From: Anaerolineales bacterium | GTDB taxonomy: Bacteria; Chloroflexota; Anaerolineae; Anaerolineales; UBA11858 | Length of the DNA: 36,637 nucleotides | Direction of reading: 5' to 3' | Assembly: GCA_036445875.1 (NCBI GenBank) | Contig: JAZFRV010000227.1 | Location: forward strand, 1-36,637 | Shown: positions 1 to 36,637 of the stretch, piece after piece | Layout of the letters: each line of letters begins with the position of its first letter | How positions within the stretch are numbered: position 1 is the first letter of the stretch | The notes under the pieces: generated by a model | The model's database searches: none | Seen by the model: the letters and a program-made list of their open reading frames with translations, nothing else | Told to the model about the DNA's origin: nothing | Made by a program: the position numbers and the translations under genes

Positions 1-240
1 GAAAATATTGGGATTGGCCTCTATGTAATAAAAGGAACCTGCCCAGAGGGAACCCGATCAGGATCCGAAGAAGGAGAATTGGAATGGGTACCTTTCGGCG
101 AGGTTCTGAAAAAAAACCTGGTAGAAGATCTGCCGATTCTGCTTCCCAGGGTAATGGTTCAATCCCCGGGTGATGCTCCTTTCTCTGCTCACTATCAATA
201 CAACCAGCAAGGAAAATTAGACGTTCGTTTTGGTGATTAA
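1..240 (+). CDS. NUDIX (MutT-like) hydrolase, C-terminal fragment; 5' end lies outside the window
   Basis: Frame 1 is open from the window edge to TAA at 238-240. The translation ...GTCPEGTRSGSEEGELEWVPFGEVLKKNLVEDLPILLPRV... resembles the region downstream of the Nudix box in MutT-type proteins. It is absent from the ORF track because it has no start codon in the window. Confidence 0.45.
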   Translation, partial: ENIGIGLYVIKGTCPEGTRSGSEEGELEWVPFGEVLKKNLVEDLPILLPRVMVQSPGDAPFSAHYQYNQQGKLDVRFGD

Positions 241-249
241 CAGGGTTAG

Positions 250-290
250 TTTCAGAAAACGGCATCTTTCCAGGATCCCGTTTCCTGAAA
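250..290. terminator. Hairpin between convergent genes (13-bp stem, one A.C mismatch)
   Basis: TTTCAGAAAACGG (250-262) pairs with CCGTTTCCTGAAA (278-290) across a 15-nt loop. It lies between the NUDIX stop (240) and the rsmD stop (317). There is no clean U-tract on either side, so terminator function is only suggested by position. Confidence 0.4.
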
Positions 291-316
291 AATCTAGTAT
301 ATCCAAGCCAAAAATG

Positions 317-901
317 TTATTTATCCTGACTTATCTCAACCTCATCAGCCACCATATAAAAGATCAATTCAGTACTTCCGTAAGTTCGGCGGTCAAATAA
401 TCTTAAGTTCTCAAGGGTTTGCTCTTCATATTCCACCTTGTCAATTTGGACAATGACCCAGCTTTCATCTAGCAGCCAGTCGGGGTTCTGATCCAGTGCT
501 TTGAGGGTTTTTGACCAAATTTCTTTGAACTGCGGCGGGGCAATGTACACAAAATGGAATTTTTGATCTGCGATACCATCCAGGACTGAAAAGGCACTTT
601 TTTGCCAAACCTCTGACTGTTCTGATAAGCCAGTATGTTCCAGGTTGGCATTAATGGTTTTTATTGCCCCTTTCTGATTATCTACAAATCTCGCAAATGA
701 AGCCCCTCTGCTGAGCGCTTCTATACCTACACTGCCTGTTCCAGCATATAAATCTAACCAGGTAGACCCCAGAATATAGGGGGAGACAATATTAAATATA
801 GCTGCTTTTACTTTGGACATGATCGGTCTGGTTCCCCCATCTGGCACAGACAGTAGGTTAAAACCCTTTACTTTCCCCCCGATGACAGACAAATTTCCCA
901 T
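317..901 (-). CDS. rsmD: 16S rRNA (guanine966-N2)-methyltransferase, RsmD family
   Basis: 194 aa. SAM-binding motif DLYAGTGSVGIEALSRGA and an N-methylase-type motif YIAPPQ (variant of DPPF/Y). Size and layout are typical of RsmD. Starts 7 nt after the upstream gene. Confidence 0.8.
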   Translation of the reverse strand: MGNLSVIGGKVKGFNLLSVPDGGTRPIMSKVKAAIFNIVSPYILGSTWLDLYAGTGSVGIEALSRGASFARFVDNQKGAIKTINANLEHTGLSEQSEVWQKSAFSVLDGIADQKFHFVYIAPPQFKEIWSKTLKALDQNPDWLLDESWVIVQIDKVEYEEQTLENLRLFDRRTYGSTELIFYMVADEVEISQDK

Positions 902-907
902 CTCTAA

Positions 908-2110
908 TTAACCTTTTTTGGATTTCTTTTTGGGAATCACTTCGTTGATTGCTTTTTCAAGCAGTTCGGTTTCGGTACTTTGATCGGCGATATATTGATC
1001 AATGAAACTCGAACGCCGCAATCGGAGAGCCATGGGAGCTACAATACGGAGATCTTCGATGGTGACCTTCTCCCGGGCATCCGCCACAGCATGAGCCCTG
1101 GCAGCTTCAAATAATGTAATCTCTGCCCGAAGTGAGTCTAGCTCCAGATTTCCAATTAATTCCAATCCGGTTTGAGCGATTTTCTTTGGAAGTTCAATAT
1201 CCTGCATTTTCTCCCGGCTGGCTTGAATTTCCTCTTTGAACACCCGGGTTGCCCCCGCATATTGGGCAGAAAAAGCACGACGATTTTCTCGATAAGACCG
1301 GGTGCGCTGATATGCTTCCATTCGGTCCTCTTTGTTTTCCAATCCTTCTACAACCACTCGCAGCCCAAACCGGTCCATAATCTGTGGGCGTAAATGTCCT
1401 TCCTCAGGATTCATCGACCCGATCAGTGTAAAATTTGACCGGTAAGTCGCCGACATAACACCCCGCCGGACAGTATATTGCCCCTGGGCAGCGGCATCCA
1501 GAATAGCATCCACGATCTGGTCATTAAGCAAGTTTACTTCATCGACATATAGTAAATTTTGGTCTGCTCTGGACAATATTCCCCGTTTTAGCTGCACACG
1601 GGAATTTGCCTGCGCCCTGGGATCCAATCCTCCCACCACATCCTCCAGGGAGGCATTCAAGGGCAGTTCCACCAATCTTACTTTCTCCAACTTGGATAAT
1701 GGATCACCCTGGCCAAATTTTTTAGCACAATCGGGACAAACCGCATCCATTCCACCAGATTCAACATCCTCTTCCATGCATCCGTAATAACACAGGCTCC
1801 GCTTAATATCTGGTAATAAATCAACCAGGCTGCGCACTGCAGTCGATTTACCTGTACCACGAGGACCGACCAACAGCACACCCCCCAGGTTGGGATTTAA
1901 TAACGAGAGCAGCAGTGATAACTTCATTTGCTGTTGCCCTACCAGCGCTAAAAAAGGAAAAGGGATACTTTCCGCTAATCCTGCATCTTCCAAGTCATGA
2001 TCAATCACGGCCCGCAAGCCGGATGCGCGCTCCAGCAGCTCCTGAAGAGATCCGACTTTGGTAATCAGCTCTGGTTCATTCTCGTTGGAGGTTGTTTCTT
2101 TCTCATCCAT
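908..2110 (-). CDS. ChlI/BchI-like AAA+ ATPase (Mg-chelatase subunit I family) with a Cys4 insertion
   Basis: 400 aa. Walker A GPRGTGKST, Walker B LLYVDEVNLL, and the family-typical stretches FPFLALVGQQQMKLSLLL and MNPEEGHLRPQIMDRFGL. RBS AAGGA lies 6 nt upstream of the ATG. No ChlD- or ChlH-like partner in the window. Confidence 0.8.
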   Translation of the reverse strand: MDEKETTSNENEPELITKVGSLQELLERASGLRAVIDHDLEDAGLAESIPFPFLALVGQQQMKLSLLLSLLNPNLGGVLLVGPRGTGKSTAVRSLVDLLPDIKRSLCYYGCMEEDVESGGMDAVCPDCAKKFGQGDPLSKLEKVRLVELPLNASLEDVVGGLDPRAQANSRVQLKRGILSRADQNLLYVDEVNLLNDQIVDAILDAAAQGQYTVRRGVMSATYRSNFTLIGSMNPEEGHLRPQIMDRFGLRVVVEGLENKEDRMEAYQRTRSYRENRRAFSAQYAGATRVFKEEIQASREKMQDIELPKKIAQTGLELIGNLELDSLRAEITLFEAARAHAVADAREKVTIEDLRIVAPMALRLRRSSFIDQYIADQSTETELLEKAINEVIPKKKSKKG

Positions 2111-2403
2111 AGACTATCCTTGAATCTATTTACTGCTCTCATTATACTCAAATTGAATGTTTTTCTCTTGCGAAGAAATCAAGTTTTTCCCAGGATATCT
2201 GGTATAGGTGATTTTAATTATCGCAGGTGTCCTGGGGAGTATATCTGCTGATTGCAATCGCAAACTAGGTATTCACAGCTCCGGGAGGTACGCTTTGCGC
2301 TTCCTGGGGCGATTGGTTCTGATGGACATTAGAAGGAATACTGAGTATTCTGGTTATTTTTGCTTTGCGGAGAAAGTAATTTATTATACTAGGAACGAAT
2401 CAA

Positions 2404-2429
2404 AATCGCCCTTTTTTTTCAGGGCGATT
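2404..2429 (-). terminator. Rho-independent terminator candidate downstream of the GyrI-like gene
   Basis: AATCGCCCT (2404-2412) pairs with AGGGCGATT (2421-2429) across an 8-nt loop. On the minus strand the stem runs into TTTTGATT. It lies 14 nt past the stop at 2443. Confidence 0.6.
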
Positions 2430-2442
2430 CTCTTTTAACTTG

Positions 2443-3057
2443 CTAAACTTTTTTGACAGGCTGCCGCAGCACAGTCTTCATCTTCTCAGCTGCAACTCGC
2501 CGGGGATCGCTGAGATAGATCTCATGATGTTTGCCATTTTTAATAAATCCATTATCTGGAATAAAGGCACTGTGCATTTGAGCCAGAACGGGTCCCTCGT
2601 CATCGTATGAGCCAATGTGCATGATCTGCACCGAGAGTCTCTCAGAATAACGTTCCAGCCGGACTTGATTCAGCGAAGAGGGATTTTTCGCCTGGCGCAC
2701 TTGCTTGATAGCTTCATCGAAGATTTCAACGCTGATCCACTCCGGTGTCATGATCATCATCGTCCAATCCCATTGGGATTTCTCGCGGGTGAGGAAAGTC
2801 GTCATGTCTTCTGCCCACCACAGCCCTTCCAACGGGGGGACAGTGTAATCTTTTTCCAAAGTCTTTTTACTGATGAATTTCATCTTGTAGGCCACCGCGT
2901 AGAGTGCCTCAATCGCATCTTTATATTCCTGGGCGGTATTGGGATCGCCGTGTCCATCGACCATAACAAACTGCATCTCAGGCACATCCACGATCACAAA
3001 TTCTTTCGGTGGAATATAAAATTGTTTTAATGTTTTTTTGAAATCAACTTTAGACAT
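2443..3057 (-). CDS. GyrI-like small-molecule-binding domain protein
   Basis: 204 aa. N-terminus FVIVDVPEMQFVMVDGHGDPNT...EALYAVAYKMKF and C-terminus MHIGSYDDEG...HHEIYLSDPRR match the duplicated beta-alpha-beta-beta GyrI-like/SOUL-type fold family. Lies immediately downstream of the PadR regulator. Confidence 0.7.
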   Translation of the reverse strand: MSKVDFKKTLKQFYIPPKEFVIVDVPEMQFVMVDGHGDPNTAQEYKDAIEALYAVAYKMKFISKKTLEKDYTVPPLEGLWWAEDMTTFLTREKSQWDWTMMIMTPEWISVEIFDEAIKQVRQAKNPSSLNQVRLERYSERLSVQIMHIGSYDDEGPVLAQMHSAFIPDNGFIKNGKHHEIYLSDPRRVAAEKMKTVLRQPVKKV

Positions 3058-3104
3058 TTAATATTCTCCTTATTTATCAAATAGTAGGTCAAAATGAATG
3101 ATTG

Positions 3105-3650
3105 TTAGATATTTTCATCCATTTGTTTTTCTCCCATTTTTCGAATAAACCTTTCAACCCAATTTTTTTCAGCACCGAGCATTTCCAGGCTGTAATCAAA
3201 AAGTATTTCTACATGATCCGGTAGAGGCCGTTGGGACTCAGCTTGCCCCGCGACATCTCCTAACCTTTTAGCCAACCCTTTGCGATAGGATCGCAGCGCA
3301 CCGAGAGCTTGCTCTTGAGATAAGAGGGGCAGGTTCGCAATGCCCAGTAAAACCGCTGGGTAGTTTTGTTTTGGTTGGGAGAGAGCCTCCAAGGTGGCTT
3401 TACTTAAGGCTTCACGCCCCTCGGCAGTGATTTGATAAACCCGCCGTCTCGATCCGCGTCCCTGGGTGGGTATGAGCTGACTCTCAACCAGTCCAGCTTT
3501 TTCCAGTTTATTAAGCAAATAATAGATCGAGGAGAAGCCGATCTCAGTCCACTCCCGCATGCCGCGCTTTTCAATGATTTGTTCAATCTCGTACCCATGA
3601 CGGGGAGTTTCAGAAATAAGGCTGAGGATAGCTAATTCTGCGTTGGTCAT
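3105..3650 (-). CDS. PadR family transcriptional regulator
   Basis: 181 aa. Winged-HTH signature AILSLISETPRHGYEIEQIIEKRGMREWTEIGFSSIYYLLNKLEKAGLVES followed by a helical C-terminal domain. Confidence 0.85.
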   Translation of the reverse strand: MTNAELAILSLISETPRHGYEIEQIIEKRGMREWTEIGFSSIYYLLNKLEKAGLVESQLIPTQGRGSRRRVYQITAEGREALSKATLEALSQPKQNYPAVLLGIANLPLLSQEQALGALRSYRKGLAKRLGDVAGQAESQRPLPDHVEILFDYSLEMLGAEKNWVERFIRKMGEKQMDENI

Positions 3651-3664
3651 TGTTTACCTTTGTA

Positions 3665-3706
3665 TTATTCTAGTGCTAGAATAATCGATATTGTTATTTA
3701 AGTCAA
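3665..3706 (-). promoter_or_regulatory. Promoter of the PadR operon with an overlapping perfect palindrome (putative PadR operator)
   Basis: On the minus strand: TTGACT (3701-3706), 17-nt spacer, TATTCT (3678-3683). The perfect inverted repeat TTATTCTAG-nn-CTAGAATAA (3665-3684) covers the -10 box and the expected transcription start. Confidence 0.55.
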
Positions 3707-3841
3707 GCGATTAAGCACAAAAATCAAATCGCATTCTAAACAAAATTTACTCAAGCGCGAGAGCATCACCTTTGCTATCTTGCCGTCCTCTGTTATCTAG
3801 CCCCGGTATTTGGCGGTGGCAATGGAGATAGGTTAAGTAAA

Positions 3842-3866
3842 CAATCCACCGGGTAAGAGTGGATTG
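3842..3866. repeat. Hairpin copy 1 (CAATCCAC-N9-GTGGATTG) in an ORF-free spacer
   Basis: 8-bp stem. The core ATCCACC-N7-AGTGGATT is identical in its arms to the hairpin at 3991-4017, but the loop differs. Confidence 0.5.
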
Positions 3867-3990
3867 ATTGAGTATCATCAAACTGCCTGTCTGACATATT
3901 TCGAGTACCGGTAATTTCCCAAGGTTAGTGAAACATGATCCCGGAGAGGAAAACTATACTTCTGAGCGATACGCAGGATGAGTATAAGTA

Positions 3991-4017
3991 AAAATCCACC
4001 CTACTGGAGTGGATTTT
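3991..4017 (-). terminator. Hairpin copy 2; probable terminator of the UXS-GtrA operon
   Basis: AAAATCCAC (3991-3999) pairs with GTGGATTTT (4009-4017). On the minus strand the stem ends in a T run (GTGGATTTTTAC). It lies 65 nt past the GtrA stop at 4082. Confidence 0.5.
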
Positions 4018-4081
4018 CTTATGGGTGAAATATTAATTACAAAGTATTTTGGGGATACTGACCTAGAATACAGATTTATAT

Positions 4082-4552
4082 TTAATCCACGTCATTATAA
4101 GTCCAGACCCGATTGATAAAAAAGTTCCAGAACATCACAACTACAACAGCAATTCCGAGAGCAAAAGTATAACCCAACCTGTCAGCAGTCACAAATCCTA
4201 TTGGAAGGAACTGGATTTGTGAAAACAATCTTCGAAATGGGTCATCCAGTCCTGCAAAGATCGGTGTCCTGATTCCTAATCCAACAATATTAACCATAAA
4301 AAAAGTAGCCAGCTGATGGGTTAATGGCTTCGACCTGGAATCAGGATAAGTCCAAAATCGATTCCAGATAAAATTACTGGTAATTGCTGCAGTAAAGGAA
4401 AATACCTGGGACAAAATCGGTGAGATTCCTATTAAACTCATCATCAAATGGAAAGTACCAAAATCGACCAGGGCTCCAAAAGCACCTACCACACTGAATT
4501 TCAGGAATCTTTTCCGTTCCCGGGGGTTCTTTAACACGCTTTTAGGATTCAT
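4082..4552 (-). CDS. GtrA family membrane protein (polysaccharide/glycolipid modification)
   Basis: 156 aa with four predicted TM helices. The N-terminal motif FLKFSVVGAFGALVDFGTFHL is typical of the GtrA-like family. Starts 7 nt downstream of the UXS stop. Confidence 0.75.
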   Translation of the reverse strand: MNPKSVLKNPRERKRFLKFSVVGAFGALVDFGTFHLMMSLIGISPILSQVFSFTAAITSNFIWNRFWTYPDSRSKPLTHQLATFFMVNIVGLGIRTPIFAGLDDPFRRLFSQIQFLPIGFVTADRLGYTFALGIAVVVVMFWNFFINRVWTYNDVD

Positions 4553-4558
4553 AAAGAA

Positions 4559-5512
4559 TTAAATATTTTCCTGGAAAAAAGGTAGGGTCATCTTTAAGCC
4601 ATCTTCGAGATCGATGGTTGGTTTCCAACCTAATAGATCCCGGGCCCTGGTGATATCTGGACGCCTGCGCTGGGGATCTCCTTCTCCCCGTTTATCAGGC
4701 ATGAAAACTAATTCACCTGTATTTCCTAAAAGACTATTGATGATATCGGCCAGCTCCAGGATTGTTTTCTCATCCGGATTACCCAGGTTGACAGGCAGGT
4801 GTTCATCAGAGAGCAGCAAACGGTAAATACCATCAATTAAGTCATCAACATAACAAAAACTGCGGGTTTGGGAGCCATCACCATAGATTGTAAGCGGTTC
4901 CCCATTAAGTGCTTGTTTGATGAAATTAGGAACAGCTCTGCCATCATCAAGGCGCATTCGGGATCCGTAGGTATTAAAAATACGAACTATTCGGGTATCA
5001 ATTTCATGATAACGGTGATATGCCAGCGTTAATGCCTCTGCAAAACGTTTTGCCTCATCATAAACAGACCGCTCACCAATAGGATTCACATGCCCCCAGT
5101 AAGTTTCTGGTTGGGGGTGAATTTGTGGATCACCGTAAATTTCACTTGTTGAAGCCAGTAAAAACTTGGCATCATAAGCCCTTGCGACTCCCAGGGAATT
5201 TAATGTCCCTAGGGCTCCAGCTTTCATGGTTTGAATAGGTAGATTTACATATCCATAAGGAGAATTTGGGTTGGGAGATGCAGGAGAAGCAAAATGTAAT
5301 ACCGCGTCCACCCCTCCCTCAGGAATCTCAATGAAGATCGAAACATCATGCTCAATAAATGTAAATTCTTTCAGATCATTCAGATGAGCCAGATTTTCAG
5401 CCCTTCCGGTAATGAAGTTATCCATCCCAATCACATTATGACCCTCCTTCAACAATCGGTCACATAAATGTGATCCCAAAAAGCCTGCTGCTCCCGTCAC
5501 CAGAATCCTCAT
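4559..5512 (-). CDS. UDP-glucuronate decarboxylase (UDP-xylose synthase), extended SDR family
   Basis: NAD motif [16 protein letters not shown], catalytic region STSEIYG...YDEAKR, and C-terminus [18 protein letters not shown] moved the start to Met17 of the track ORF (ATG at 5512). It has an AGGAG RBS 6 nt upstream and avoids overlapping the upstream gene's 3' end. Confidence 0.8.
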
Positions 5513-5531
5513 ATGTTCTCCTTCTACGTCA

Positions 5532-7184
5532 TTACCAATCCAATCCCTGTATGCTGCCATCTCCAGTTACCTGCCAAAAATCGCCTGTTTCCTGGGAGAG
5601 AATCCAGATATTTCCTTCATAGATCACTGCCAAAGGATAACCTGAGCCTCCTTCAATTTCTTCCGGAGACCAGGCGCCCCAATCCCTTGAAGGCTGCAGA
5701 CCGGGTTTATCCTGGGTTGGGAAAATCAGGTGTTGATTGGACCCATCTCGATCCATCAAAAATACCCGGTAATTACTGGTTGCGCTTTGCTCCGGAAATA
5801 CTGCTTGCAGGTAGGCGACCTGGAAAGAGGCTTCACCAGAGGGTTTTTCCTGGATAGGTGAAGGCAGCGGGTAGCTGAACATACCAACATCATGAACAAT
5901 TGTCCTTGCGCCGCCACCTGTGAGAGGAATCGCCACTAAATCAAAAACGGGGGATTCCTCAGTGGATAAATTTCCTTCCTGGGCTGTGTGATCTACCGAA
6001 TATATGACGTTACCCAAGGGTCCAATTCCAAGTCCGGGCATCCAGGCCCAATCTCCCTGGGCTTTATAAGGAATGATCTCCATGATTACCTGTTTTTCCT
6101 GATCTTCGGTATTGATGATACCAATCTGGTCTGGACTTGCATACGCAAGTAAATCTCCCCCAGGAGAGTATTGAAAATCAGTTCCCCACCAGCCATATAC
6201 GCCGCCGTAGTTGGTATCCTGCAAAATATCTACTGGAGCAGTCCAGCCATTTACGCTGAATCTCTTTATTACCAGGTCATTATTCGCTTGCCAGCCTGGA
6301 GCAGATAGTCGGGGTTCCACCGATGAAAAAGCAAATATCTGTTCCATTCCAGGAACCCAGCCCGCATAGTGAATCACATTTTCAGTATCCAATTCAACCA
6401 GGAGATCACCGTAAGAGTTTACCTCAACAGCCCAGAGGGAGTTGATAATATCTTCATCCTCTTCAGTCCTGGTGAAAAGAAGCCAATTCCCATCGCTTGA
6501 GAGTTGGAAAATCCTTCCGTCTAGATCCCCGGTAGAGACTATCAGAAATCGATTTGCCGTTGATTGTTCCATCATCCAGGCATTTCCATTAGATATATAT
6601 ACCAGGGGGCTGGGAAGAGAAATCGGGGCAATCGATGATTGAACTCCAACCAGGATTATTTCATCCACAGCGCCTTCAAGTTCCAGGCTGCTGACTTCTT
6701 CGAATGTTATTTCCAACCCATTCTCAAAAACCCGCACATATGCAACTTCCTTAAGCCCATTTTTTCCTGCCTGGAGCAGTTTTTCCTGTCCTGCAGGCAG
6801 GTTTTCTGTCGGTTGGCGGATTACCTGAAATGGAATTATTACTTGCTCAGTTTCAATAATTTCTTCTACGCGGATCACCTGGATTGCTGCATCCTCAGTT
6901 AACGAAACAACCAGGGCTGGTTCCGCGCGATCTTTCCCGGCCAGTGTGATTCCGGCTAAATCCAGGGCGGCTTGCACTGAGCTTCCAGCTGGGATTGTGA
7001 CAGTCTCGATCTGACCATCCACTTCTATCTGGACAGAAATATCTTCTTGAGATGTTGGTGGCGGTGGGGATGAGGAACAGGCAGATCCCACCAGGATCAA
7101 GATCGAGGCAATCAGTACGACTTTAATAAAATGGTATAATCTCATGACAGAAATCGGCATTGTATCAACACAATAAAGAGGCAA
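5532..7184 (-). CDS. Secreted lipoprotein: DUF348-like plus G5 domain, then a TolB/WD40-like beta-propeller
   Basis: Signal peptide and lipobox-like [10 protein letters not shown]5-like block [42 protein letters not shown]. The C-terminal 350 aa are rich in short beta-strand/Gly-Asp/Trp repeats typical of propellers. The start is uncertain: TTG at 7184 with GGAGG upstream, or ATG at 7160 or 7145. Confidence 0.6.
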
Positions 7185-7219
7185 AAACCTCCGGGATCAT
7201 TCTAATTCCAGATTATAGC

Positions 7220-7798
7220 ATGTCAGAAGAAAAATACTCAGATTCGGATCAGAAACAACCCCTTGACTTAACGGCTTTGGTAGAAGCCATTCTTTTTGTA
7301 TCCCCGGAACCCCTCAACGCCAAACAAATAGGGACTATCCTGGAAGTAACTCCAAGGGTAGTAAAAAATGCTTTTTTAGAGCTTGATGAACTCTATCACA
7401 AACGGGGTATTCGACTCCAGCACCACAACGGAAAAGTCCAGATTACTTCCGCGCCTGAAGCTGCCCAGATCATTGAAGGTGTGCTCGAATTAGAGACCAC
7501 GAGCACACTCAGTCAGGCAGCACTGGAAACACTCTCCATTGTTGCTTATCAACAGCCAATTACCAGGCCCCTAATCGACTCAATCCGGGGCGTAAACAGT
7601 GATGGTGTTTTGCGTACTTTATTGAGTAAGGGATTGATTGATGATGTCGGTCGAGCAGAAGGTCCAGGTCGACCTATCCTTTACAGCACAACCACGGAAT
7701 TCCTAAAATATTTTGGGTTGGCTTCCTATGATGAACTACCACCTCTGGAATTTGAAGAACATCAGGAATCAACCGACCCTCGGGTGTTAAAGGGTTAA
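7220..7798 (+). CDS. scpB: Segregation and condensation protein B
   Basis: LVEAILFVSPEPL...IGTIL...YQQPITRPLIDSIRGVNSDGVLRTLLSKGLI...GRAEGPGRPILYSTTTEFLKYFGL is the canonical tandem winged-helix ScpB signature. I prefer the start at 7220 (MSEEKY...). The track start at 7160 would overlap the divergent gene. Confidence 0.85.
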   Translation: MSEEKYSDSDQKQPLDLTALVEAILFVSPEPLNAKQIGTILEVTPRVVKNAFLELDELYHKRGIRLQHHNGKVQITSAPEAAQIIEGVLELETTSTLSQAALETLSIVAYQQPITRPLIDSIRGVNSDGVLRTLLSKGLIDDVGRAEGPGRPILYSTTTEFLKYFGLASYDELPPLEFEEHQESTDPRVLKG

Positions 7799-7852
7799 TC
7801 AAAGAAACATCAATGATCCAGCATCCCCTCCTGCTAGACAGCATTCACCAGT

Positions 7853-8569
7853 ATGAAAACTAGAATCCAAAAAATCCTCGCTCAAGCTGGATATGGATCC
7901 CGCCGTAACTGTGAAATTCTAATCAGTGAGGGACGGGTGAAAGTAAATGATTCAACGGCTTCTCTGGGCATGAAAGCCGATCCAGATCAGGATGAGATTT
8001 CAGTCGATGGAAGATCTATACCAGTGCCTGAAAAACAGCGGTACATCCTTCTTCATAAACCGAAAGGTGTTCTTTCCACAGTCAGTTCTCCCGACAGCCG
8101 TATCACAGTCAGATCATTAATCAACCTACCCGGCCGATTGTATCCCGTTGGCCGGCTGGATTACACCAGTGAGGGGCTGATTATTATGACCAATGACGGG
8201 GAGCTCACTAATTTACTTACCCACCCGCGTTATGAACATGAGAAAGAATATCATGTTCTTGTTACCCGAAAACCTTCGGAAGAGCAGCTTAAAACCTGGA
8301 GAAAAGGGGTTGTCTTGGATGATAAGAAACGCACAATGCCAGCAAAAGTTTGGATTGAAAAACAAGATACTGACGGAACCTGGCTTGGCGTTATACTTAA
8401 GGAAGGGAAAAACCGCCAGATCCACCGTATGGGAGATGCCACAGGTTTACCGGTTAAGCGGTTAATCAGGGTCAGGATCTCAAACCTGAATCTTGGTGAT
8501 ATAAAACCTGGTGATTGGCGGGACCTTACTAAAGCAGAGATCAATGGTTTGAAGGGTCTCAAAAAATAA
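7853..8569 (+). CDS. rluB: 23S rRNA pseudouridine synthase, RsuA/RluB family
   Basis: 238 aa. N-terminal S4 domain RIQKILAQAGYGSRRNCEILISEGRVKVN and the catalytic motif YPVGRLDYTSEGLIIMTNDGEL. Confidence 0.85.
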   Translation: MKTRIQKILAQAGYGSRRNCEILISEGRVKVNDSTASLGMKADPDQDEISVDGRSIPVPEKQRYILLHKPKGVLSTVSSPDSRITVRSLINLPGRLYPVGRLDYTSEGLIIMTNDGELTNLLTHPRYEHEKEYHVLVTRKPSEEQLKTWRKGVVLDDKKRTMPAKVWIEKQDTDGTWLGVILKEGKNRQIHRMGDATGLPVKRLIRVRISNLNLGDIKPGDWRDLTKAEINGLKGLKK

Positions 8570-8580
8570 AAGGGACAATT

Positions 8581-11500
8581 ATGGAAAAAAATACCAATCA
8601 AGACAAAAAATCCTGGCTGGATACAACTGCCCTTTCTAATGTAAATATTTCCTGGGAAATAATCATCTTTGGCATCATCATATTGCTCGCTGTAGTCACC
8701 CGATTTTATGATCTGGGTGCGAGAGTAATCAGCCACGATGAGACCTCCCATGTCTACTACTCTTGGAGACTTTTTAAGGGCATGGGGTATAGCCATGATC
8801 CGATCACCCATGGCCCTTTTCAGTTCCATTTTCTTGCCCTGATTTATTTTCTCCTGGGCGACAGCGACTATACTGCCCGAATCCCGGTCGCGCTCACCAG
8901 TGTGGCAACAATAGTGTTCCTCTGGAGATACCGCCGTTATCTCGGAAATTGGGGAACCCTCGCTGCCGCCTTGATGTTCCTGATTTCTCCCTTCATGCTT
9001 TATTACGGGCGATATGTCCGGAACGAATCTTTTACTGCTTTATTTGGCGTGGTGACAATCTGGGCAATCCTGCGCTACCTGGAAACCAACTCTCCGAAAT
9101 TTTTATATTGGCTTACAGCAGCTACAGTACTCCATTTCACCACCAAAGAAACCGCCTTCATCTATACTGCCCAGGCAATGATCTTCTTAGGGTTGGTTTT
9201 CATATCTGATTTATCAAAGCGGGATTGGGAGAAACCCGCTTTAAGGAGACTATTCCAGATTGGATTAATCCTGGCTGGAGTATTCCTAAGTATCAGTTTT
9301 GTGCTCCAATCAATAACTCCTGAATTCCCAATTCCGGATCAGCAGCCAGCAGGCATTGATCCGATGACTGCAATACCATTGGGGCTGGTTGGGATCTTTT
9401 TGTTAGGGTCACTATATTTTGCTCTCCGTGGATTCAGCTGGAAAAATCTTAAGCAGCTGCCATCATTCAGCGCGTTGCTCCTGCTTGGCACGCTGGTTCT
9501 TCCTCAGCTAGCGCCATTTCCTGCTAATATCTTGAATATAAATTCCCTTGATTATTCAACACCGGGAATGATAAAAACCGGTGTGATTATCCTGATATTA
9601 ACAGCCGTCGCTGTCACAGTAGGACTATTATGGAACCGCAAAGAATGGTTGATCAATGTGGCCATCTTTTATATTCCTTTCACAATCCTTTACACGACAG
9701 TCTTCACGAACGGGACTGGATTTTTTACGGGACTGGTCGGATCCCTGGGATATTGGCTGGAACAACAGGTTGTTGAACGCGGCAGCCAGCCCTGGTATTA
9801 CTACTGGCTGATCCAGATACCCATTTATGAATATCTGCCTGCTCTGGGTGCGCTGGCGACTGTGATTGGTGTGGGGATAAAAAGATTAATTACACGCACA
9901 CCAAAACTTGCTGAAAAGAGCTCCACTGAATCCGAAATCCAGGCGCCTGTATTTTTATTATTGGCTTTCTGGTCTCTTACCAGCTTGATCGCTTATCCTC
10001 TGGCGGGAGAAAAAATGCCCTGGCTGACGGTTCATATTGCCTTCCCCTTGATCCTGCTCACTGCCTGGGGTTTCCAGAAATTAATGGCTAAATTGGATTG
10101 GAAATCCTTCTCAGAAAAGAAAGGCTGGCTGGTTATTCTGCTCCTGCTGGTCTTCCTGGTAAGTTTTGCGGGAGTTCTTGGTTCTTCATTGTCATCCAAT
10201 CCTCCCTTTATGGGTCAGGAAATGTTCCAATTGAGGGCTACAGGAAACTTCTTAACTTCCCTGGTAATCACCGCTATCAGCGGATATTTGCTCTGGTCAC
10301 TGGTAAAAACCTGGCAGCCAACTCAGGTCTGGATATCTGCAGCTATATCCGTAATCCTAATCCTGGTGTTTCTTACCACTCATACTGCTGTCCAAGCAGC
10401 ATATATCAATTACGATGATCCCACTGAATACCTGGTATACGCCCACGGGGGAAGAGGGATCAAAGAGGCATTAGCTCAAATTGAAGAACTTTCCTATCGA
10501 ACCAGTGATGGGCTGGCGATGGAAGTCGCTTTTGACAATGAAACCACCTATCCGTACTGGTGGTATCTCAGGAACTATGATAACCAACGCTACTACGCAG
10601 AAAATCCCACCCGGGATCTACGAAACGTACCAGTAATACTTGTCGGCAATGACAACTATGCCAAACTTGAACCAATCATTGGCAATGCCTATTATGAATT
10701 TACATACAACCGGATCGTCTGGCCGAACCAGGATTATTACAATTTAACCTGGGAACGGATTGGCAATGCCCTGTCCAATCCAGATCTGAGGGAAGGTATT
10801 TTCAGAATTTGGCTTATGAGAGATTACCAGAAATATGCTGAGGCGACCAATAAAACAATCACCCTGGCGAATTGGAACCCAGCAGATCAAATGAAACTTT
10901 ATGTTCGCAAGGATATCGCAGCTCGAGTCTGGAATTATGGTTCTCCAGATGTGGAATTCGTGGATATCCTGGCAGATCCCTATGAAGGAAAAGAACTAAC
11001 TCTTTCTGCTGATATCAGCCTGGATCAACTCAACCTGTTAAATCCACGCAACGTGGAGGTAGCCCCGGACGGAACACTATATGTGCTCGACACCGGCAAT
11101 CACAGGGTCCTTCATCTCTCAACTGAGGGAGATATCCTTAATTCCTGGGGAGAATTTGGTACAACAGAATCGGGTGGAGGAGCCGGTGGTTATTTTAACG
11201 AGCCCTGGGGGATAACAATCGGTCCTGATGGAAATATCTTTATCGCGGATACCTGGAATCACCGTATTCAAAAATTTGCGCCTGATGGTGAATTTCTTAC
11301 CAGTTGGGGGAAATTTGGCCAACGGGAAACACCAGATTCTTTCTGGGGTCCAAGAGATGTGGCAGTAGATGAACATGGACATGTCTATGTGTCTGATACC
11401 GGTAATAAACGGATTGTCGTATTTGACATTGATGGTCAATTCCTGACTGAGTTTGGAGATATTGGTTTGGGAGACGGCCAATTTGATGAACCGTCCGGGT

Positions 11501-11880
11501 TAGCCCTGGATGCTGAGGGCAATTTATATGTTGCTGATACCTGGAACCAGCGTATACAGGTGTTCTCACCGGATGCAGACGGAATTGCCCAGTATTTCCT
11601 AATCAAATGGGATCTGGAAGGCTGGTATGGTCAATCTCTTGATAATAAACCTTACCTGACAATAGGATTTGATGGGAACGTATACGTCAGTGATCCTGAA
11701 CTATCCCGGATACTGGTATTCTCACCCACGGGTGAAGTTATCTCCACCTGGGGTACAAATGGGGTAAGCTTAACAAATCTGAATTATGCCGCCGGGCTAA
11801 GTGCGGATAATGATGGCGGCATCTGGGTCAGTGACACTAAGAATAACCGCATCCAGCATTTCCAACCAGAAATACCCTGA
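8581..11880 (+). CDS. Agl23/TIGR03663-like GT-C-fold polytopic membrane protein fused to a six-bladed NHL-repeat beta-propeller
   Basis: 1099 aa. The N-terminal ~600 aa have many TM helices and an early-loop motif ISHDETSHVYYSWRL. The C-terminus (from ~11041) has six NHL-type repeats: DTGNHRVLHL, DTWNHRIQKF, DTGNKRIVVF, DTWNQRIQVF, DPELSRILVF, DTKNNRIQHF. Confidence 0.7.
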   Translation: MEKNTNQDKKSWLDTTALSNVNISWEIIIFGIIILLAVVTRFYDLGARVISHDETSHVYYSWRLFKGMGYSHDPITHGPFQFHFLALIYFLLGDSDYTARIPVALTSVATIVFLWRYRRYLGNWGTLAAALMFLISPFMLYYGRYVRNESFTALFGVVTIWAILRYLETNSPKFLYWLTAATVLHFTTKETAFIYTAQAMIFLGLVFISDLSKRDWEKPALRRLFQIGLILAGVFLSISFVLQSITPEFPIPDQQPAGIDPMTAIPLGLVGIFLLGSLYFALRGFSWKNLKQLPSFSALLLLGTLVLPQLAPFPANILNINSLDYSTPGMIKTGVIILILTAVAVTVGLLWNRKEWLINVAIFYIPFTILYTTVFTNGTGFFTGLVGSLGYWLEQQVVERGSQPWYYYWLIQIPIYEYLPALGALATVIGVGIKRLITRTPKLAEKSSTESEIQAPVFLLLAFWSLTSLIAYPLAGEKMPWLTVHIAFPLILLTAWGFQKLMAKLDWKSFSEKKGWLVILLLLVFLVSFAGVLGSSLSSNPPFMGQEMFQLRATGNFLTSLVITAISGYLLWSLVKTWQPTQVWISAAISVILILVFLTTHTAVQAAYINYDDPTEYLVYAHGGRGIKEALAQIEELSYRTSDGLAMEVAFDNETTYPYWWYLRNYDNQRYYAENPTRDLRNVPVILVGNDNYAKLEPIIGNAYYEFTYNRIVWPNQDYYNLTWERIGNALSNPDLREGIFRIWLMRDYQKYAEATNKTITLANWNPADQMKLYVRKDIAARVWNYGSPDVEFVDILADPYEGKELTLSADISLDQLNLLNPRNVEVAPDGTLYVLDTGNHRVLHLSTEGDILNSWGEFGTTESGGGAGGYFNEPWGITIGPDGNIFIADTWNHRIQKFAPDGEFLTSWGKFGQRETPDSFWGPRDVAVDEHGHVYVSDTGNKRIVVFDIDGQFLTEFGDIGLGDGQFDEPSGLALDAEGNLYVADTWNQRIQVFSPDADGIAQYFLIKWDLEGWYGQSLDNKPYLTIGFDGNVYVSDPELSRILVFSPTGEVISTWGTNGVSLTNLNYAAGLSADNDGGIWVSDTKNNRIQHFQPEIP

Positions 11881-11900
11881 TAAACATGGTATTCAATAAT

Positions 11901-11932
11901 CTCCCATTATCCTGATATCCTGGTGATGGGAG
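11901..11932 (+). terminator. Terminator candidate after the 1099-aa gene
   Basis: CTCCCAT (11901-11907) pairs with ATGGGAG (11926-11932), followed by GTTTTATTAT. The loop is long (18 nt), which lowers confidence. Confidence 0.4.
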
Positions 11933-12051
11933 GTTTTATTATCAGTAAGAATTTCCCTCATAATCACATCTAATACCATGATATTTCTGGCAGTCAATAT
12001 ACTGCCAGGTGAATGGTTTAAATAGAATTCAATAGAGTTTGTGGAGAAAAC

Positions 12052-13023
12052 ATGGATAAAGGACCAACCCTTAAAATCACTCCTGAAAAACAATATGCCA
12101 CCAGGAAGGAATTTATCAAAGCCCTTGGCATCGCTGGCATGAGCGCAGCGGTTCTGGCTGCCTGTAAGGAAAAACCATTCGTCTTGGGAGATGAAATCCC
12201 AGGAGAGACAGCCATTGTCAGTGATTCAGGTGCTGCCCCGGTGGTTGGAAGCTCAACTGATGAACTTGGTGATCCTTTGACTGCTTATGATAATGTGATC
12301 AACTATAACAACTTCTATGAATTCACCACAGATAAAGAAGGTGTAGCACGATTGGCGAAAAATTATCAAACTTCCCCCTGGGAAGTGAAAATCGGTGGCC
12401 TGGTGGAAAACCCTCAGACTTTATCCATCGATGAAATTCGACGCCACTACATCACAGAAGAACGAATTTACCGGATGAGATGTGTAGAAGGTTGGTCGAT
12501 GGTAATCCCCTGGCAGGGATTTCCACTTTCTGCATTACTTGAAGATGTCAAACCTACATCCGAAGCCAAATACGTCAGATTTGAATCAGTCTATGATCCC
12601 GTAGAACTTCCCGGTCAAAAGAATATATTTTATCCCTGGCCATACATAGAAGCACTCCGACTGGATGAGGCCTACAATGATCTGGCCATCATCGCAACCG
12701 GGTTATATGGTAAAGATTTGCTCCCCCAGAACGGTGCCCCGATCCGCCTGGTTGTTCCCTGGAAATATGGCTTTAAAAGTATAAAATCAATTACAAAAAT
12801 AGACCTGGTTTCAGAAATGCCGGTTTCCCTCTGGATGGATTCCGCACCGAATGAATATGGTTTTTACGCCAATGTCAATCCTGACCTGGATCACCCACGT
12901 TGGTCGCAAGCCACAGAACGCCGGATAGGGGAAATATCCCGCCGTGATAGTCTTTTATTTAATGGATATGAAACAGAGGTAGCAAGTTTATATGAAGGCA
13001 TGGATCTCGAAAAATTTTTCTAA
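12052..13023 (+). CDS. msrP: Protein-methionine-sulfoxide reductase catalytic subunit MsrP (YedY, molybdopterin-dependent)
   Basis: 323 aa. YNNFYEFTTDK...SPW, MRCVEGWSMVIPWQGFPL and NGAPIRLVVPWKYGFKSIKSI are hallmark YedY/MsrP blocks. The N-terminus TRKEFIKALGIAGMSAAVLAAC looks like a Tat-type signal with RK in place of RR, plus a lipobox. Confidence 0.85.
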   Translation: MDKGPTLKITPEKQYATRKEFIKALGIAGMSAAVLAACKEKPFVLGDEIPGETAIVSDSGAAPVVGSSTDELGDPLTAYDNVINYNNFYEFTTDKEGVARLAKNYQTSPWEVKIGGLVENPQTLSIDEIRRHYITEERIYRMRCVEGWSMVIPWQGFPLSALLEDVKPTSEAKYVRFESVYDPVELPGQKNIFYPWPYIEALRLDEAYNDLAIIATGLYGKDLLPQNGAPIRLVVPWKYGFKSIKSITKIDLVSEMPVSLWMDSAPNEYGFYANVNPDLDHPRWSQATERRIGEISRRDSLLFNGYETEVASLYEGMDLEKFF

Positions 13024-13636
13024 GTACTGGAACGAATATAAACGCCCCCTGGGCACTATACTCCATCCTCTGTCACATGTTGGATCTTCGATACCCTTCC
13101 TGATTGGTTTATGGGATTTCTGGCAGAACAACCTGGGGGTAAATCCGATCGCAGAAATTACTCACCGGACTGGAAAGACTGCCATTATCTTATTGATGTT
13201 ATCCCTGGCAATTTCCCCTCTCCGGCTGTTATTAAGTTGGCCTCAGATTAACAAACTAAGACGGCCATTTGGATTGTGGTCCTTTGCCTATGCCACAGCC
13301 CATTTTTCAACTTTCGTGATCCTGGATTATGGATTAAATTGGCAGGCAATTCTTGATGAGATATTGCACCGGAAATTTATCATCCTCGGGTTCACAACTG
13401 GTGTAATCTTGTTAACTTTGGCAATCACATCCTTTAAGATATTCCTTAAAAAGATGGGGAAACGCTGGAAAAAACTCCACAGATTAGTTTATGTAGCTGG
13501 AATCCTGGCCTCAATCCACTTCATCCTTGCGGTAAAGCCAGGCGTATTACGTCCTTGGCCTTATGCGGCGGTGATGCTGATCCTGCTTGTCTTCCGCTTA
13601 TCCCCGGTTCAGACTTGGGTGAAAAAACGGTTATAG
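12992..13636 (+). CDS. msrQ: MsrQ (YedZ) heme-b membrane subunit, ferric-reductase-like
   Basis: 214 aa with about six TM helices and conserved His residues (THRTGK, ATAHFSTF, LHRLVY, SIHF). Overlaps msrP by 32 nt. The true start could be further downstream. Confidence 0.75.
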   Translation: MKAWISKNFSKYWNEYKRPLGTILHPLSHVGSSIPFLIGLWDFWQNNLGVNPIAEITHRTGKTAIILLMLSLAISPLRLLLSWPQINKLRRPFGLWSFAYATAHFSTFVILDYGLNWQAILDEILHRKFIILGFTTGVILLTLAITSFKIFLKKMGKRWKKLHRLVYVAGILASIHFILAVKPGVLRPWPYAAVMLILLVFRLSPVQTWVKKRL

Positions 13637-13742
13637 GTACAGGAAAGAATCGGACTGCAAATTCCTGAATTTTTTAATCATATTTATTGCAGGATGCTCA
13701 TCACATTTCCTTTTTGCCCTGGCAAAGTGGAACCTCTCTGCA

Positions 13743-13751
13743 TGGTATAAT
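13743..13751 (+). promoter_or_regulatory. Extended -10 promoter element (TGGTATAAT) upstream of sucC
   Basis: TGGTATAAT at 13743-13751, 49 nt upstream of the sucC ATG. GGGAG RBS at 13785-13789. No convincing -35 box. Confidence 0.45.
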
Positions 13752-13799
13752 CTCCGCGGTTAAGCTTTTTCCCAGCAGATAATTGGGAGCGGAAAATAT

Positions 13800-14933
13800 A
13801 TGAAACTTCACGAGTATTATTCCAAAAAGCGGTTCGCAGAATACGGGATCCCGATTCCAAAAGGCGAGATTGCTGAATCTCCCCAGGAAGCCCAGAAAAT
13901 AGCCAAAAAACTTGCCGGTCCGGTGGTCATAAAATCCCAGGTCCTGGTAGGGGGCCGAGGGAAAGCAGGGGGAATCAAACTAGCACAAGATCCCAAAGAG
14001 GCTTTTCAACACGCTAAAGACATTCTGAAACTGACTATTAAAGATCTCCCGGTTCGCAAGGTCCTGGTTGACCAAGCAGCAGACATCAAGGATGAAATCT
14101 ACCTGGGGATCACAAATGACCGCTCTGCCCGAAAACCGGTCATCATGGCCTCAGCTGAGGGGGGAGTGGACATCGAAGAAGTTGCCCATAAAACCCCCGA
14201 AAAAATCATCAAATGCCATATTGATCCTTTGTTGGGATTACAGAGTTACCAATCCCGCGACCTGGCAGCTGGAATTGATCTCTCCCGGGATCATTGGAGA
14301 GTTTTCGGAAAAATCGCCCAGGGTCTCTGGCAGGCCTACATCGGAAGTGATGCCACCCTGGCAGAAATCAATCCCCTGGTCGTCACTGGAGAAGGAGAGC
14401 TTCTGGCAGTTGATGGAAAGATGGTCCTGGATGACAATGCCCTCTTCCGCCATCCTGATTTAGAGAAATTCAGGGATCTGGATATCGACAAAAAAACAGA
14501 AATTAAAGCCCGTGAATACGGGTTATCGTTTATCCAGTTAGGTGGAAATATTGGCTGCATGGTTAATGGCGCTGGATTAGCGATGACAACTATGGATATC
14601 ATCAAGCTATTTGGTGGAGAACCGGCAAATTTCCTGGACATTGGCGGGGGAGCAAGCTCGGAGAAGGTTGCCGCTGCCCTGGAGATAATTCTTTCAGATT
14701 CCAATATTAAAGTGATTTTATTTAATATATTTGGCGGAATTACCCGCTGCGATCTGGTCGCCAAGGGCATCCTGGAAGCATTAAAACATGTTAAGACTGA
14801 TGTTTCCATGGTTGTCAGGCTGGAAGGGACCAACGCAGCAGAAGGACGTCAGCTGCTAAAGGATGCATCAATGGAAACCGCTGACACATTGGCAGAGGCT
14901 GCCAAGATGGCTGTTGCTGCAGCCAAAGAGTAG
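13800..14933 (+). CDS. sucC: Succinyl-CoA synthetase (ADP-forming) beta subunit
   Basis: 377 aa. ATP-grasp N-terminus [20 protein letters not shown]...[18 protein letters not shown] and CoA-ligase domain [18 protein letters not shown]...[10 protein letters not shown]. Confidence 0.92.
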
Positions 14934-14963
14934 ACCAGAAAAACAAAAACTCAGGAGAAAAGC

Positions 14964-15824
14964 ATGAGCATCCTTGTTAACAAAAAGACCCGCCTTCTTG
15001 TCCAGGGAATTACTGGTAAGGAGGGTTTATTTCACACCGAAAAGATGATTAATTATGGAACCCGAGTAGTCGCTGGAGTCACACCTGGAAAAGGCGGCGA
15101 ATGGGTAATGAATGGAAAAGTTCCAGTATTCGATTCAGTAAAGATCGCTAAAAATGCCACAGGCGCAAACACATCGGTGATTTTTGTTCCCGCCCGGTTC
15201 GCTGCAGATGCCATATTTGAAGCAGCAGATTCAGGTGTTGAATTAATTATCTGCATCACAGAGGGAGTTCCAGTGCATGATATGATGCGGGTCAGGAATT
15301 ATCTGGATCAGAAGGATGTCCGTCTGATAGGTCCCAACTGTCCCGGGCTGCTTACCCCCTCAGAAGCCAAAGTAGGTATCATTCCCGGAAATATTGCAAT
15401 CCCGGGTAATATTGGTGTTGTGTCCCGGTCAGGCACATTAACTTATGAAATACTATTTGCACTGAAAAATCTCCAGCTGGGTGTGTCCACTTGTGTCGGT
15501 ATTGGAGGAGATCCAATCAACGGAACCAACTTTATTGATACCCTAATGTTGTTCCAGGAAGATCCCGATACTGAAAAAATTGTTATGATTGGCGAAATTG
15601 GCGGAACCGATGAAGAGCAAGCAGCAGAATATATATCCGACCATGTTACAAAACCTGTGGCAGCCTTCATTGCCGGCCGAACTGCCCCTCCCGGAAAACG
15701 GATGGGACACGCAGGAGCTATTGTCCAGGGTGGCACGGGATTGGCAGAAGATAAAATTAAAGCCCTGAAAAAAGCCCGGGTAAAGGTTGCCAAACACCCG
15801 GAAGAAATCCCATCCCTACTGTGA
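14964..15824 (+). CDS. sucD: Succinyl-CoA synthetase alpha subunit
   Basis: 286 aa. [29 protein letters not shown] and the phosphohistidine loop MGHAGAIV. Confidence 0.92.
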
Positions 15825-15829
15825 CAAAA

Positions 15830-15851
15830 AGTCTGCCCAATAAGGCAGACT
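15830..15851. terminator. Bidirectional terminator between sucD and acpP
   Basis: AGTCTGCC (15830-15837) pairs with GGCAGACT (15844-15851) across a 6-nt loop. It is followed by TCTTTTCATTTT on the plus strand and preceded by an A run (a T run on the minus strand). Confidence 0.7.
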
Positions 15852-15881
15852 TCTTTTCATTTTCAAAGTAGAAATTTCAGG

Positions 15882-16115
15882 TTATTGTTTTTCTTCAAGA
15901 AATTGAACAGCATCACCAACAGTGGTAATCTTTTGGGCATCTTCATCGGAGATCTCCCCCCCGAACTCATCTTCAAATTCCATAATCAATTCCACCAAGT
16001 CAAGGGAATCCGCCTCCAGATCCTCCCGGAATCGAGCTTCTTTTGTCACCTTAGCCGGATCAACTGCCAGCAATTCAATAATAATAGTCTTGACTTGCTC
16101 AAATGTGTCTGCCAT
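15882..16115 (-). CDS. acpP: Acyl carrier protein
   Basis: 77 aa. Phosphopantetheine attachment motif [29 protein letters not shown] 8 nt upstream. Confidence 0.9.
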
Positions 16116-16262
16116 GATGGCTCCTCCTTGGCTCCAAATATAATGATTCTATGATATCTTAATAAACAATTTTAATGAGCTTTCGTTTCGTATTCCAGTT
16201 TGAGCTTATTGTAACCTCAGGAAGGGAGATGTCAAGGTTCTCTCAACCTGGCTGAACCTCTG

Positions 16263-16291
16263 TTGACACCCTCAAGCGTGACTGATACCAT
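16263..16291 (+). promoter_or_regulatory. Sigma70-type promoter candidate for fni and the polyprenyl synthase
   Basis: TTGACA (16263-16268), 17-nt spacer, TACCAT (16286-16291). It ends 22 nt upstream of the fni ATG. Confidence 0.5.
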
Positions 16292-16312
16292 ACCTGCATC
16301 ACAAGGTCTTTT

Positions 16313-17353
16313 ATGTCAAAAAAGAACTCCTCCACCAGCAGCAGAAAAGCAGACCATATCCGTATAAATCTCGACCATGATCTTCGGTCCGGCATAACTA
16401 CCGGATTGGAATATTATCGCTTTACTCACCAGGCTCTACCTGAACTGAATCTGGAAGATGTTAAACTCGAATTATCCCTATTTGGAAAAGAACTCTCCGC
16501 TCCTCTGTTTATCTCCTCGATGACAGGTGGTACTGAAAAAGCCAGCAGCATTAATCGGAATTTGGCTGCAGCCGCTCAGGAAACCGGGATTCCGATGGGT
16601 ATTGGATCACAAAGAGCTGCTCTGGAAGACTCCAGTTTACAGGGAACTTTTCAAGTTCGGCAGATTGCCCCGGACATTCTCCTTTTTGCCAACCTGGGAG
16701 CAGTCCAGTTGAATTATGGGTTAAGTGTGGATGACTGCCGCCGCGCTGTAGATATGATCGAAGCGGATGCGTTGATTTTGCACTTAAATCCGCTCATGGA
16801 AGCGGTTATGCCCGATGGGGATACCCGCTTTGCCGGCCTGTTGGGAAAAATCGAAAATACGTGTAAGACCCTGGAAGTTCCAGTAATTGTCAAAGAAGTC
16901 GGCTATGGCTTTTCGAACCAGGCAGCAGCTCAGCTGCATAACGCCGGAGTAAAAGCCCTGGACATTGCCGGCGCGGGGGGTACATCCTGGACCGAGGTAG
17001 AAATGCATCGGGCGGAAACAGATCATCAGAGAAAAATTGCCTCTGCGTTTGCAGATTGGGGAATCCCAACTGCGGAAACCATACAATCTGTCCATAAAGC
17101 TGTTCCAGATTTAGTTCTATTTGCCTCTGGGGGTTTACGTAATGGAGTGGATCTAAGTAAATGTATAGCTCTCGGTGCAACGATGGGTGGAATAGCTGGG
17201 CCATTCTTAAAATCTGCTGTGAACTCATCCCAGGCTGTTATCAATGAAATCAACCGGGTGAAAAAAGAGATTCAAATCAGTATGTTCGCCGCTGGTGCCG
17301 GAGATATGAATACTCTCGCTGAAATCCAATTACATAAGAACAACCCCTCATGA
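16313..17353 (+). CDS. fni: Type 2 (FMN-dependent) isopentenyl-diphosphate delta-isomerase
   Basis: 346 aa. [26 protein letters not shown] and SGGLRNGVD are typical IDI-2 TIM-barrel motifs. Confidence 0.88.
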
Positions 17354-18375
17354 AGGAAATATCCAAATTCTCAACATTTGCTGAAAAAACCAGGCCTGGT
17401 TTAAGAGAGCAGTTAAGAGTAGCTATCACCTCCTCGGCGGATCATGGTACCTCTGCCCTGCAGGAAATGATCACCTACCAGTTGGGTTGGAGTGGAGAAA
17501 ATGCTGGTCCCAAAGCAGAAGGAAAACATATTCGACCCCTATTAGTTCTCCTGGCAGCCGAAGCCTCCGGAGGAGAATGGCAGTCGGCATTGCCTGCTGC
17601 TGCAGCTGTAGAATTAATTCATAATTTTTCCCTCATCCATGATGATATCGAGGATAGTGGCACTCTAAGGCGGGGAAGACCCACGGTTTGGAAAGTGTGG
17701 GGCGTAGCCCAGGCAATCAATACTGGTGATACCATGTTTGCTCTCGCCAATTTATCTTTGATGAATTTGGAAGAATCTCTATCAGTTGATACTGCCCTGC
17801 AGGTAAGTAAAATATTCCATACCACCTGTTTGCGTCTCACCCAAGGACAGCACCTGGATATTCTTTTTGAGGATCTGGATATGGTCTCCTTAGAAGAGTA
17901 CTGGCAAATGGTGGGCGGCAAAACAGCCGCGTTGCTGGCCTTTAGCCTGGAAGCAGGAGCTCTCTGCGGCGTAGTCCCCCAAGATATTCAAGCTAATTAC
18001 CATGACTTCGGGCACTATCTGGGTCTTGCATTCCAGGCCCAGGATGATATTTTAGGAATTTGGGGAAATCAGGATCAAATTGGCAAATCAAATACCGGGG
18101 ATCTGGTCACGGGCAAGAAGACCCTCCCGATTCTGTACGGATTGACTCAAAAGAAAGGGTTTTATGAACGCTGGACAGAAGGATCAATTACCAGTGAAGA
18201 AGCAGTAAATTTGAGTGCGATCCTGGAAGCTGAAGGGGCTCGTGCCTATGCGCAAAACACTGCTGATCAATTGACAAACCTTGCCCTGGCTGCCCTGGAA
18301 AAAGCTCAACCCCAAGGGGAATCCGGTCAGATACTACGGGAATTGGCCAATAAACTCCTCAACCGTCAAGAATAA
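17350..18375 (+). CDS. Polyprenyl diphosphate synthase (probably geranylgeranyl-PP synthase type)
   Basis: 341 aa. First and second Asp-rich motifs LIHDDIED and [13 protein letters not shown] start/stop overlap with fni. Confidence 0.85.
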
Positions 18376-18494
18376 TTATTACCTCAATATACCCCTTCAA
18401 GTACGCCAATTTATCTTGCCGCTATCATTATTTTCAGCCCATATCTGCTGAATATATCTGGACCATTTCAGTCTCTATCAATCCCTCTGGCATC

Positions 18495-18503
18495 TGGTAT
18501 AAT
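18495..18503 (+). promoter_or_regulatory. Extended -10 promoter element (TGGTATAAT) upstream of the LysM protein gene
   Basis: TGGTATAAT at 18495-18503, 44 nt upstream of the ATG at 18547. It is the same 9-mer as the one upstream of sucC. Confidence 0.4.
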
Positions 18504-18546
18504 TGCCGCAGTCAATTGCCAGAATAAAACTAAAAAGAGTGACTTC

Positions 18547-19680
18547 ATGGCTACAGAATATAAAAAAATCTGCCCAACCTGCGGAACACGCGTCAATGAA
18601 GATGCTGATCGCTGCCTGGTTTGCGGCAGCACATTAAACGGAACAAGAGCAGATGCTCAGGTTGTTCGCGGGGGGCGAATGCCCGAAATAACACTGGGGC
18701 TTCCAATAGCAATCGGTTTGGTGGTCTTAATCCTGGCTGTCGGTGCTGGATTGGTCTACCTTGCTCTGCAGCAATCTGGAGAAATGGGGGCTACAACCAC
18801 AACACCCACGCCGACCCAAACTTTGACTGTTACACCAACAACAACCCCTGAACCTCCCACTGCTACTCCTTCACCAATGCCCACCCCCACTCCTTTTTCC
18901 TATGTAGTAGTTGCCAATGATTCCTGCCTGGCTATCGCAGCCAGGTTTGAGGTCTCCATAAAATCCATTGTGCTCCTCAACAATATCCCGGCCTCCTGTG
19001 ACACTTTATTTGAGGGCCAGGAACTGAAGATTCCGCATCCTACACCAACAGCTACTTCATTCCCGACAGCTACATTAAGCGGGATTGAAGGCACTCAGGC
19101 AGCATGTGATAAGGTTGCCTACGAAGTTGGAGAAGGTGATACGCTCAGCAGTATCTCTTTAAATTACAACGTACCGGAAGACTCCATCAAATCCTACAAC
19201 GGTATGGTGAGCAACACTGTCTATGAAGGGCTGACCCTGATTATTCCGCTTTGTGAACGAGCTGCAACACCCGGCCCATCACCAACACCCACTCCTCCTC
19301 CTCCTTACCCATCTCCCAATTTGCTTTTGCCGCCAGATGGTGGAGTATTCTCTCTCAGCGATAACCAGGTTACCTTGCAGTGGTCATCCGTTGGCCTGAT
19401 TAATACCAATGAGGCTTACCGGGTTTCTGTAATGGATCTTACTGAAGGCACCGGTCGTAAGTTAGTAGAGTATGTGACTGACACAAAATTTATCATTCCG
19501 GGATCATTCCGGGCCAGCGAAGACTCCCCCCATGTTTACCGATGGACAATCAGTACAGTTCGCCAGATAGATGTGGATGAAAATGGCAATTCAATCTGGG
19601 AAACCGCTGGGAGCGAAAGCGATCCCCGGGTATTTACCTGGACTGGTGAAACGATTGCAGAAGCCACACCTACACCCTGA
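18547..19680 (+). CDS. Zinc-ribbon / single-TM / Pro-Thr linker / 2x LysM domain protein with an uncharacterised C-terminal domain
   Basis: CPTCGTRVNEDADRCLVCGS (zinc ribbon). TM helix ITLGLPIAIGLVVLILAVGAGLVYLAL. PT-rich linkers. LysM repeats YVVVANDSCLAIAARFEVSIKSIVLLNNI...GQELKIP and YEVGEGDTLSSISLNYNV...GLTLIIP. Confidence 0.75.
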   Translation: MATEYKKICPTCGTRVNEDADRCLVCGSTLNGTRADAQVVRGGRMPEITLGLPIAIGLVVLILAVGAGLVYLALQQSGEMGATTTTPTPTQTLTVTPTTTPEPPTATPSPMPTPTPFSYVVVANDSCLAIAARFEVSIKSIVLLNNIPASCDTLFEGQELKIPHPTPTATSFPTATLSGIEGTQAACDKVAYEVGEGDTLSSISLNYNVPEDSIKSYNGMVSNTVYEGLTLIIPLCERAATPGPSPTPTPPPPYPSPNLLLPPDGGVFSLSDNQVTLQWSSVGLINTNEAYRVSVMDLTEGTGRKLVEYVTDTKFIIPGSFRASEDSPHVYRWTISTVRQIDVDENGNSIWETAGSESDPRVFTWTGETIAEATPTP

Positions 19681-19706
19681 TCATCAAGAACTAAATATTA
19701 AACATT

Positions 19707-19728
19707 GAGCCCGGTAAATACCGGGCTC
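19707..19728. terminator. Bidirectional terminator between the LysM gene and hdrA
   Basis: GAGCCCGG (19707-19714) pairs with CCGGGCTC (19721-19728) across the loop TAAATA. It is followed by TTTTGTTT on the plus strand, and A/T-rich sequence flanks the other side. Confidence 0.8.
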
Positions 19729-19752
19729 TTTTGTTTATGGTTCTATTCAGTA

Positions 19753-22368
19753 TCAGCGTCTGCGAATCCACCTAACACTATTTGATCGACAACCCGGACA
19801 GGAACGCTCAGAATCAGATTTGTATATTCCATTCCAGGTATCTTCACAGACAAGGCATAGAAAATCCGTCGGTTGATTTTCATCCTTATTCCTTGGATTA
19901 CGAGGTCCGGGCACCTTGGCTTCCATCAATAACGTATGGGTATCCTGGATCATATCAAGGCTTACGGAAAGGCGTTTTTCTTCTACCTGTTTCATGATAT
20001 GCTGCCAACGCCCTCCTTCAGCCGCTGAACACCATTCCAGCACCAATCTGGTGGGATCCAACCCAACCTTTTCCATGCCATCCCACAATCCATCCACTCG
20101 CCGGGTAGTGCTGCGATTGGCATCAATGTAATGGCAGTCCACATAATGGCAGCCGGATACCAATACAACTGGTGCTCCTTTTTTGAAGGCATACCAGACA
20201 AATTCCGGGCTAACCCTGCCGGAACACATGGTCCGGATAATATTGGCATGGGGAGGATATTCCATACGCCCCACGCCTGCGGTATCTGCACCAGCGTAGG
20301 AACACCAATTACAGGCAAACGTCACAATCGATTCTTGTGGATTTTCATCCAGCATAGCGTCTATTTGGGCGTAAATAGCCTGGTCAGAGAAATGACGCAT
20401 TTCGATGGACCCATATTTACATTCCGCAGCACATGTTCCGCAGCCAGTGCAGGCTGCGGTGATAACCTCAGCTGCCTGCCCTTTTTCCCAAATGATTGCA
20501 CTAAATGGACAAACATCGGCGCATAAACCACAAAGCTTGCACAGCCCTTCATCAATTACCGCGGTGATGGCATCCACAGAGAATTGATCTTGATTTAGCA
20601 AGATAGAAGCTCTTGAAGCAGCAGCGCTGGCCTGGGTGACACTTCCGCGGACATCCTTAGGGGATTCCACTCCTCCGGCTATAAATACACCCTTTGTGGG
20701 GGTATCAACTGGGCGCAGCTTAGGATGCGCTTCCCTTAAAAATCCACTCGGGGATTTAGAGAGACTGACCATTTGGCGGATGGTCTCTGTATTATCTGCT
20801 GGAACAGCTCCAACAGCCAATACCAGTAAATCAAAATTGTGTTGCTCCAGGCGGTTGCTGGTAGTGTTTTCCACTGTCAGCTTAAGATCTCCCGTGACAG
20901 GATCTTCCACTACATCACCGGGTAAACCACGGATATATGAAACTCCATTGGATTTACTTCGCATTAACAACTCCTCAAAACCTTTACCAAAGGCGCGAAG
21001 ATCTGTATAAAACACTGTGGACTCCACTTCCGGGTGGGCGTCATTTAAGTATTGGGTTGTTTTAATGGTGTTCATGCAGCAAAAATTTGAACAATAGGGG
21101 TTGCCGCGTTCCGGATCCTGGGTTCTGGACCCTACACATTGAATGAAACCAATCTTATTGGGAAAAGCCAGATCACTCGGCCGGCTCAGTTTCCCTTCCA
21201 AAGGACCACTGGTACATATTAACCGCTCGAACTCCAAACTGGTCATCACATTAGCGTAGTTTTTATATCCATATTCATCCAATGGAGTTGGATCATAAAG
21301 GTCCATGCCCGTCGCAACAATAACCACACCCACTTCTACATTTAATATTTCATCCTGCATCGTAAAATCAATACAGGCTTTTTCACAGGCTTCAATACAT
21401 TTCCCACAAGCAATCGGATTCTGCCCCAGGCATTCGTTTGCATTCACGACATATGCGGAAGGAACTGCTTGAGGAAAAGACAGGAAAATCGCCCGGCGGC
21501 TTCCTAATCCAACCTGGTATTTATCCGGGATCACGATCGGGCAGACTTCTGCGCAATCTCCACAGGATGTACACTGGGTTTCATCTACATAACGGGCTTT
21601 CTTGCGAATCCTGGCTTTAAAGTTGCCCACATAACCAGAGATATCTTCTACCTCTGAATGTGTTAGTAATTTGATGTTGGGATGTCGACCGACATCCATC
21701 ATTTTGGGTCCGAGTATTCAAATACTACATTCGATATCCGGATATACTTTATCCAGCTGAGCCATGATGCCGCCAATAGAAGGCTCACGTTCCACAAGGT
21801 AGACTTGATGCCCGGAATCTGCCAGATCGAGAGCCGCTTGAATTCCCGCTACTCCTCCTCCGATAACCAAGGCAGCATCAGTTACTTGAATCTGCTCTTC
21901 ATCTTGGGGAATCAACCACCGGGATCTCGCAACTGCAACCTTAACAGTTTTTTTGGCTTTTTCAGTAGCTGCCTTTTTATCACTGGCAGTCACCCAGGAG
22001 CAGTGTTCCCTGATATTTGCCATCTCCAGCAGATATGGATTTAACCCTGCCCCTTCAATACATTTGCGAAAGATCACCTCATAAGAGGTTGGGGAACAAG
22101 ACGCGACCACTATCCGGTTTAGATTAAAATCGGTTATGGCTTTTTGAATTTCCTGTTGGCCCGGTTCTGCACAAGTATATTTGTTCCGAATAGCCACAAT
22201 AACGTCGGGTAAACCCGCTGCATACTCCCTGACAGCCTCAGTGTCAACCGTTCCAGCAATATTTGACCCACAATCACAAACAAAAACCCCAATGCGTAAA
22301 TTGTTGTCTGGCAATGGTATCCTCCTATTCATTTTTTGTTTGATTTCAATAACCTGTATTTCATTCAT
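19753..22368 (-). CDS. hdrA: Heterodisulfide reductase subunit A-like flavoprotein, predicted selenoprotein (TGA at 21718-21720 read as Sec217), fused C-terminally to an MvhD domain and a zinc ribbon; 871 aa
   Basis: Track ORFs 21718-22368 and 19753-21702 are in the same frame, separated by TGA plus five sense codons. The joined sequence reads ...GGGVAGIQAALDLA...GGIMAQLDKVYPDIECSI-U-ILGPKMMDVGRHPNIKLL..., which is continuous with the conserved HdrA FAD-domain block. The downstream ATG has no RBS. Also present: the N-terminal Cys domain VFVCDCGSNI, an inserted ferredoxin CTSCGDCAEVCP, C-terminal 2x[4Fe-4S] CKLCGLCADVCP/CTGCGTCAAEC, MvhD-like FACNWCSYAGADTAG...CSGRV...VSGCHYVDCHY, and the tail CLVC-x17-CPGC. 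Confidence 0.8.
21672..21701 (-). promoter_or_regulatory. SECIS-like stem-loop downstream of the in-frame TGA of hdrA
   Basis: mRNA sequence: UGA AUACUCGGACCCAAAA UGAUG GAUGUCG GU CGACAUC CCAA CAUCA. The upper stem G(G)AUGUCG/CGACAUC(C) (21680-21697) has 7-8 perfect bp with a GGUC/GU apical loop. A lower 5-bp stem UGAUG/CAUCA adds a 4-nt bulge. The hairpin starts about 20 nt after the UGA. Confidence 0.55.
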
Positions 22369-23513
22369 ATTTGGTCAGCAATAATTGTAGTAAGATCACG
22401 AATATTAATTTGAATATCCTCCCCCAGGATGGGATCATTCTGGGCACATTTAAGATGGATCTGACATTTGATACAAGCGGTAATTAATAAATCAGCCCCG
22501 GAAGATTTTGCCTCTTCCAAGCGCTCCACTTGAGCTTTTTTATTCACCTGTCCACATGAAGTCCAGCAGCTAGTTCCACAGCACAGACTGGATTTACGAT
22601 TGTGGGTCATCTCCTTTACTTTGAAACCCAATCCCCTAATTAACTCACGAGGTGATTGATATACCCCGGAAAATCGTCCCAATCGGCAAGGATCCTGATA
22701 GGTAACCGGTTTGTTCTTATTAGCAGAATTATCGGGGAGGGTTTCCAACAAATCTGTATCTACCAATAATTCTGCCAGATGCAAAACCTCCATCCCGGAA
22801 TTCCCGATTATTTCAGGATAAGTGTGTTTTAAGGTCCAGGCACATTCAGGACAAGTAGTAACTATTCGTTTGGCTCCGGTAGACATAAGGTTCAATAAAT
22901 TCGTTTCCCCCAATTTACGAAAGATATTCATATCACCTTGCCAATATTGATCATGACCACAACAGCGCTCATCCTTTAATACTATGGGTTCAATACCCAG
23001 ATAGTTGAGAATTTTAAGGGCTGCCCTGGTAATGTCTATCCCCTCAATATCCAATTGGCTGAAGGCAGCATCATAATACGGCAAACAACCGGTAAAGAAT
23101 ACCGTATCAGAGTCTTCAGAGACCTGGAGATCATCTTCAATCCAGTCCAGCCGGTTCTGTTTCAAATCAGGATCAGACATCATTCGGCTCCAGGTTTGCA
23201 TCATCCCACTGTGGGTGCAATTGGCAGACTGATTCCGATCTCTGGCTCCTTCCCGGATATTCTGGATAAAATCAGAAAAAGATACCTGGGAGGGACATAT
23301 CTCAGTGCAGTAATTACAGGTTAAGCAAGACCAGAGAAGTGGGTCGTTTAATATGGCTTCTTCACCTGAATTGATCGCCATCTCAACCAGCAGCCGGGGA
23401 CTGGTATAAGGTTCAACAATATGCCTGGTAATAGGACAGACTGAACTGCATTTACCACAATCCAGGCAAAGCCAAACCCGGTTCGATTGGATGATTTCTT
23501 TTAATCCATTCAT
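22365..23513 (-). CDS. Fused HdrC-HdrB-like subunit (2x[4Fe-4S] ferredoxin domain plus two CCG domains)
   Basis: 382 aa. CLDCGKCSSVCP and CLTCNYCTEICP (HdrC-like). Two complete CCG signatures: C-x40-CCG-x35-CPEC and C-x34-CCG-x34-CIKC. ATGA overlaps with both neighbouring genes. Confidence 0.8.
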   Translation of the reverse strand: MNGLKEIIQSNRVWLCLDCGKCSSVCPITRHIVEPYTSPRLLVEMAINSGEEAILNDPLLWSCLTCNYCTEICPSQVSFSDFIQNIREGARDRNQSANCTHSGMMQTWSRMMSDPDLKQNRLDWIEDDLQVSEDSDTVFFTGCLPYYDAAFSQLDIEGIDITRAALKILNYLGIEPIVLKDERCCGHDQYWQGDMNIFRKLGETNLLNLMSTGAKRIVTTCPECAWTLKHTYPEIIGNSGMEVLHLAELLVDTDLLETLPDNSANKNKPVTYQDPCRLGRFSGVYQSPRELIRGLGFKVKEMTHNRKSSLCCGTSCWTSCGQVNKKAQVERLEEAKSSGADLLITACIKCQIHLKCAQNDPILGEDIQINIRDLTTIIADQI

Positions 23514-23917
23514 TGATTTCCTAGAATCTCATCAATCCCATTTGTAAAAATTTGGATAATCTCTCTAAAGGATTTGCCGTCCCTAGTATCTACAAAATCC
23601 AGTTGGAATTGATTATCGTTGTAACCCAACAAGTTCAGAAGATTTCTGGTTTCCGGAACAATCTCGGCAATCTGTTTGTTCCCGGTTTCATATTGACACT
23701 CACCTTGGCTACAACCAAGTAATAATACGCCGTTGGCACCATTCTCAAATGCTCTCAAAATTATTCCCGGTGTGATTCGGCCCAGACAAGCAATCCGGAT
23801 TGGGTATACAGTGGGAGAATAAGGAATCTTCTCAGCTCCAGCTGCCTCAAGACCACTGTAAGCATTCCAATTACAGGTAAATAAAATAATCTTTGAAATC
23901 TTCTCTTCTGTTTTCAT
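23510..23917 (-). CDS. mvhD: MvhD/FlpD-like [2Fe-2S] electron-transfer subunit
   Basis: 135 aa. ILFTCNWNAYSGLEAAG...IRIACLGRITPGIILRAFENGANGVLLLGCSQGECQYETGN matches the methyl-viologen-reducing hydrogenase delta subunit family. Confidence 0.8.
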   Translation of the reverse strand: MKTEEKISKIILFTCNWNAYSGLEAAGAEKIPYSPTVYPIRIACLGRITPGIILRAFENGANGVLLLGCSQGECQYETGNKQIAEIVPETRNLLNLLGYNDNQFQLDFVDTRDGKSFREIIQIFTNGIDEILGNQ

Positions 23918-23918
23918 A

Positions 23919-26900
23919 TTAAGCCAGAATTGTTTTTATCATTTCCTCCAACTGCAGGTCTGGGGAGTGTCCAGGGGTAATCGCTCCGGAAGGGCAAATT
24001 GCTGCGCAGATGCCGCAGGCAAGGCATAATTTTGGATCAATGAAAGAATATCTGCCAGAGGCCTCTTCTATGAGGTCCGGAATACCAAATCCACAAACCT
24101 CAACACATGTTCCGCAAGCCCGGCAGCGGGATTTATCAACCTCAGCTGCAGACAATTCTGTTTTGTTATTAATCTTGTTTATCCAGGCAGCAATCCGGGC
24201 AGCCCCGGACATTCCTGAAATCTCGGCATTCACATCAGGTGGGAACATGAGTACTCCAAAATCCAGTGAATTGATCCGTGAGTCTACTAATTGAAAAAGC
24301 GAGCGACCATCAGGCATCTGAAGCACATCACACAAAAGCTTTTGCTCCTTTTTGGTTCCCGGAGTAATAACCAGCAGATCCGTCAATAATTCAGAGCTTT
24401 CAAATGTCAGGATAACATGGCCGCCCTTTCGAAGGATCTTTTTCGGAATCTCACCTATCATTTCTGTTTCTATGCCCAACTCGATCAGAGAGGACTTGCA
24501 AATTTCCCCAGCTGGTCCACTTCCGACAATGAGAACTTTATTGGATTCATAAGTGTGTGATTGCTCTCCAGTTTTTCTAGATCGGAGGCGTGACAGGGCA
24601 GTTATAATCAGGATTTTTGCTATTTCAGTAGCCTTATCCGGGAGATCTTGATGTACCCAGGCACATTGTTCACGGATATTTACAAATTCGATGGGAATGC
24701 TGCTCTTTAAGGATGAAAAAATTCCCAGGTTGTCTTTGCAGCGTAACCGCTGATAAGTACAGCTGAAACAGATCTGATCCAGGGAGCAGCAGGTGCAGGC
24801 TGCAAGAATTACCTTATCGAGGTCCTCTACCTGGATGATATCCATAATTTCACCTGCAGCATCTTCAGAACAGGAGAATTGCAGTTCCTGAGCATGGACT
24901 ATTCCAGACCAGTTCACTGCCTCTGCGCTGAGGGTATTTGTATCGACAATATCGGAGATCTCACCTCCACACTGGCAGAGGAACAATCCGATTCTATCCT
25001 CGGCCTTCTCCAGTAAAGCTAGTTGAGGGATATTCTGAATAGTAGGAATCAGGTTTAATTTTAAATCCTTCATCACCTGGTACGCGGCAGCCGATCCCGT
25101 TTCCAGGTCCTCCCCGGCAACTTGGTATCCCTCAACACCATCAAATTCAATCGGGATATCGTCTGCAAATATCACTGCACCAGCGTCTATAAACGATCTT
25201 GATGAAGTTTGATTATGGATTATCGCACCCGGCTCACAAACCTCCACACAGGCCATACATTGGCTGCAGGGACCACAAATTAAACAGCGCCCAGCTTCCT
25301 GTAAGGCAGCTTCTTCACCGAGAGTCAAACCAACTTCATAAAAATTATTTTTCCGATCCTTTACTGGTAAGTGAGTTATCGCAGCCCTATTAAATCTAAC
25401 CTGATCTCTTTGATCAAGCCTGTTTCGCATTTCTTTCTGGCTTAGAATTACTTCCGAAGGTCCACTCTCCGTGATCTCGAGTAATTTCCCCTTCAGATAA
25501 TTATCTATGGACCGGGCAGCATGATGCCCTTCCCCGACTGCATCAACAACAAAAAAGGTAGTTCCGCGACGAACATCCCCCGCAGTAAATACACCCTCCA
25601 TCGATGTCATCATCCGGGAATCAGCCCGAATTCCTTCCGGAGAAAGTACGGTAATCCGGTCATTTTTCGGTAAAAATCCGAAATCCGGCCTTTGTCCAAC
25701 AGCCCAAATCACCAGGTCCCCGGGAATAATATGTTCAGTTCCGGGAAGCTCACTGAATTGGCGTTTTCCATCAATTACCTCTCCTATTTCCGCATCCAAA
25801 CATTCCACCCCGGAAATATCACGTTGGTCGAGGACTATTTTCTTAAATACCTTCCCCCGGATGATTTCGATTCCCTCTTCTTCAGCATCCAGGATTTCAT
25901 TAAACGATGCCCTCATCCCCCTGCATACCAATCGGACTTCTGGAGTACCCAATCGAATTGCTGCCCGGGCAGCATCCATGGCAACATCACCACCACCCAG
26001 GACAATGACTTTTCTGCCGCTGAGATCAATTTTTTCCCCCAGACAAACCTTTTTCAGAAACTCTAGACTGAGCCAGTTCTGGGGATGATCAGCATTTTCA
26101 ATAGGAATTTTCACTGCCTCGTGGGCACCTGTAGCTATCAGAACTGCGTCATATCCATTACTTAAAAGCCCGGGAATATCATCCACCCAGGTATTCAGTT
26201 TAAGGTCAACACCCTCCGAAAGGATTTGTTGAATTTCCCAATCCAATTGATCATATGGTAAACGATGAGGAGGAATGCCAACCCGCATCATGCCGCCAGC
26301 TGTAGAATTAGCATCAAAAACTGTAACCGCATGCCCGCTGTGGATCAAATCTCGGGCGGCAGTTAACCCTGCCGGGCCTGCCCCGATAATAGCTACTTTT
26401 TTTCCCGAAGAGGGACGCTTATCATCTGAAGTGCTATCCAAAGAAAGCTTTGGATCCTCTGATTGGTCATCTTTTCGCCTGTAAGCCCAATCCGCCACAT
26501 ACCGTTTCAAAGCCATCAGGTTTACCGCTTCATCCAATTGCGCACGTGAGCAGGCTTCTTCACAATAATGATTGCACACACGTCCACAGACGGATGGAAA
26601 CGGCAGTGCCGAGTGGATCAGATCATATGCTTCCTGGTACCGTTCCTGGGCGATCAATGCCACATAACCCTGAACGTGAATACCTGCTGGACAGGCATAT
26701 GTGCAGGGAGAAACTCCTGCTTTTTCTATCACTGCACAACCAGGCTGTCCTTCCAGAAAAATGGCTTTTCGATCAGATCCGGGAACTATCACCGGGCAGA
26801 TCTCGATACAATCACCACAAGCAGTGCATTTCGAGAGATCTACATATCGGGGATACTGCTGCAGAACAGCCTGAAAGATCCCGTTCACTTTAGTTAATTT

Positions 26901-27116
26901 CTGCAGCGATGTATTTGTCCAGGGAGTAATATTCGGATGTTTTAGAATTTCCAGCAATCTTTGGTTTAATAAATAATCCGGGAAGAGGTGCTCTCCGTTT
27001 ATCCCCATAAACGGACTGGATTCAATGACGTTCACCTTAATCCCTGAAAAGGCAAGGTCCAATGCAGCTTGTAATCCTGCCTGGCTGCTGCCAATGATGA
27101 GCACTTCTTTAACCAT
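23919..27116 (-). CDS. Large HdrA-like / NfnB(GltD)-like mosaic flavo-iron-sulfur protein (HdrL-like), 1065 aa
   Basis: aa 1-130: HdrA-type Rossmann start VLIIGSSQAGLQAALDLA plus CTACGDCIEICP. aa ~136-545: GltD/NfnB-like module (CTYACPAG...CGRVCNHYCEEAC, VAIIGAGPAGLTAARDL, VIVLGGGDVAMDAARAA, VFTAGDVRRG). aa 611-630: CLICGPCSQCMACVEVCEPG. aa 708-822: HdrA N-domain-like (LFLCQCGGEI...FVNIREQCAWV). aa 861-: VLIVGSGPAGE. aa 997-1045: CRACGTCVEVC/CLACGICAAICP. Confidence 0.75.
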   Translation of the reverse strand: MVKEVLIIGSSQAGLQAALDLAFSGIKVNVIESSPFMGINGEHLFPDYLLNQRLLEILKHPNITPWTNTSLQKLTKVNGIFQAVLQQYPRYVDLSKCTACGDCIEICPVIVPGSDRKAIFLEGQPGCAVIEKAGVSPCTYACPAGIHVQGYVALIAQERYQEAYDLIHSALPFPSVCGRVCNHYCEEACSRAQLDEAVNLMALKRYVADWAYRRKDDQSEDPKLSLDSTSDDKRPSSGKKVAIIGAGPAGLTAARDLIHSGHAVTVFDANSTAGGMMRVGIPPHRLPYDQLDWEIQQILSEGVDLKLNTWVDDIPGLLSNGYDAVLIATGAHEAVKIPIENADHPQNWLSLEFLKKVCLGEKIDLSGRKVIVLGGGDVAMDAARAAIRLGTPEVRLVCRGMRASFNEILDAEEEGIEIIRGKVFKKIVLDQRDISGVECLDAEIGEVIDGKRQFSELPGTEHIIPGDLVIWAVGQRPDFGFLPKNDRITVLSPEGIRADSRMMTSMEGVFTAGDVRRGTTFFVVDAVGEGHHAARSIDNYLKGKLLEITESGPSEVILSQKEMRNRLDQRDQVRFNRAAITHLPVKDRKNNFYEVGLTLGEEAALQEAGRCLICGPCSQCMACVEVCEPGAIIHNQTSSRSFIDAGAVIFADDIPIEFDGVEGYQVAGEDLETGSAAAYQVMKDLKLNLIPTIQNIPQLALLEKAEDRIGLFLCQCGGEISDIVDTNTLSAEAVNWSGIVHAQELQFSCSEDAAGEIMDIIQVEDLDKVILAACTCCSLDQICFSCTYQRLRCKDNLGIFSSLKSSIPIEFVNIREQCAWVHQDLPDKATEIAKILIITALSRLRSRKTGEQSHTYESNKVLIVGSGPAGEICKSSLIELGIETEMIGEIPKKILRKGGHVILTFESSELLTDLLVITPGTKKEQKLLCDVLQMPDGRSLFQLVDSRINSLDFGVLMFPPDVNAEISGMSGAARIAAWINKINNKTELSAAEVDKSRCRACGTCVEVCGFGIPDLIEEASGRYSFIDPKLCLACGICAAICPSGAITPGHSPDLQLEEMIKTILA

Positions 27117-27133
27117 CGTTTTTCCCTATCGAA

Positions 27134-28696
27134 CTATTCATCCAGCTCCAATCCTCTTTTGTAGCCGGCTTCAAATACTTCCAAATTTAAACTAACTGTT
27201 TTAGCAGGTACAGATTCTGCAATTGCTTCCTGCATAGCTTCTTTATCTACTATTCGTTCCACCGCGGTCCAAAAACCCAGCATAGCTGTATTTGCGGCCC
27301 TGTTGTTGCCAGCATCCTTGGCAATTTTTGTAGCAGAAATTCCAAAGGTTTTAATATCATCCCGGTGATCTTCCGGGAGGGTCACTAATTCATCATCTAT
27401 CAACAGGACTCCATCCTGCTTAAGATCTGCAATATATTTTTCGTATGCCCCCTGGGACATCATGATCATGCTGGTTGGCTGAGTCAGATGAGGATGGTGG
27501 ATAGGTTTACTGGAAATCACCACTTGTGATCCTGCCGCTCCCCCTCTTGCTTCCGGTCCATAACTTTGAGTAAAACACGCCTCCAGATTGTTATAAACAG
27601 AAGCTGCCATACCAATAATCTTGCCTGCGCTCATAATGCCCTGACCCCCAAAACCACCCAGCTGAATTTCAGTTCGGGACACTTTCTCTTTTTTTGGTGG
27701 TAATTTTTTCCGTTTATCAAGAGCGTCTTTTTCACCCTGCCAGTATTTTTCAGCCAGATCTTTTCGCTGATTAATAGCCTCTTTAAAATCTGGCCTAGAC
27801 TCCTGCAGGAATTCACCTTCTACGATTTCTATCATTTCTCCGGACTCATTTACTTTAACGTGAGCATCTTTGGGATGAATTCCGTGTTCTGTCCGTCCTA
27901 CTTTCTGGTAATGTTTCATAACCTCCAAACCGCGCCGTTGGAGGTTTTCCGGATCCAATCCCTTCCCTTCTGGATTCCAACGGGCATAAGCAGTTGAACA
28001 AGGAGCGATAATTTCCACAAAACTGAAGCCGGAATGGGTTAACGCTTTCCTCAATGTCCAATCCAATTGACGGGCATGGAGCGTTGTCCAGCGGGCGACA
28101 AAGGATGCCCCACTGGCTGCGGCCAGATAAGGCAAGTTAAAAGGGAATTCATAATTTCCATATTGAGCAGTGACCGCCCGGGCTTCATGGGGTGTTGTTG
28201 GACCCACCTGGCCACCAGTCATACCGTAATTAAAATTGTTCACACAAACTACCGTGATACTTAGATTTCTCCTGGCAGCATGGATCAAGTGATTTCCTCC
28301 AATACCTGCCATATCTCCATCTCCGGATATGACGATTACCTTCAACTCCGGATTGGCGATTTTCAGACCGGTAGCAAAAGGAATTGCCCTGCCGTGAGTT
28401 GTGTGGAAGGAATCCAACCTGACATAACCAGCAATCCTGCCTGTGCAACCAATACCGGATACAACAGCAACTTTATCCAGATCCCATCCCTGATTTTTCT
28501 CCAGCCATTGTAAGGAGCTGATAAAGGAAGTTAAAGCAGTTCCCAAACCACAGCCCTGGCACCAGATATGGGGAAGTCTTTCTCCACGCAGTAAATCATC
28601 CATCGGGTGCAATCCGGTTTCCCAATCACTGTCAGCCGGTGTATCATAATTCATAATCCGCAACCGTTCACTACGTTCCATTTCATCAGTTGTCAT
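27134..28696 (-). CDS. 2-oxoacid:ferredoxin oxidoreductase beta (TPP-binding) subunit fused to the gamma subunit
   Basis: 520 aa. Beta-subunit motifs WCQGCGLGT, SGIGCTGR, ISGDGDMAGIGGNH. A Lys-rich linker DKRKKLPPKKEKV follows. Then the gamma-subunit motifs IQLGGFGGQGIMSAGKI...GPEARGGAAGS. Confidence 0.8.
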   Translation of the reverse strand: MTTDEMERSERLRIMNYDTPADSDWETGLHPMDDLLRGERLPHIWCQGCGLGTALTSFISSLQWLEKNQGWDLDKVAVVSGIGCTGRIAGYVRLDSFHTTHGRAIPFATGLKIANPELKVIVISGDGDMAGIGGNHLIHAARRNLSITVVCVNNFNYGMTGGQVGPTTPHEARAVTAQYGNYEFPFNLPYLAAASGASFVARWTTLHARQLDWTLRKALTHSGFSFVEIIAPCSTAYARWNPEGKGLDPENLQRRGLEVMKHYQKVGRTEHGIHPKDAHVKVNESGEMIEIVEGEFLQESRPDFKEAINQRKDLAEKYWQGEKDALDKRKKLPPKKEKVSRTEIQLGGFGGQGIMSAGKIIGMAASVYNNLEACFTQSYGPEARGGAAGSQVVISSKPIHHPHLTQPTSMIMMSQGAYEKYIADLKQDGVLLIDDELVTLPEDHRDDIKTFGISATKIAKDAGNNRAANTAMLGFWTAVERIVDKEAMQEAIAESVPAKTVSLNLEVFEAGYKRGLELDE

Positions 28697-28740
28697 AAAA
28701 TTTTCTCCACATTTCCACCATAAAATCCCATCGATTGGAT

Positions 28741-29931
28741 TCAGGTCTTCTGGGGGACTGCTGCAGCTTTCCTGATCGCATTTAAGACATCCTCGGGATC
28801 CAGAATATCACCCCCGGGTTTATGAACTCCGAATACCTGTGCCTGCCCGGCAGCACTTCGTTCCACCTCGCGGACAATCTGCCCCATATTAATTTCCGGC
28901 ACTACAAATGCGCTGACCTTTTTGGCTAGTTTTGAGATGGTATCTTCCGGAAAAGGCCAAACAGTGATTAACCGGAGATAACCAACCTTAATGCCTTCTT
29001 TTCTAGCCTGCTCAATCGGCCAGAGAGAGGTTCTGGCTGAGATACCATAGGAAATTACAACTACCTCGGCATTCCTAAGTTTGTCGGTTTCTACTTCAAT
29101 TATTTCTTTCCTATTGGCATTGATTTTATCCATCAAGCGGGTGACATTCCACTGATTTGCTTCAGCGTTCATAGCGGGATAACCACGCTCGTCGTGTGTC
29201 AAACCAGTAACATGAATGCGGTAACCATCCCCGGCTTTCACCATGGGAGATATATGTTTTGGATCACTTGCAGGACTATCCCTGAATATTCTGAAATGGT
29301 CCGGCTCTAGATCTCCTTTATGAACTAGCGGTCGGTTGATGATTTCTATTTCTTCAACAGGCGGGATGACAACTTTTTCTGTCATGTGACCAACTTCTGC
29401 ATCAGTCATGACCAGAACGGGTGTCCTGTATTTCTCAGATAGATTAAAAGCCCGGATAGTCAGGTCAAAAAGTTCCTGAGGGGAGCTGGGGCAGAGAGCA
29501 ATAATTTCATAATCACCGTGAGAACCCCATCTAGCCTGCATCATATCCTGCTGCCCGACCAGTGTTGGTAAACCGGTAGATGGTCCTCCCCGTTGGACAT
29601 TCACTATCACACAGGGGGTTTCCAGCATTATTCCAAGACCAAGATTCTCCATCATCAATGAAAACCCAGGACCGCTGGTTGCTGTCATTGATTTTTCGCC
29701 TGCCCAGGAAGCGCCCAGGATAGCATTCATGGATGCCAACTCATCTTCCATCTGGATAAAATTTCCATTCACCTGAGGAAGCCGAACAGACATTCTTTCT
29801 GCAATTTCCGTTGCCGGCGTAATCGGGTATCCAGCAAAAAATCGACAGCCAGCCAGGATCGCTCCTTCCGCACAGGCATGATCTCCCAACATAAAATGTT
29901 CTCCGCTAAGTCTGCCTTTTTCTTTATTCAT
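28741..29931 (-). CDS. 2-oxoacid:ferredoxin oxidoreductase alpha subunit
   Basis: GDHACAEGAILAGCRFFAGYPITPATEI...TSGPGFSLM...QRGGPSTGLPT. I moved the start to Met20 of the track ORF (ATG at 29931). It has a GGAG RBS and an 8-nt overlap (ATGAATAA) with the delta subunit stop. Confidence 0.85.
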   Translation of the reverse strand: MNKEKGRLSGEHFMLGDHACAEGAILAGCRFFAGYPITPATEIAERMSVRLPQVNGNFIQMEDELASMNAILGASWAGEKSMTATSGPGFSLMMENLGLGIMLETPCVIVNVQRGGPSTGLPTLVGQQDMMQARWGSHGDYEIIALCPSSPQELFDLTIRAFNLSEKYRTPVLVMTDAEVGHMTEKVVIPPVEEIEIINRPLVHKGDLEPDHFRIFRDSPASDPKHISPMVKAGDGYRIHVTGLTHDERGYPAMNAEANQWNVTRLMDKINANRKEIIEVETDKLRNAEVVVISYGISARTSLWPIEQARKEGIKVGYLRLITVWPFPEDTISKLAKKVSAFVVPEINMGQIVREVERSAAGQAQVFGVHKPGGDILDPEDVLNAIRKAAAVPQKT

Positions 29932-30235
29932 CCATACTCCCCTGGCGGTGAATTGGTATGACTCTTTCAGGCGAATGTTTTCCACCATCTTCTATATATA
30001 TTGCAAAATCAGGACACAAGAGTGTACATAAACCACAATTAATACATTGAGTACCAGGAATAATTTCCGGAGGATGATACCCTTTGGCATTTGTACGTTT
30101 AGAAATCTCTAGAATTTCCTGGGGACAGAATTCAATGCAAAAACCGCACCCTTTACACCGGTCATCGACGATATGAACGATACCGTGTGTAATAAGAATG
30201 CGGTCCCTGTCAAGTGGTTGTCTCCAAAGAGTCAT
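29924..30235 (-). CDS. 2-oxoacid:ferredoxin oxidoreductase delta subunit (2x[4Fe-4S] ferredoxin)
   Basis: 103 aa. CKGCGFCIEFCP and CINCGLCTLLCP. GGAGG RBS directly upstream. Its position ahead of the alpha subunit is typical of four-subunit OFORs. Confidence 0.8.
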   Translation of the reverse strand: MTLWRQPLDRDRILITHGIVHIVDDRCKGCGFCIEFCPQEILEISKRTNAKGYHPPEIIPGTQCINCGLCTLLCPDFAIYIEDGGKHSPERVIPIHRQGSMDE

Positions 30236-30366
30236 AGCTCCTCCCTGGTAAGTTCAATAACCAACAACCAATAAAGTTTAATCAATCTATCAGATGCAAA
30301 TCTATTAATATGTTTTCGAATATTCTCAATAAAATGCGCTGCATTAACAACCAAATCTGATTTTGG

Positions 30367-31398
30367 TTAGAACATCAGATTATTTATCTCCTCCAGTGAT
30401 TTTGGATCCGGGCGTAATTTTTCATTCGGCAAACGATTCAGGGGTGTATCTGGTAAATCATACAGGTCAAAAAGGGATTTTTGTTTCGGATTGATATATA
30501 TTAATCCGGTAATTAACTCGTTTCTATCGTTGGCTTCTTCCAGCATCTGGAGAGCATTTGCTCTATCAGTTGGTTCATAATCATGGGCAAGTTTTTTAAG
30601 GATGATATGGGTACCATCGTAGAGCGGTACTTCCAATGCTTCGCCTTTTTCATACTGAACCTTAATTGCACGAACAGGCGGGACAAAAGATAACTCATGC
30701 AGTGCAACCTCATGAGATTTGCCCCAAGCATAGGAATGGAAAGAATCATCCTGGTTGTTAAAAGTCACACAAGGACTGATCACATCGATGACTGCAATTC
30801 CGCGATGATGAATTCCTGCTTTTATGAGTGCCTTCAATTGCTGGGGATCCCCGGAAAATGTTCGAGCCACAAATGATGCCCGCCCGGCGATGGCTTCCCA
30901 AACAATATCTACCGGCACATATCGGTTCTGGCCCTGTTTTTTGAGCGCTAACCCCTGTTCCGCAGTAGCTGAAAACTGGCCCTTCGTTAAACCATAAACC
31001 CCATTATTGGCTACGATATAGAGAAATGGCAAATTTCGGCGTGTTACATGTTTAAACTGACCCATCCCAATACTCGCAGTATCTCCATCACCACTCACTC
31101 CGATTCCAATCAGGGATGTATCTCCAAACAAGGCGCCGGTAGCAAGGGATGGCATACGCCCATGTAAACCATTAAATCCAAACGCACGATTCATAAAATA
31201 GGTCGGTGCTTTGCTTGAACAACCAATCCCGCTAACTTTAATCAATCTTTCCGGCGGGATATTCAATTCATAACAGGCAGAGATAATCTGACCAACAATA
31301 GCGTTATGGCCGCAACCCAAGCACAAGGTGGTTTGTTTTCCCTTGTAATCTTCTTTGGATAATCCAATTTCATTCAACTTGACCGTTTTCTCAGCCAT
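30367..31398 (-). CDS. korB: 2-oxoglutarate/2-oxoacid:ferredoxin oxidoreductase beta subunit (two-subunit KorAB type)
   Basis: TLCLGCGHNAI, SGIGCSSK, GVSGDGDTASIGMGQF. I moved the start to Met14 (ATG at 31398), with a TAATG overlap with korA and a GGAG RBS. Confidence 0.8.
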   Translation of the reverse strand: MAEKTVKLNEIGLSKEDYKGKQTTLCLGCGHNAIVGQIISACYELNIPPERLIKVSGIGCSSKAPTYFMNRAFGFNGLHGRMPSLATGALFGDTSLIGIGVSGDGDTASIGMGQFKHVTRRNLPFLYIVANNGVYGLTKGQFSATAEQGLALKKQGQNRYVPVDIVWEAIAGRASFVARTFSGDPQQLKALIKAGIHHRGIAVIDVISPCVTFNNQDDSFHSYAWGKSHEVALHELSFVPPVRAIKVQYEKGEALEVPLYDGTHIILKKLAHDYEPTDRANALQMLEEANDRNELITGLIYINPKQKSLFDLYDLPDTPLNRLPNEKLRPDPKSLEEINNLMF

Positions 31399-33215
31399 TA
31401 AGATTTCTCCTCTTCCATCACTGCTGCTTTGATCCAATCTGCACTCAGGGGCATACCATCAATATGCGATACGGATACCAGGTCAGGTGCGCTATCAGGC
31501 AGTTCTAAAGAAAGAATACTGTGCATTTGTCCATCCCGGTTATTTTCAACCACATAGATTCGCTTATACTCCCGGATGAAATCCAATACTTCTGCTGCAA
31601 CAGGTAGCGCGCGCACTCGCAAATAATCCAGTGTCAATCCCTCATCCTGTAATGAATCACAGGCTTCCCTCACCGCAGAATCTGTAGATCCAAAGGCAAT
31701 AACCCCAGACTTAGCACCGGAACGGGTAGTAATTTCCGGTTTTGGCAGGATCGCTCTGGATGATTCTATCTTTCTATTAATTCGATCCAGGTTTTCTTCC
31801 CATTCTTCAGGTTTTTCGCTGTAATTTGCAAAATCATCATGTCCTGTACCCCGGGCATAATAGGCACTCCTGGGATGCTGATTTCCCGGTACTGTTCGAT
31901 AAGGGATATTGTCTCCATCAAGATCAAGATACCTGCCCCACTTATCCTTTATCTTTTCCAGATCCTCTTCCCAGAGGATCTTGCCCCGGTCAATGGGCTC
32001 ATCCGGGTACTCAAATGGCGGTGTCATCCATTGATTTAGACCCAAATCTAAATCAGAAAGCACAAATATCGGCGTTTGCAGCTTTTCAGCCAGATCGAGG
32101 GCTTTCCAACCAAACTCAAAACACTCTTTAACTGTACCGGGAATAAGCACTACGTGTCTAGTATCTCCCTGGCCAAGGTAATACGTTTGGTTAACGTCAC
32201 CCTGTGCTGTCCGGGTTGGCAGCCCGGTACTAGGTCCCACCCGCTGAATTACCCAAATCACAACGGGTATTTCCACAAAATATGCCAGGCTTGCATATTC
32301 ACTCATCAAGCTCAATCCGGGACCGGAGGTAGCGGTCATTGCTCGTAATCCTGCCCAACCTGCCCCAACCACCATACCAATCGCAGCCAATTCATCCTCA
32401 GCCTGAATGATTGCATAAGTATCCTTACCAGTTTCGGGATCTTTTCTCAAGCCTGGAGCAAATTCCAGAATTGCCTCAGGTAAACTTGTTGCCGGAGTAA
32501 TTGGATACCAGGAAACGAAATGCATGCCCCCGTAGATAGTGCCCAATCCTCCAGCGGTATTGCCGTTTGCCAGATTAAACCCTTCAGTTAGATTCAGAGG
32601 TTGAACCTGAAAAGGTGAAACAATCTCCAGGTTGTTTTCAGCCCAATGGAAAGAATCATGGATCACAGACAAATTAAAATCGATAGGACCCTTTTTCCCT
32701 TTAAAGTGAAAATCAAGGGCGCTTTCGATAGTTTCCAGCTGGACCTTTAACAGGAAAGCCAATACTCCAACATACACCATATTAGCAACATAATCCCTCA
32801 GTTCACGGGGAGGTTTGGCTTCTTTTACGATGGATTTTACCGGCATGGGGCAGAGAATCAGGTCTTCCCGATGAATAGGTTCCTTAATATGATCTGCATA
32901 AAGAAAAATACCCCCTGAAACCAGGTCGGTCAGATCATCCCCAAAAGTCTTTGGATTCATTGCGACTGCAATTTCTGTCTTTTGACTGCGTCCCAAATAA
33001 CCGGCTTGGCTGACTCTTATTTTATACCAGGTAGGTAAACCTTGAATATTTGATGGAAAAATATTCTTTCCAGACACAGGTATCCCCATTTTAAAGATTG
33101 ATCTTATCAATGTTAAATTTGCTGTCTGACTGCCAGACCCATTTATGGTAGCGATATTGATTGAAAATTCATTCACTACCTTCTGTGTTTGCAATTTTAA
33201 CTGTGTTTTTGCCAT
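31398..33215 (-). CDS. korA: 2-oxoglutarate/2-oxoacid:ferredoxin oxidoreductase alpha subunit (gamma-alpha fused, KorA type)
   Basis: 605 aa. N-terminal gamma-like domain INIATINGSGSQTANLTL, then the alpha core WYPITPATSL...TSGPGLSLM...QRVGPSTGLPT. AGGAG RBS upstream. Confidence 0.8.
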   Translation of the reverse strand: MAKTQLKLQTQKVVNEFSINIATINGSGSQTANLTLIRSIFKMGIPVSGKNIFPSNIQGLPTWYKIRVSQAGYLGRSQKTEIAVAMNPKTFGDDLTDLVSGGIFLYADHIKEPIHREDLILCPMPVKSIVKEAKPPRELRDYVANMVYVGVLAFLLKVQLETIESALDFHFKGKKGPIDFNLSVIHDSFHWAENNLEIVSPFQVQPLNLTEGFNLANGNTAGGLGTIYGGMHFVSWYPITPATSLPEAILEFAPGLRKDPETGKDTYAIIQAEDELAAIGMVVGAGWAGLRAMTATSGPGLSLMSEYASLAYFVEIPVVIWVIQRVGPSTGLPTRTAQGDVNQTYYLGQGDTRHVVLIPGTVKECFEFGWKALDLAEKLQTPIFVLSDLDLGLNQWMTPPFEYPDEPIDRGKILWEEDLEKIKDKWGRYLDLDGDNIPYRTVPGNQHPRSAYYARGTGHDDFANYSEKPEEWEENLDRINRKIESSRAILPKPEITTRSGAKSGVIAFGSTDSAVREACDSLQDEGLTLDYLRVRALPVAAEVLDFIREYKRIYVVENNRDGQMHSILSLELPDSAPDLVSVSHIDGMPLSADWIKAAVMEEEKS

Positions 33216-33269
33216 TCACACTCCTGAAAAAACAACCCCAAACTTCTCTAGTAGATTAATTCTGAAATA

Positions 33270-33923
33270 TCAGACCAACATGCGATCCATCAAGTCAAAG
33301 TGCTCATGGAGGACTTTCAATCCCCGGGACTTATCCTTGATAATCGCGGCTTCGGCCAATTGTTCGTGGTAAGTCCAAACCTGTTCCAGGTATTCCAGGT
33401 CTGCGTAGACATTTAGTCCAACCGCTTCATAAGCATCCCAGTAGGCTTCCAGCAAACCTGACACAAAAATATTATTCAGACGGTTAAATAATGTGAGATG
33501 TAATTGGCGGTGTTCATCGTGGGGAATTCTAACAGGACTTCCCCTTAATTTTTCCCAGGCGTCCTGAACCAGCCGCCTCAGTTGCTGGTGATCTGATTTT
33601 TGCAAAAGGTCAACAGCCTGGGGAAAGTAAGCATATTCCAAATGCCTTCGAAGATCTACAAACTTTTCAAAATAACTGTTATCAAACTGGATCGCATAAC
33701 ATAAACTGGCATCTACAGCTGGTGCAAATGAATACGGAAGTGGTCGAATCCCCAACCGGGGTCGAACATCCACCAAACCCAAGGCTTTAGCAACTTCCAG
33801 CTGTTCCCTCAACCTGGAGATGCTTAATCCCAGTTCTATGCTGAGATCCTTCAGCGAAGGTAGCTTTTCATTTTCAGTTTCTGAATTTTGAAGGAGATAG
33901 AGAAAGAACTCTGAATGATCCAT
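33270..33923 (-). CDS. GntR-family transcriptional regulator, FadR subfamily (FCD C-terminal domain)
   Basis: HTH LPSLKDLSIELGLSISRLREQLEVAKALGLVDVRPRLGI followed by an all-helical C-terminal domain. I prefer the start at Met16 (33923, AGGGG RBS). The promoter -10 box abuts the track ATG at 33968. Confidence 0.75.
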   Translation of the reverse strand: MDHSEFFLYLLQNSETENEKLPSLKDLSIELGLSISRLREQLEVAKALGLVDVRPRLGIRPLPYSFAPAVDASLCYAIQFDNSYFEKFVDLRRHLEYAYFPQAVDLLQKSDHQQLRRLVQDAWEKLRGSPVRIPHDEHRQLHLTLFNRLNNIFVSGLLEAYWDAYEAVGLNVYADLEYLEQVWTYHEQLAEAAIIKDKSRGLKVLHEHFDLMDRMLV

Positions 33924-33968
33924 AGATTCGCCCCTAATATGATTAATCTGATCAATAAGATTAATCAT

Positions 33969-33997
33969 ATTATAACATTCTCGGATTTTAGCGTCAA
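33969..33997 (-). promoter_or_regulatory. Near-consensus sigma70-type promoter for the GntR regulator and probably the downstream OFOR/Hdr genes
   Basis: On the minus strand: TTGACG (33992-33997), 17-nt spacer, TATAAT (33969-33974). Confidence 0.6.
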
Positions 33998-34010
33998 GAA
34001 TAAATTAAGA

Positions 34011-34038
34011 GACCCGGTGCTTTTGCTAACACCGGGTC
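34011..34038 (-). terminator. Rho-independent terminator after the M20 amidohydrolase gene
   Basis: GACCCGGTG (34011-34019) pairs with CACCGGGTC (34030-34038). On the minus strand it is followed by TCTTAATTTATTCTT. Confidence 0.65.
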
Positions 34039-34113
34039 CCTATTAGTCAACAAAACGATCCGGAATCTACCAGGGAATAGGGATCATTGATCTGGGCAGT
34101 TATTCTGATTGAA

Positions 34114-35292
34114 TTAATCTTTTAATAGTTCATAAACCGCCGAAACCAATAGCGCCGTCCCCCGGGTTAAAACTTCCTCATCAAAGTTAAATTCTGGCTG
34201 ATGGTGCTTGGCATCCAGTCCCTTCTCAGGATTTGCCGAACCTATCAGGCAATAACATCCCGGAATATCCTGCATCATACAAGCCATATCTTCCGATGCC
34301 ATCGTTTGGTAACCAGGATCTATCACTCCGGCAGGAAATAAGTCACCCGCAACCCGCCGCAAGACTGCTGCAATCTCAGGATTATTGATAACGGCTGGGG
34401 AGATATCTTCAATTTTTACCTCAGCCTGGCATAAATATACAGCTGCCGTCGTTTCCACTACCTCGTGGAAACGATTGAGCAATAATTCTCTGGAATCCTC
34501 GGTGAAGGACCGGATTGTTCCGGTGAGGTTTACTTCTTCAGGGATCACATTGTGAGCCTCTCCCCCATGAATCGAGCTGACTGTGATTACACCGCTTTCC
34601 AGGGGTGGTATTTCCCGGGAGATTATAGATTGAAGTGTATTGATGATTCCAGCCGCTGCGACTATGGGATCCACTGCTTCATGAGGTTTTCCACCATGGC
34701 CGCCTTTCCCGGTGATGCGGACCATAAACGTTTCAGAGGCGGACATCATCGGCCCATCAGTTATACCAATCCAACCCAGGGGTTTTTCATTCCAGAGGTG
34801 CAAGGCAAGGGTGATATCAGGCACTGGGTCATTCAAAACCCCATCTGATATCATTGCAGAGGCGCCCCCTAATCCCTCTTCTGCCGGTTGAAAAACAAAC
34901 TTAATCGTTCCAGCTAGATTTTCACGGCTCTCATAAAGCAATCTGGAGGTCGACAATCCGATTGCCATATGACCGTCATGGCCGCAGGCATGCATTAATC
35001 CTTCATTTTGAGAAGTGTAATCGACGCCGGTATTTTCTACTACCGGCAAAGCATCCATATCAAAACGAAGTAAAATTACCCTTCCCGGTTTTCCACCGGT
35101 CAGGGTTCCTACAATACCAGTTCTGCCAATGCCAGTTTGAATCTGAAGATCTTCCAGAGTGGAGAGTTCTTTAATAATTCTTTCTGCAGTTCTATGTTCC
35201 TGAAATCCCAGTTCAGGGTGGCGGTGAAAATCCCGCCTCAAATCCCGCGAATATGGAAATATATCTTTGGCCTGGGAAAGAATAGCAGTCAT
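34114..35292 (-). CDS. M20D-family amidohydrolase (N-acyl-L-amino acid amidohydrolase / hippurate hydrolase-like)
   Basis: 392 aa. FHRHPELGFQEHRT, MHACGHDGH, FQPAEE and GKGGHG are metal-ligand and catalytic blocks of the M20D peptidase family. Confidence 0.8.
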   Translation of the reverse strand: MTAILSQAKDIFPYSRDLRRDFHRHPELGFQEHRTAERIIKELSTLEDLQIQTGIGRTGIVGTLTGGKPGRVILLRFDMDALPVVENTGVDYTSQNEGLMHACGHDGHMAIGLSTSRLLYESRENLAGTIKFVFQPAEEGLGGASAMISDGVLNDPVPDITLALHLWNEKPLGWIGITDGPMMSASETFMVRITGKGGHGGKPHEAVDPIVAAAGIINTLQSIISREIPPLESGVITVSSIHGGEAHNVIPEEVNLTGTIRSFTEDSRELLLNRFHEVVETTAAVYLCQAEVKIEDISPAVINNPEIAAVLRRVAGDLFPAGVIDPGYQTMASEDMACMMQDIPGCYCLIGSANPEKGLDAKHHQPEFNFDEEVLTRGTALLVSAVYELLKD

Positions 35293-36110
35293 TTGTGAAT
35301 CCGTTCTACCTCATCATGATCAAAATCCTGTATACCGGCCTCTCCCAGGTCAACTGAAACTTTTTGACTGAGTGGATTCAGCCGGATAACCTTTCCCTCT
35401 CCTCGCGGTGTTGATACCATTTTTCCCTGTTTCGGTAAGGTCTTTTTGGCTTCCATATACTGCTCATGTTCGTACATTAAGCAGCAGCGCAGCCGGCCGC
35501 ACATGCCAGTGATCTCTGTTGGCGCTAAGGAGATCCCCTGTTCCTTGGCCATTTTGATTGAAATCGGAATAAATTCCGTCATGAACTCGGTGCAGCAGCG
35601 AATTTCTCTCCCACAAGCCCCCATGCCACCAATAATCTTGGCCGCGTCCCTGGGTCCGATTCTTCTTAGATCCAAGTTGGTTTTGGGATATTTCTTCTTT
35701 AATTTTAAGAGCAGTCTTTTAAAATCGGGGTCGCCTTTCTCTTCATAACAATACAGGAAAACCAGATTATCGCCTTCCAGGCTGAATTCTGCGGATACAA
35801 ACTTAACATCTTCCAAATCTTCCCCGGATGCAATCTCCCGGCAAGTTAATAGAACGCCCTGTTCTTTTTTCTCCCAGGCTTGCCGCAAAACCAGGTCACG
35901 CGAAGAAGCCGCACGCAAGATCGGTTTCCAATGTCTCCCTTTTTTACCACCCGCAGCATCTAAAATGGATACTACTTGTCCCAATTGTTGACCCCGGCTG
36001 GTTTCAACAATCACATAATCCCCTTCCTGTGTATCAGGACAGGCTGACGAATCAAAATGATAAGTTTTTCCACCACCATGAAATCGGATACCAACTATAT
36101 GTGCCATCAT
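35289..36110 (-). CDS. ricT: PSP1-domain protein RicT/YaaT
   Basis: 273 aa. Matches the PSP1 C-terminal domain, with the conserved Cys cluster GACGREIRCC...GMCGRLRCCLMYEH. ATGA overlap with the downstream M20 gene. Confidence 0.8.
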   Translation of the reverse strand: MMAHIVGIRFHGGGKTYHFDSSACPDTQEGDYVIVETSRGQQLGQVVSILDAAGGKKGRHWKPILRAASSRDLVLRQAWEKKEQGVLLTCREIASGEDLEDVKFVSAEFSLEGDNLVFLYCYEEKGDPDFKRLLLKLKKKYPKTNLDLRRIGPRDAAKIIGGMGACGREIRCCTEFMTEFIPISIKMAKEQGISLAPTEITGMCGRLRCCLMYEHEQYMEAKKTLPKQGKMVSTPRGEGKVIRLNPLSQKVSVDLGEAGIQDFDHDEVERIHK

Positions 36111-36185
36111 GTGCCTATTTTACCTTATTAATCCCGGGAAACGATATCCGCAAAGGATACCGGTTCCTGGAGCTAATATACTATA

Positions 36186-36213
36186 AGAGCGGAGGTGAAA
36201 TATCCTCCGCTCT
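36186..36213 (-). terminator. Terminator candidate after apbC/mrp
   Basis: AGAGCGGAGG (36186-36195) pairs with CCTCCGCTCT (36204-36213), a 10-bp GC-rich stem. On the minus strand it is followed by TATAGTATATT. Confidence 0.55.
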
Positions 36214-36239
36214 CTTGGTACTATTCACTGCCGAGGGAT

Positions 36240-36637
36240 TTATTTTCCCTTGACTGCCAGCACGCTTACCTGGGCTGCAACCTTTTCAGCAATATCATTT
36301 AAAGCGACAGAAACCGGCGAATCCGGATGAGAGAGGACAACGGGGACACCCGTGTCGCCACCTATTCTGACCTCGGGATCTATCGGAAGGGACCCGATAT
36401 AAGGCACCCCTGTCATAGCTGCTAATTTTTCTCCTCCACCGGAGCCAAAGATATCAATTTTTTCTCCGGAAGGAGTTTCCAGATAACTCATATTTTCAAC
36501 AACACCCAAAATTGGTATTTTCAATTCCTGGAACATATTAATCCCTCGCAGGGCATCATCGAGAGAAACTTGCTGGGGTAAAGTAACGATTAATCCACCC
36601 TGGAGTTCCAGAATCTGATTTAAGCTGAGCTGAACAT
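36240..36637 (-). CDS. apbC: Mrp/NBP35-family Fe-S cluster carrier ATPase, C-terminal part (5' end outside the window)
   Basis: The frame is open to the window edge. ...GGLIVTLPQQVSLDDALRGINMFQELKIPILGVVENMSYL...FGSGGGEKLA...PYIGSLPID matches the C-terminal half of ApbC/Mrp. The Met in the track ORF is internal. Confidence 0.8.
   Translation of the reverse strand, partial: VQLSLNQILELQGGLIVTLPQQVSLDDALRGINMFQELKIPILGVVENMSYLETPSGEKIDIFGSGGGEKLAAMTGVPYIGSLPIDPEVRIGGDTGVPVVLSHPDSPVSVALNDIAEKVAAQVSVLAVKGK

Follow-up and report, generated by a model that had tools for sequence, protein, structure and literature searches.

The window, by which we mean the whole 36.6-kb stretch of DNA analysed here, carries on its minus strand a string of genes headed by those of a 2-oxoacid:ferredoxin oxidoreductase (27134..30235), with a delta ferredoxin (29924-30235), an alpha subunit (28741-29988) and a beta-gamma fusion (27134-28696), as assigned by Pfam and NCBIfam matches. 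The same two resources identify a 1065-aa flavo-iron-sulfur protein (23919..27116), which joins a GltD/NfnB-like NAD(P)H module to ferredoxin domains and whose residues 708-889 resemble the N-terminal cluster domain of HdrA, and a 382-aa HdrD/HdrBC-like subunit with a 4Fe-4S dicluster and two CCG domains (22365..23513); between them lies a stand-alone MvhD (FlpD) subunit (23510..23917, PF02662). The stop codon of the HdrD/HdrBC-like gene overlaps the start of hdrA, and this association of hdrA with an adjoining HdrB/HdrC-type CCG-domain gene, characteristic of the HdrA family, is found in relatives too. They also keep the gene of the 1065-aa protein beside hdrA, in fragmented form in locus L130. 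The order of the oxidoreductase genes is the same in L130-L132; the L129 locus is truncated at this point, so that no more than the end of the beta-gamma gene is visible.

A probable single gene read through one TGA

The hdrA region consists of two minus-strand ORFs in one frame, an N-terminal piece of 216 aa (21718..22368) and a C-terminal piece of 649 aa (19753..21702). Translation through the one TGA between them (21718..21720) yields a complete gene of the hdrA2 type (19753..22368, minus strand), 871 codons long including the UGA and without frameshifts or further stops, whose product is an HdrA-MvhD fusion. This reproduces the initial annotation, which had joined both pieces to 871 aa and had quoted the minus strand correctly as ...GAA TGT AGT ATT TGA ATA CTC GGA CCC AAA ATG ATG GAT GTC GGT CGA CAT CCC.... 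The frame is open for 216-218 codons upstream and 654 codons downstream of the TGA. Within the window, this is the single case of a TGA with at least 80 open codons on both sides and no separate gene start after it; the other TGA in that list, at 15822-15824, is the stop codon of sucD.

The joined protein aligns end to end, over residues 25-676, with the HdrA structures 8RVU, 5ODC and 7BKB (E-values 1e-183 to 1e-222) and has their full set of domains: the N-terminal cluster domain, the thioredoxin-reductase-like FAD domain, and the inserted and C-terminal ferredoxin domains. When the residue at the TGA was entered as cysteine in place of selenocysteine (Sec), the NCBIfam HdrA2 model (NF040770) gave one unbroken match across the TGA, over residues 25-803, with a score of 1084.4 bits, slightly below the curated cut-off of 1100. 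Pfam matches comprise an MvhD/FlpD domain at residues 681-798 (PF02662, E-value 2e-41) as well as Fer4 and FAD domains, and the product ends in a Cys4 zinc-ribbon-like tail (CxxC...CxxC).

The TGA falls on a conserved cysteine

In the structure alignment, the stop is matched to Cys197 of Methanothermococcus thermolithotrophicus HdrA (5ODC_A), with CSIC opposite CSI-TGA, which places it exactly at the second cysteine of CSxC, as had been proposed from the sequence. The UGA, predicted to be a selenocysteine codon, thus corresponds to residue 217 of the joined protein and to Cys/Sec197 of methanogen HdrA. Together with the preceding codons it would form a CxxU redox motif, Cys214-Ser-Ile-Sec217 (21718..21729, minus strand), a motif that is listed for selenoprotein HdrA (PMC9312934). 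Full-length HdrA2 proteins of Chloroflexota and Dehalococcoidia at 60-62% identity have cysteine in this column: CSICVLGPKMMDVGRHP. The initial description of the residue as an active-site cysteine next to the bifurcating FAD was imprecise. Residue 197 has been described as a ligand to the [4Fe-4S] cluster that sits in the N-terminal part of the partner protomer (PMC9012536) and as one half of a Cys-Sec selenenylsulfide relay between the FAD and cluster A3; Sec197 is seen in the cryo-EM map of the Methanococcus maripaludis protein (PMC13518236).

Essentially every public annotation of these metagenome-assembled genomes (MAGs) splits hdrA2 into two ORFs, under names such as 'hydrogenase iron-sulfur subunit' for the 649-aa piece and a small FAD protein for the piece of about 200 aa, and nearly all of the closest database proteins are 647-657 aa long and start with MMDVG. 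The split could be real, in that translation would stop at the TGA and restart at the ATG 15 nt downstream (21700..21702, minus strand), within PKMMDVG, where gene callers begin the 649-aa protein. The two polypeptides, of 216 and 649 aa, would then assemble non-covalently and require no selenium. The annotated pairs of 198-201 aa and 647-657 aa proteins fit such an arrangement, and its conservation would by itself be compatible with a functional split. However, a stop at this site would delete exactly the equivalent of Cys197 and cut the FAD domain. The Met-Met pair lies internally in full-length cysteine homologues, and direct inspection of the sequence ahead of the internal ATG found no AGGAGG-like Shine-Dalgarno motif, which bears out what had been noted before.

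Conservation of the TGA and selection on both halves

A genome scan recovered five related MAGs, four from Anaerolineales and one labelled Chloroflexota only, all of which have the TGA; so do all three loci of relatives that were traced through protein matches, a route blind to the type of stop codon. The TGA is kept in loci L129-L133. In all eight relatives reached by routes with no view of the kind of stop codon, the stop is a TGA that stays in frame, without shift or overlap, which argues further against a split gene. We also scanned metagenomes with a codon-agnostic pattern that accepted any TGN; the 120 matches divided into 100 TGA, 15 TGT and 5 TGC, with no TGG. TGA was present in 106 of 126 motif-matched sequences. 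A cysteine codon (TGY) has been fixed in one nested clade.

In comparisons with three MAGs, dN/dS was 0.016-0.022 over the 150 codons upstream of the TGA and about 0.05 downstream, with dS above 1. Purifying selection is strong on both halves of the gene. The question whether relatives carry TGA, TGY or decayed genes is thereby answered: TGA prevails, over deep divergence, and the genes are not decayed.

A SECIS-like hairpin within the coding region

Shortly 3' of the UGA, where bacterial selenoprotein genes have a stem-loop with a conserved G/GU in its loop, lies a hairpin of the bacterial SECIS type (21680..21697, minus strand). It spans nucleotides +24 to +41, counted from the U of the UGA, within the codons for M-D-V-G-R-H-P, and consists of a 7-bp stem (GGAUGUC/GACAUCC) closed by a GGUC loop (21687-21690). 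The loop is separated from the UGA by 27 nt; the range of distances allowed by bSECISearch is 16-37 nt.

The evidence for this hairpin is comparative. The fold of the 76-nt region as a single sequence has a z-score of -0.22 and is therefore not significant, so that the structure becomes convincing only through its relatives. RNAalifold predicts the 7-bp hairpin de novo from 97 distinct TGA sequences, with pairing in 99.7% of the pair cells. The 29-36 pair occurs as U-A in 65 of these sequences, as C-G in 22 and as U-G in 10, a pattern matched by none of 500 shuffles. Covariation is confined to this one pair, the remaining ones being invariant, in part through coding constraints. Codon usage points the same way: in 94 distinct TGA sequences the wobble bases within the hairpin are frozen (GAT in 94/94, CAT in 94/94, GGT in 90/94), whereas the adjacent Gly, Pro and Lys codons use their full synonymous range. 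An extended lower stem (UGAU/AUCA), seen in the fold of the window's own sequence, was not supported by the consensus of the 97 sequences and we discarded it.

Eighteen homologues with a cysteine codon encode the same MD(V/A)GRHP peptide, yet only 69% of their cells are paired and their loops are variable; their mean hairpin energy is -6.6 kcal/mol, against -10.9 kcal/mol in the TGA forms (p = 1e-11). The SECIS-like hairpin is thus specific to the UGA forms. A truly split gene would leave the frozen synonymous sites and the U-A/C-G covariation of this TGA-only GGUC hairpin unexplained, and together with the arguments above this makes it very improbable.

Searches against Rfam found no SECIS family match to the hairpin in the whole window at gathering thresholds and, in the SECIS region at E-values up to 10, only chance matches (AniS, NRON). 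We do not hold this against the hairpin, because Rfam apparently has no model for it.

Selenocysteine machinery and the genetic code

Within the 36.6-kb window we found no selA, selB, selD or tRNA-Sec, including in the Pfam annotation of all major ORFs. Regular expressions for SelD (GxGCGxK) and SelA (SGDKxxGGPQ) also found nothing in the six-frame translations of 128 loci, a weak test given their short flanks. In one relative, however, whose HdrA is only about 68% identical to that of the window, a tRNA-Sec shares a 30-kb contig (L108) with a TGA-form hdrA (ARAGORN; Rfam RF01852, 70.2 bits). Genes for SelB and for formate dehydrogenases of the Sec type have been reported from single-cell genomes of Anaerolineales (PMC4959059). 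From these relatives and the literature, we infer that the source genome has the Sec machinery. A general reassignment of TGA is ruled out, because TGA terminates 11 of the 28 long ORFs in the window.

The UGA might also be read through without Sec, either by a near-cognate tRNA-Trp or tRNA-Cys or through insertion of cysteine by the Sec machinery at low selenium, which would make residue 217 cysteine or tryptophan. The Sec machinery can insert cysteine via thiophosphate under selenium limitation, and sequence data are silent on the amino acid that is inserted. Yet a hairpin with a SelB-type GGUC loop is kept only with TGA, the relative's contig carries a tRNA-Sec, and a mere need for cysteine should fix TGY, as has happened in the nested clade; we therefore give this reading very little weight. 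Weakest is a pseudogene or a sequencing or assembly error in the source genome, for which a single base change from TGT or TGC would suffice, and which is effectively refuted by the recurrence of the same TGA in more than 100 independent assemblies and by purifying selection on both sides (dN/dS about 0.02-0.05, dS above 1) in a gene that has neither frameshifts nor extra stops.

A predicted selenocysteine-containing HdrA2

Taken together, the sequence evidence points to the two ORFs forming a single gene, from an Anaerolineales-like (Chloroflexota) bacterium, whose product is an HdrA2-type flavoprotein with selenocysteine. We assign this reading a probability of roughly 93%, and the in-frame TGA almost certainly encodes selenocysteine. 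Each refuting condition from the initial annotation that we put to the test favoured selenocysteine. During translation, SelB carrying Sec-tRNA(Sec) would bind the GGAUGUC-GGUC-GACAUCC hairpin, 24-41 nt from the UGA, and would, in place of release factor 2, bring Sec to the UGA when this codon occupies the A site of the ribosome, so that residue 217 would be Sec. Within the Cys214-x-x-Sec217 motif, which lies in the thioredoxin-reductase-like FAD domain, Sec217 may, by analogy with methanogen HdrA, coordinate the [4Fe-4S] cluster in the N-terminal part of the partner protomer, or it may form a reversible selenenylsulfide with Cys214 and relay electrons between the FAD and the N-terminal cluster.

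This enzyme probably belongs to a complex for flavin-based electron bifurcation or confurcation. Its partners would be the HdrBC-like CCG protein, MvhD and the GltD-like NAD(P)H module, beside the HdrA(Sec)-MvhD fusion itself, and their genes would be co-transcribed with those of the 2-oxoacid:ferredoxin oxidoreductase. Since hdrA2 is annotated as two ORFs, pathway reconstructions for Anaerolineales miss an intact HdrA2 and, with it, the predicted selenium requirement.

A broader reading, which we offer tentatively and consider somewhat less probable than its negation, is that Sec at HdrA residue 197 is ancestral and dominant across a radiation of Anaerolineales-type HdrA2 genes that is large and abundant in the environment, with cysteine as a single derived clade. 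If so, the central ferredoxin/NAD(P)H electron-bifurcating metabolism tied to 2-oxoacid oxidation in these sediment and subsurface Chloroflexota would be selenium-dependent. The clade would also provide a natural pair of closely matched Sec and Cys forms, in which a minimal SECIS of 18 nt lies within the codons of a fixed peptide; such a pair could help to decide between the roles of Sec197 as cluster ligand and as selenenylsulfide relay.

Relation to known selenoproteins and HdrA proteins

As a CxxU selenoprotein family, HdrA is recognised in archaea, Deltaproteobacteria and Clostridia, and it has been a textbook case among prokaryotes since 2005-2006 (PMC1794560, PMC9312934); the precedent that the initial annotation had named for archaeal and bacterial HdrA is on record in these studies. 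The case made here is solid but ordinary, because the family was already known to use selenium, and as the use of Sec in Anaerolineales had been noted before, it is conceptually nothing new. The literature we searched contains no explicit report of Sec-HdrA in Chloroflexota. The set of about 100 natural Sec and 20 Cys variants of the same peptide nevertheless shows a minimal bacterial SECIS with unusual clarity, and it could serve as training data for programs that look for selenoproteins in Chloroflexota.

The VhuD-associated HdrA of Methanococcales (M. maripaludis, M. jannaschii; Sec197) has the same fold, domain order, CxxU motif and residue position as the window protein. In Methanococcales, however, the SECIS lies in an untranslated region and acts with archaeal factors (PMC9312934), whereas the signal in the window gene is a hairpin of bacterial type that lies within the coding region, shortly after the UGA. 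The hosts differ as well, ours being a Chloroflexota bacterium outside any methanogenic setting, and so do the partners, which are Vhu hydrogenase or Fwd in Methanococcales and the oxidoreductase and GltD-like module in the window.

Bacterial HdrA homologues with Sec are found in Deltaproteobacteria and Clostridia (for example in Syntrophobacter fumaroxidans and Moorella thermoacetica), and for these a bacterial-type SECIS downstream of the UGA has been analysed (Zhang et al. 2006, PMC1794560). Their operons, like that of the window, encode MvhD/FrhD-like and GlpC/HdrD-like CCG proteins. In contrast to these systems, the window's MvhD and CCG protein are not selenoproteins, its operon is tied to a 2-oxoacid:ferredoxin oxidoreductase rather than to a hydrogenase, and its host belongs to a different phylum. 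The sole deltaproteobacterial homologue that we compared is 42% identical and has cysteine.

HdrA2 of Methanosarcina and the Cys-type HdrA2 annotated in Dehalococcoidia/Chloroflexota share the HdrA-MvhD fusion architecture of the window protein, whose C-terminal CxxC...CxxC tail is additional. The Cys-type Chloroflexota proteins have cysteine (TGT/TGC) followed by valine and lack the hairpin, whereas the window protein would have Sec followed by isoleucine.

For the hairpin itself, the SECIS of E. coli fdhF, whose sequence we verified in 5,419 E. coli genomes and also folded, likewise lies directly 3' of the UGA inside the ORF and has an identical GGUC apical loop. The loop starts at +31 in the window gene, 9 nt farther from the UGA than in fdhF, where it starts at +22, and the window stem is a perfect 7 bp, without a bulged U such as U17 of fdhF and with no conserved lower helix.

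The in-frame TGA of hdrA

The initial annotation had read an in-frame TGA in a minus-strand hdrA gene as a selenocysteine (Sec) codon. Its observation is confirmed and its interpretation, to which we assign a probability of about 0.93, is supported by the placement of the TGA in a cysteine column, its conservation, purifying selection and a TGA-specific hairpin. The minus-strand sequence quoted there for 21672-21759 is exact, with the TGA at 21720..21718, and the two pieces in the ORF listing (216 aa before the TGA, 21718..22368, and 649 aa after it, 19753..21702, both minus) do share one frame. Translated as a whole, 19753-22368 yields 871 residues interrupted by one stop. A scan of all six frames of the window, requiring at least 80 open codons on each side of a stop, returned two TGAs: the one in hdrA (218 and 654 flanking open codons) and the ordinary stop of sucD (15822-15824). 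Global reassignment of the codon is ruled out, since TGA terminates 11 of the 28 long ORFs in the window.

Domain and family searches with the joined protein, in which a cysteine was put in place of the stop, identified FAD/NAD-binding and ferredoxin domains followed by a C-terminal MvhD (FlpD) domain (residues 681-798). Residues 25-676 align end to end with HdrA chains from crystal or cryo-EM structures (8RVU, 5ODC, 7BKB; E-values 1e-183 to 1e-222), and the NCBIfam model for the HdrA-MvhD fusion type, HdrA2 (NF040770), matches in one stretch across the stop (residues 25-803) with 1084 bits, just below its curated cut-off of 1100. In a gapless segment of the alignment to the Methanothermococcus chain 5ODC_A, residue 217, encoded by the TGA, corresponds to Cys197 (CSIC-IL), and thus lies in the conserved HdrA cysteine column, as predicted; together with Cys214 it forms a CxxC/CxxU motif. 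To call this residue the active-site cysteine next to the FAD is no more than an approximation, because the literature gives two accounts of position 197: Cys197 is a ligand of the N-terminal [4Fe-4S] cluster in the partner HdrA protomer (PMC9012536), and the density of Sec197 in M. maripaludis, continuous with a cysteine, was read as a selenenylsulfide acting as a relay from FAD to cluster A3 or back, in a role which that paper calls unresolved (PMC13518236).

HdrA is listed as a CxxU selenoprotein family (PMC9312934), a 2006 catalogue holds sixteen bacterial Sec-HdrAs from Deltaproteobacteria and Clostridia (PMC1794560), and Chloroflexi are named among the Sec-using phyla (PMC8318568). A full-text search, whose coverage stops short of most subscription-journal papers (e.g. 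large selenoproteome surveys), found no report of Sec-HdrA in Chloroflexota/Anaerolineae.

In the subfamily of the window (motif VYPDIECSIU), HdrA ends in a tail of about 60 residues with CLVC...CPGC (19753-19900, minus), which looks like a zinc ribbon and is also present in one Cys-type homologue (database entry P0067). Sec forms with the motif TYPTMDCSIU lack this tail and have downstream ORFs of about 615-620 aa.

Conservation and selection

Four lines of evidence agree that the TGA is not a one-off. The closest homologues in the protein database (74-95% identity) are nearly all 647-657 aa long and represent the same C-terminal piece, starting with MMDVG; the few with source-given names come from Anaerolineales or Chloroflexota MAGs. 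Homologues with 60-62% identity are full-length (805-865 aa) and have a cysteine. Related MAGs, located in a genome scan through peptide patterns far from the TGA site, carry TGA rather than TGY at this codon in five of five cases (four labelled Anaerolineales, one Chloroflexota only), as do three further relatives traced from protein matches (loci L129-L133) by a route blind to the type of stop codon. A metagenome scan with the pattern C-S-I-[TGN]-[I/V]-L-G-P-K-M-M-D, which permits TGA, TGT, TGC and TGG, yielded at least 120 stretches; among the matches listed, 100 had TGA, 15 TGT, 5 TGC and none TGG, and wherever the contig permits, the frame was open over about 200 codons before the TGA and about 600-660 after it. 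In comparisons with three MAGs of about 88% identity (dS > 1), dN/dS was 0.016-0.022 upstream of the TGA, over 150 codons, and about 0.05 downstream, values which indicate that neither part of the gene is decaying.

As a selenoprotein gene, this hdrA is well supported but ordinary in concept; its value lies in correcting a systematic mis-annotation and in offering a clean natural set of SECIS sequences. The sources of C-terminal fragments of 647-652 aa (P0002, P0044, P0046, P0031) list them as 'hydrogenase iron-sulfur subunit' or 'Electron transport complex subunit RsxB', because the Sec codon went unrecognised.

In a crude neighbor-joining tree built from the 450 residues that follow the codon, with a deltaproteobacterial Cys homologue as root and only sequences matching the search motif sampled, all 14 Cys forms belong to a single clade nested within the Sec forms, and 65 of the 72 Sec forms belong to a clade that contains Sec only. 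Two state changes are needed under Fitch parsimony. This pattern hints that Sec is old in the HdrA family sampled and that Cys arose once. Three TGA forms of another architecture (L019, L094, L127), with 57-85 open codons before the Sec codon and 926-960 after it, share the same hairpin and are basal in this tree.

A hairpin specific to TGA forms

The predicted SECIS hairpin, GGAUGUC-GGUC-GACAUCC (21697..21680, minus), occupies the stretch 24-41 nt from the UGA, counted from its U, inside the codons for M-D-V-G-R-H-P. Its single-sequence fold is statistically unremarkable on its own; the comparative signal is strong. Across 94 distinct 60-nt TGA-form sequences, the wobble bases that build the stem and loop are invariant or nearly so (GAT 94/94, CAT 94/94, GGT 90/94, GTC or GCC 93/94), while the adjoining Gly, Pro and Lys codons use all synonymous alternatives. 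In 97 distinct 66-nt TGA forms, 99.7% of pair cells are paired and the sole variable pair covaries (GTC...CGA, U-A, 65; GCC/GCG...CGG, C-G, 22; U-G, 10), a covariation reached by none of 500 shuffles; all slid registers fall to 19-56% pairing. RNAalifold, unguided, predicts exactly this helix with its 7-bp stem and GGUC loop. The 18 distinct Cys forms, which serve as an internal control, encode the same peptide, but their wobble positions are free (GTG, GGN and CGN/CGY are used, GAC and CAC occur), the loops are variable and no more than 69% of cells are paired; their mean hairpin energy is -6.6 kcal/mol, against -10.9 in TGA forms (Mann-Whitney p = 1e-11).

The apical loop is identical to that of the E. 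coli fdhF SECIS, whose sequence matches 5,419 genomes at 100% identity within fdhF and was folded for comparison, and whose loop bases G23 and U24 contact SelB. The window hairpin differs in its loop start (+31, against +22 in fdhF) and in having no bulged U; its spacing falls in the 16-37 nt range of bSECISearch.

The codon 3' of the UGA (21715-21717) is Ile (ATH) in all 94 TGA forms, so that the following base is always A, and Val (GTN) in 17 of 18 Cys forms (alignments A1/A2). This could reflect a UGA-context requirement for recoding or structural co-adaptation to Sec.

The most likely mechanism is standard bacterial recoding, in which SelB with Sec-tRNA(Sec) would bind the GGUC hairpin and the SelB-bound Sec-tRNA(Sec) would decode UGA217. 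SelB and Sec-type formate dehydrogenases have been reported from Anaerolineales single-cell genomes (PMC4959059). The 36.6-kb window contains no tRNA, Rfam match or sel gene. One contig among the fetched loci (L108, Ga0315298_1002637, 30 kb) has a TGA-form hdrA and a tRNA-Sec together (13664-13760, anticodon TCA by ARAGORN; Rfam RF01852, 70.2 bits), its HdrA being only about 68% identical to that of the window. This tRNA lies about 10 kb from hdrA, close to the end of the contig and beside a carboxyltransferase gene, with no adjacent selA or selB.

Gene neighborhood

hdrA is the last gene of a minus-strand string that encodes delta ferredoxin, alpha and beta-gamma subunits of a 2-oxoacid:ferredoxin oxidoreductase (OFOR), a 1065-aa GltD-like flavo-FeS protein, MvhD, an HdrBC-like CCG protein and HdrA. 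This order recurs in L130-L132, with the 1065-aa homologue and the beta-gamma gene broken up in L130. L129 contains two additional, inserted genes and is truncated within the OFOR beta-gamma gene. The domain content points to a complex, bifurcating or confurcating, in which electrons would pass between ferredoxin, NAD(P)H and a putative disulfide-type acceptor.

The 1065-aa protein (23919-27116, minus) consists of a GltD/NfnB-like NAD(P)H module (residues 133-645), a stretch similar to the N-terminal cluster domain of HdrA (708-889) and ferredoxin domains. It may contribute a further N-terminal cluster of the HdrA type, to pair with residue 217. It also matches NCBIfam NF045663, 'diclust_near_Sec'. 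Two distinct OFOR gene sets stand in tandem directly upstream of the hdr-like genes (27134-33215, minus): a gamma-alpha fusion with beta (30367-33215), and delta, alpha and a beta-gamma fusion (27134-30235), the latter conserved with hdrA in relatives.

L130 (ERZ25039603 contig_12783, 262 kb) is syntenic with the window on both flanks of hdrA, sharing LysM, polyprenyl synthase, FMN_dh, sucCD, ferric reductase, Mo-oxidoreductase and PMT_2/NHL protein genes. Its broken genes (the 1065-aa homologue in three pieces, polyprenyl synthase and OFOR beta-gamma in two each) probably reflect assembly indel errors, in contrast to the clean in-frame TGA of hdrA.

Follow-up and report, generated by a model that had tools for sequence, protein, structure and literature searches.

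Conserved linkage of an OFOR with Hdr-like genes, including a selenocysteine-containing HdrA, in an Anaerolineales bacterium and other Chloroflexota

Do the 2-oxoacid oxidoreductase (OFOR) and Hdr-like genes found side by side in an Anaerolineales bacterium serve a single electron-transfer system, and in which direction would such a system run? We addressed this question in a stretch of 36,637 nucleotides (contig JAZFRV010000227.1, assembly GCA_036445875.1; hereafter the window) together with related loci from other genomes.

Layout of the cluster and its transcription signals

The cluster comprises ten minus-strand open reading frames, all co-directional (33968-19753), that encode a GntR/FCD regulator, a two-subunit OFOR (OFOR1), a four-domain OFOR (OFOR2), an HdrL-like protein, MvhD, an HdrC-HdrB fusion (HdrCB) and an HdrA2-type subunit (Table 1). 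Coordinates previously assigned to these genes held in 10/10 cases. Neighbouring genes overlap or are at most 54 nt apart, the sole exception being a 131-nt spacer between the two OFORs. More generally, a preliminary description of this DNA proved right on the layout of the operon, its components and the selenocysteine-containing HdrA. We predict a single transcript, although the spacer and a weak minus-strand terminator make this less certain.

Table 1. Features of the cluster and its surroundings, in the order of minus-strand transcription.
Feature	Position	Strand	Remark	Junction with next gene
Terminator hairpin of upstream M20-peptidase gene	34008..34041	-	14-bp stem, 8 GC pairs, tail TAATTTATTC	
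Sigma-70-type promoter TTGACG-17-TGTTATAAT, extended -10 TG	33969..33997	-	11/12 consensus positions	
Operator-like element ATGATTAATC-N10-GATTAATCAT	33939..33968	.	perfect 10-bp inverted repeat	
GntR/FCD-family regulator	33270..33923	-	FCD 5.5e-10, GntR 8.8e-4 (weak); probable start M16 (33923)	54-nt gap
OFOR1 alpha, gamma-alpha fusion, two-subunit KorA type	31398..33215	-	POR + POR_N	1-nt TAATG overlap, given the beta start below
OFOR1 beta, TPP + [4Fe-4S]	30367..31398	-	TPP_enzyme_C, PFO_beta_C; likely start ATG 31398	131-nt spacer
AT-rich spacer between OFOR1 and OFOR2 modules, 131 nt	30236..30366	-	motif TTTATTGGTTGTTGG-TAT-GA just before RBS	
OFOR2 delta, 2x[4Fe-4S] ferredoxin-like	29924..30235	-	Fer4_7; top NCBIfam OGOR_delta, OorD	8-nt overlap, given the alpha start below
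OFOR2 alpha	28741..29931	-	POR_N + PFOR_II; likely start M20 (29931), where orthologue alignments begin	44-nt gap
OFOR2 beta-gamma fusion	27134..28696	-	TPP_enzyme_C + POR; linker ~90 aa	17-nt gap
Short HdrL-like protein, 1065 aa	23919..27116	-	Fer4_20 + Pyr_redox_2 + HdrA pieces	1-nt gap
Stand-alone MvhD (FlpD), [2Fe-2S] connector	23510..23917	-	FlpD 9.3e-35	ATGA overlap
HdrC-HdrB fusion (HdrD-like)	22365..23513	-	Fer4_8 + two CCG domains	ATGA overlap
HdrA2-type subunit, 871 aa	19753..22368	-	full HdrA + fused MvhD, read through UGA	
In-frame UGA (selenocysteine)	21718..21720	-	second Cys of HdrA DCxxC motif	
SECIS-like hairpin GGAUGUC-GGUC-GACAUCC	21680..21697	-	20 nt downstream of UGA	
Bidirectional terminator hairpin, HdrA2/LysM convergent pair	19707..19728	.	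9-bp stem, 7 GC pairs	
sucC + sucD, succinyl-CoA ligase	13800..15824	+	context for OFOR substrate pair	

The promoter ahead of the cluster (-10 hexamer TATAAT) was the top-scoring site within the 14.8-kb region scanned, where promoter-like sites as a whole were not enriched (23 observed vs 27.4 expected from shuffles). It lies downstream of the M20-peptidase hairpin, which delimits the transcription unit on that side, and -35/-10-like hexamers occupy the equivalent relative position in three orthologous loci (L005, L007, L081); the near-consensus promoter reported earlier at this position is upheld by its match to the consensus. An operator-like element sits downstream of the -10 hexamer and ahead of the RBS; its three ATTRATC units follow a helical spacing. 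It is kept as GGATTAATC-N10-TATTAATCAT upstream of gntR in the same three loci, and L004 has one like it ahead of OFOR2-delta. The element is a candidate binding site of the GntR/FCD regulator. The mechanically called regulator ORF extends to 33968. Because orthologue alignments begin at residue 14-15 and the conserved, non-coding operator fills 33939-33968, translation probably starts at M16 (33923), so that the gene stands as previously described but its start is corrected.

Within the 131-nt spacer, no promoter or terminator passed our scan. Its TTTATTGGTTGTTGG-TAT-GA motif is kept in close relatives, and at the equivalent position of L010, L083 and L084 a separate sigma-70-like promoter precedes the OFOR2-Hdr operon; the spacer may hold an internal promoter or a regulatory site. 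At the downstream end, the hairpin previously called a strong terminator is real, but that label fits the cluster only in part: a good U-tract exists on the plus strand alone, to the benefit of the convergent LysM gene, and the tail on the minus strand (AATGTTTAAT) is weak.

Conservation of the core and restriction of OFOR1

The order OFOR2-HdrL-MvhD-HdrCB-HdrA2(Sec) was colinear in 17/17 Chloroflexota loci examined, including L001, L003-L007, L010, L019 and L081-L085 on the HdrL side; contexts collected from the OFOR2 side again contained Hdr genes (3/3). Since the flanks of these loci are unrelated, such constancy goes beyond chance. HdrL identity across the colinear loci ranges from 39 to 91% (39-49% for the most distant), the junction between OFOR2 beta-gamma and HdrL is tight throughout (66-nt gap to 17-nt overlap), and in L083 and L084 MvhD and HdrL form a single fused protein. 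Homologues are numerous: more than 120 full-length HdrL proteins in Anaerolineales (45-91% identity) and at least 120 OFOR2 beta-gamma proteins in Chloroflexota (73-96% identity), all of the latter beta-gamma fusions. At loci with the longer, classical HdrL of other phyla no OFOR adjoins the gene, except that L069 has one at a distance and on the opposite strand; the link to an OFOR is particular to the short HdrL subfamily. The OFOR-Hdr adjacency, on whose presence in relatives the preliminary description had staked its reading, was found in every related locus examined, and by gene order the OFOR2-Hdr operon is real and conserved.

OFOR1 and the GntR gene are restricted to close relatives among the loci compared, and they are a lineage-specific addition in front of the conserved core. 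The two OFORs are consequently not the equivalent partners they had been taken for, OFOR2 alone belonging to the core. This lineage-restricted block and the 131-nt spacer do make the cluster modular, as would be expected if two unrelated metabolic modules had become neighbours fortuitously. Such an origin is nevertheless extremely improbable, and effectively refuted by the conserved synteny: the core keeps its order across unrelated flanks and widely diverged HdrL sequences, and the association follows one HdrL subfamily.

Subunits and cofactor sites

OFOR1 alpha exceeds the cut-off of TIGR03710 (510 vs 483 bits) and has Magnetococcus OGOR (6n2n_A) as its closest solved relative; its YPITP motif is visible, as are CxxC...C...C and GDGD-X-NN in the beta subunit. 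OFOR2 alpha exceeds NF006412 (568 bits, cut-off 411), with 1yd7_A and 8ys5_A (2-oxoglutarate synthase alpha subunit) as closest solved relatives, and the top beta match of the beta-gamma fusion is the 2-oxoglutarate:Fd oxidoreductase beta subunit (PRK09628). In the NCBIfam search, Kor-subunit equivalog cut-offs were not reached by the OFOR subunits. We consider OFOR2 a probable 2-oxoglutarate:ferredoxin oxidoreductase because of the top OGOR matches of its delta and beta parts, sucCD in the window, and the distant locus L010, where sucD is the gene immediately preceding OFOR2-delta, in the same orientation, and sucC is upstream too.

In the HdrL-like protein, residues 3-114 are an HdrA TrxR N-fragment that has lost the DCxxC/U motif, 133-645 form a GltD/NfnB-type module with 2x[4Fe-4S], FAD and NAD(P)H sites, 705-893 correspond to the N-terminal domain of HdrA but carry an additional Cys-rich insert, and ~990-1050 are a C-terminal 2x[4Fe-4S] ferredoxin domain of the HdrA type. 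Among solved relatives its NAD(P)H module is nearest to NfnA of NfnABC, StnA and NfnB; the AF2 model of the protein is of poor quality. Of the two HdrA-type bifurcating flavoprotein modules proposed before, HdrA2 is a full HdrA but HdrL holds HdrA fragments only. Both MvhD modules are present, one stand-alone and one as the FlpD domain of HdrA2 (residues 681-798; 134 bits vs MvhD 5odc_D).

HdrA2 aligns end to end with solved HdrA (8rvu_a/5odc_A, 742 bits), scores 1084 bits against NF040770, short of its cut-off of 1100, and ends in a four-Cys tail (CxxC...CxxC). Its in-frame TGA stands for Cys in ...DCSI-C-ILGPK. The codon is TGA in all OFOR-linked orthologues and TGC or TGT in other lineages. 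In L041, L046, L066 and L067 a U-A pair of the SECIS-like hairpin is replaced by C-G, a compensatory change, and the mean MFE is -11.5 kcal/mol in 35 Sec sequences vs -5.5 in 56 Cys sequences.

HdrCB carries 2x CxxCxxCxxxC, its two CCG motifs are complete, and all 18 motif cysteines, ten of them in the CCG motifs, are invariant across 10 orthologues spanning the clade, confirming that both CCG motifs are intact. Its top family match is TfrB (below the TfrB cut-off), its other family matches include GlpC, GlcF and LdhH, and its closest solved relative is 9ojn_A. Because the CCG part is HdrD/GlpC/TfrB-like and phmmer did not retrieve methanogen HdrB, HdrCB may not act on a disulfide. No thiol carrier is encoded in the window, as had been noted, nor is a disulfide-generating enzyme, and both are likewise absent from the conserved core at every locus.

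These observations bear on a reading without a dedicated supercomplex or thiol chemistry, in which the operon would do no more than co-regulate OFORs that supply reduced ferredoxin and a soluble enzyme (HdrL, MvhD, HdrA2) acting as a ferredoxin:NAD(P)+ oxidoreductase or in the manner of a transhydrogenase, HdrCB being an iron-sulfur relay or an enzyme with a non-disulfide substrate. In NfnABC, Stn and enzymes related to them, GltD/NfnB-like modules simply bring NAD(P)H electrons into Fe-S clusters, HdrD/GlpC/GlcF/LutA-type CCG proteins often relay electrons or have non-disulfide substrates, no locus encodes a thiol partner, and the role of HdrBC in the Moorella MetFV-HdrABC-MvhD complex is debated (PMC5861303). 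We nonetheless regard this reading as unlikely: equivalents of the strictly conserved CCG cysteines build the non-cubane catalytic clusters of HdrB, the bifurcating architecture of HdrA2 is complete, down to its Sec/Cys site, and the tight junction between OFOR2 beta-gamma and HdrL is kept in all loci.

Proposed function, direction and comparison with known systems

Our tentative proposal, held with somewhat less than even confidence, is that the core encodes a reversible HdrABC-type bifurcating/confurcating complex joining NAD(P)H, a thiol/disulfide couple and the probable 2-oxoglutarate:ferredoxin oxidoreductase, with the oxidative direction favoured. What the sequences themselves establish is the gene content, the cofactor motifs, the Sec recoding and the conserved gene order; the physical complex, its substrates, stoichiometry and direction are what we infer. 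That the core trades low-potential electrons with a 2-oxoacid enzyme is probable. The GltD/NfnB-type module of HdrL would replace a hydrogenase or F420 input and exchange hydride with NAD(P)(H), and its wiring to the FAD of HdrA2, where the electron pair would split or merge, would run through MvhD and HdrL's own HdrA-like scaffold domains. A high-potential branch would run via HdrCB, with the putative thiol/disulfide as the substrate of its two CCG sites, and a low-potential branch would reach the OFOR via free ferredoxin or directly through its delta subunit. In the oxidative, confurcating mode, 2-oxoglutarate and CoA would yield succinyl-CoA and CO2, the electrons at ~-500 mV would join thiol-derived electrons to reduce NAD(P)+, and ATP could then come from SucCD or ADP-forming acyl-CoA synthetases. 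Ahead of the core, this lineage would have gained a GntR/FCD repressor resembling PdhR, along with another OFOR, of two subunits.

We favour the oxidative direction because of catabolic flanking genes (5-oxoprolinase PxpABC in L010, ADP-forming acyl-CoA synthetase and MFS transporter in L082, Opp peptide transporter in L085) and the GntR/FCD first gene with its conserved operator-like element at the promoter. The same machine might instead run reductively in vivo, with OFOR2 as a 2-oxoglutarate synthase (succinyl-CoA + CO2): NAD(P)H electrons would be bifurcated at HdrA2, the exergonic branch going to a disulfide regenerated by a thiol:fumarate-reductase-like enzyme encoded elsewhere in the genome and the endergonic branch to OFOR2, and the product would feed glutamate synthesis or a reductive TCA branch. 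The TfrB match of HdrCB and the nearby sucCD fit such a role. It also corresponds to a published gammaproteobacterial rTCA model in which korABCD lies between hdrA and hdrBC and adjoins tfrAB, with supportive co-expression (PMC6315080, PMC11636981). Both four-subunit and two-subunit OGORs occur in those gammaproteobacterial symbionts, and both OFOR types in the window. Methanogen Hdr-Fmd supercomplexes offer a precedent for bifurcated electrons hard-wired to a CO2-fixing enzyme (PMC13580544). Against this, neither the window nor any of the 17 loci contains tfrA/frdA, aclAB or other rTCA markers, several lineages have the catabolic flanks listed above, and a substrate-responsive GntR/FCD repressor is commoner in catabolic operons. 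Anaerolineae known from culture are fermentative heterotrophs. We therefore hold the reductive direction to be the less likely one and rather doubtful. Hypotheses A (coupled 2-oxoacid oxidation) and B (reductive carboxylation driven from NAD(P)H) of the preliminary description would be two directions of one reversible reaction, and gene context leans to A.

The regulatory arrangement proposed here resembles that of pdhR-aceEF-lpd, where a GntR/FCD regulator gene likewise comes first and the operator overlaps the promoter. Among Hdr systems, HdrA2B2C2 uses Fd and F420H2, and NADH and other disulfides have been predicted for bacterial homologues (PMC5296606). An 'HdrAL/POR' cluster has been noted in Syntrophobacter. 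In gammaproteobacterial rTCA clusters FlxABCD-HdrABC is interleaved with korABCD, and the co-expressed Flx-Hdr/korABCD/tfrAB clusters were proposed to feed OGOR directly (PMC6315080, PMC11636981). An alliance of Hdr with OGOR is therefore not a new concept, having been proposed from genomes elsewhere, and the novelty implied by the preliminary description was overstated; the only published model of such an alliance, however, runs reductively, opposite to the direction favoured here.

Gene order and conservation of the cluster

ORF calling in the window identified ten co-directional minus-strand ORFs (33968-19753) encoding a GntR regulator, two 2-oxoacid:ferredoxin oxidoreductases (OFOR1 and OFOR2) and the Hdr-type proteins HdrL, MvhD, HdrCB and HdrA2. 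Pfam and NCBIfam scans supported every component listed in the preliminary description, and the junctions matched it as well, with very short gaps or overlaps through the ten-gene cluster (see table). One flank carries sucCD, an IDI-2-type enzyme, a polyprenyl synthase and a LysM protein, the other an M20 amidohydrolase and a PSP1 protein. These genes supply no thiol carrier, in agreement with the earlier statement that the thiol/disulfide substrate is not encoded in the window. Scans of the window returned no Rfam match and no tRNA (ARAGORN). The LysM protein, a convergent neighbour, has a zinc-ribbon-like CxxC...CxxC at its N-terminus, a membrane helix, linkers rich in Thr/Pro and a pair of LysM domains; synteny extends to it in four homologous loci of other genomes or contigs (L001, L005, L007 and L081), and it has a bidirectional terminator hairpin in common with the hdr operon. 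The hairpin previously described as a strong terminator was recovered between the convergent genes, but its strength holds only in part for the cluster, as the U-tract is good on the opposite strand only.

Features of the cluster and of homologous loci; positions refer to the window or, where a locus (L) is named, to that locus
Feature	Position (nt)	Description
GntR		FCD and weak GntR match
OFOR1 alpha		Gamma-alpha fusion; TIGR03710 score above cut-off
OFOR1 beta		TPP_enzyme_C
OFOR2 delta		2x[4Fe-4S]
OFOR2 alpha		NF006412 score above cut-off
OFOR2 beta-gamma		TPP_enzyme_C and POR
HdrL		1065 aa; GltD/NfnB-like core and HdrA-like pieces
MvhD		FlpD
HdrCB		Fer4_8 and two CCG domains
HdrA2		HdrA with fused FlpD
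HdrA2 ORFs	21718-22368 and 19753-21702	In frame across TGA
HdrA2 C-terminal extension	19753-19960	Residues ~804-871
HdrL Cys-rich insert	24738-24797	Residues 774-793
Short overlaps	31398 and 29924-29931	When likely start codons are taken
Spacer	30236-30366	131 nt
Conserved element in spacer	~30254-30276	Just upstream of OFOR2 delta RBS
OFOR2 beta-gamma/HdrL junction		17-nt gap
HdrL/MvhD junction		1-nt gap; mvhD begins 1 nt past the HdrL stop codon
MvhD/HdrCB junction		ATGA overlap
HdrCB/HdrA2 junction		ATGA overlap
Remaining gaps in cluster		44 and 54 nt
Upstream terminator hairpin	34041-34008	Belongs to upstream gene
Promoter	33997-33969	TTGACG-17-(TG)TATAAT
Inverted repeat	33939-33968	Right after the -10 hexamer
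LysM neighbour	18547-19680	Convergent
Hairpin	19707-19728	Between convergent genes
Second HdrL, L003	13302-16717	
Second HdrL, L019	11308-14644	
Second HdrL, L082	13963-16683	
Second HdrL, L086	13843-17163	
Second HdrL, L087	7917-11303	
BcrAD/BadFG-type ATPase gene, L087	381-1424	Overlaps OFOR2 delta start

Homologous loci were compared by tblastn with the ten window proteins, clustering of all ORFs and context look-ups; the locus survey scanned one genome per species and returned 80 loci. Full-length homologues of the 1065-aa HdrL type number more than 120 (45-91% identity), and those with names come from Anaerolineales or Chloroflexota. A core of seven genes (OFOR2 delta, alpha and beta-gamma, HdrL, MvhD, HdrCB and HdrA2) is colinear in L001, L003-L007, L010, L019 and L081-L085 as far as the contigs reach, and using OFOR2 beta-gamma as entry point gave three more contexts (L086-L088) with the same order. 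In total, core order is kept in 17/17 loci, window included, in unrelated flanks (GH31, M24, InhA-like, NusA/IF2, MoxR, Opp and sulfatases among relatives), so that the proposed adjacency of OFOR and Hdr genes recurs in every one of them. GntR and OFOR1 accompany the core in closer relatives only (L001, L005-L007, L081 and L088), and HdrL is fused to MvhD in L083 and L084. About 65 loci with a longer, classical HdrL (Syntrophaceae, Desulfobacteraceae, Bathyarchaeia, Cloacimonadota and others) have no adjacent OFOR, the exception being L069 with a distant OFOR on the opposite strand.

The module is real, conserved and functionally coherent, and we consider it likely to be a single functional redox system. 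All-versus-all ORF clustering of nine loci did not find a conserved thiol-carrier gene (DsrC, TusE or LbpA) in the flanks, and genes for CoM, CoB, DsrC or LbpA are absent from the window and the conserved core. Such a pattern would suit a set of co-regulated yet independent enzymes without thiol chemistry; set beside the constant gene order and the intact CCG motifs of HdrCB (below), that alternative is quite unlikely.

Two further observations concern the relatives. Several of them have two HdrL genes in tandem, with a divergent paralogue placed between HdrL and MvhD, as against a single HdrL in the window. Some MAG contigs (L005, L007, L081 and L088) contain split or frameshifted OFOR and Hdr genes, for example a broken HdrCB in L005 and L088 and, in L007 and L081, a broken OFOR1 alpha. 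Faulty assembly is a more probable cause than pseudogene formation, and caution on gene integrity is warranted.

The Hdr-type proteins

Judged from its sequence, HdrA2 is a complete HdrA, with an N-terminal domain, a TrxR-like FAD domain, and inserted and C-terminal ferredoxin domains. More specifically, residues 25-676 align to 13-656 of the solved HdrA 8rvu_a (742 bits), and residues 25-803 to 1-772 of the 777 positions of NF040770, the Methanosarcina HdrA2 model, with a score (1084 bits) just under the cut-off of 1100. An MvhD is fused at its C-terminal side (FlpD, residues 681-798, 2.3e-41; 134 bits against MvhD 5odc_D). Beyond it follows an extension of about 70 aa that is lacking in the Methanosarcina model; its CxxC-X18-CxxC resembles a zinc ribbon or rubredoxin, and its end is basic (WIRRR). 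This tail aligns to its end in L001, L003 and L005 and is therefore clade-conserved.

The two ORFs of HdrA2 are in frame across a TGA that stands in for the second Cys of the HdrA motif FPTxDCxxC-ILxPK. Every OFOR-linked orthologue has TGA at this position, and most other lineages have TGC or TGT. A hairpin with a GGUC apical loop (GGAUGUC-GGUC-GACAUCC) lies 20 nt downstream of the UGA, and some relatives have GGAUGCC-GGUC-GGCAUCC, which amounts to one compensatory pair change. The mean fold energy of the SECIS region is -11.5 kcal/mol in 35 Sec sequences versus -5.5 in 56 Cys sequences. The in-frame UGA at a Cys position together with the SECIS-like hairpin bears out the selenocysteine-containing HdrA proposed from the first reading of the window. 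Gene callers break the HdrA2 gene at this codon in all metagenomic contigs. A single consensus SECIS structure for all Sec-HdrA lineages was rejected, since an ungapped alignment puts the hairpins of two lineages in different registers; for the same reason, support was drawn from compensatory changes within lineages and the energy comparison instead of a pooled covariation count. The window contains no selA, selB, selC or selD. An apparent selD beside the cluster in L003 (upstream AIRS-domain ORFs) was discarded, because the translation shows a HypE/ThiL-like gene that is frameshifted and lacks the N-terminal motif of SelD. Additionally, Chloroflexia loci (L008-L017, L058 and L071) carry the motif FPTLDCAA-U-ILTPK twice each, once in a separate upstream HdrA gene and once in a long HdrL, followed by a different SECIS-like hairpin (GGUGUCC-GUK-GGACGCC). 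Because of these paired motifs, Sec use in HdrA-type proteins appears widespread in Chloroflexota.

HdrCB joins HdrC and HdrB in one polypeptide (HdrD-like) and belongs at family level with HdrD/TfrB/GlpC-like proteins; phmmer with HdrCB retrieved methanogen HdrC and did not retrieve methanogen HdrB. It contains two CxxCxxCxxxC motifs (HdrC) and two CCG motifs (C-Xn-CC-Xn-CxxC, HdrB). The CCG cysteines (C143/C184/C185/C221/C224 and C276/C311/C312/C347/C350) and both 4-Cys motifs are invariant in 10 orthologues, so both CCG motifs are intact as first described.

HdrL departs from the preliminary description, which had counted it as a second HdrA-type bifurcating module: it contains HdrA fragments only and has lost the DCxxC motif. 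Residues 3-114 correspond to the N-part of the HdrA TrxR domain, with FPDYLLNQ where DCxxC is expected; long HdrLs retain FPTNDCAMC. Residues 133-645 form a GltD/NfnB module nearest to NfnA of NfnABC, StnA and NfnB, residues 705-893 match the HdrA N-terminal domain with an added invariant Cys-rich insert, and the C-terminal end is an HdrA-type ferredoxin domain. Alignment to HdrA2 is limited to HdrA2 residues 167-296, 25-282 (weakly) and 591-673. HdrA-like and GltD/NADH-binding parts are thus joined in a single polypeptide followed by mvhD, of 1065 aa versus ~1450 aa for the classical form. The insert, CTCCSLDQICFSCTYQRLRC, lies inside the HdrA-N-terminal-like domain and has no counterpart in HdrA2. 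Five of its Cys are invariant and one nearly so in 11 homologues, and it may bind an extra Fe-S cluster. In the mechanism we propose, HdrL would supply the NAD(P)H site and mimic the HdrA dimer-partner surfaces, thereby docking MvhD and HdrA2. An AlphaFold2 model of HdrL from an 11-sequence alignment (mean pLDDT 59.5, pTM 0.41) was too poor for domain packing. Names given to JGI homologues had hinted that the C-terminal ferredoxin domain is an OFOR delta-like docking domain; this was rejected, as its top match is the C-terminal ferredoxin domain of HdrA2.

Regulation, substrate and direction

A promoter scan placed the top site of the region, with 11/12 matches, after the upstream gene and its strong terminator hairpin; promoter-like sites overall were no more numerous in the region than in shuffles. 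The -10 hexamer of this top site adjoins the opening ATG of the mechanically called GntR ORF and is followed by a perfect 10-bp inverted repeat, ATGATTAATC-N10-GATTAATCAT, built of three ATTRATC units ~10 bp apart. The element is kept in L005, L007 and L081 as non-coding DNA upstream of gntR, where a conserved ATG downstream of it equals M16 of the window GntR (33923), which has a purine-rich RBS ahead. Since the element is non-coding in these relatives and GntR orthologues begin to align only at residue 14-15, the regulator probably starts at 33923; the mechanical ORF would be 15 codons too long and its first 45 nt non-coding operator. The repeat is likely an operator overlapping the transcription start and bound by the regulator, and it departs from the classical FadR-type TnGT-N-ACnA consensus. 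A related operator-like element lies upstream of OFOR2 delta in L004, and L010, L083 and L084 have their own sigma-70-like promoters ahead of this gene. Within the 131-nt spacer, a candidate operator motif was dismissed as a loose, non-significant resemblance (ATTAAT/ATTGAT). The same spacer contains TTTATTGGTTGTTGG-TAT-GA, kept in L001, L005, L007 and L081, unlike the remainder of the spacer, which is not conserved in close relatives; it could be an internal regulatory site or RNA element.

The translations display the OFOR signatures, namely GDG-X-NN and [4Fe-4S] Cys in beta, YPITP in alpha, a gamma domain, and 2x[4Fe-4S] in delta. The top family matches of the OFOR2 subunits are the 2-oxoglutarate-type (OGOR) delta, beta and alpha models, all under equivalog cut-offs, and JGI names homologues of OFOR2 beta-gamma '2-oxoglutarate ferredoxin oxidoreductase subunit beta'. 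In the window, sucCD lies 4 kb from the cluster, and in the distant L010 sucD is directly upstream of OFOR2 on the same strand, placing the sucCD context in two independent lineages. The OGOR model matches, with sucCD in the window and sucD in L010, point to 2-oxoglutarate/succinyl-CoA as the putative OFOR2 substrate pair, at scores that do not reach the equivalog cut-offs.

Regulator-first, operator-at-promoter design resembles the 2-oxoacid-responsive PdhR. Because of this layout and of catabolic flanking genes in relatives (5-oxoprolinase in L010, an ADP-forming acyl-CoA synthetase and an MFS transporter in L082, Opp in L085), the context leans towards 2-oxoacid oxidation. We regard an oxidative, confurcating version of the module as a serious possibility, if somewhat short of probable. 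The reaction lies close to equilibrium and can run either way: the 2-oxoacid couple sits at ~-520 mV, NAD(P)H at ~-320 mV and disulfides at -140 to -250 mV. This would also accommodate a reductive 2-oxoglutarate synthase, a version that we judge rather unlikely beside the catabolic surroundings of the core. In L087, a BcrAD/BadFG-type ATPase gene overlaps the OFOR2 delta start. The family activates 2-hydroxyacyl-CoA dehydratases and needs low-potential electrons, and the gene may represent a further link to glutamate/2-oxoglutarate fermentation.

Significance and comparison with known systems

Anaerolineales rank with the most abundant bacteria of anaerobic digesters, sediments and the subsurface, and their energy metabolism is known almost solely from genomes. 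An OGOR-type enzyme tied to an NAD(P)H-linked Sec Hdr system would make the seven-gene module a central redox node. The module would be a compact case for the role of HdrABC homologues in bacteria without CoM/CoB, and would also serve the question of how the very low-potential 2-oxoacid/acyl-CoA couple is wired to the pyridine-nucleotide pool. In the most far-reaching reading, a bacterial Hdr supercomplex would contain OFOR2 as a stably docked subunit and HdrL as a pseudo-HdrA protomer heterodimerising with HdrA2; electrons would bypass soluble ferredoxin and pass directly between the TPP-dependent 2-oxoglutarate/CO2-converting site and the bifurcating flavin. We hold such docking to be unlikely. 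If true, it would match the methanogen Hdr-Fmd supercomplex with an NAD(P)H-driven one in bacteria, and would offer a route for making or using ~-500 mV electrons for C-C bond chemistry from NAD(P)H. Hard-wiring would extend beyond methanogens the principle that bifurcated electrons go straight to a CO2-converting enzyme, and would open to experiment the Hdr-OGOR alliance, which has so far been only inferred for rTCA symbionts. If the genes are merely co-regulated, the module is one more Hdr variant, mainly of annotation value.

Tubeworm symbionts and Thioflavicoccus mobilis have korABCD and tfrAB interspersed with flxABCD-hdrABC (PMC6315080, PMC11636981), and direct electron delivery to OGOR has been proposed for these clusters (Rubin-Blum 2019, PMC6315080; Mitchell 2024, PMC11636981). 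There as here, an NAD(P)H-dehydrogenase and Hdr bifurcating module is co-oriented in a cluster with a four-subunit OGOR, and a second, two-subunit KorAB-type OGOR is also present. However, the NADH module there is FlxABCD, here HdrL (a GltD/NfnB-HdrA-fragment fusion) with a free MvhD; kor is flanked there by hdrA and hdrBC, close to tfrAB and aclAB, and no flxABCD, tfrAB or ATP-citrate lyase occurs in the 36.6-kb window or the 17 related loci. In the Anaerolineales module, HdrA is of the Sec HdrA2 type with fused MvhD, and HdrC and HdrB form one polypeptide. Its hosts are heterotrophs, those of the flx-hdr-kor clusters autotrophic sulfur oxidisers, and the function of both systems is predicted.

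HdrA2B2C2 of Methanosarcina acetivorans is Fd- and F420H2-dependent and bifurcating (Yan, Wang and Ferry 2017, PMC5296606), with NADH and other disulfides predicted for bacterial homologues (PMC5296606). The module shares the C-terminal fusion of MvhD to HdrA and the HdrB/C partners. It differs in having an NAD(P)H module (HdrL) and a co-encoded OFOR where the methanogen uses F420H2 as donor and CoM-S-S-CoB as acceptor, and in the Sec for a conserved Cys, the HdrC-HdrB fusion and the extra 4-Cys C-terminal tail. The methanogen MvhAGD-HdrABC and Hdr-Fmd complexes (5odc, 7bkb, 8rvu, 9sw2) have an HdrA homologous end to end (742 bits) and likewise an MvhD connector, HdrC clusters and CCG motifs. 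The underlying principle also agrees, combining a mid-potential donor with a bifurcating FAD and with two branches, one to a disulfide and one of low potential, the latter of which can be hard-wired in methanogens to a CO2-converting enzyme. Here, the donor would be NAD(P)H instead of H2 or formate and the low-potential partner a TPP-dependent OFOR instead of formylmethanofuran dehydrogenase, in a bacterial host without CoM/CoB.

GltD/NfnB-type FAD/[4Fe-4S] subunits that couple low-potential Fe-S electrons to pyridine nucleotide are also found in NfnAB/NfnABC/Stn; NfnAB requires the NfnA small subunit (PyrK-like, [2Fe-2S] and FAD), whereas the cluster has the GltD-like module and no PyrK/NfnA-like gene. 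In the NAD+-dependent phenylglyoxylate:acceptor oxidoreductase PadEFGHI, a subunit of this type links OFOR electrons to pyridine nucleotide; Pad is not known to have HdrA, HdrB or MvhD. The family scan gave weak matches to PadG and PadI, with NfnA and StnA as the top solved relatives of HdrL.

The name HdrL was given in Desulfobacterium autotrophicum to a fusion of HdrA and glutamate-synthase small subunit followed by mvhD (PMC2702500), and the protein was proposed as the NADH entry to Hdr-type (con)furcation in a family with Sec variants (PMC2702500, PMC5947623). In Syntrophobacter fumaroxidans, an HdrABC/HdrL complex is plentiful with sulfate; the same work pointed out an 'HdrAL/POR' cluster (Sfum_0012-0018), which was not detected in the proteome (PMC5947623). 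Classical HdrLs (~1450 aa) have a complete HdrA module with DCxxC kept and often a fused MvhD; in the Anaerolineales HdrL, DCxxC is lost, as is the TrxR core in both of its HdrA-like parts, and no other subtype is consistently beside an OFOR. DsrC, the partner proposed in sulfate reducers, is not evident here. Our literature search, which was incomplete, found no published description of the Anaerolineales module. We view it as a new architecture of a known idea, the putative Hdr-OGOR alliance, distinguished by a short HdrL replacing Flx, a Sec-HdrA2 with fused MvhD, a fused HdrCB and an OFOR beta-gamma fusion.

Follow-up and report, generated by a model that had tools for sequence, protein, structure and literature searches.

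A trimmed HdrL-type protein of uncultured Chloroflexota, made of two partial HdrA units and an NfnL-like module, as a possible NAD(P)H arm of a selenocysteine-containing HdrA

Large soluble fusions of HdrA with a glutamate-synthase-β-like part, carrying NAD(P)H-binding folds, were named HdrL in 2009 and are known from Desulfobacterium autotrophicum HRM2 and Syntrophobacter fumaroxidans (PMC2702500, PMC5947623). Their genes are clustered with hdrABC-type genes and followed by mvhD, and HdrL was proposed to be the place where NAD(P)H feeds an Hdr complex, NADH being named in PMC2702500. HdrABC and HdrL are abundant in S. fumaroxidans grown on sulfate, and one HdrL cluster of this organism (HdrAL/POR) adjoins pyruvate:ferredoxin oxidoreductase (PMC5947623). 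HdrA proteins that are interrupted by NfnB or fused were described in 2022. In HdrA9, HdrA10 and HdrA11 of ANME-1, an NfnB-like insertion of about 500 aa interrupts the inserted ferredoxin domain, and in HdrA3/4 and the Moorella HdrA, two HdrAs share one chain with complementary presence of the N-domain and Cys197 (PMC9012536). In solved HdrA structures, the N-domain [4Fe-4S] cluster of one protomer takes its fourth ligand, Cys197, from the other, and MvhD feeds the ferredoxin domain at the C-terminus (PMC9012536). A further NfnL-like domain is found in the Bfu-type NfnA and in StnA, where it lies between a [2Fe-2S] N-terminal domain and a formate-dehydrogenase-like domain and constitutes the NADPH site from which an Fe-S chain is fed (PMC11829005, PMC10482914).

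The gene examined here lies in a window of 36,637 nucleotides, the whole stretch of DNA that was analysed, from an Anaerolineales bacterium. The open reading frame of 1065 codons (23919..27116, minus strand) starts with ATG and ends with a TAA stop at 23921-23919. It encodes a real and widely conserved HdrL-type iron-sulfur flavoprotein of uncultured Chloroflexota. The kind is already known, and the Chloroflexota protein is a trimmed variant of it. Its architecture is common to more than 100 clusters of full-length homologues (45–91% identity, 100% coverage), and the reduced form is encoded on ten independent Chloroflexota MAG contigs with the gene order kept. These clusters and syntenic contigs rule out an assembly chimera. 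All ferredoxin-type cysteine motifs are invariant in 68 homologues. As for the described HdrL, mvhD is adjacent and genes of the hdrABC type follow.

Pfam detects Fer4_20 (aa 136-214), Pyr_redox_2 (aa 239-530, E 1.7e-37), one Fer4 motif (aa 90-109) and a 2x[4Fe-4S] domain (aa 997-1047), while the NCBIfam HdrA2/HdrA models match aa 708-889 through their N-terminal residues 1-170. Searches of the PDB with phmmer align aa 3-114 with HdrA 144-263, aa 617-653 with HdrA 301-337, aa 705-906 with HdrA 10-198 and aa 953-1060 with HdrA 545-649. The original prediction of an HdrA-derived scaffold containing a complete GltD/NfnB-like NAD(P)H/FAD module agrees with these matches; the pyridine-nucleotide module was indeed found by the domain scan, and an independent conversion agrees with the predicted nucleotide positions, 25482-26711 for the GltD unit and 24651-24995 for the N-domain. 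The name HdrL for the large HdrA-NfnB fusions of D. autotrophicum was also right. The idea of a permuted single HdrA has to be replaced, as the architectures of relatives show a tandem fusion of two HdrA units. The same tandem occurs without insert in Desulfobacterota (L042, L079), and with insert and two complete thioredoxin-reductase-like domains in Bacteroidales, Sumerlaeota and Chloroflexota (L011, L015, L052, L026). In the full-length relatives, the unit devoid of N-domain comes first. The 1065-aa protein is a shortened derivative of the tandem-plus-insert form. Relative to the relatives of 1480–1670 aa, each of its units is about 200 aa short, and the lost part includes the CxGSR..CxxxCC cluster of the thioredoxin-reductase-like domain. 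L017, the partner HdrA of the operon and both units of L011, L015, L026, L052, L042 and L079 have this motif; the 1065-aa protein, L007 and L021 lack it.

Unit 1 has no N-domain. It starts with an HdrA-type β-α-β fold and a β-meander (aa 1-88, 26853..27116, minus strand, as are all features below), delineated by phmmer, alignment, AF2 model and conservation. Its dinucleotide motif GSSQAG (aa 9-14) is degenerate: most homologues have Ser or Thr in place of the middle glycine. The GltD-like module divides the inserted ferredoxin domain in two. The first half (aa 89-133, 26718..26852) contains C97-x2-C100-x2-C103-x3-C107-P, and the second half (aa 617-636, 25209..25268), which aligns with HdrA 301-320, contains C617-x2-C620-x2-C623-x3-C627-EP; all these residues are invariant. 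A cysteine cluster at 611-630 had been read as one unit. Its major part is this second motif of the inserted ferredoxin domain, but C611 and C614 belong to the GltD-type module. The tail of unit 1 (aa 637-690, 25047..25208) consists of an 'ATG'-type strand IDAGAVIFADD, matched by phmmer to HdrA 325-337, followed by GYQVAGEDLETGSAAAY and a helix (β-strand 639-650 and helix 671-684 in the AF2 model). The blastp map places the missing 200 aa or so of HdrA between the strand and GYQVAGEDLETGSAAAY, which presumably is the closing motif of the FAD domain of unit 1.

In the alignment, the Cys197 motif is deleted from unit 1 (HL---FPD-----YLLNQ), and neither Cys nor Sec is found in HdrL opposite the HdrA sequence DIECSI(U)ILGPKM. 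The absence had been noted correctly from the sequence, but the residue was taken for a free redox-active motif, whereas Cys197 is a cluster ligand (PMC9012536). In this respect the Chloroflexota protein differs from two HdrL of D. autotrophicum, which are selenoproteins. By comparison with published descriptions, it also differs from the Desulfobacterota HdrL by the truncation of both units and by a cysteine-rich insertion in the N-domain. Unlike the ANME-1 and Moorella proteins, it combines insertion and fusion, has lost Cys197 altogether and misses about 200 aa per thioredoxin-reductase-like domain. A closer counterpart of the ANME-1 type with a single HdrA is the actinomycetotal L017 (1232 aa).

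The GltD/NfnL-like module (aa 134-616, 25269..26717), defined by Pfam, PDB matches, Foldseek and segment mapping, is inserted within the inserted ferredoxin domain of unit 1. It comprises an Fe-S subdomain with C138, C142, C177, C181, C185 and C189, an FAD fold with G245AGPAG, and an NAD(P)H fold with G374GGDVAMD and VC398R399G, both dinucleotide motifs being invariant. The segment DRKNNFYEV...EAGRC611LIC614, expected at the N-terminus, follows these folds after a linker, so that the insert is circularly permuted relative to NfnB, GltD and DPD. The nearest relatives are the NfnL-like domains of Bfu-type NfnA and StnA (9bov_A, 281 bits; 9n5u_A, 266; 8oh5_C, 240), which are also the best Foldseek matches (E 1e-41 to 1e-39) and share the permuted topology, with an R..NF.EV..EA.RCLxC segment after the FAD/NADPH body. 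NfnB/NfnL of NfnSL, GltD and the N-terminal half of DPD have the same FAD and NADPH motifs and two-[4Fe-4S] cysteine pattern and share the fold (TM 0.75–0.78, rmsd 2.6–3.8 Å; 0.78 for NfnI-L and NfnB). They are nevertheless more distant (193, 192 and 155–157 bits, with 193 for NfnB of NfnSL, 4ylf_B, and 155–157 for GltD), and they carry the RCLxC segment at the N-terminus (4ylf_B residues 14-60). The nucleotide-site motif, which bears on the choice between NADH and NADPH, is VCRG(M/E)(R/M) in HdrL, in place of YRR in NfnA and NfnB. The NfnSL and GltD systems include an NfnA/NfnS or GltB partner gene, which is not found at the hdrL locus. Likewise, the Bfu-type domain works with the NuoF/NuoE-like BfuBC subunits, and no BfuBC genes are near hdrL.

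Unit 2 has both an N-domain and, at its C-terminus, a ferredoxin domain. The N-domain (aa 706-845, 24582..25001; C714, C716, C749, C774, C818) is assigned from NCBIfam HdrA2 1-170, PDB HdrA 10-198 and alignment. It carries the cysteine-rich insertion (aa 774-793, 24738..24797; C774-T-C776-C777-SLDQI-C783-FS-C786...C793), in which C776, C777, C783 and C786 do not vary across 68 sequences and residues 777-799 are modelled with AF2 pLDDT below 50. Alignments with canonical HdrA and the full tandem relatives restrict the insertion to the reduced forms; its gain, with four invariant cysteines, accompanies the loss of Cys197 from unit 1. A reduced thioredoxin-reductase-like core follows (aa 858-985, 24162..24545; alignments, blastp map, Foldseek), made of a β-α-β with GSGPAG, short β-sheets and a helix FGVLMFPPD...GMSGAARIAAW. 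It has neither an inserted ferredoxin domain nor the CxGSR..CxxxCC motif. The second Rossmann start had been called degenerate. In fact GSGPAG (aa 865-870) is canonical, with G865 invariant and G867 present in 67 of 68 sequences, and it is GSSQAG that is degenerate. The homologues have no conserved acidic residue where β2 of unit 2 ends. Foldseek finds local matches of the core to thioredoxin reductase FAD domains over about 105–110 columns (rmsd 2–3 Å), and the overall significant PDB matches of the C-terminal half are HdrA chains only. The C-terminal 2x[4Fe-4S] ferredoxin domain (aa 990-1050, 23967..24149; Pfam Fer4_7 997-1045), in a region aligned with HdrA 545-649, has invariant C998, C1001, C1004, C1008 and C1031, C1034, C1037, C1041. 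The N-domain, FAD-type β-α-β and both ferredoxin domains are recognisably homologous to those of canonical HdrA in HdrABC-MvhAGD (5ODC, 8RVU, 7BKB), which likewise has MvhD encoded adjacently. Canonical HdrA, however, is one complete unit, whereas HdrL consists of two partial units without complete thioredoxin-reductase-like domain, CxGSR..CxxxCC cluster or Cys197.

The start codon of mvhD (23510..23917, 135 aa, FlpD family) follows the hdrL stop codon by 1 nt. It is followed by an HdrD-like HdrC-HdrB fusion (22365..23513, 382 aa) with two CxxCxxCxxxC and two complete CCG motifs, and by a complete HdrA (19753..22368), whose Cys197 position is taken by an in-frame TGA (Sec, 21718-21720). This HdrA carries an N-domain, both ferredoxin domains (inserted and C-terminal), a CVGSR..CSNFCC motif and a fused C-terminal MvhD domain. 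Directly upstream of hdrL is a 2-oxoacid:ferredoxin oxidoreductase (OFOR1, 27134..30235), identified with the help of synteny and composed of a δ ferredoxin (29924-30235), an α (28741-29988) and a fused β-γ subunit (27134-28696) whose gene ends 18 nt before hdrL. A second 2-oxoacid:acceptor oxidoreductase (30367..33215) has a γ-α fusion (31398-33215) and a β subunit (30367-31437). The order OFOR-HdrL-MvhD-HdrBC-HdrA is kept in L002-L005, L021, L007-L009 and L013, and every Anaerolineales or Dehalococcoidia locus examined has OFOR genes ahead of hdrL. HdrA is split at the same (Sec) codon in L002-L005, L021 and L013, and is a single frame across it in L007-L009, where a Cys is likely.

It is proposed, with a probability of about 0.55, that the reduced HdrL is an NAD(P)H input/output wire to the complete selenocysteine HdrA through MvhD. 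The fused HdrA-derived units would form an intramolecular pseudo-dimer, with the Bfu-NfnA-type module spliced into unit 1. Hydride would be exchanged between NAD(P)H and the FAD of this module. Single electrons would then pass through its two [4Fe-4S] clusters, the cluster pair in the split inserted ferredoxin domain, the N-domain cluster, in which the missing trans Cys197 ligand is probably replaced in cis by C776/C777/C783/C786, and the cluster pair in the ferredoxin domain at the C-terminus, before reaching the [2Fe-2S] protein MvhD and finally the operon's own HdrA. That these proteins form a complex is suggested by gene order and by one fusion, in homologue P0056, of MvhD to the HdrL C-terminus (56% identity to the neighbouring MvhD). 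PF02662 is also present in the HdrL homologues P0076, P0109 and P0112. As the part missing from both units includes the HdrC-feeding cluster, HdrL cannot serve HdrBC itself. It would be an input (or output) arm in place of the MvhAG or FdhAB of methanogens, and the partner HdrA would carry out flavin-based bifurcation on its FAD, one branch leading to the HdrC-HdrB fusion, with its intact CCG motifs, and a putative disulfide-type substrate, the other to ferredoxin, the cofactor of the two upstream oxidoreductases. The net reaction, in either direction, would be 2 NAD(P)H + Fd(ox) + R-S-S-R' <-> 2 NAD(P)+ + Fd(red) + 2 thiols. The role as a wire is supported by the kinship of the insert: its closest match, with which it is also collinear, is the NfnL-like domain of Bfu NfnA, and in the Caldicellulosiruptor structure this domain serves simply for NADPH entry into an Fe-S chain (PMC11829005). 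A point against it is the G865-x-G867-x-x-(G/A) motif kept by unit 2, with which HdrL may bind a second flavin.

Alternatively, HdrL may replace one protomer of the HdrA dimer in an asymmetric core. The Sec of HdrA would then complete the HdrL N-domain cluster in trans, and the GltD-like module would end the low-potential branch, making NAD(P)+, not free ferredoxin, the low-potential partner. The trans ligation by Cys197 in solved HdrA and the tandem or fused HdrAs with complementary N-domain and Cys197 (PMC9012536) are consistent with this arrangement, as are the restriction of Sec/Cys at that position to the partner HdrA and the location of the insert in the inserted ferredoxin domain, the ferredoxin-reducing branch of canonical HdrA. 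It is considered unlikely, however: the four invariant N-domain cysteines were gained exactly where the trans ligand was lost, which argues for replacement in cis; two HdrA-like units are already present, as expected for a self-contained pseudo-dimer; and the N-domain of the Sec-HdrA would be left without partner Cys in the heterodimer.

It is more doubtful still that HdrL works without bifurcation and independently of HdrA and HdrBC, as a ferredoxin (or OFOR):NAD(P)+ oxidoreductase whose ferredoxin-like domains would pass electrons of the neighbouring 2-oxoacid oxidoreductases on to NAD(P)+, like NAD+-dependent phenylglyoxylate dehydrogenase or the GltD-type modules of other enzymes. The proximity and constant order of OFOR and hdrL, the HdrAL/POR cluster of S. 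fumaroxidans (PMC5947623) and the simple NADPH site of Bfu NfnA (PMC11829005) would fit. Yet OFOR1 has its own δ ferredoxin subunit, as in enzymes using free ferredoxin, the downstream mvhD, hdrBC and hdrA are equally constant, MvhD being sometimes fused to HdrL, and neither a conserved HdrA N-domain nor a C-terminal ferredoxin domain for MvhD docking would be required in a simple reductase. Bifurcation by HdrL itself, at the GltD-like FAD as in NfnSL or at a flavin retained by unit 2, giving two sites per complex as speculated for ANME-1 HdrA-NfnB fusions (PMC9012536), is improbable despite the bifurcating FAD of NfnSL residing in NfnB, whose fold is shared, and the conserved glycines of unit 2, since Pfam and NCBIfam scans of the genes in 19753-35292 and of further upstream genes found no NfnA/NfnS-like partner ([2Fe-2S] and second FAD), the insert is closer to a non-bifurcating domain, both units miss the high-potential exit cluster, and unit 2 has no conserved acidic residue ending β2.

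Against the proposed wire to HdrA through MvhD counts the MvhD domain that the partner HdrA already has fused to it. PF02662 is also present in the HdrL homologues P0076, P0109 and P0112.

The window HdrL is encoded on the minus strand (ORF 23919..27116, 1065 aa). Pfam finds one ferredoxin motif (aa 90-109), a Fer4_20 domain, which is the Fe-S subdomain of GltD/DPD type (aa 136-214), a pyridine-nucleotide-disulfide-oxidoreductase fold (aa 239-530, E 1.7e-37) and a 2x[4Fe-4S] domain (aa 997-1047). The top NCBIfam model is PRK12771 "NAD(P)-binding protein" (aa 133-645), which scores 462 bits, under its cut-off of 516, and NCBIfam HdrA models cover aa 708-889 with their N-terminal 170 positions. 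The solved structures most similar to aa 136-623 are the NfnL-like domains of Bfu-type NfnA/StnA; NfnB/NfnL, GltD and DPD are weaker matches. The rest of the protein is a piecewise HdrA: aa 3-114 correspond to HdrA residues 144-263, aa 617-653 to 301-337, aa 705-906 to 10-198, and aa 953-1060 to 545-649. The N-terminal, inserted ferredoxin and C-terminal ferredoxin domains of HdrA are all present, the inserted one being split by the GltD-like module. These domains and their boundaries agree with the original prediction of HdrA parts interrupted by a GltD/NfnB-like pyridine-nucleotide module. The prediction had described the second Rossmann motif as degenerate, and this is to be reversed: the motif of the first HdrA-derived half (unit 1), GSSQAG, is degenerate, and that of the second half (unit 2), GSGPAG, is canonical. 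It conforms to GxGxx(G/A), with G865 and G867 conserved and no conserved acidic residue after β2.

More than 100 homologue clusters of 1044-1117 aa, originating from many contigs, were retrieved from a collection of 5.8 billion proteins at 45-91% identity and 100% coverage; a look-up of the exact HdrL sequence gave no record. When species-representative genomes were scanned, the gene turned up in metagenome-assembled genomes (MAGs) of Anaerolineales and other Chloroflexota (48-72% identity), and copies with 31-34% identity to the window HdrL in Dehalococcoidia. The window itself most likely belongs to an uncultured member of the Anaerolineales. Many long "matches" in Desulfobacterota (loci L033-L035 and others) spanned several separate hdrA genes, not one ORF, and were left out. 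An assembly chimera, named earlier as a possible refutation, is ruled out by the identical architecture in the more than 100 clusters and by the syntenic MAG contigs. One Anaerolineales MAG (locus L021) has two tandem hdrL paralogues (L021:5673-8987 and L021:8991-12356), 48% and 41% identical to the window HdrL, located between genes of a 2-oxoacid:ferredoxin oxidoreductase (OFOR) and mvhD-hdrBC-hdrA.

The N-terminal domain of HdrA does lie in the middle of HdrL, but the permutation of a single HdrA that had been read from this order gives way to a tandem fusion. Mapping by blastp onto the complete HdrA of the window yields an architectural series. [quoted passage not shown] The proteins of loci L011, L015, L052 and L026, from Bacteroidales, Sumerlaeota/BRC1 and one Chloroflexota MAG, have 1480-1670 aa and consist of the tandem with a GltD-like module inside the inserted ferredoxin domain of unit 1; both thioredoxin-reductase-like domains are complete. 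A single HdrA carrying the insert is found in Actinomycetota (L017, 1232 aa). The window HdrL and its Anaerolineales/Dehalococcoidia relatives, hereafter the reduced form, consist of the tandem and the insert, each unit being about 200 aa shorter. It follows from this series that the mid-protein N-domain is the start of the second HdrA unit. Circular permutation of one HdrA was dropped, as the tandem exists without insert (L042, L079) and at full length with insert (L011, L015, L026, L052). Both fused HdrAs and NfnB-like insertions interrupting the inserted ferredoxin domain have been described for ANME archaea and Moorella (PMC9012536).

The full-length AF2 model of HdrL (pLDDT 80, pTM 0.70) superimposes onto NfnI-L and T. 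maritima NfnB with a TM of 0.78 and r.m.s.ds of 2.6-2.9 Å, and onto GltD with a TM of 0.75-0.77. By sequence, the insert ranks closest to the Bfu-type NfnA of Caldicellulosiruptor (281 bits), followed by that of Thermococcus sibiricus (266), StnA (240), NfnB (193) and GltD (about 155-157). Its nearest kin were judged by these ranked bit scores, the fold scores and a shared permuted topology. Like NfnB/NfnL of NfnSL, the insert has a GltD-type fold, FAD and NADPH dinucleotide motifs, both of which are invariant (G245AGPAG and G374GG), and two [4Fe-4S] cysteine motifs. Unlike in NfnB/NfnL, the RCLxC segment is not N-terminal but follows the FAD/NADPH body (aa 587-616, DRKNNFYEVGLTLGEEAALQEAGRCLIC). 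This segment aligns with residues 537-601 of the Bfu-type NfnA/StnA chains, and with the N-terminal residues 14-60 of NfnB (4ylf_B), 15-56 of NfnI-L, 56-89 of DPD and 21-53 of GltD; the single E-values are marginal, and the pattern agrees across families. Since the segment is placed after the body and is N-terminal in NfnB/GltD, the insert is circularly permuted relative to these proteins. It shares this topology with the NfnL-like domain of Bfu-type NfnA/StnA, to which it is most similar. The permutation cut falls within the first cysteine motif, with C138-x3-C142-P at the start of the module and C611 and C614 at its end. C614 is directly followed by C617-x2-C620-x2-C623-x3-C627-EP, the second motif of the inserted ferredoxin domain of HdrA. 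The NADPH-type YRR motif is replaced by C398-R399-G-x-(R/M). Two further invariant cysteines lie inside the NAD(P)H-binding domain, C398 (window nt 25923-25925), at the Tyr position of the NfnA/NfnB YRR motif, and C439 (nt 25800-25802).

In the structure from Caldicellulosiruptor, NADPH simply enters at the NfnL-like domain, which feeds an Fe-S chain, and bifurcation occurs elsewhere (PMC11829005). Unlike in the Bfu-type NfnA/StnA systems, no BfuB/BfuC (NuoF/NuoE-like) or formate-dehydrogenase-like domains are present in HdrL or in the scanned genes of the window. Domain scans of the window's larger ORFs named no PyrK-like NfnA/NfnS partner ([2Fe-2S] and FAD).

Compared with canonical bifurcating HdrA, the window HdrL is without a complete thioredoxin-reductase-like FAD domain, about 200 aa having gone from each unit. 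The Cys/Sec197 ligand for the N-domain cluster of the partner protomer is also absent from both units in the alignment, as anticipated from the missing Cys or Sec at the HdrA redox motif. According to the AF2 secondary structure, each reduced unit retains a β-α-β element, a short sheet and a closing helix. The best 50 Foldseek matches of the full-length model are of the GltD/NfnL/DPD type only, and aa 600-1065 were modelled apart (pLDDT 72). HdrA chains are the only significant PDB matches of this second model (5odh_A, 5e-18); thioredoxin-reductase FAD domains match it over about 105-110 columns with r.m.s.ds of 2-3 Å. The deletions and the domain arrangement keep the global TM to HdrA low (0.30), and the E-values and local thioredoxin-reductase matches alone are informative.

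In canonical HdrA, the CxGSR..CxxxCC motif of the thioredoxin-reductase-like domain holds the cluster that lies en route to HdrBC (PMC9012536). The motif is missing from the window HdrL, from L007 (Dehalococcoidia) and from L021; the window HdrA and L017 have it, as do all full tandem relatives in both units. The full tandem relatives possess Cys197 in unit 1 (TFPTNDCAMC), and their unit 2 has the N-domain without Cys197, which is the complementary pattern of PMC9012536. In the alignment of the reduced forms, Cys197 is lost from unit 1 too. Exactly these forms have a Cys-rich insertion in the N-domain, AAC-x-CC-x5-C-x2-C, with C776, C777, C783 and C786 invariant in 68 sequences; in canonical and full tandem proteins, this site reads (A/S)C(S/T)PR(T/L)HE. 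This covariation in sequence suggests that the gained cysteines replace in cis the lost trans ligand, or that they form a new cluster. The loop is poorly predicted by AF2 (pLDDT <50 at 777-799). The coupled loss and gain is relevant to the construction of the unusual N-domain cluster.

The ATG of mvhD comes 1 nt past the stop codon of hdrL, an arrangement kept in the relatives. In the homologue cluster P0056, MvhD is fused to the C-terminus of HdrL (residues 1093-1201, 56% identity to the window MvhD). PF02662 is also found in three other homologues (P0076, P0109 and P0112; with P0056, these have 1184-1222 aa), the C-terminal position of the MvhD/FlpD domain being established for P0056 only. 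The gene after mvhD encodes HdrC fused to HdrB, with two ferredoxin motifs and two CCG motifs, both complete, and is followed by that of a complete HdrA with a CVGSR..CSNFCC cluster motif and a fused MvhD domain. Upstream of hdrL are two OFORs, the nearer of which (OFOR1) has its own delta ferredoxin subunit. In the Anaerolineales loci L002-L005 from the genome scan, the order is M20 peptidase, GntR/FCD regulator, OFOR2, OFOR1, HdrL, MvhD, HdrC-B fusion, HdrA. In the Dehalococcoidia loci L007-L009 and L013, it is OFOR(delta, alpha, beta, gamma)-HdrL-MvhD-HdrBC-HdrA.

The gene of the partner HdrA (19753-22368, minus strand) contains an in-frame TGA at 21718-21720, exactly at the Cys197 position, and the same split into two ORFs at the TGA codon occurs in L002-L005, L021 and L013. 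Because of this conserved in-frame codon, the partner HdrA is a selenoprotein candidate. In L007-L009, one continuous hdrA ORF crosses the position, which implies a sense codon; a cysteine is presumed from the continuity of the ORF. A GGAUGUC/GACAUCC hairpin (21672-21701) begins about 20 nt downstream of the TGA; in a check for a SECIS element in the partner HdrA, the post-UGA hairpin was no stabler than shuffled sequence (z -0.63).

Like the HdrL described in 2009 (Strittmatter 2009; PMC2702500), the window protein unites regions homologous to HdrA with a GltD-like NAD(P)H/FAD region in a single polypeptide, and its gene has mvhD immediately after it; known HdrLs, among them HdrL1-3 of D. autotrophicum and Sfum_0824 of S. 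fumaroxidans, were compared by their published description. For S. fumaroxidans, HdrABC/HdrL and HdrAL/POR clusters were reported in 2018 (PMC5947623); the NfnB-interrupted and the fused HdrAs followed in 2022 (PMC9012536). The HdrL kind is thus already known, and the window protein is a doubly truncated variant. The searched literature, which covered few subscription journals and is therefore weak evidence of absence, held no description of the reduced form, of the covariation of Cys197 loss with N-domain cysteine gain, of the Bfu-NfnA-type permuted topology of an HdrL insert, or of a conserved OFOR-HdrL operon in Chloroflexota. Nor was a biochemical or structural characterization of any HdrL-type protein found in it.

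Among the flavin-based electron-bifurcating machines of anaerobes, complexes with HdrA are the main ones. Chloroflexota are abundant in sediments and digesters, but their energetics is poorly understood. The best-supported role of HdrL is that of the NAD(P)H arm of an HdrL-MvhD-HdrA-HdrBC complex, in which it would take the place held by MvhAG or FdhAB in methanogens. Bifurcation would occur on the partner HdrA, which would couple NAD(P)H to a candidate disulfide-type substrate of HdrBC and to the ferredoxin that the OFORs also use, in either direction. A heterodimeric core of HdrL and Sec-HdrA is less likely. Also less likely is a simple OFOR/ferredoxin:NAD(P)+ reductase. A second bifurcation site within HdrL is less likely as well.

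The role as NAD(P)H arm is part of a broader and tentative reading, to which we give a probability of roughly 0.3: an HdrA-HdrA-NfnL fusion in Anaerolineales and Dehalococcoidia may have shrunk to an Fe-S wire poor in flavin, losing the bifurcating and HdrC-feeding parts, replacing Cys197 by the four-cysteine insertion in cis, and serving as the NAD(P)H arm of an OFOR-linked Hdr system. The insertion would possibly form an extra or differently ligated cluster, and the bifurcating Hdr system would use a candidate thiol/disulfide substrate. If true, this wire would give Chloroflexota a means of balancing NAD(P)H, ferredoxin and the thiol pool that has not been described before. The reduced HdrL is a natural minimal construct, in which the NAD(P)H module, the MvhD-docking end and all clusters of ferredoxin type are retained. 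By dropping the HdrC-facing and probably the flavin parts, it would separate the "input wire" function of the HdrA scaffold from "bifurcation". The conserved operon, with two OFORs and the candidate Sec-HdrA/HdrBC, is a tractable candidate for the reduction of ferredoxin by NAD(P)H, or for the reverse reaction, in Chloroflexota.

Several other genes of the window were noted. A 103-aa ORF with two CxxCxxCxxxCP motifs (29924-30235, minus strand) is likely the delta (ferredoxin) subunit of OFOR1; it overlaps the listed start of the alpha subunit, the true start of which is therefore probably further downstream. The segment 30367-35292 (minus strand) encodes OFOR2 (a gamma-alpha fusion and beta), a GntR/FCD-family regulator and an M20 peptidase. 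The order shared with L002-L005 points to a conserved block of greater extent, which may serve the catabolism of amino acids or 2-oxoacids. NCBIfam gave no assignment of OFOR substrate specificity. On the strand opposite to the hdr operon, 13800-14933 (plus strand) encodes a succinyl-CoA synthetase beta subunit (ATP-grasp_2 and CoA-ligase domains), and the adjoining 14964-15824 (plus strand) is presumed by position to encode the alpha subunit; these genes fit one OFOR acting on 2-oxoglutarate/succinyl-CoA. A 1099-aa protein (8581-11880, plus strand) consists of an N-terminal PMT_2-type glycosyltransferase region and C-terminal NHL-repeat β-propeller repeats.
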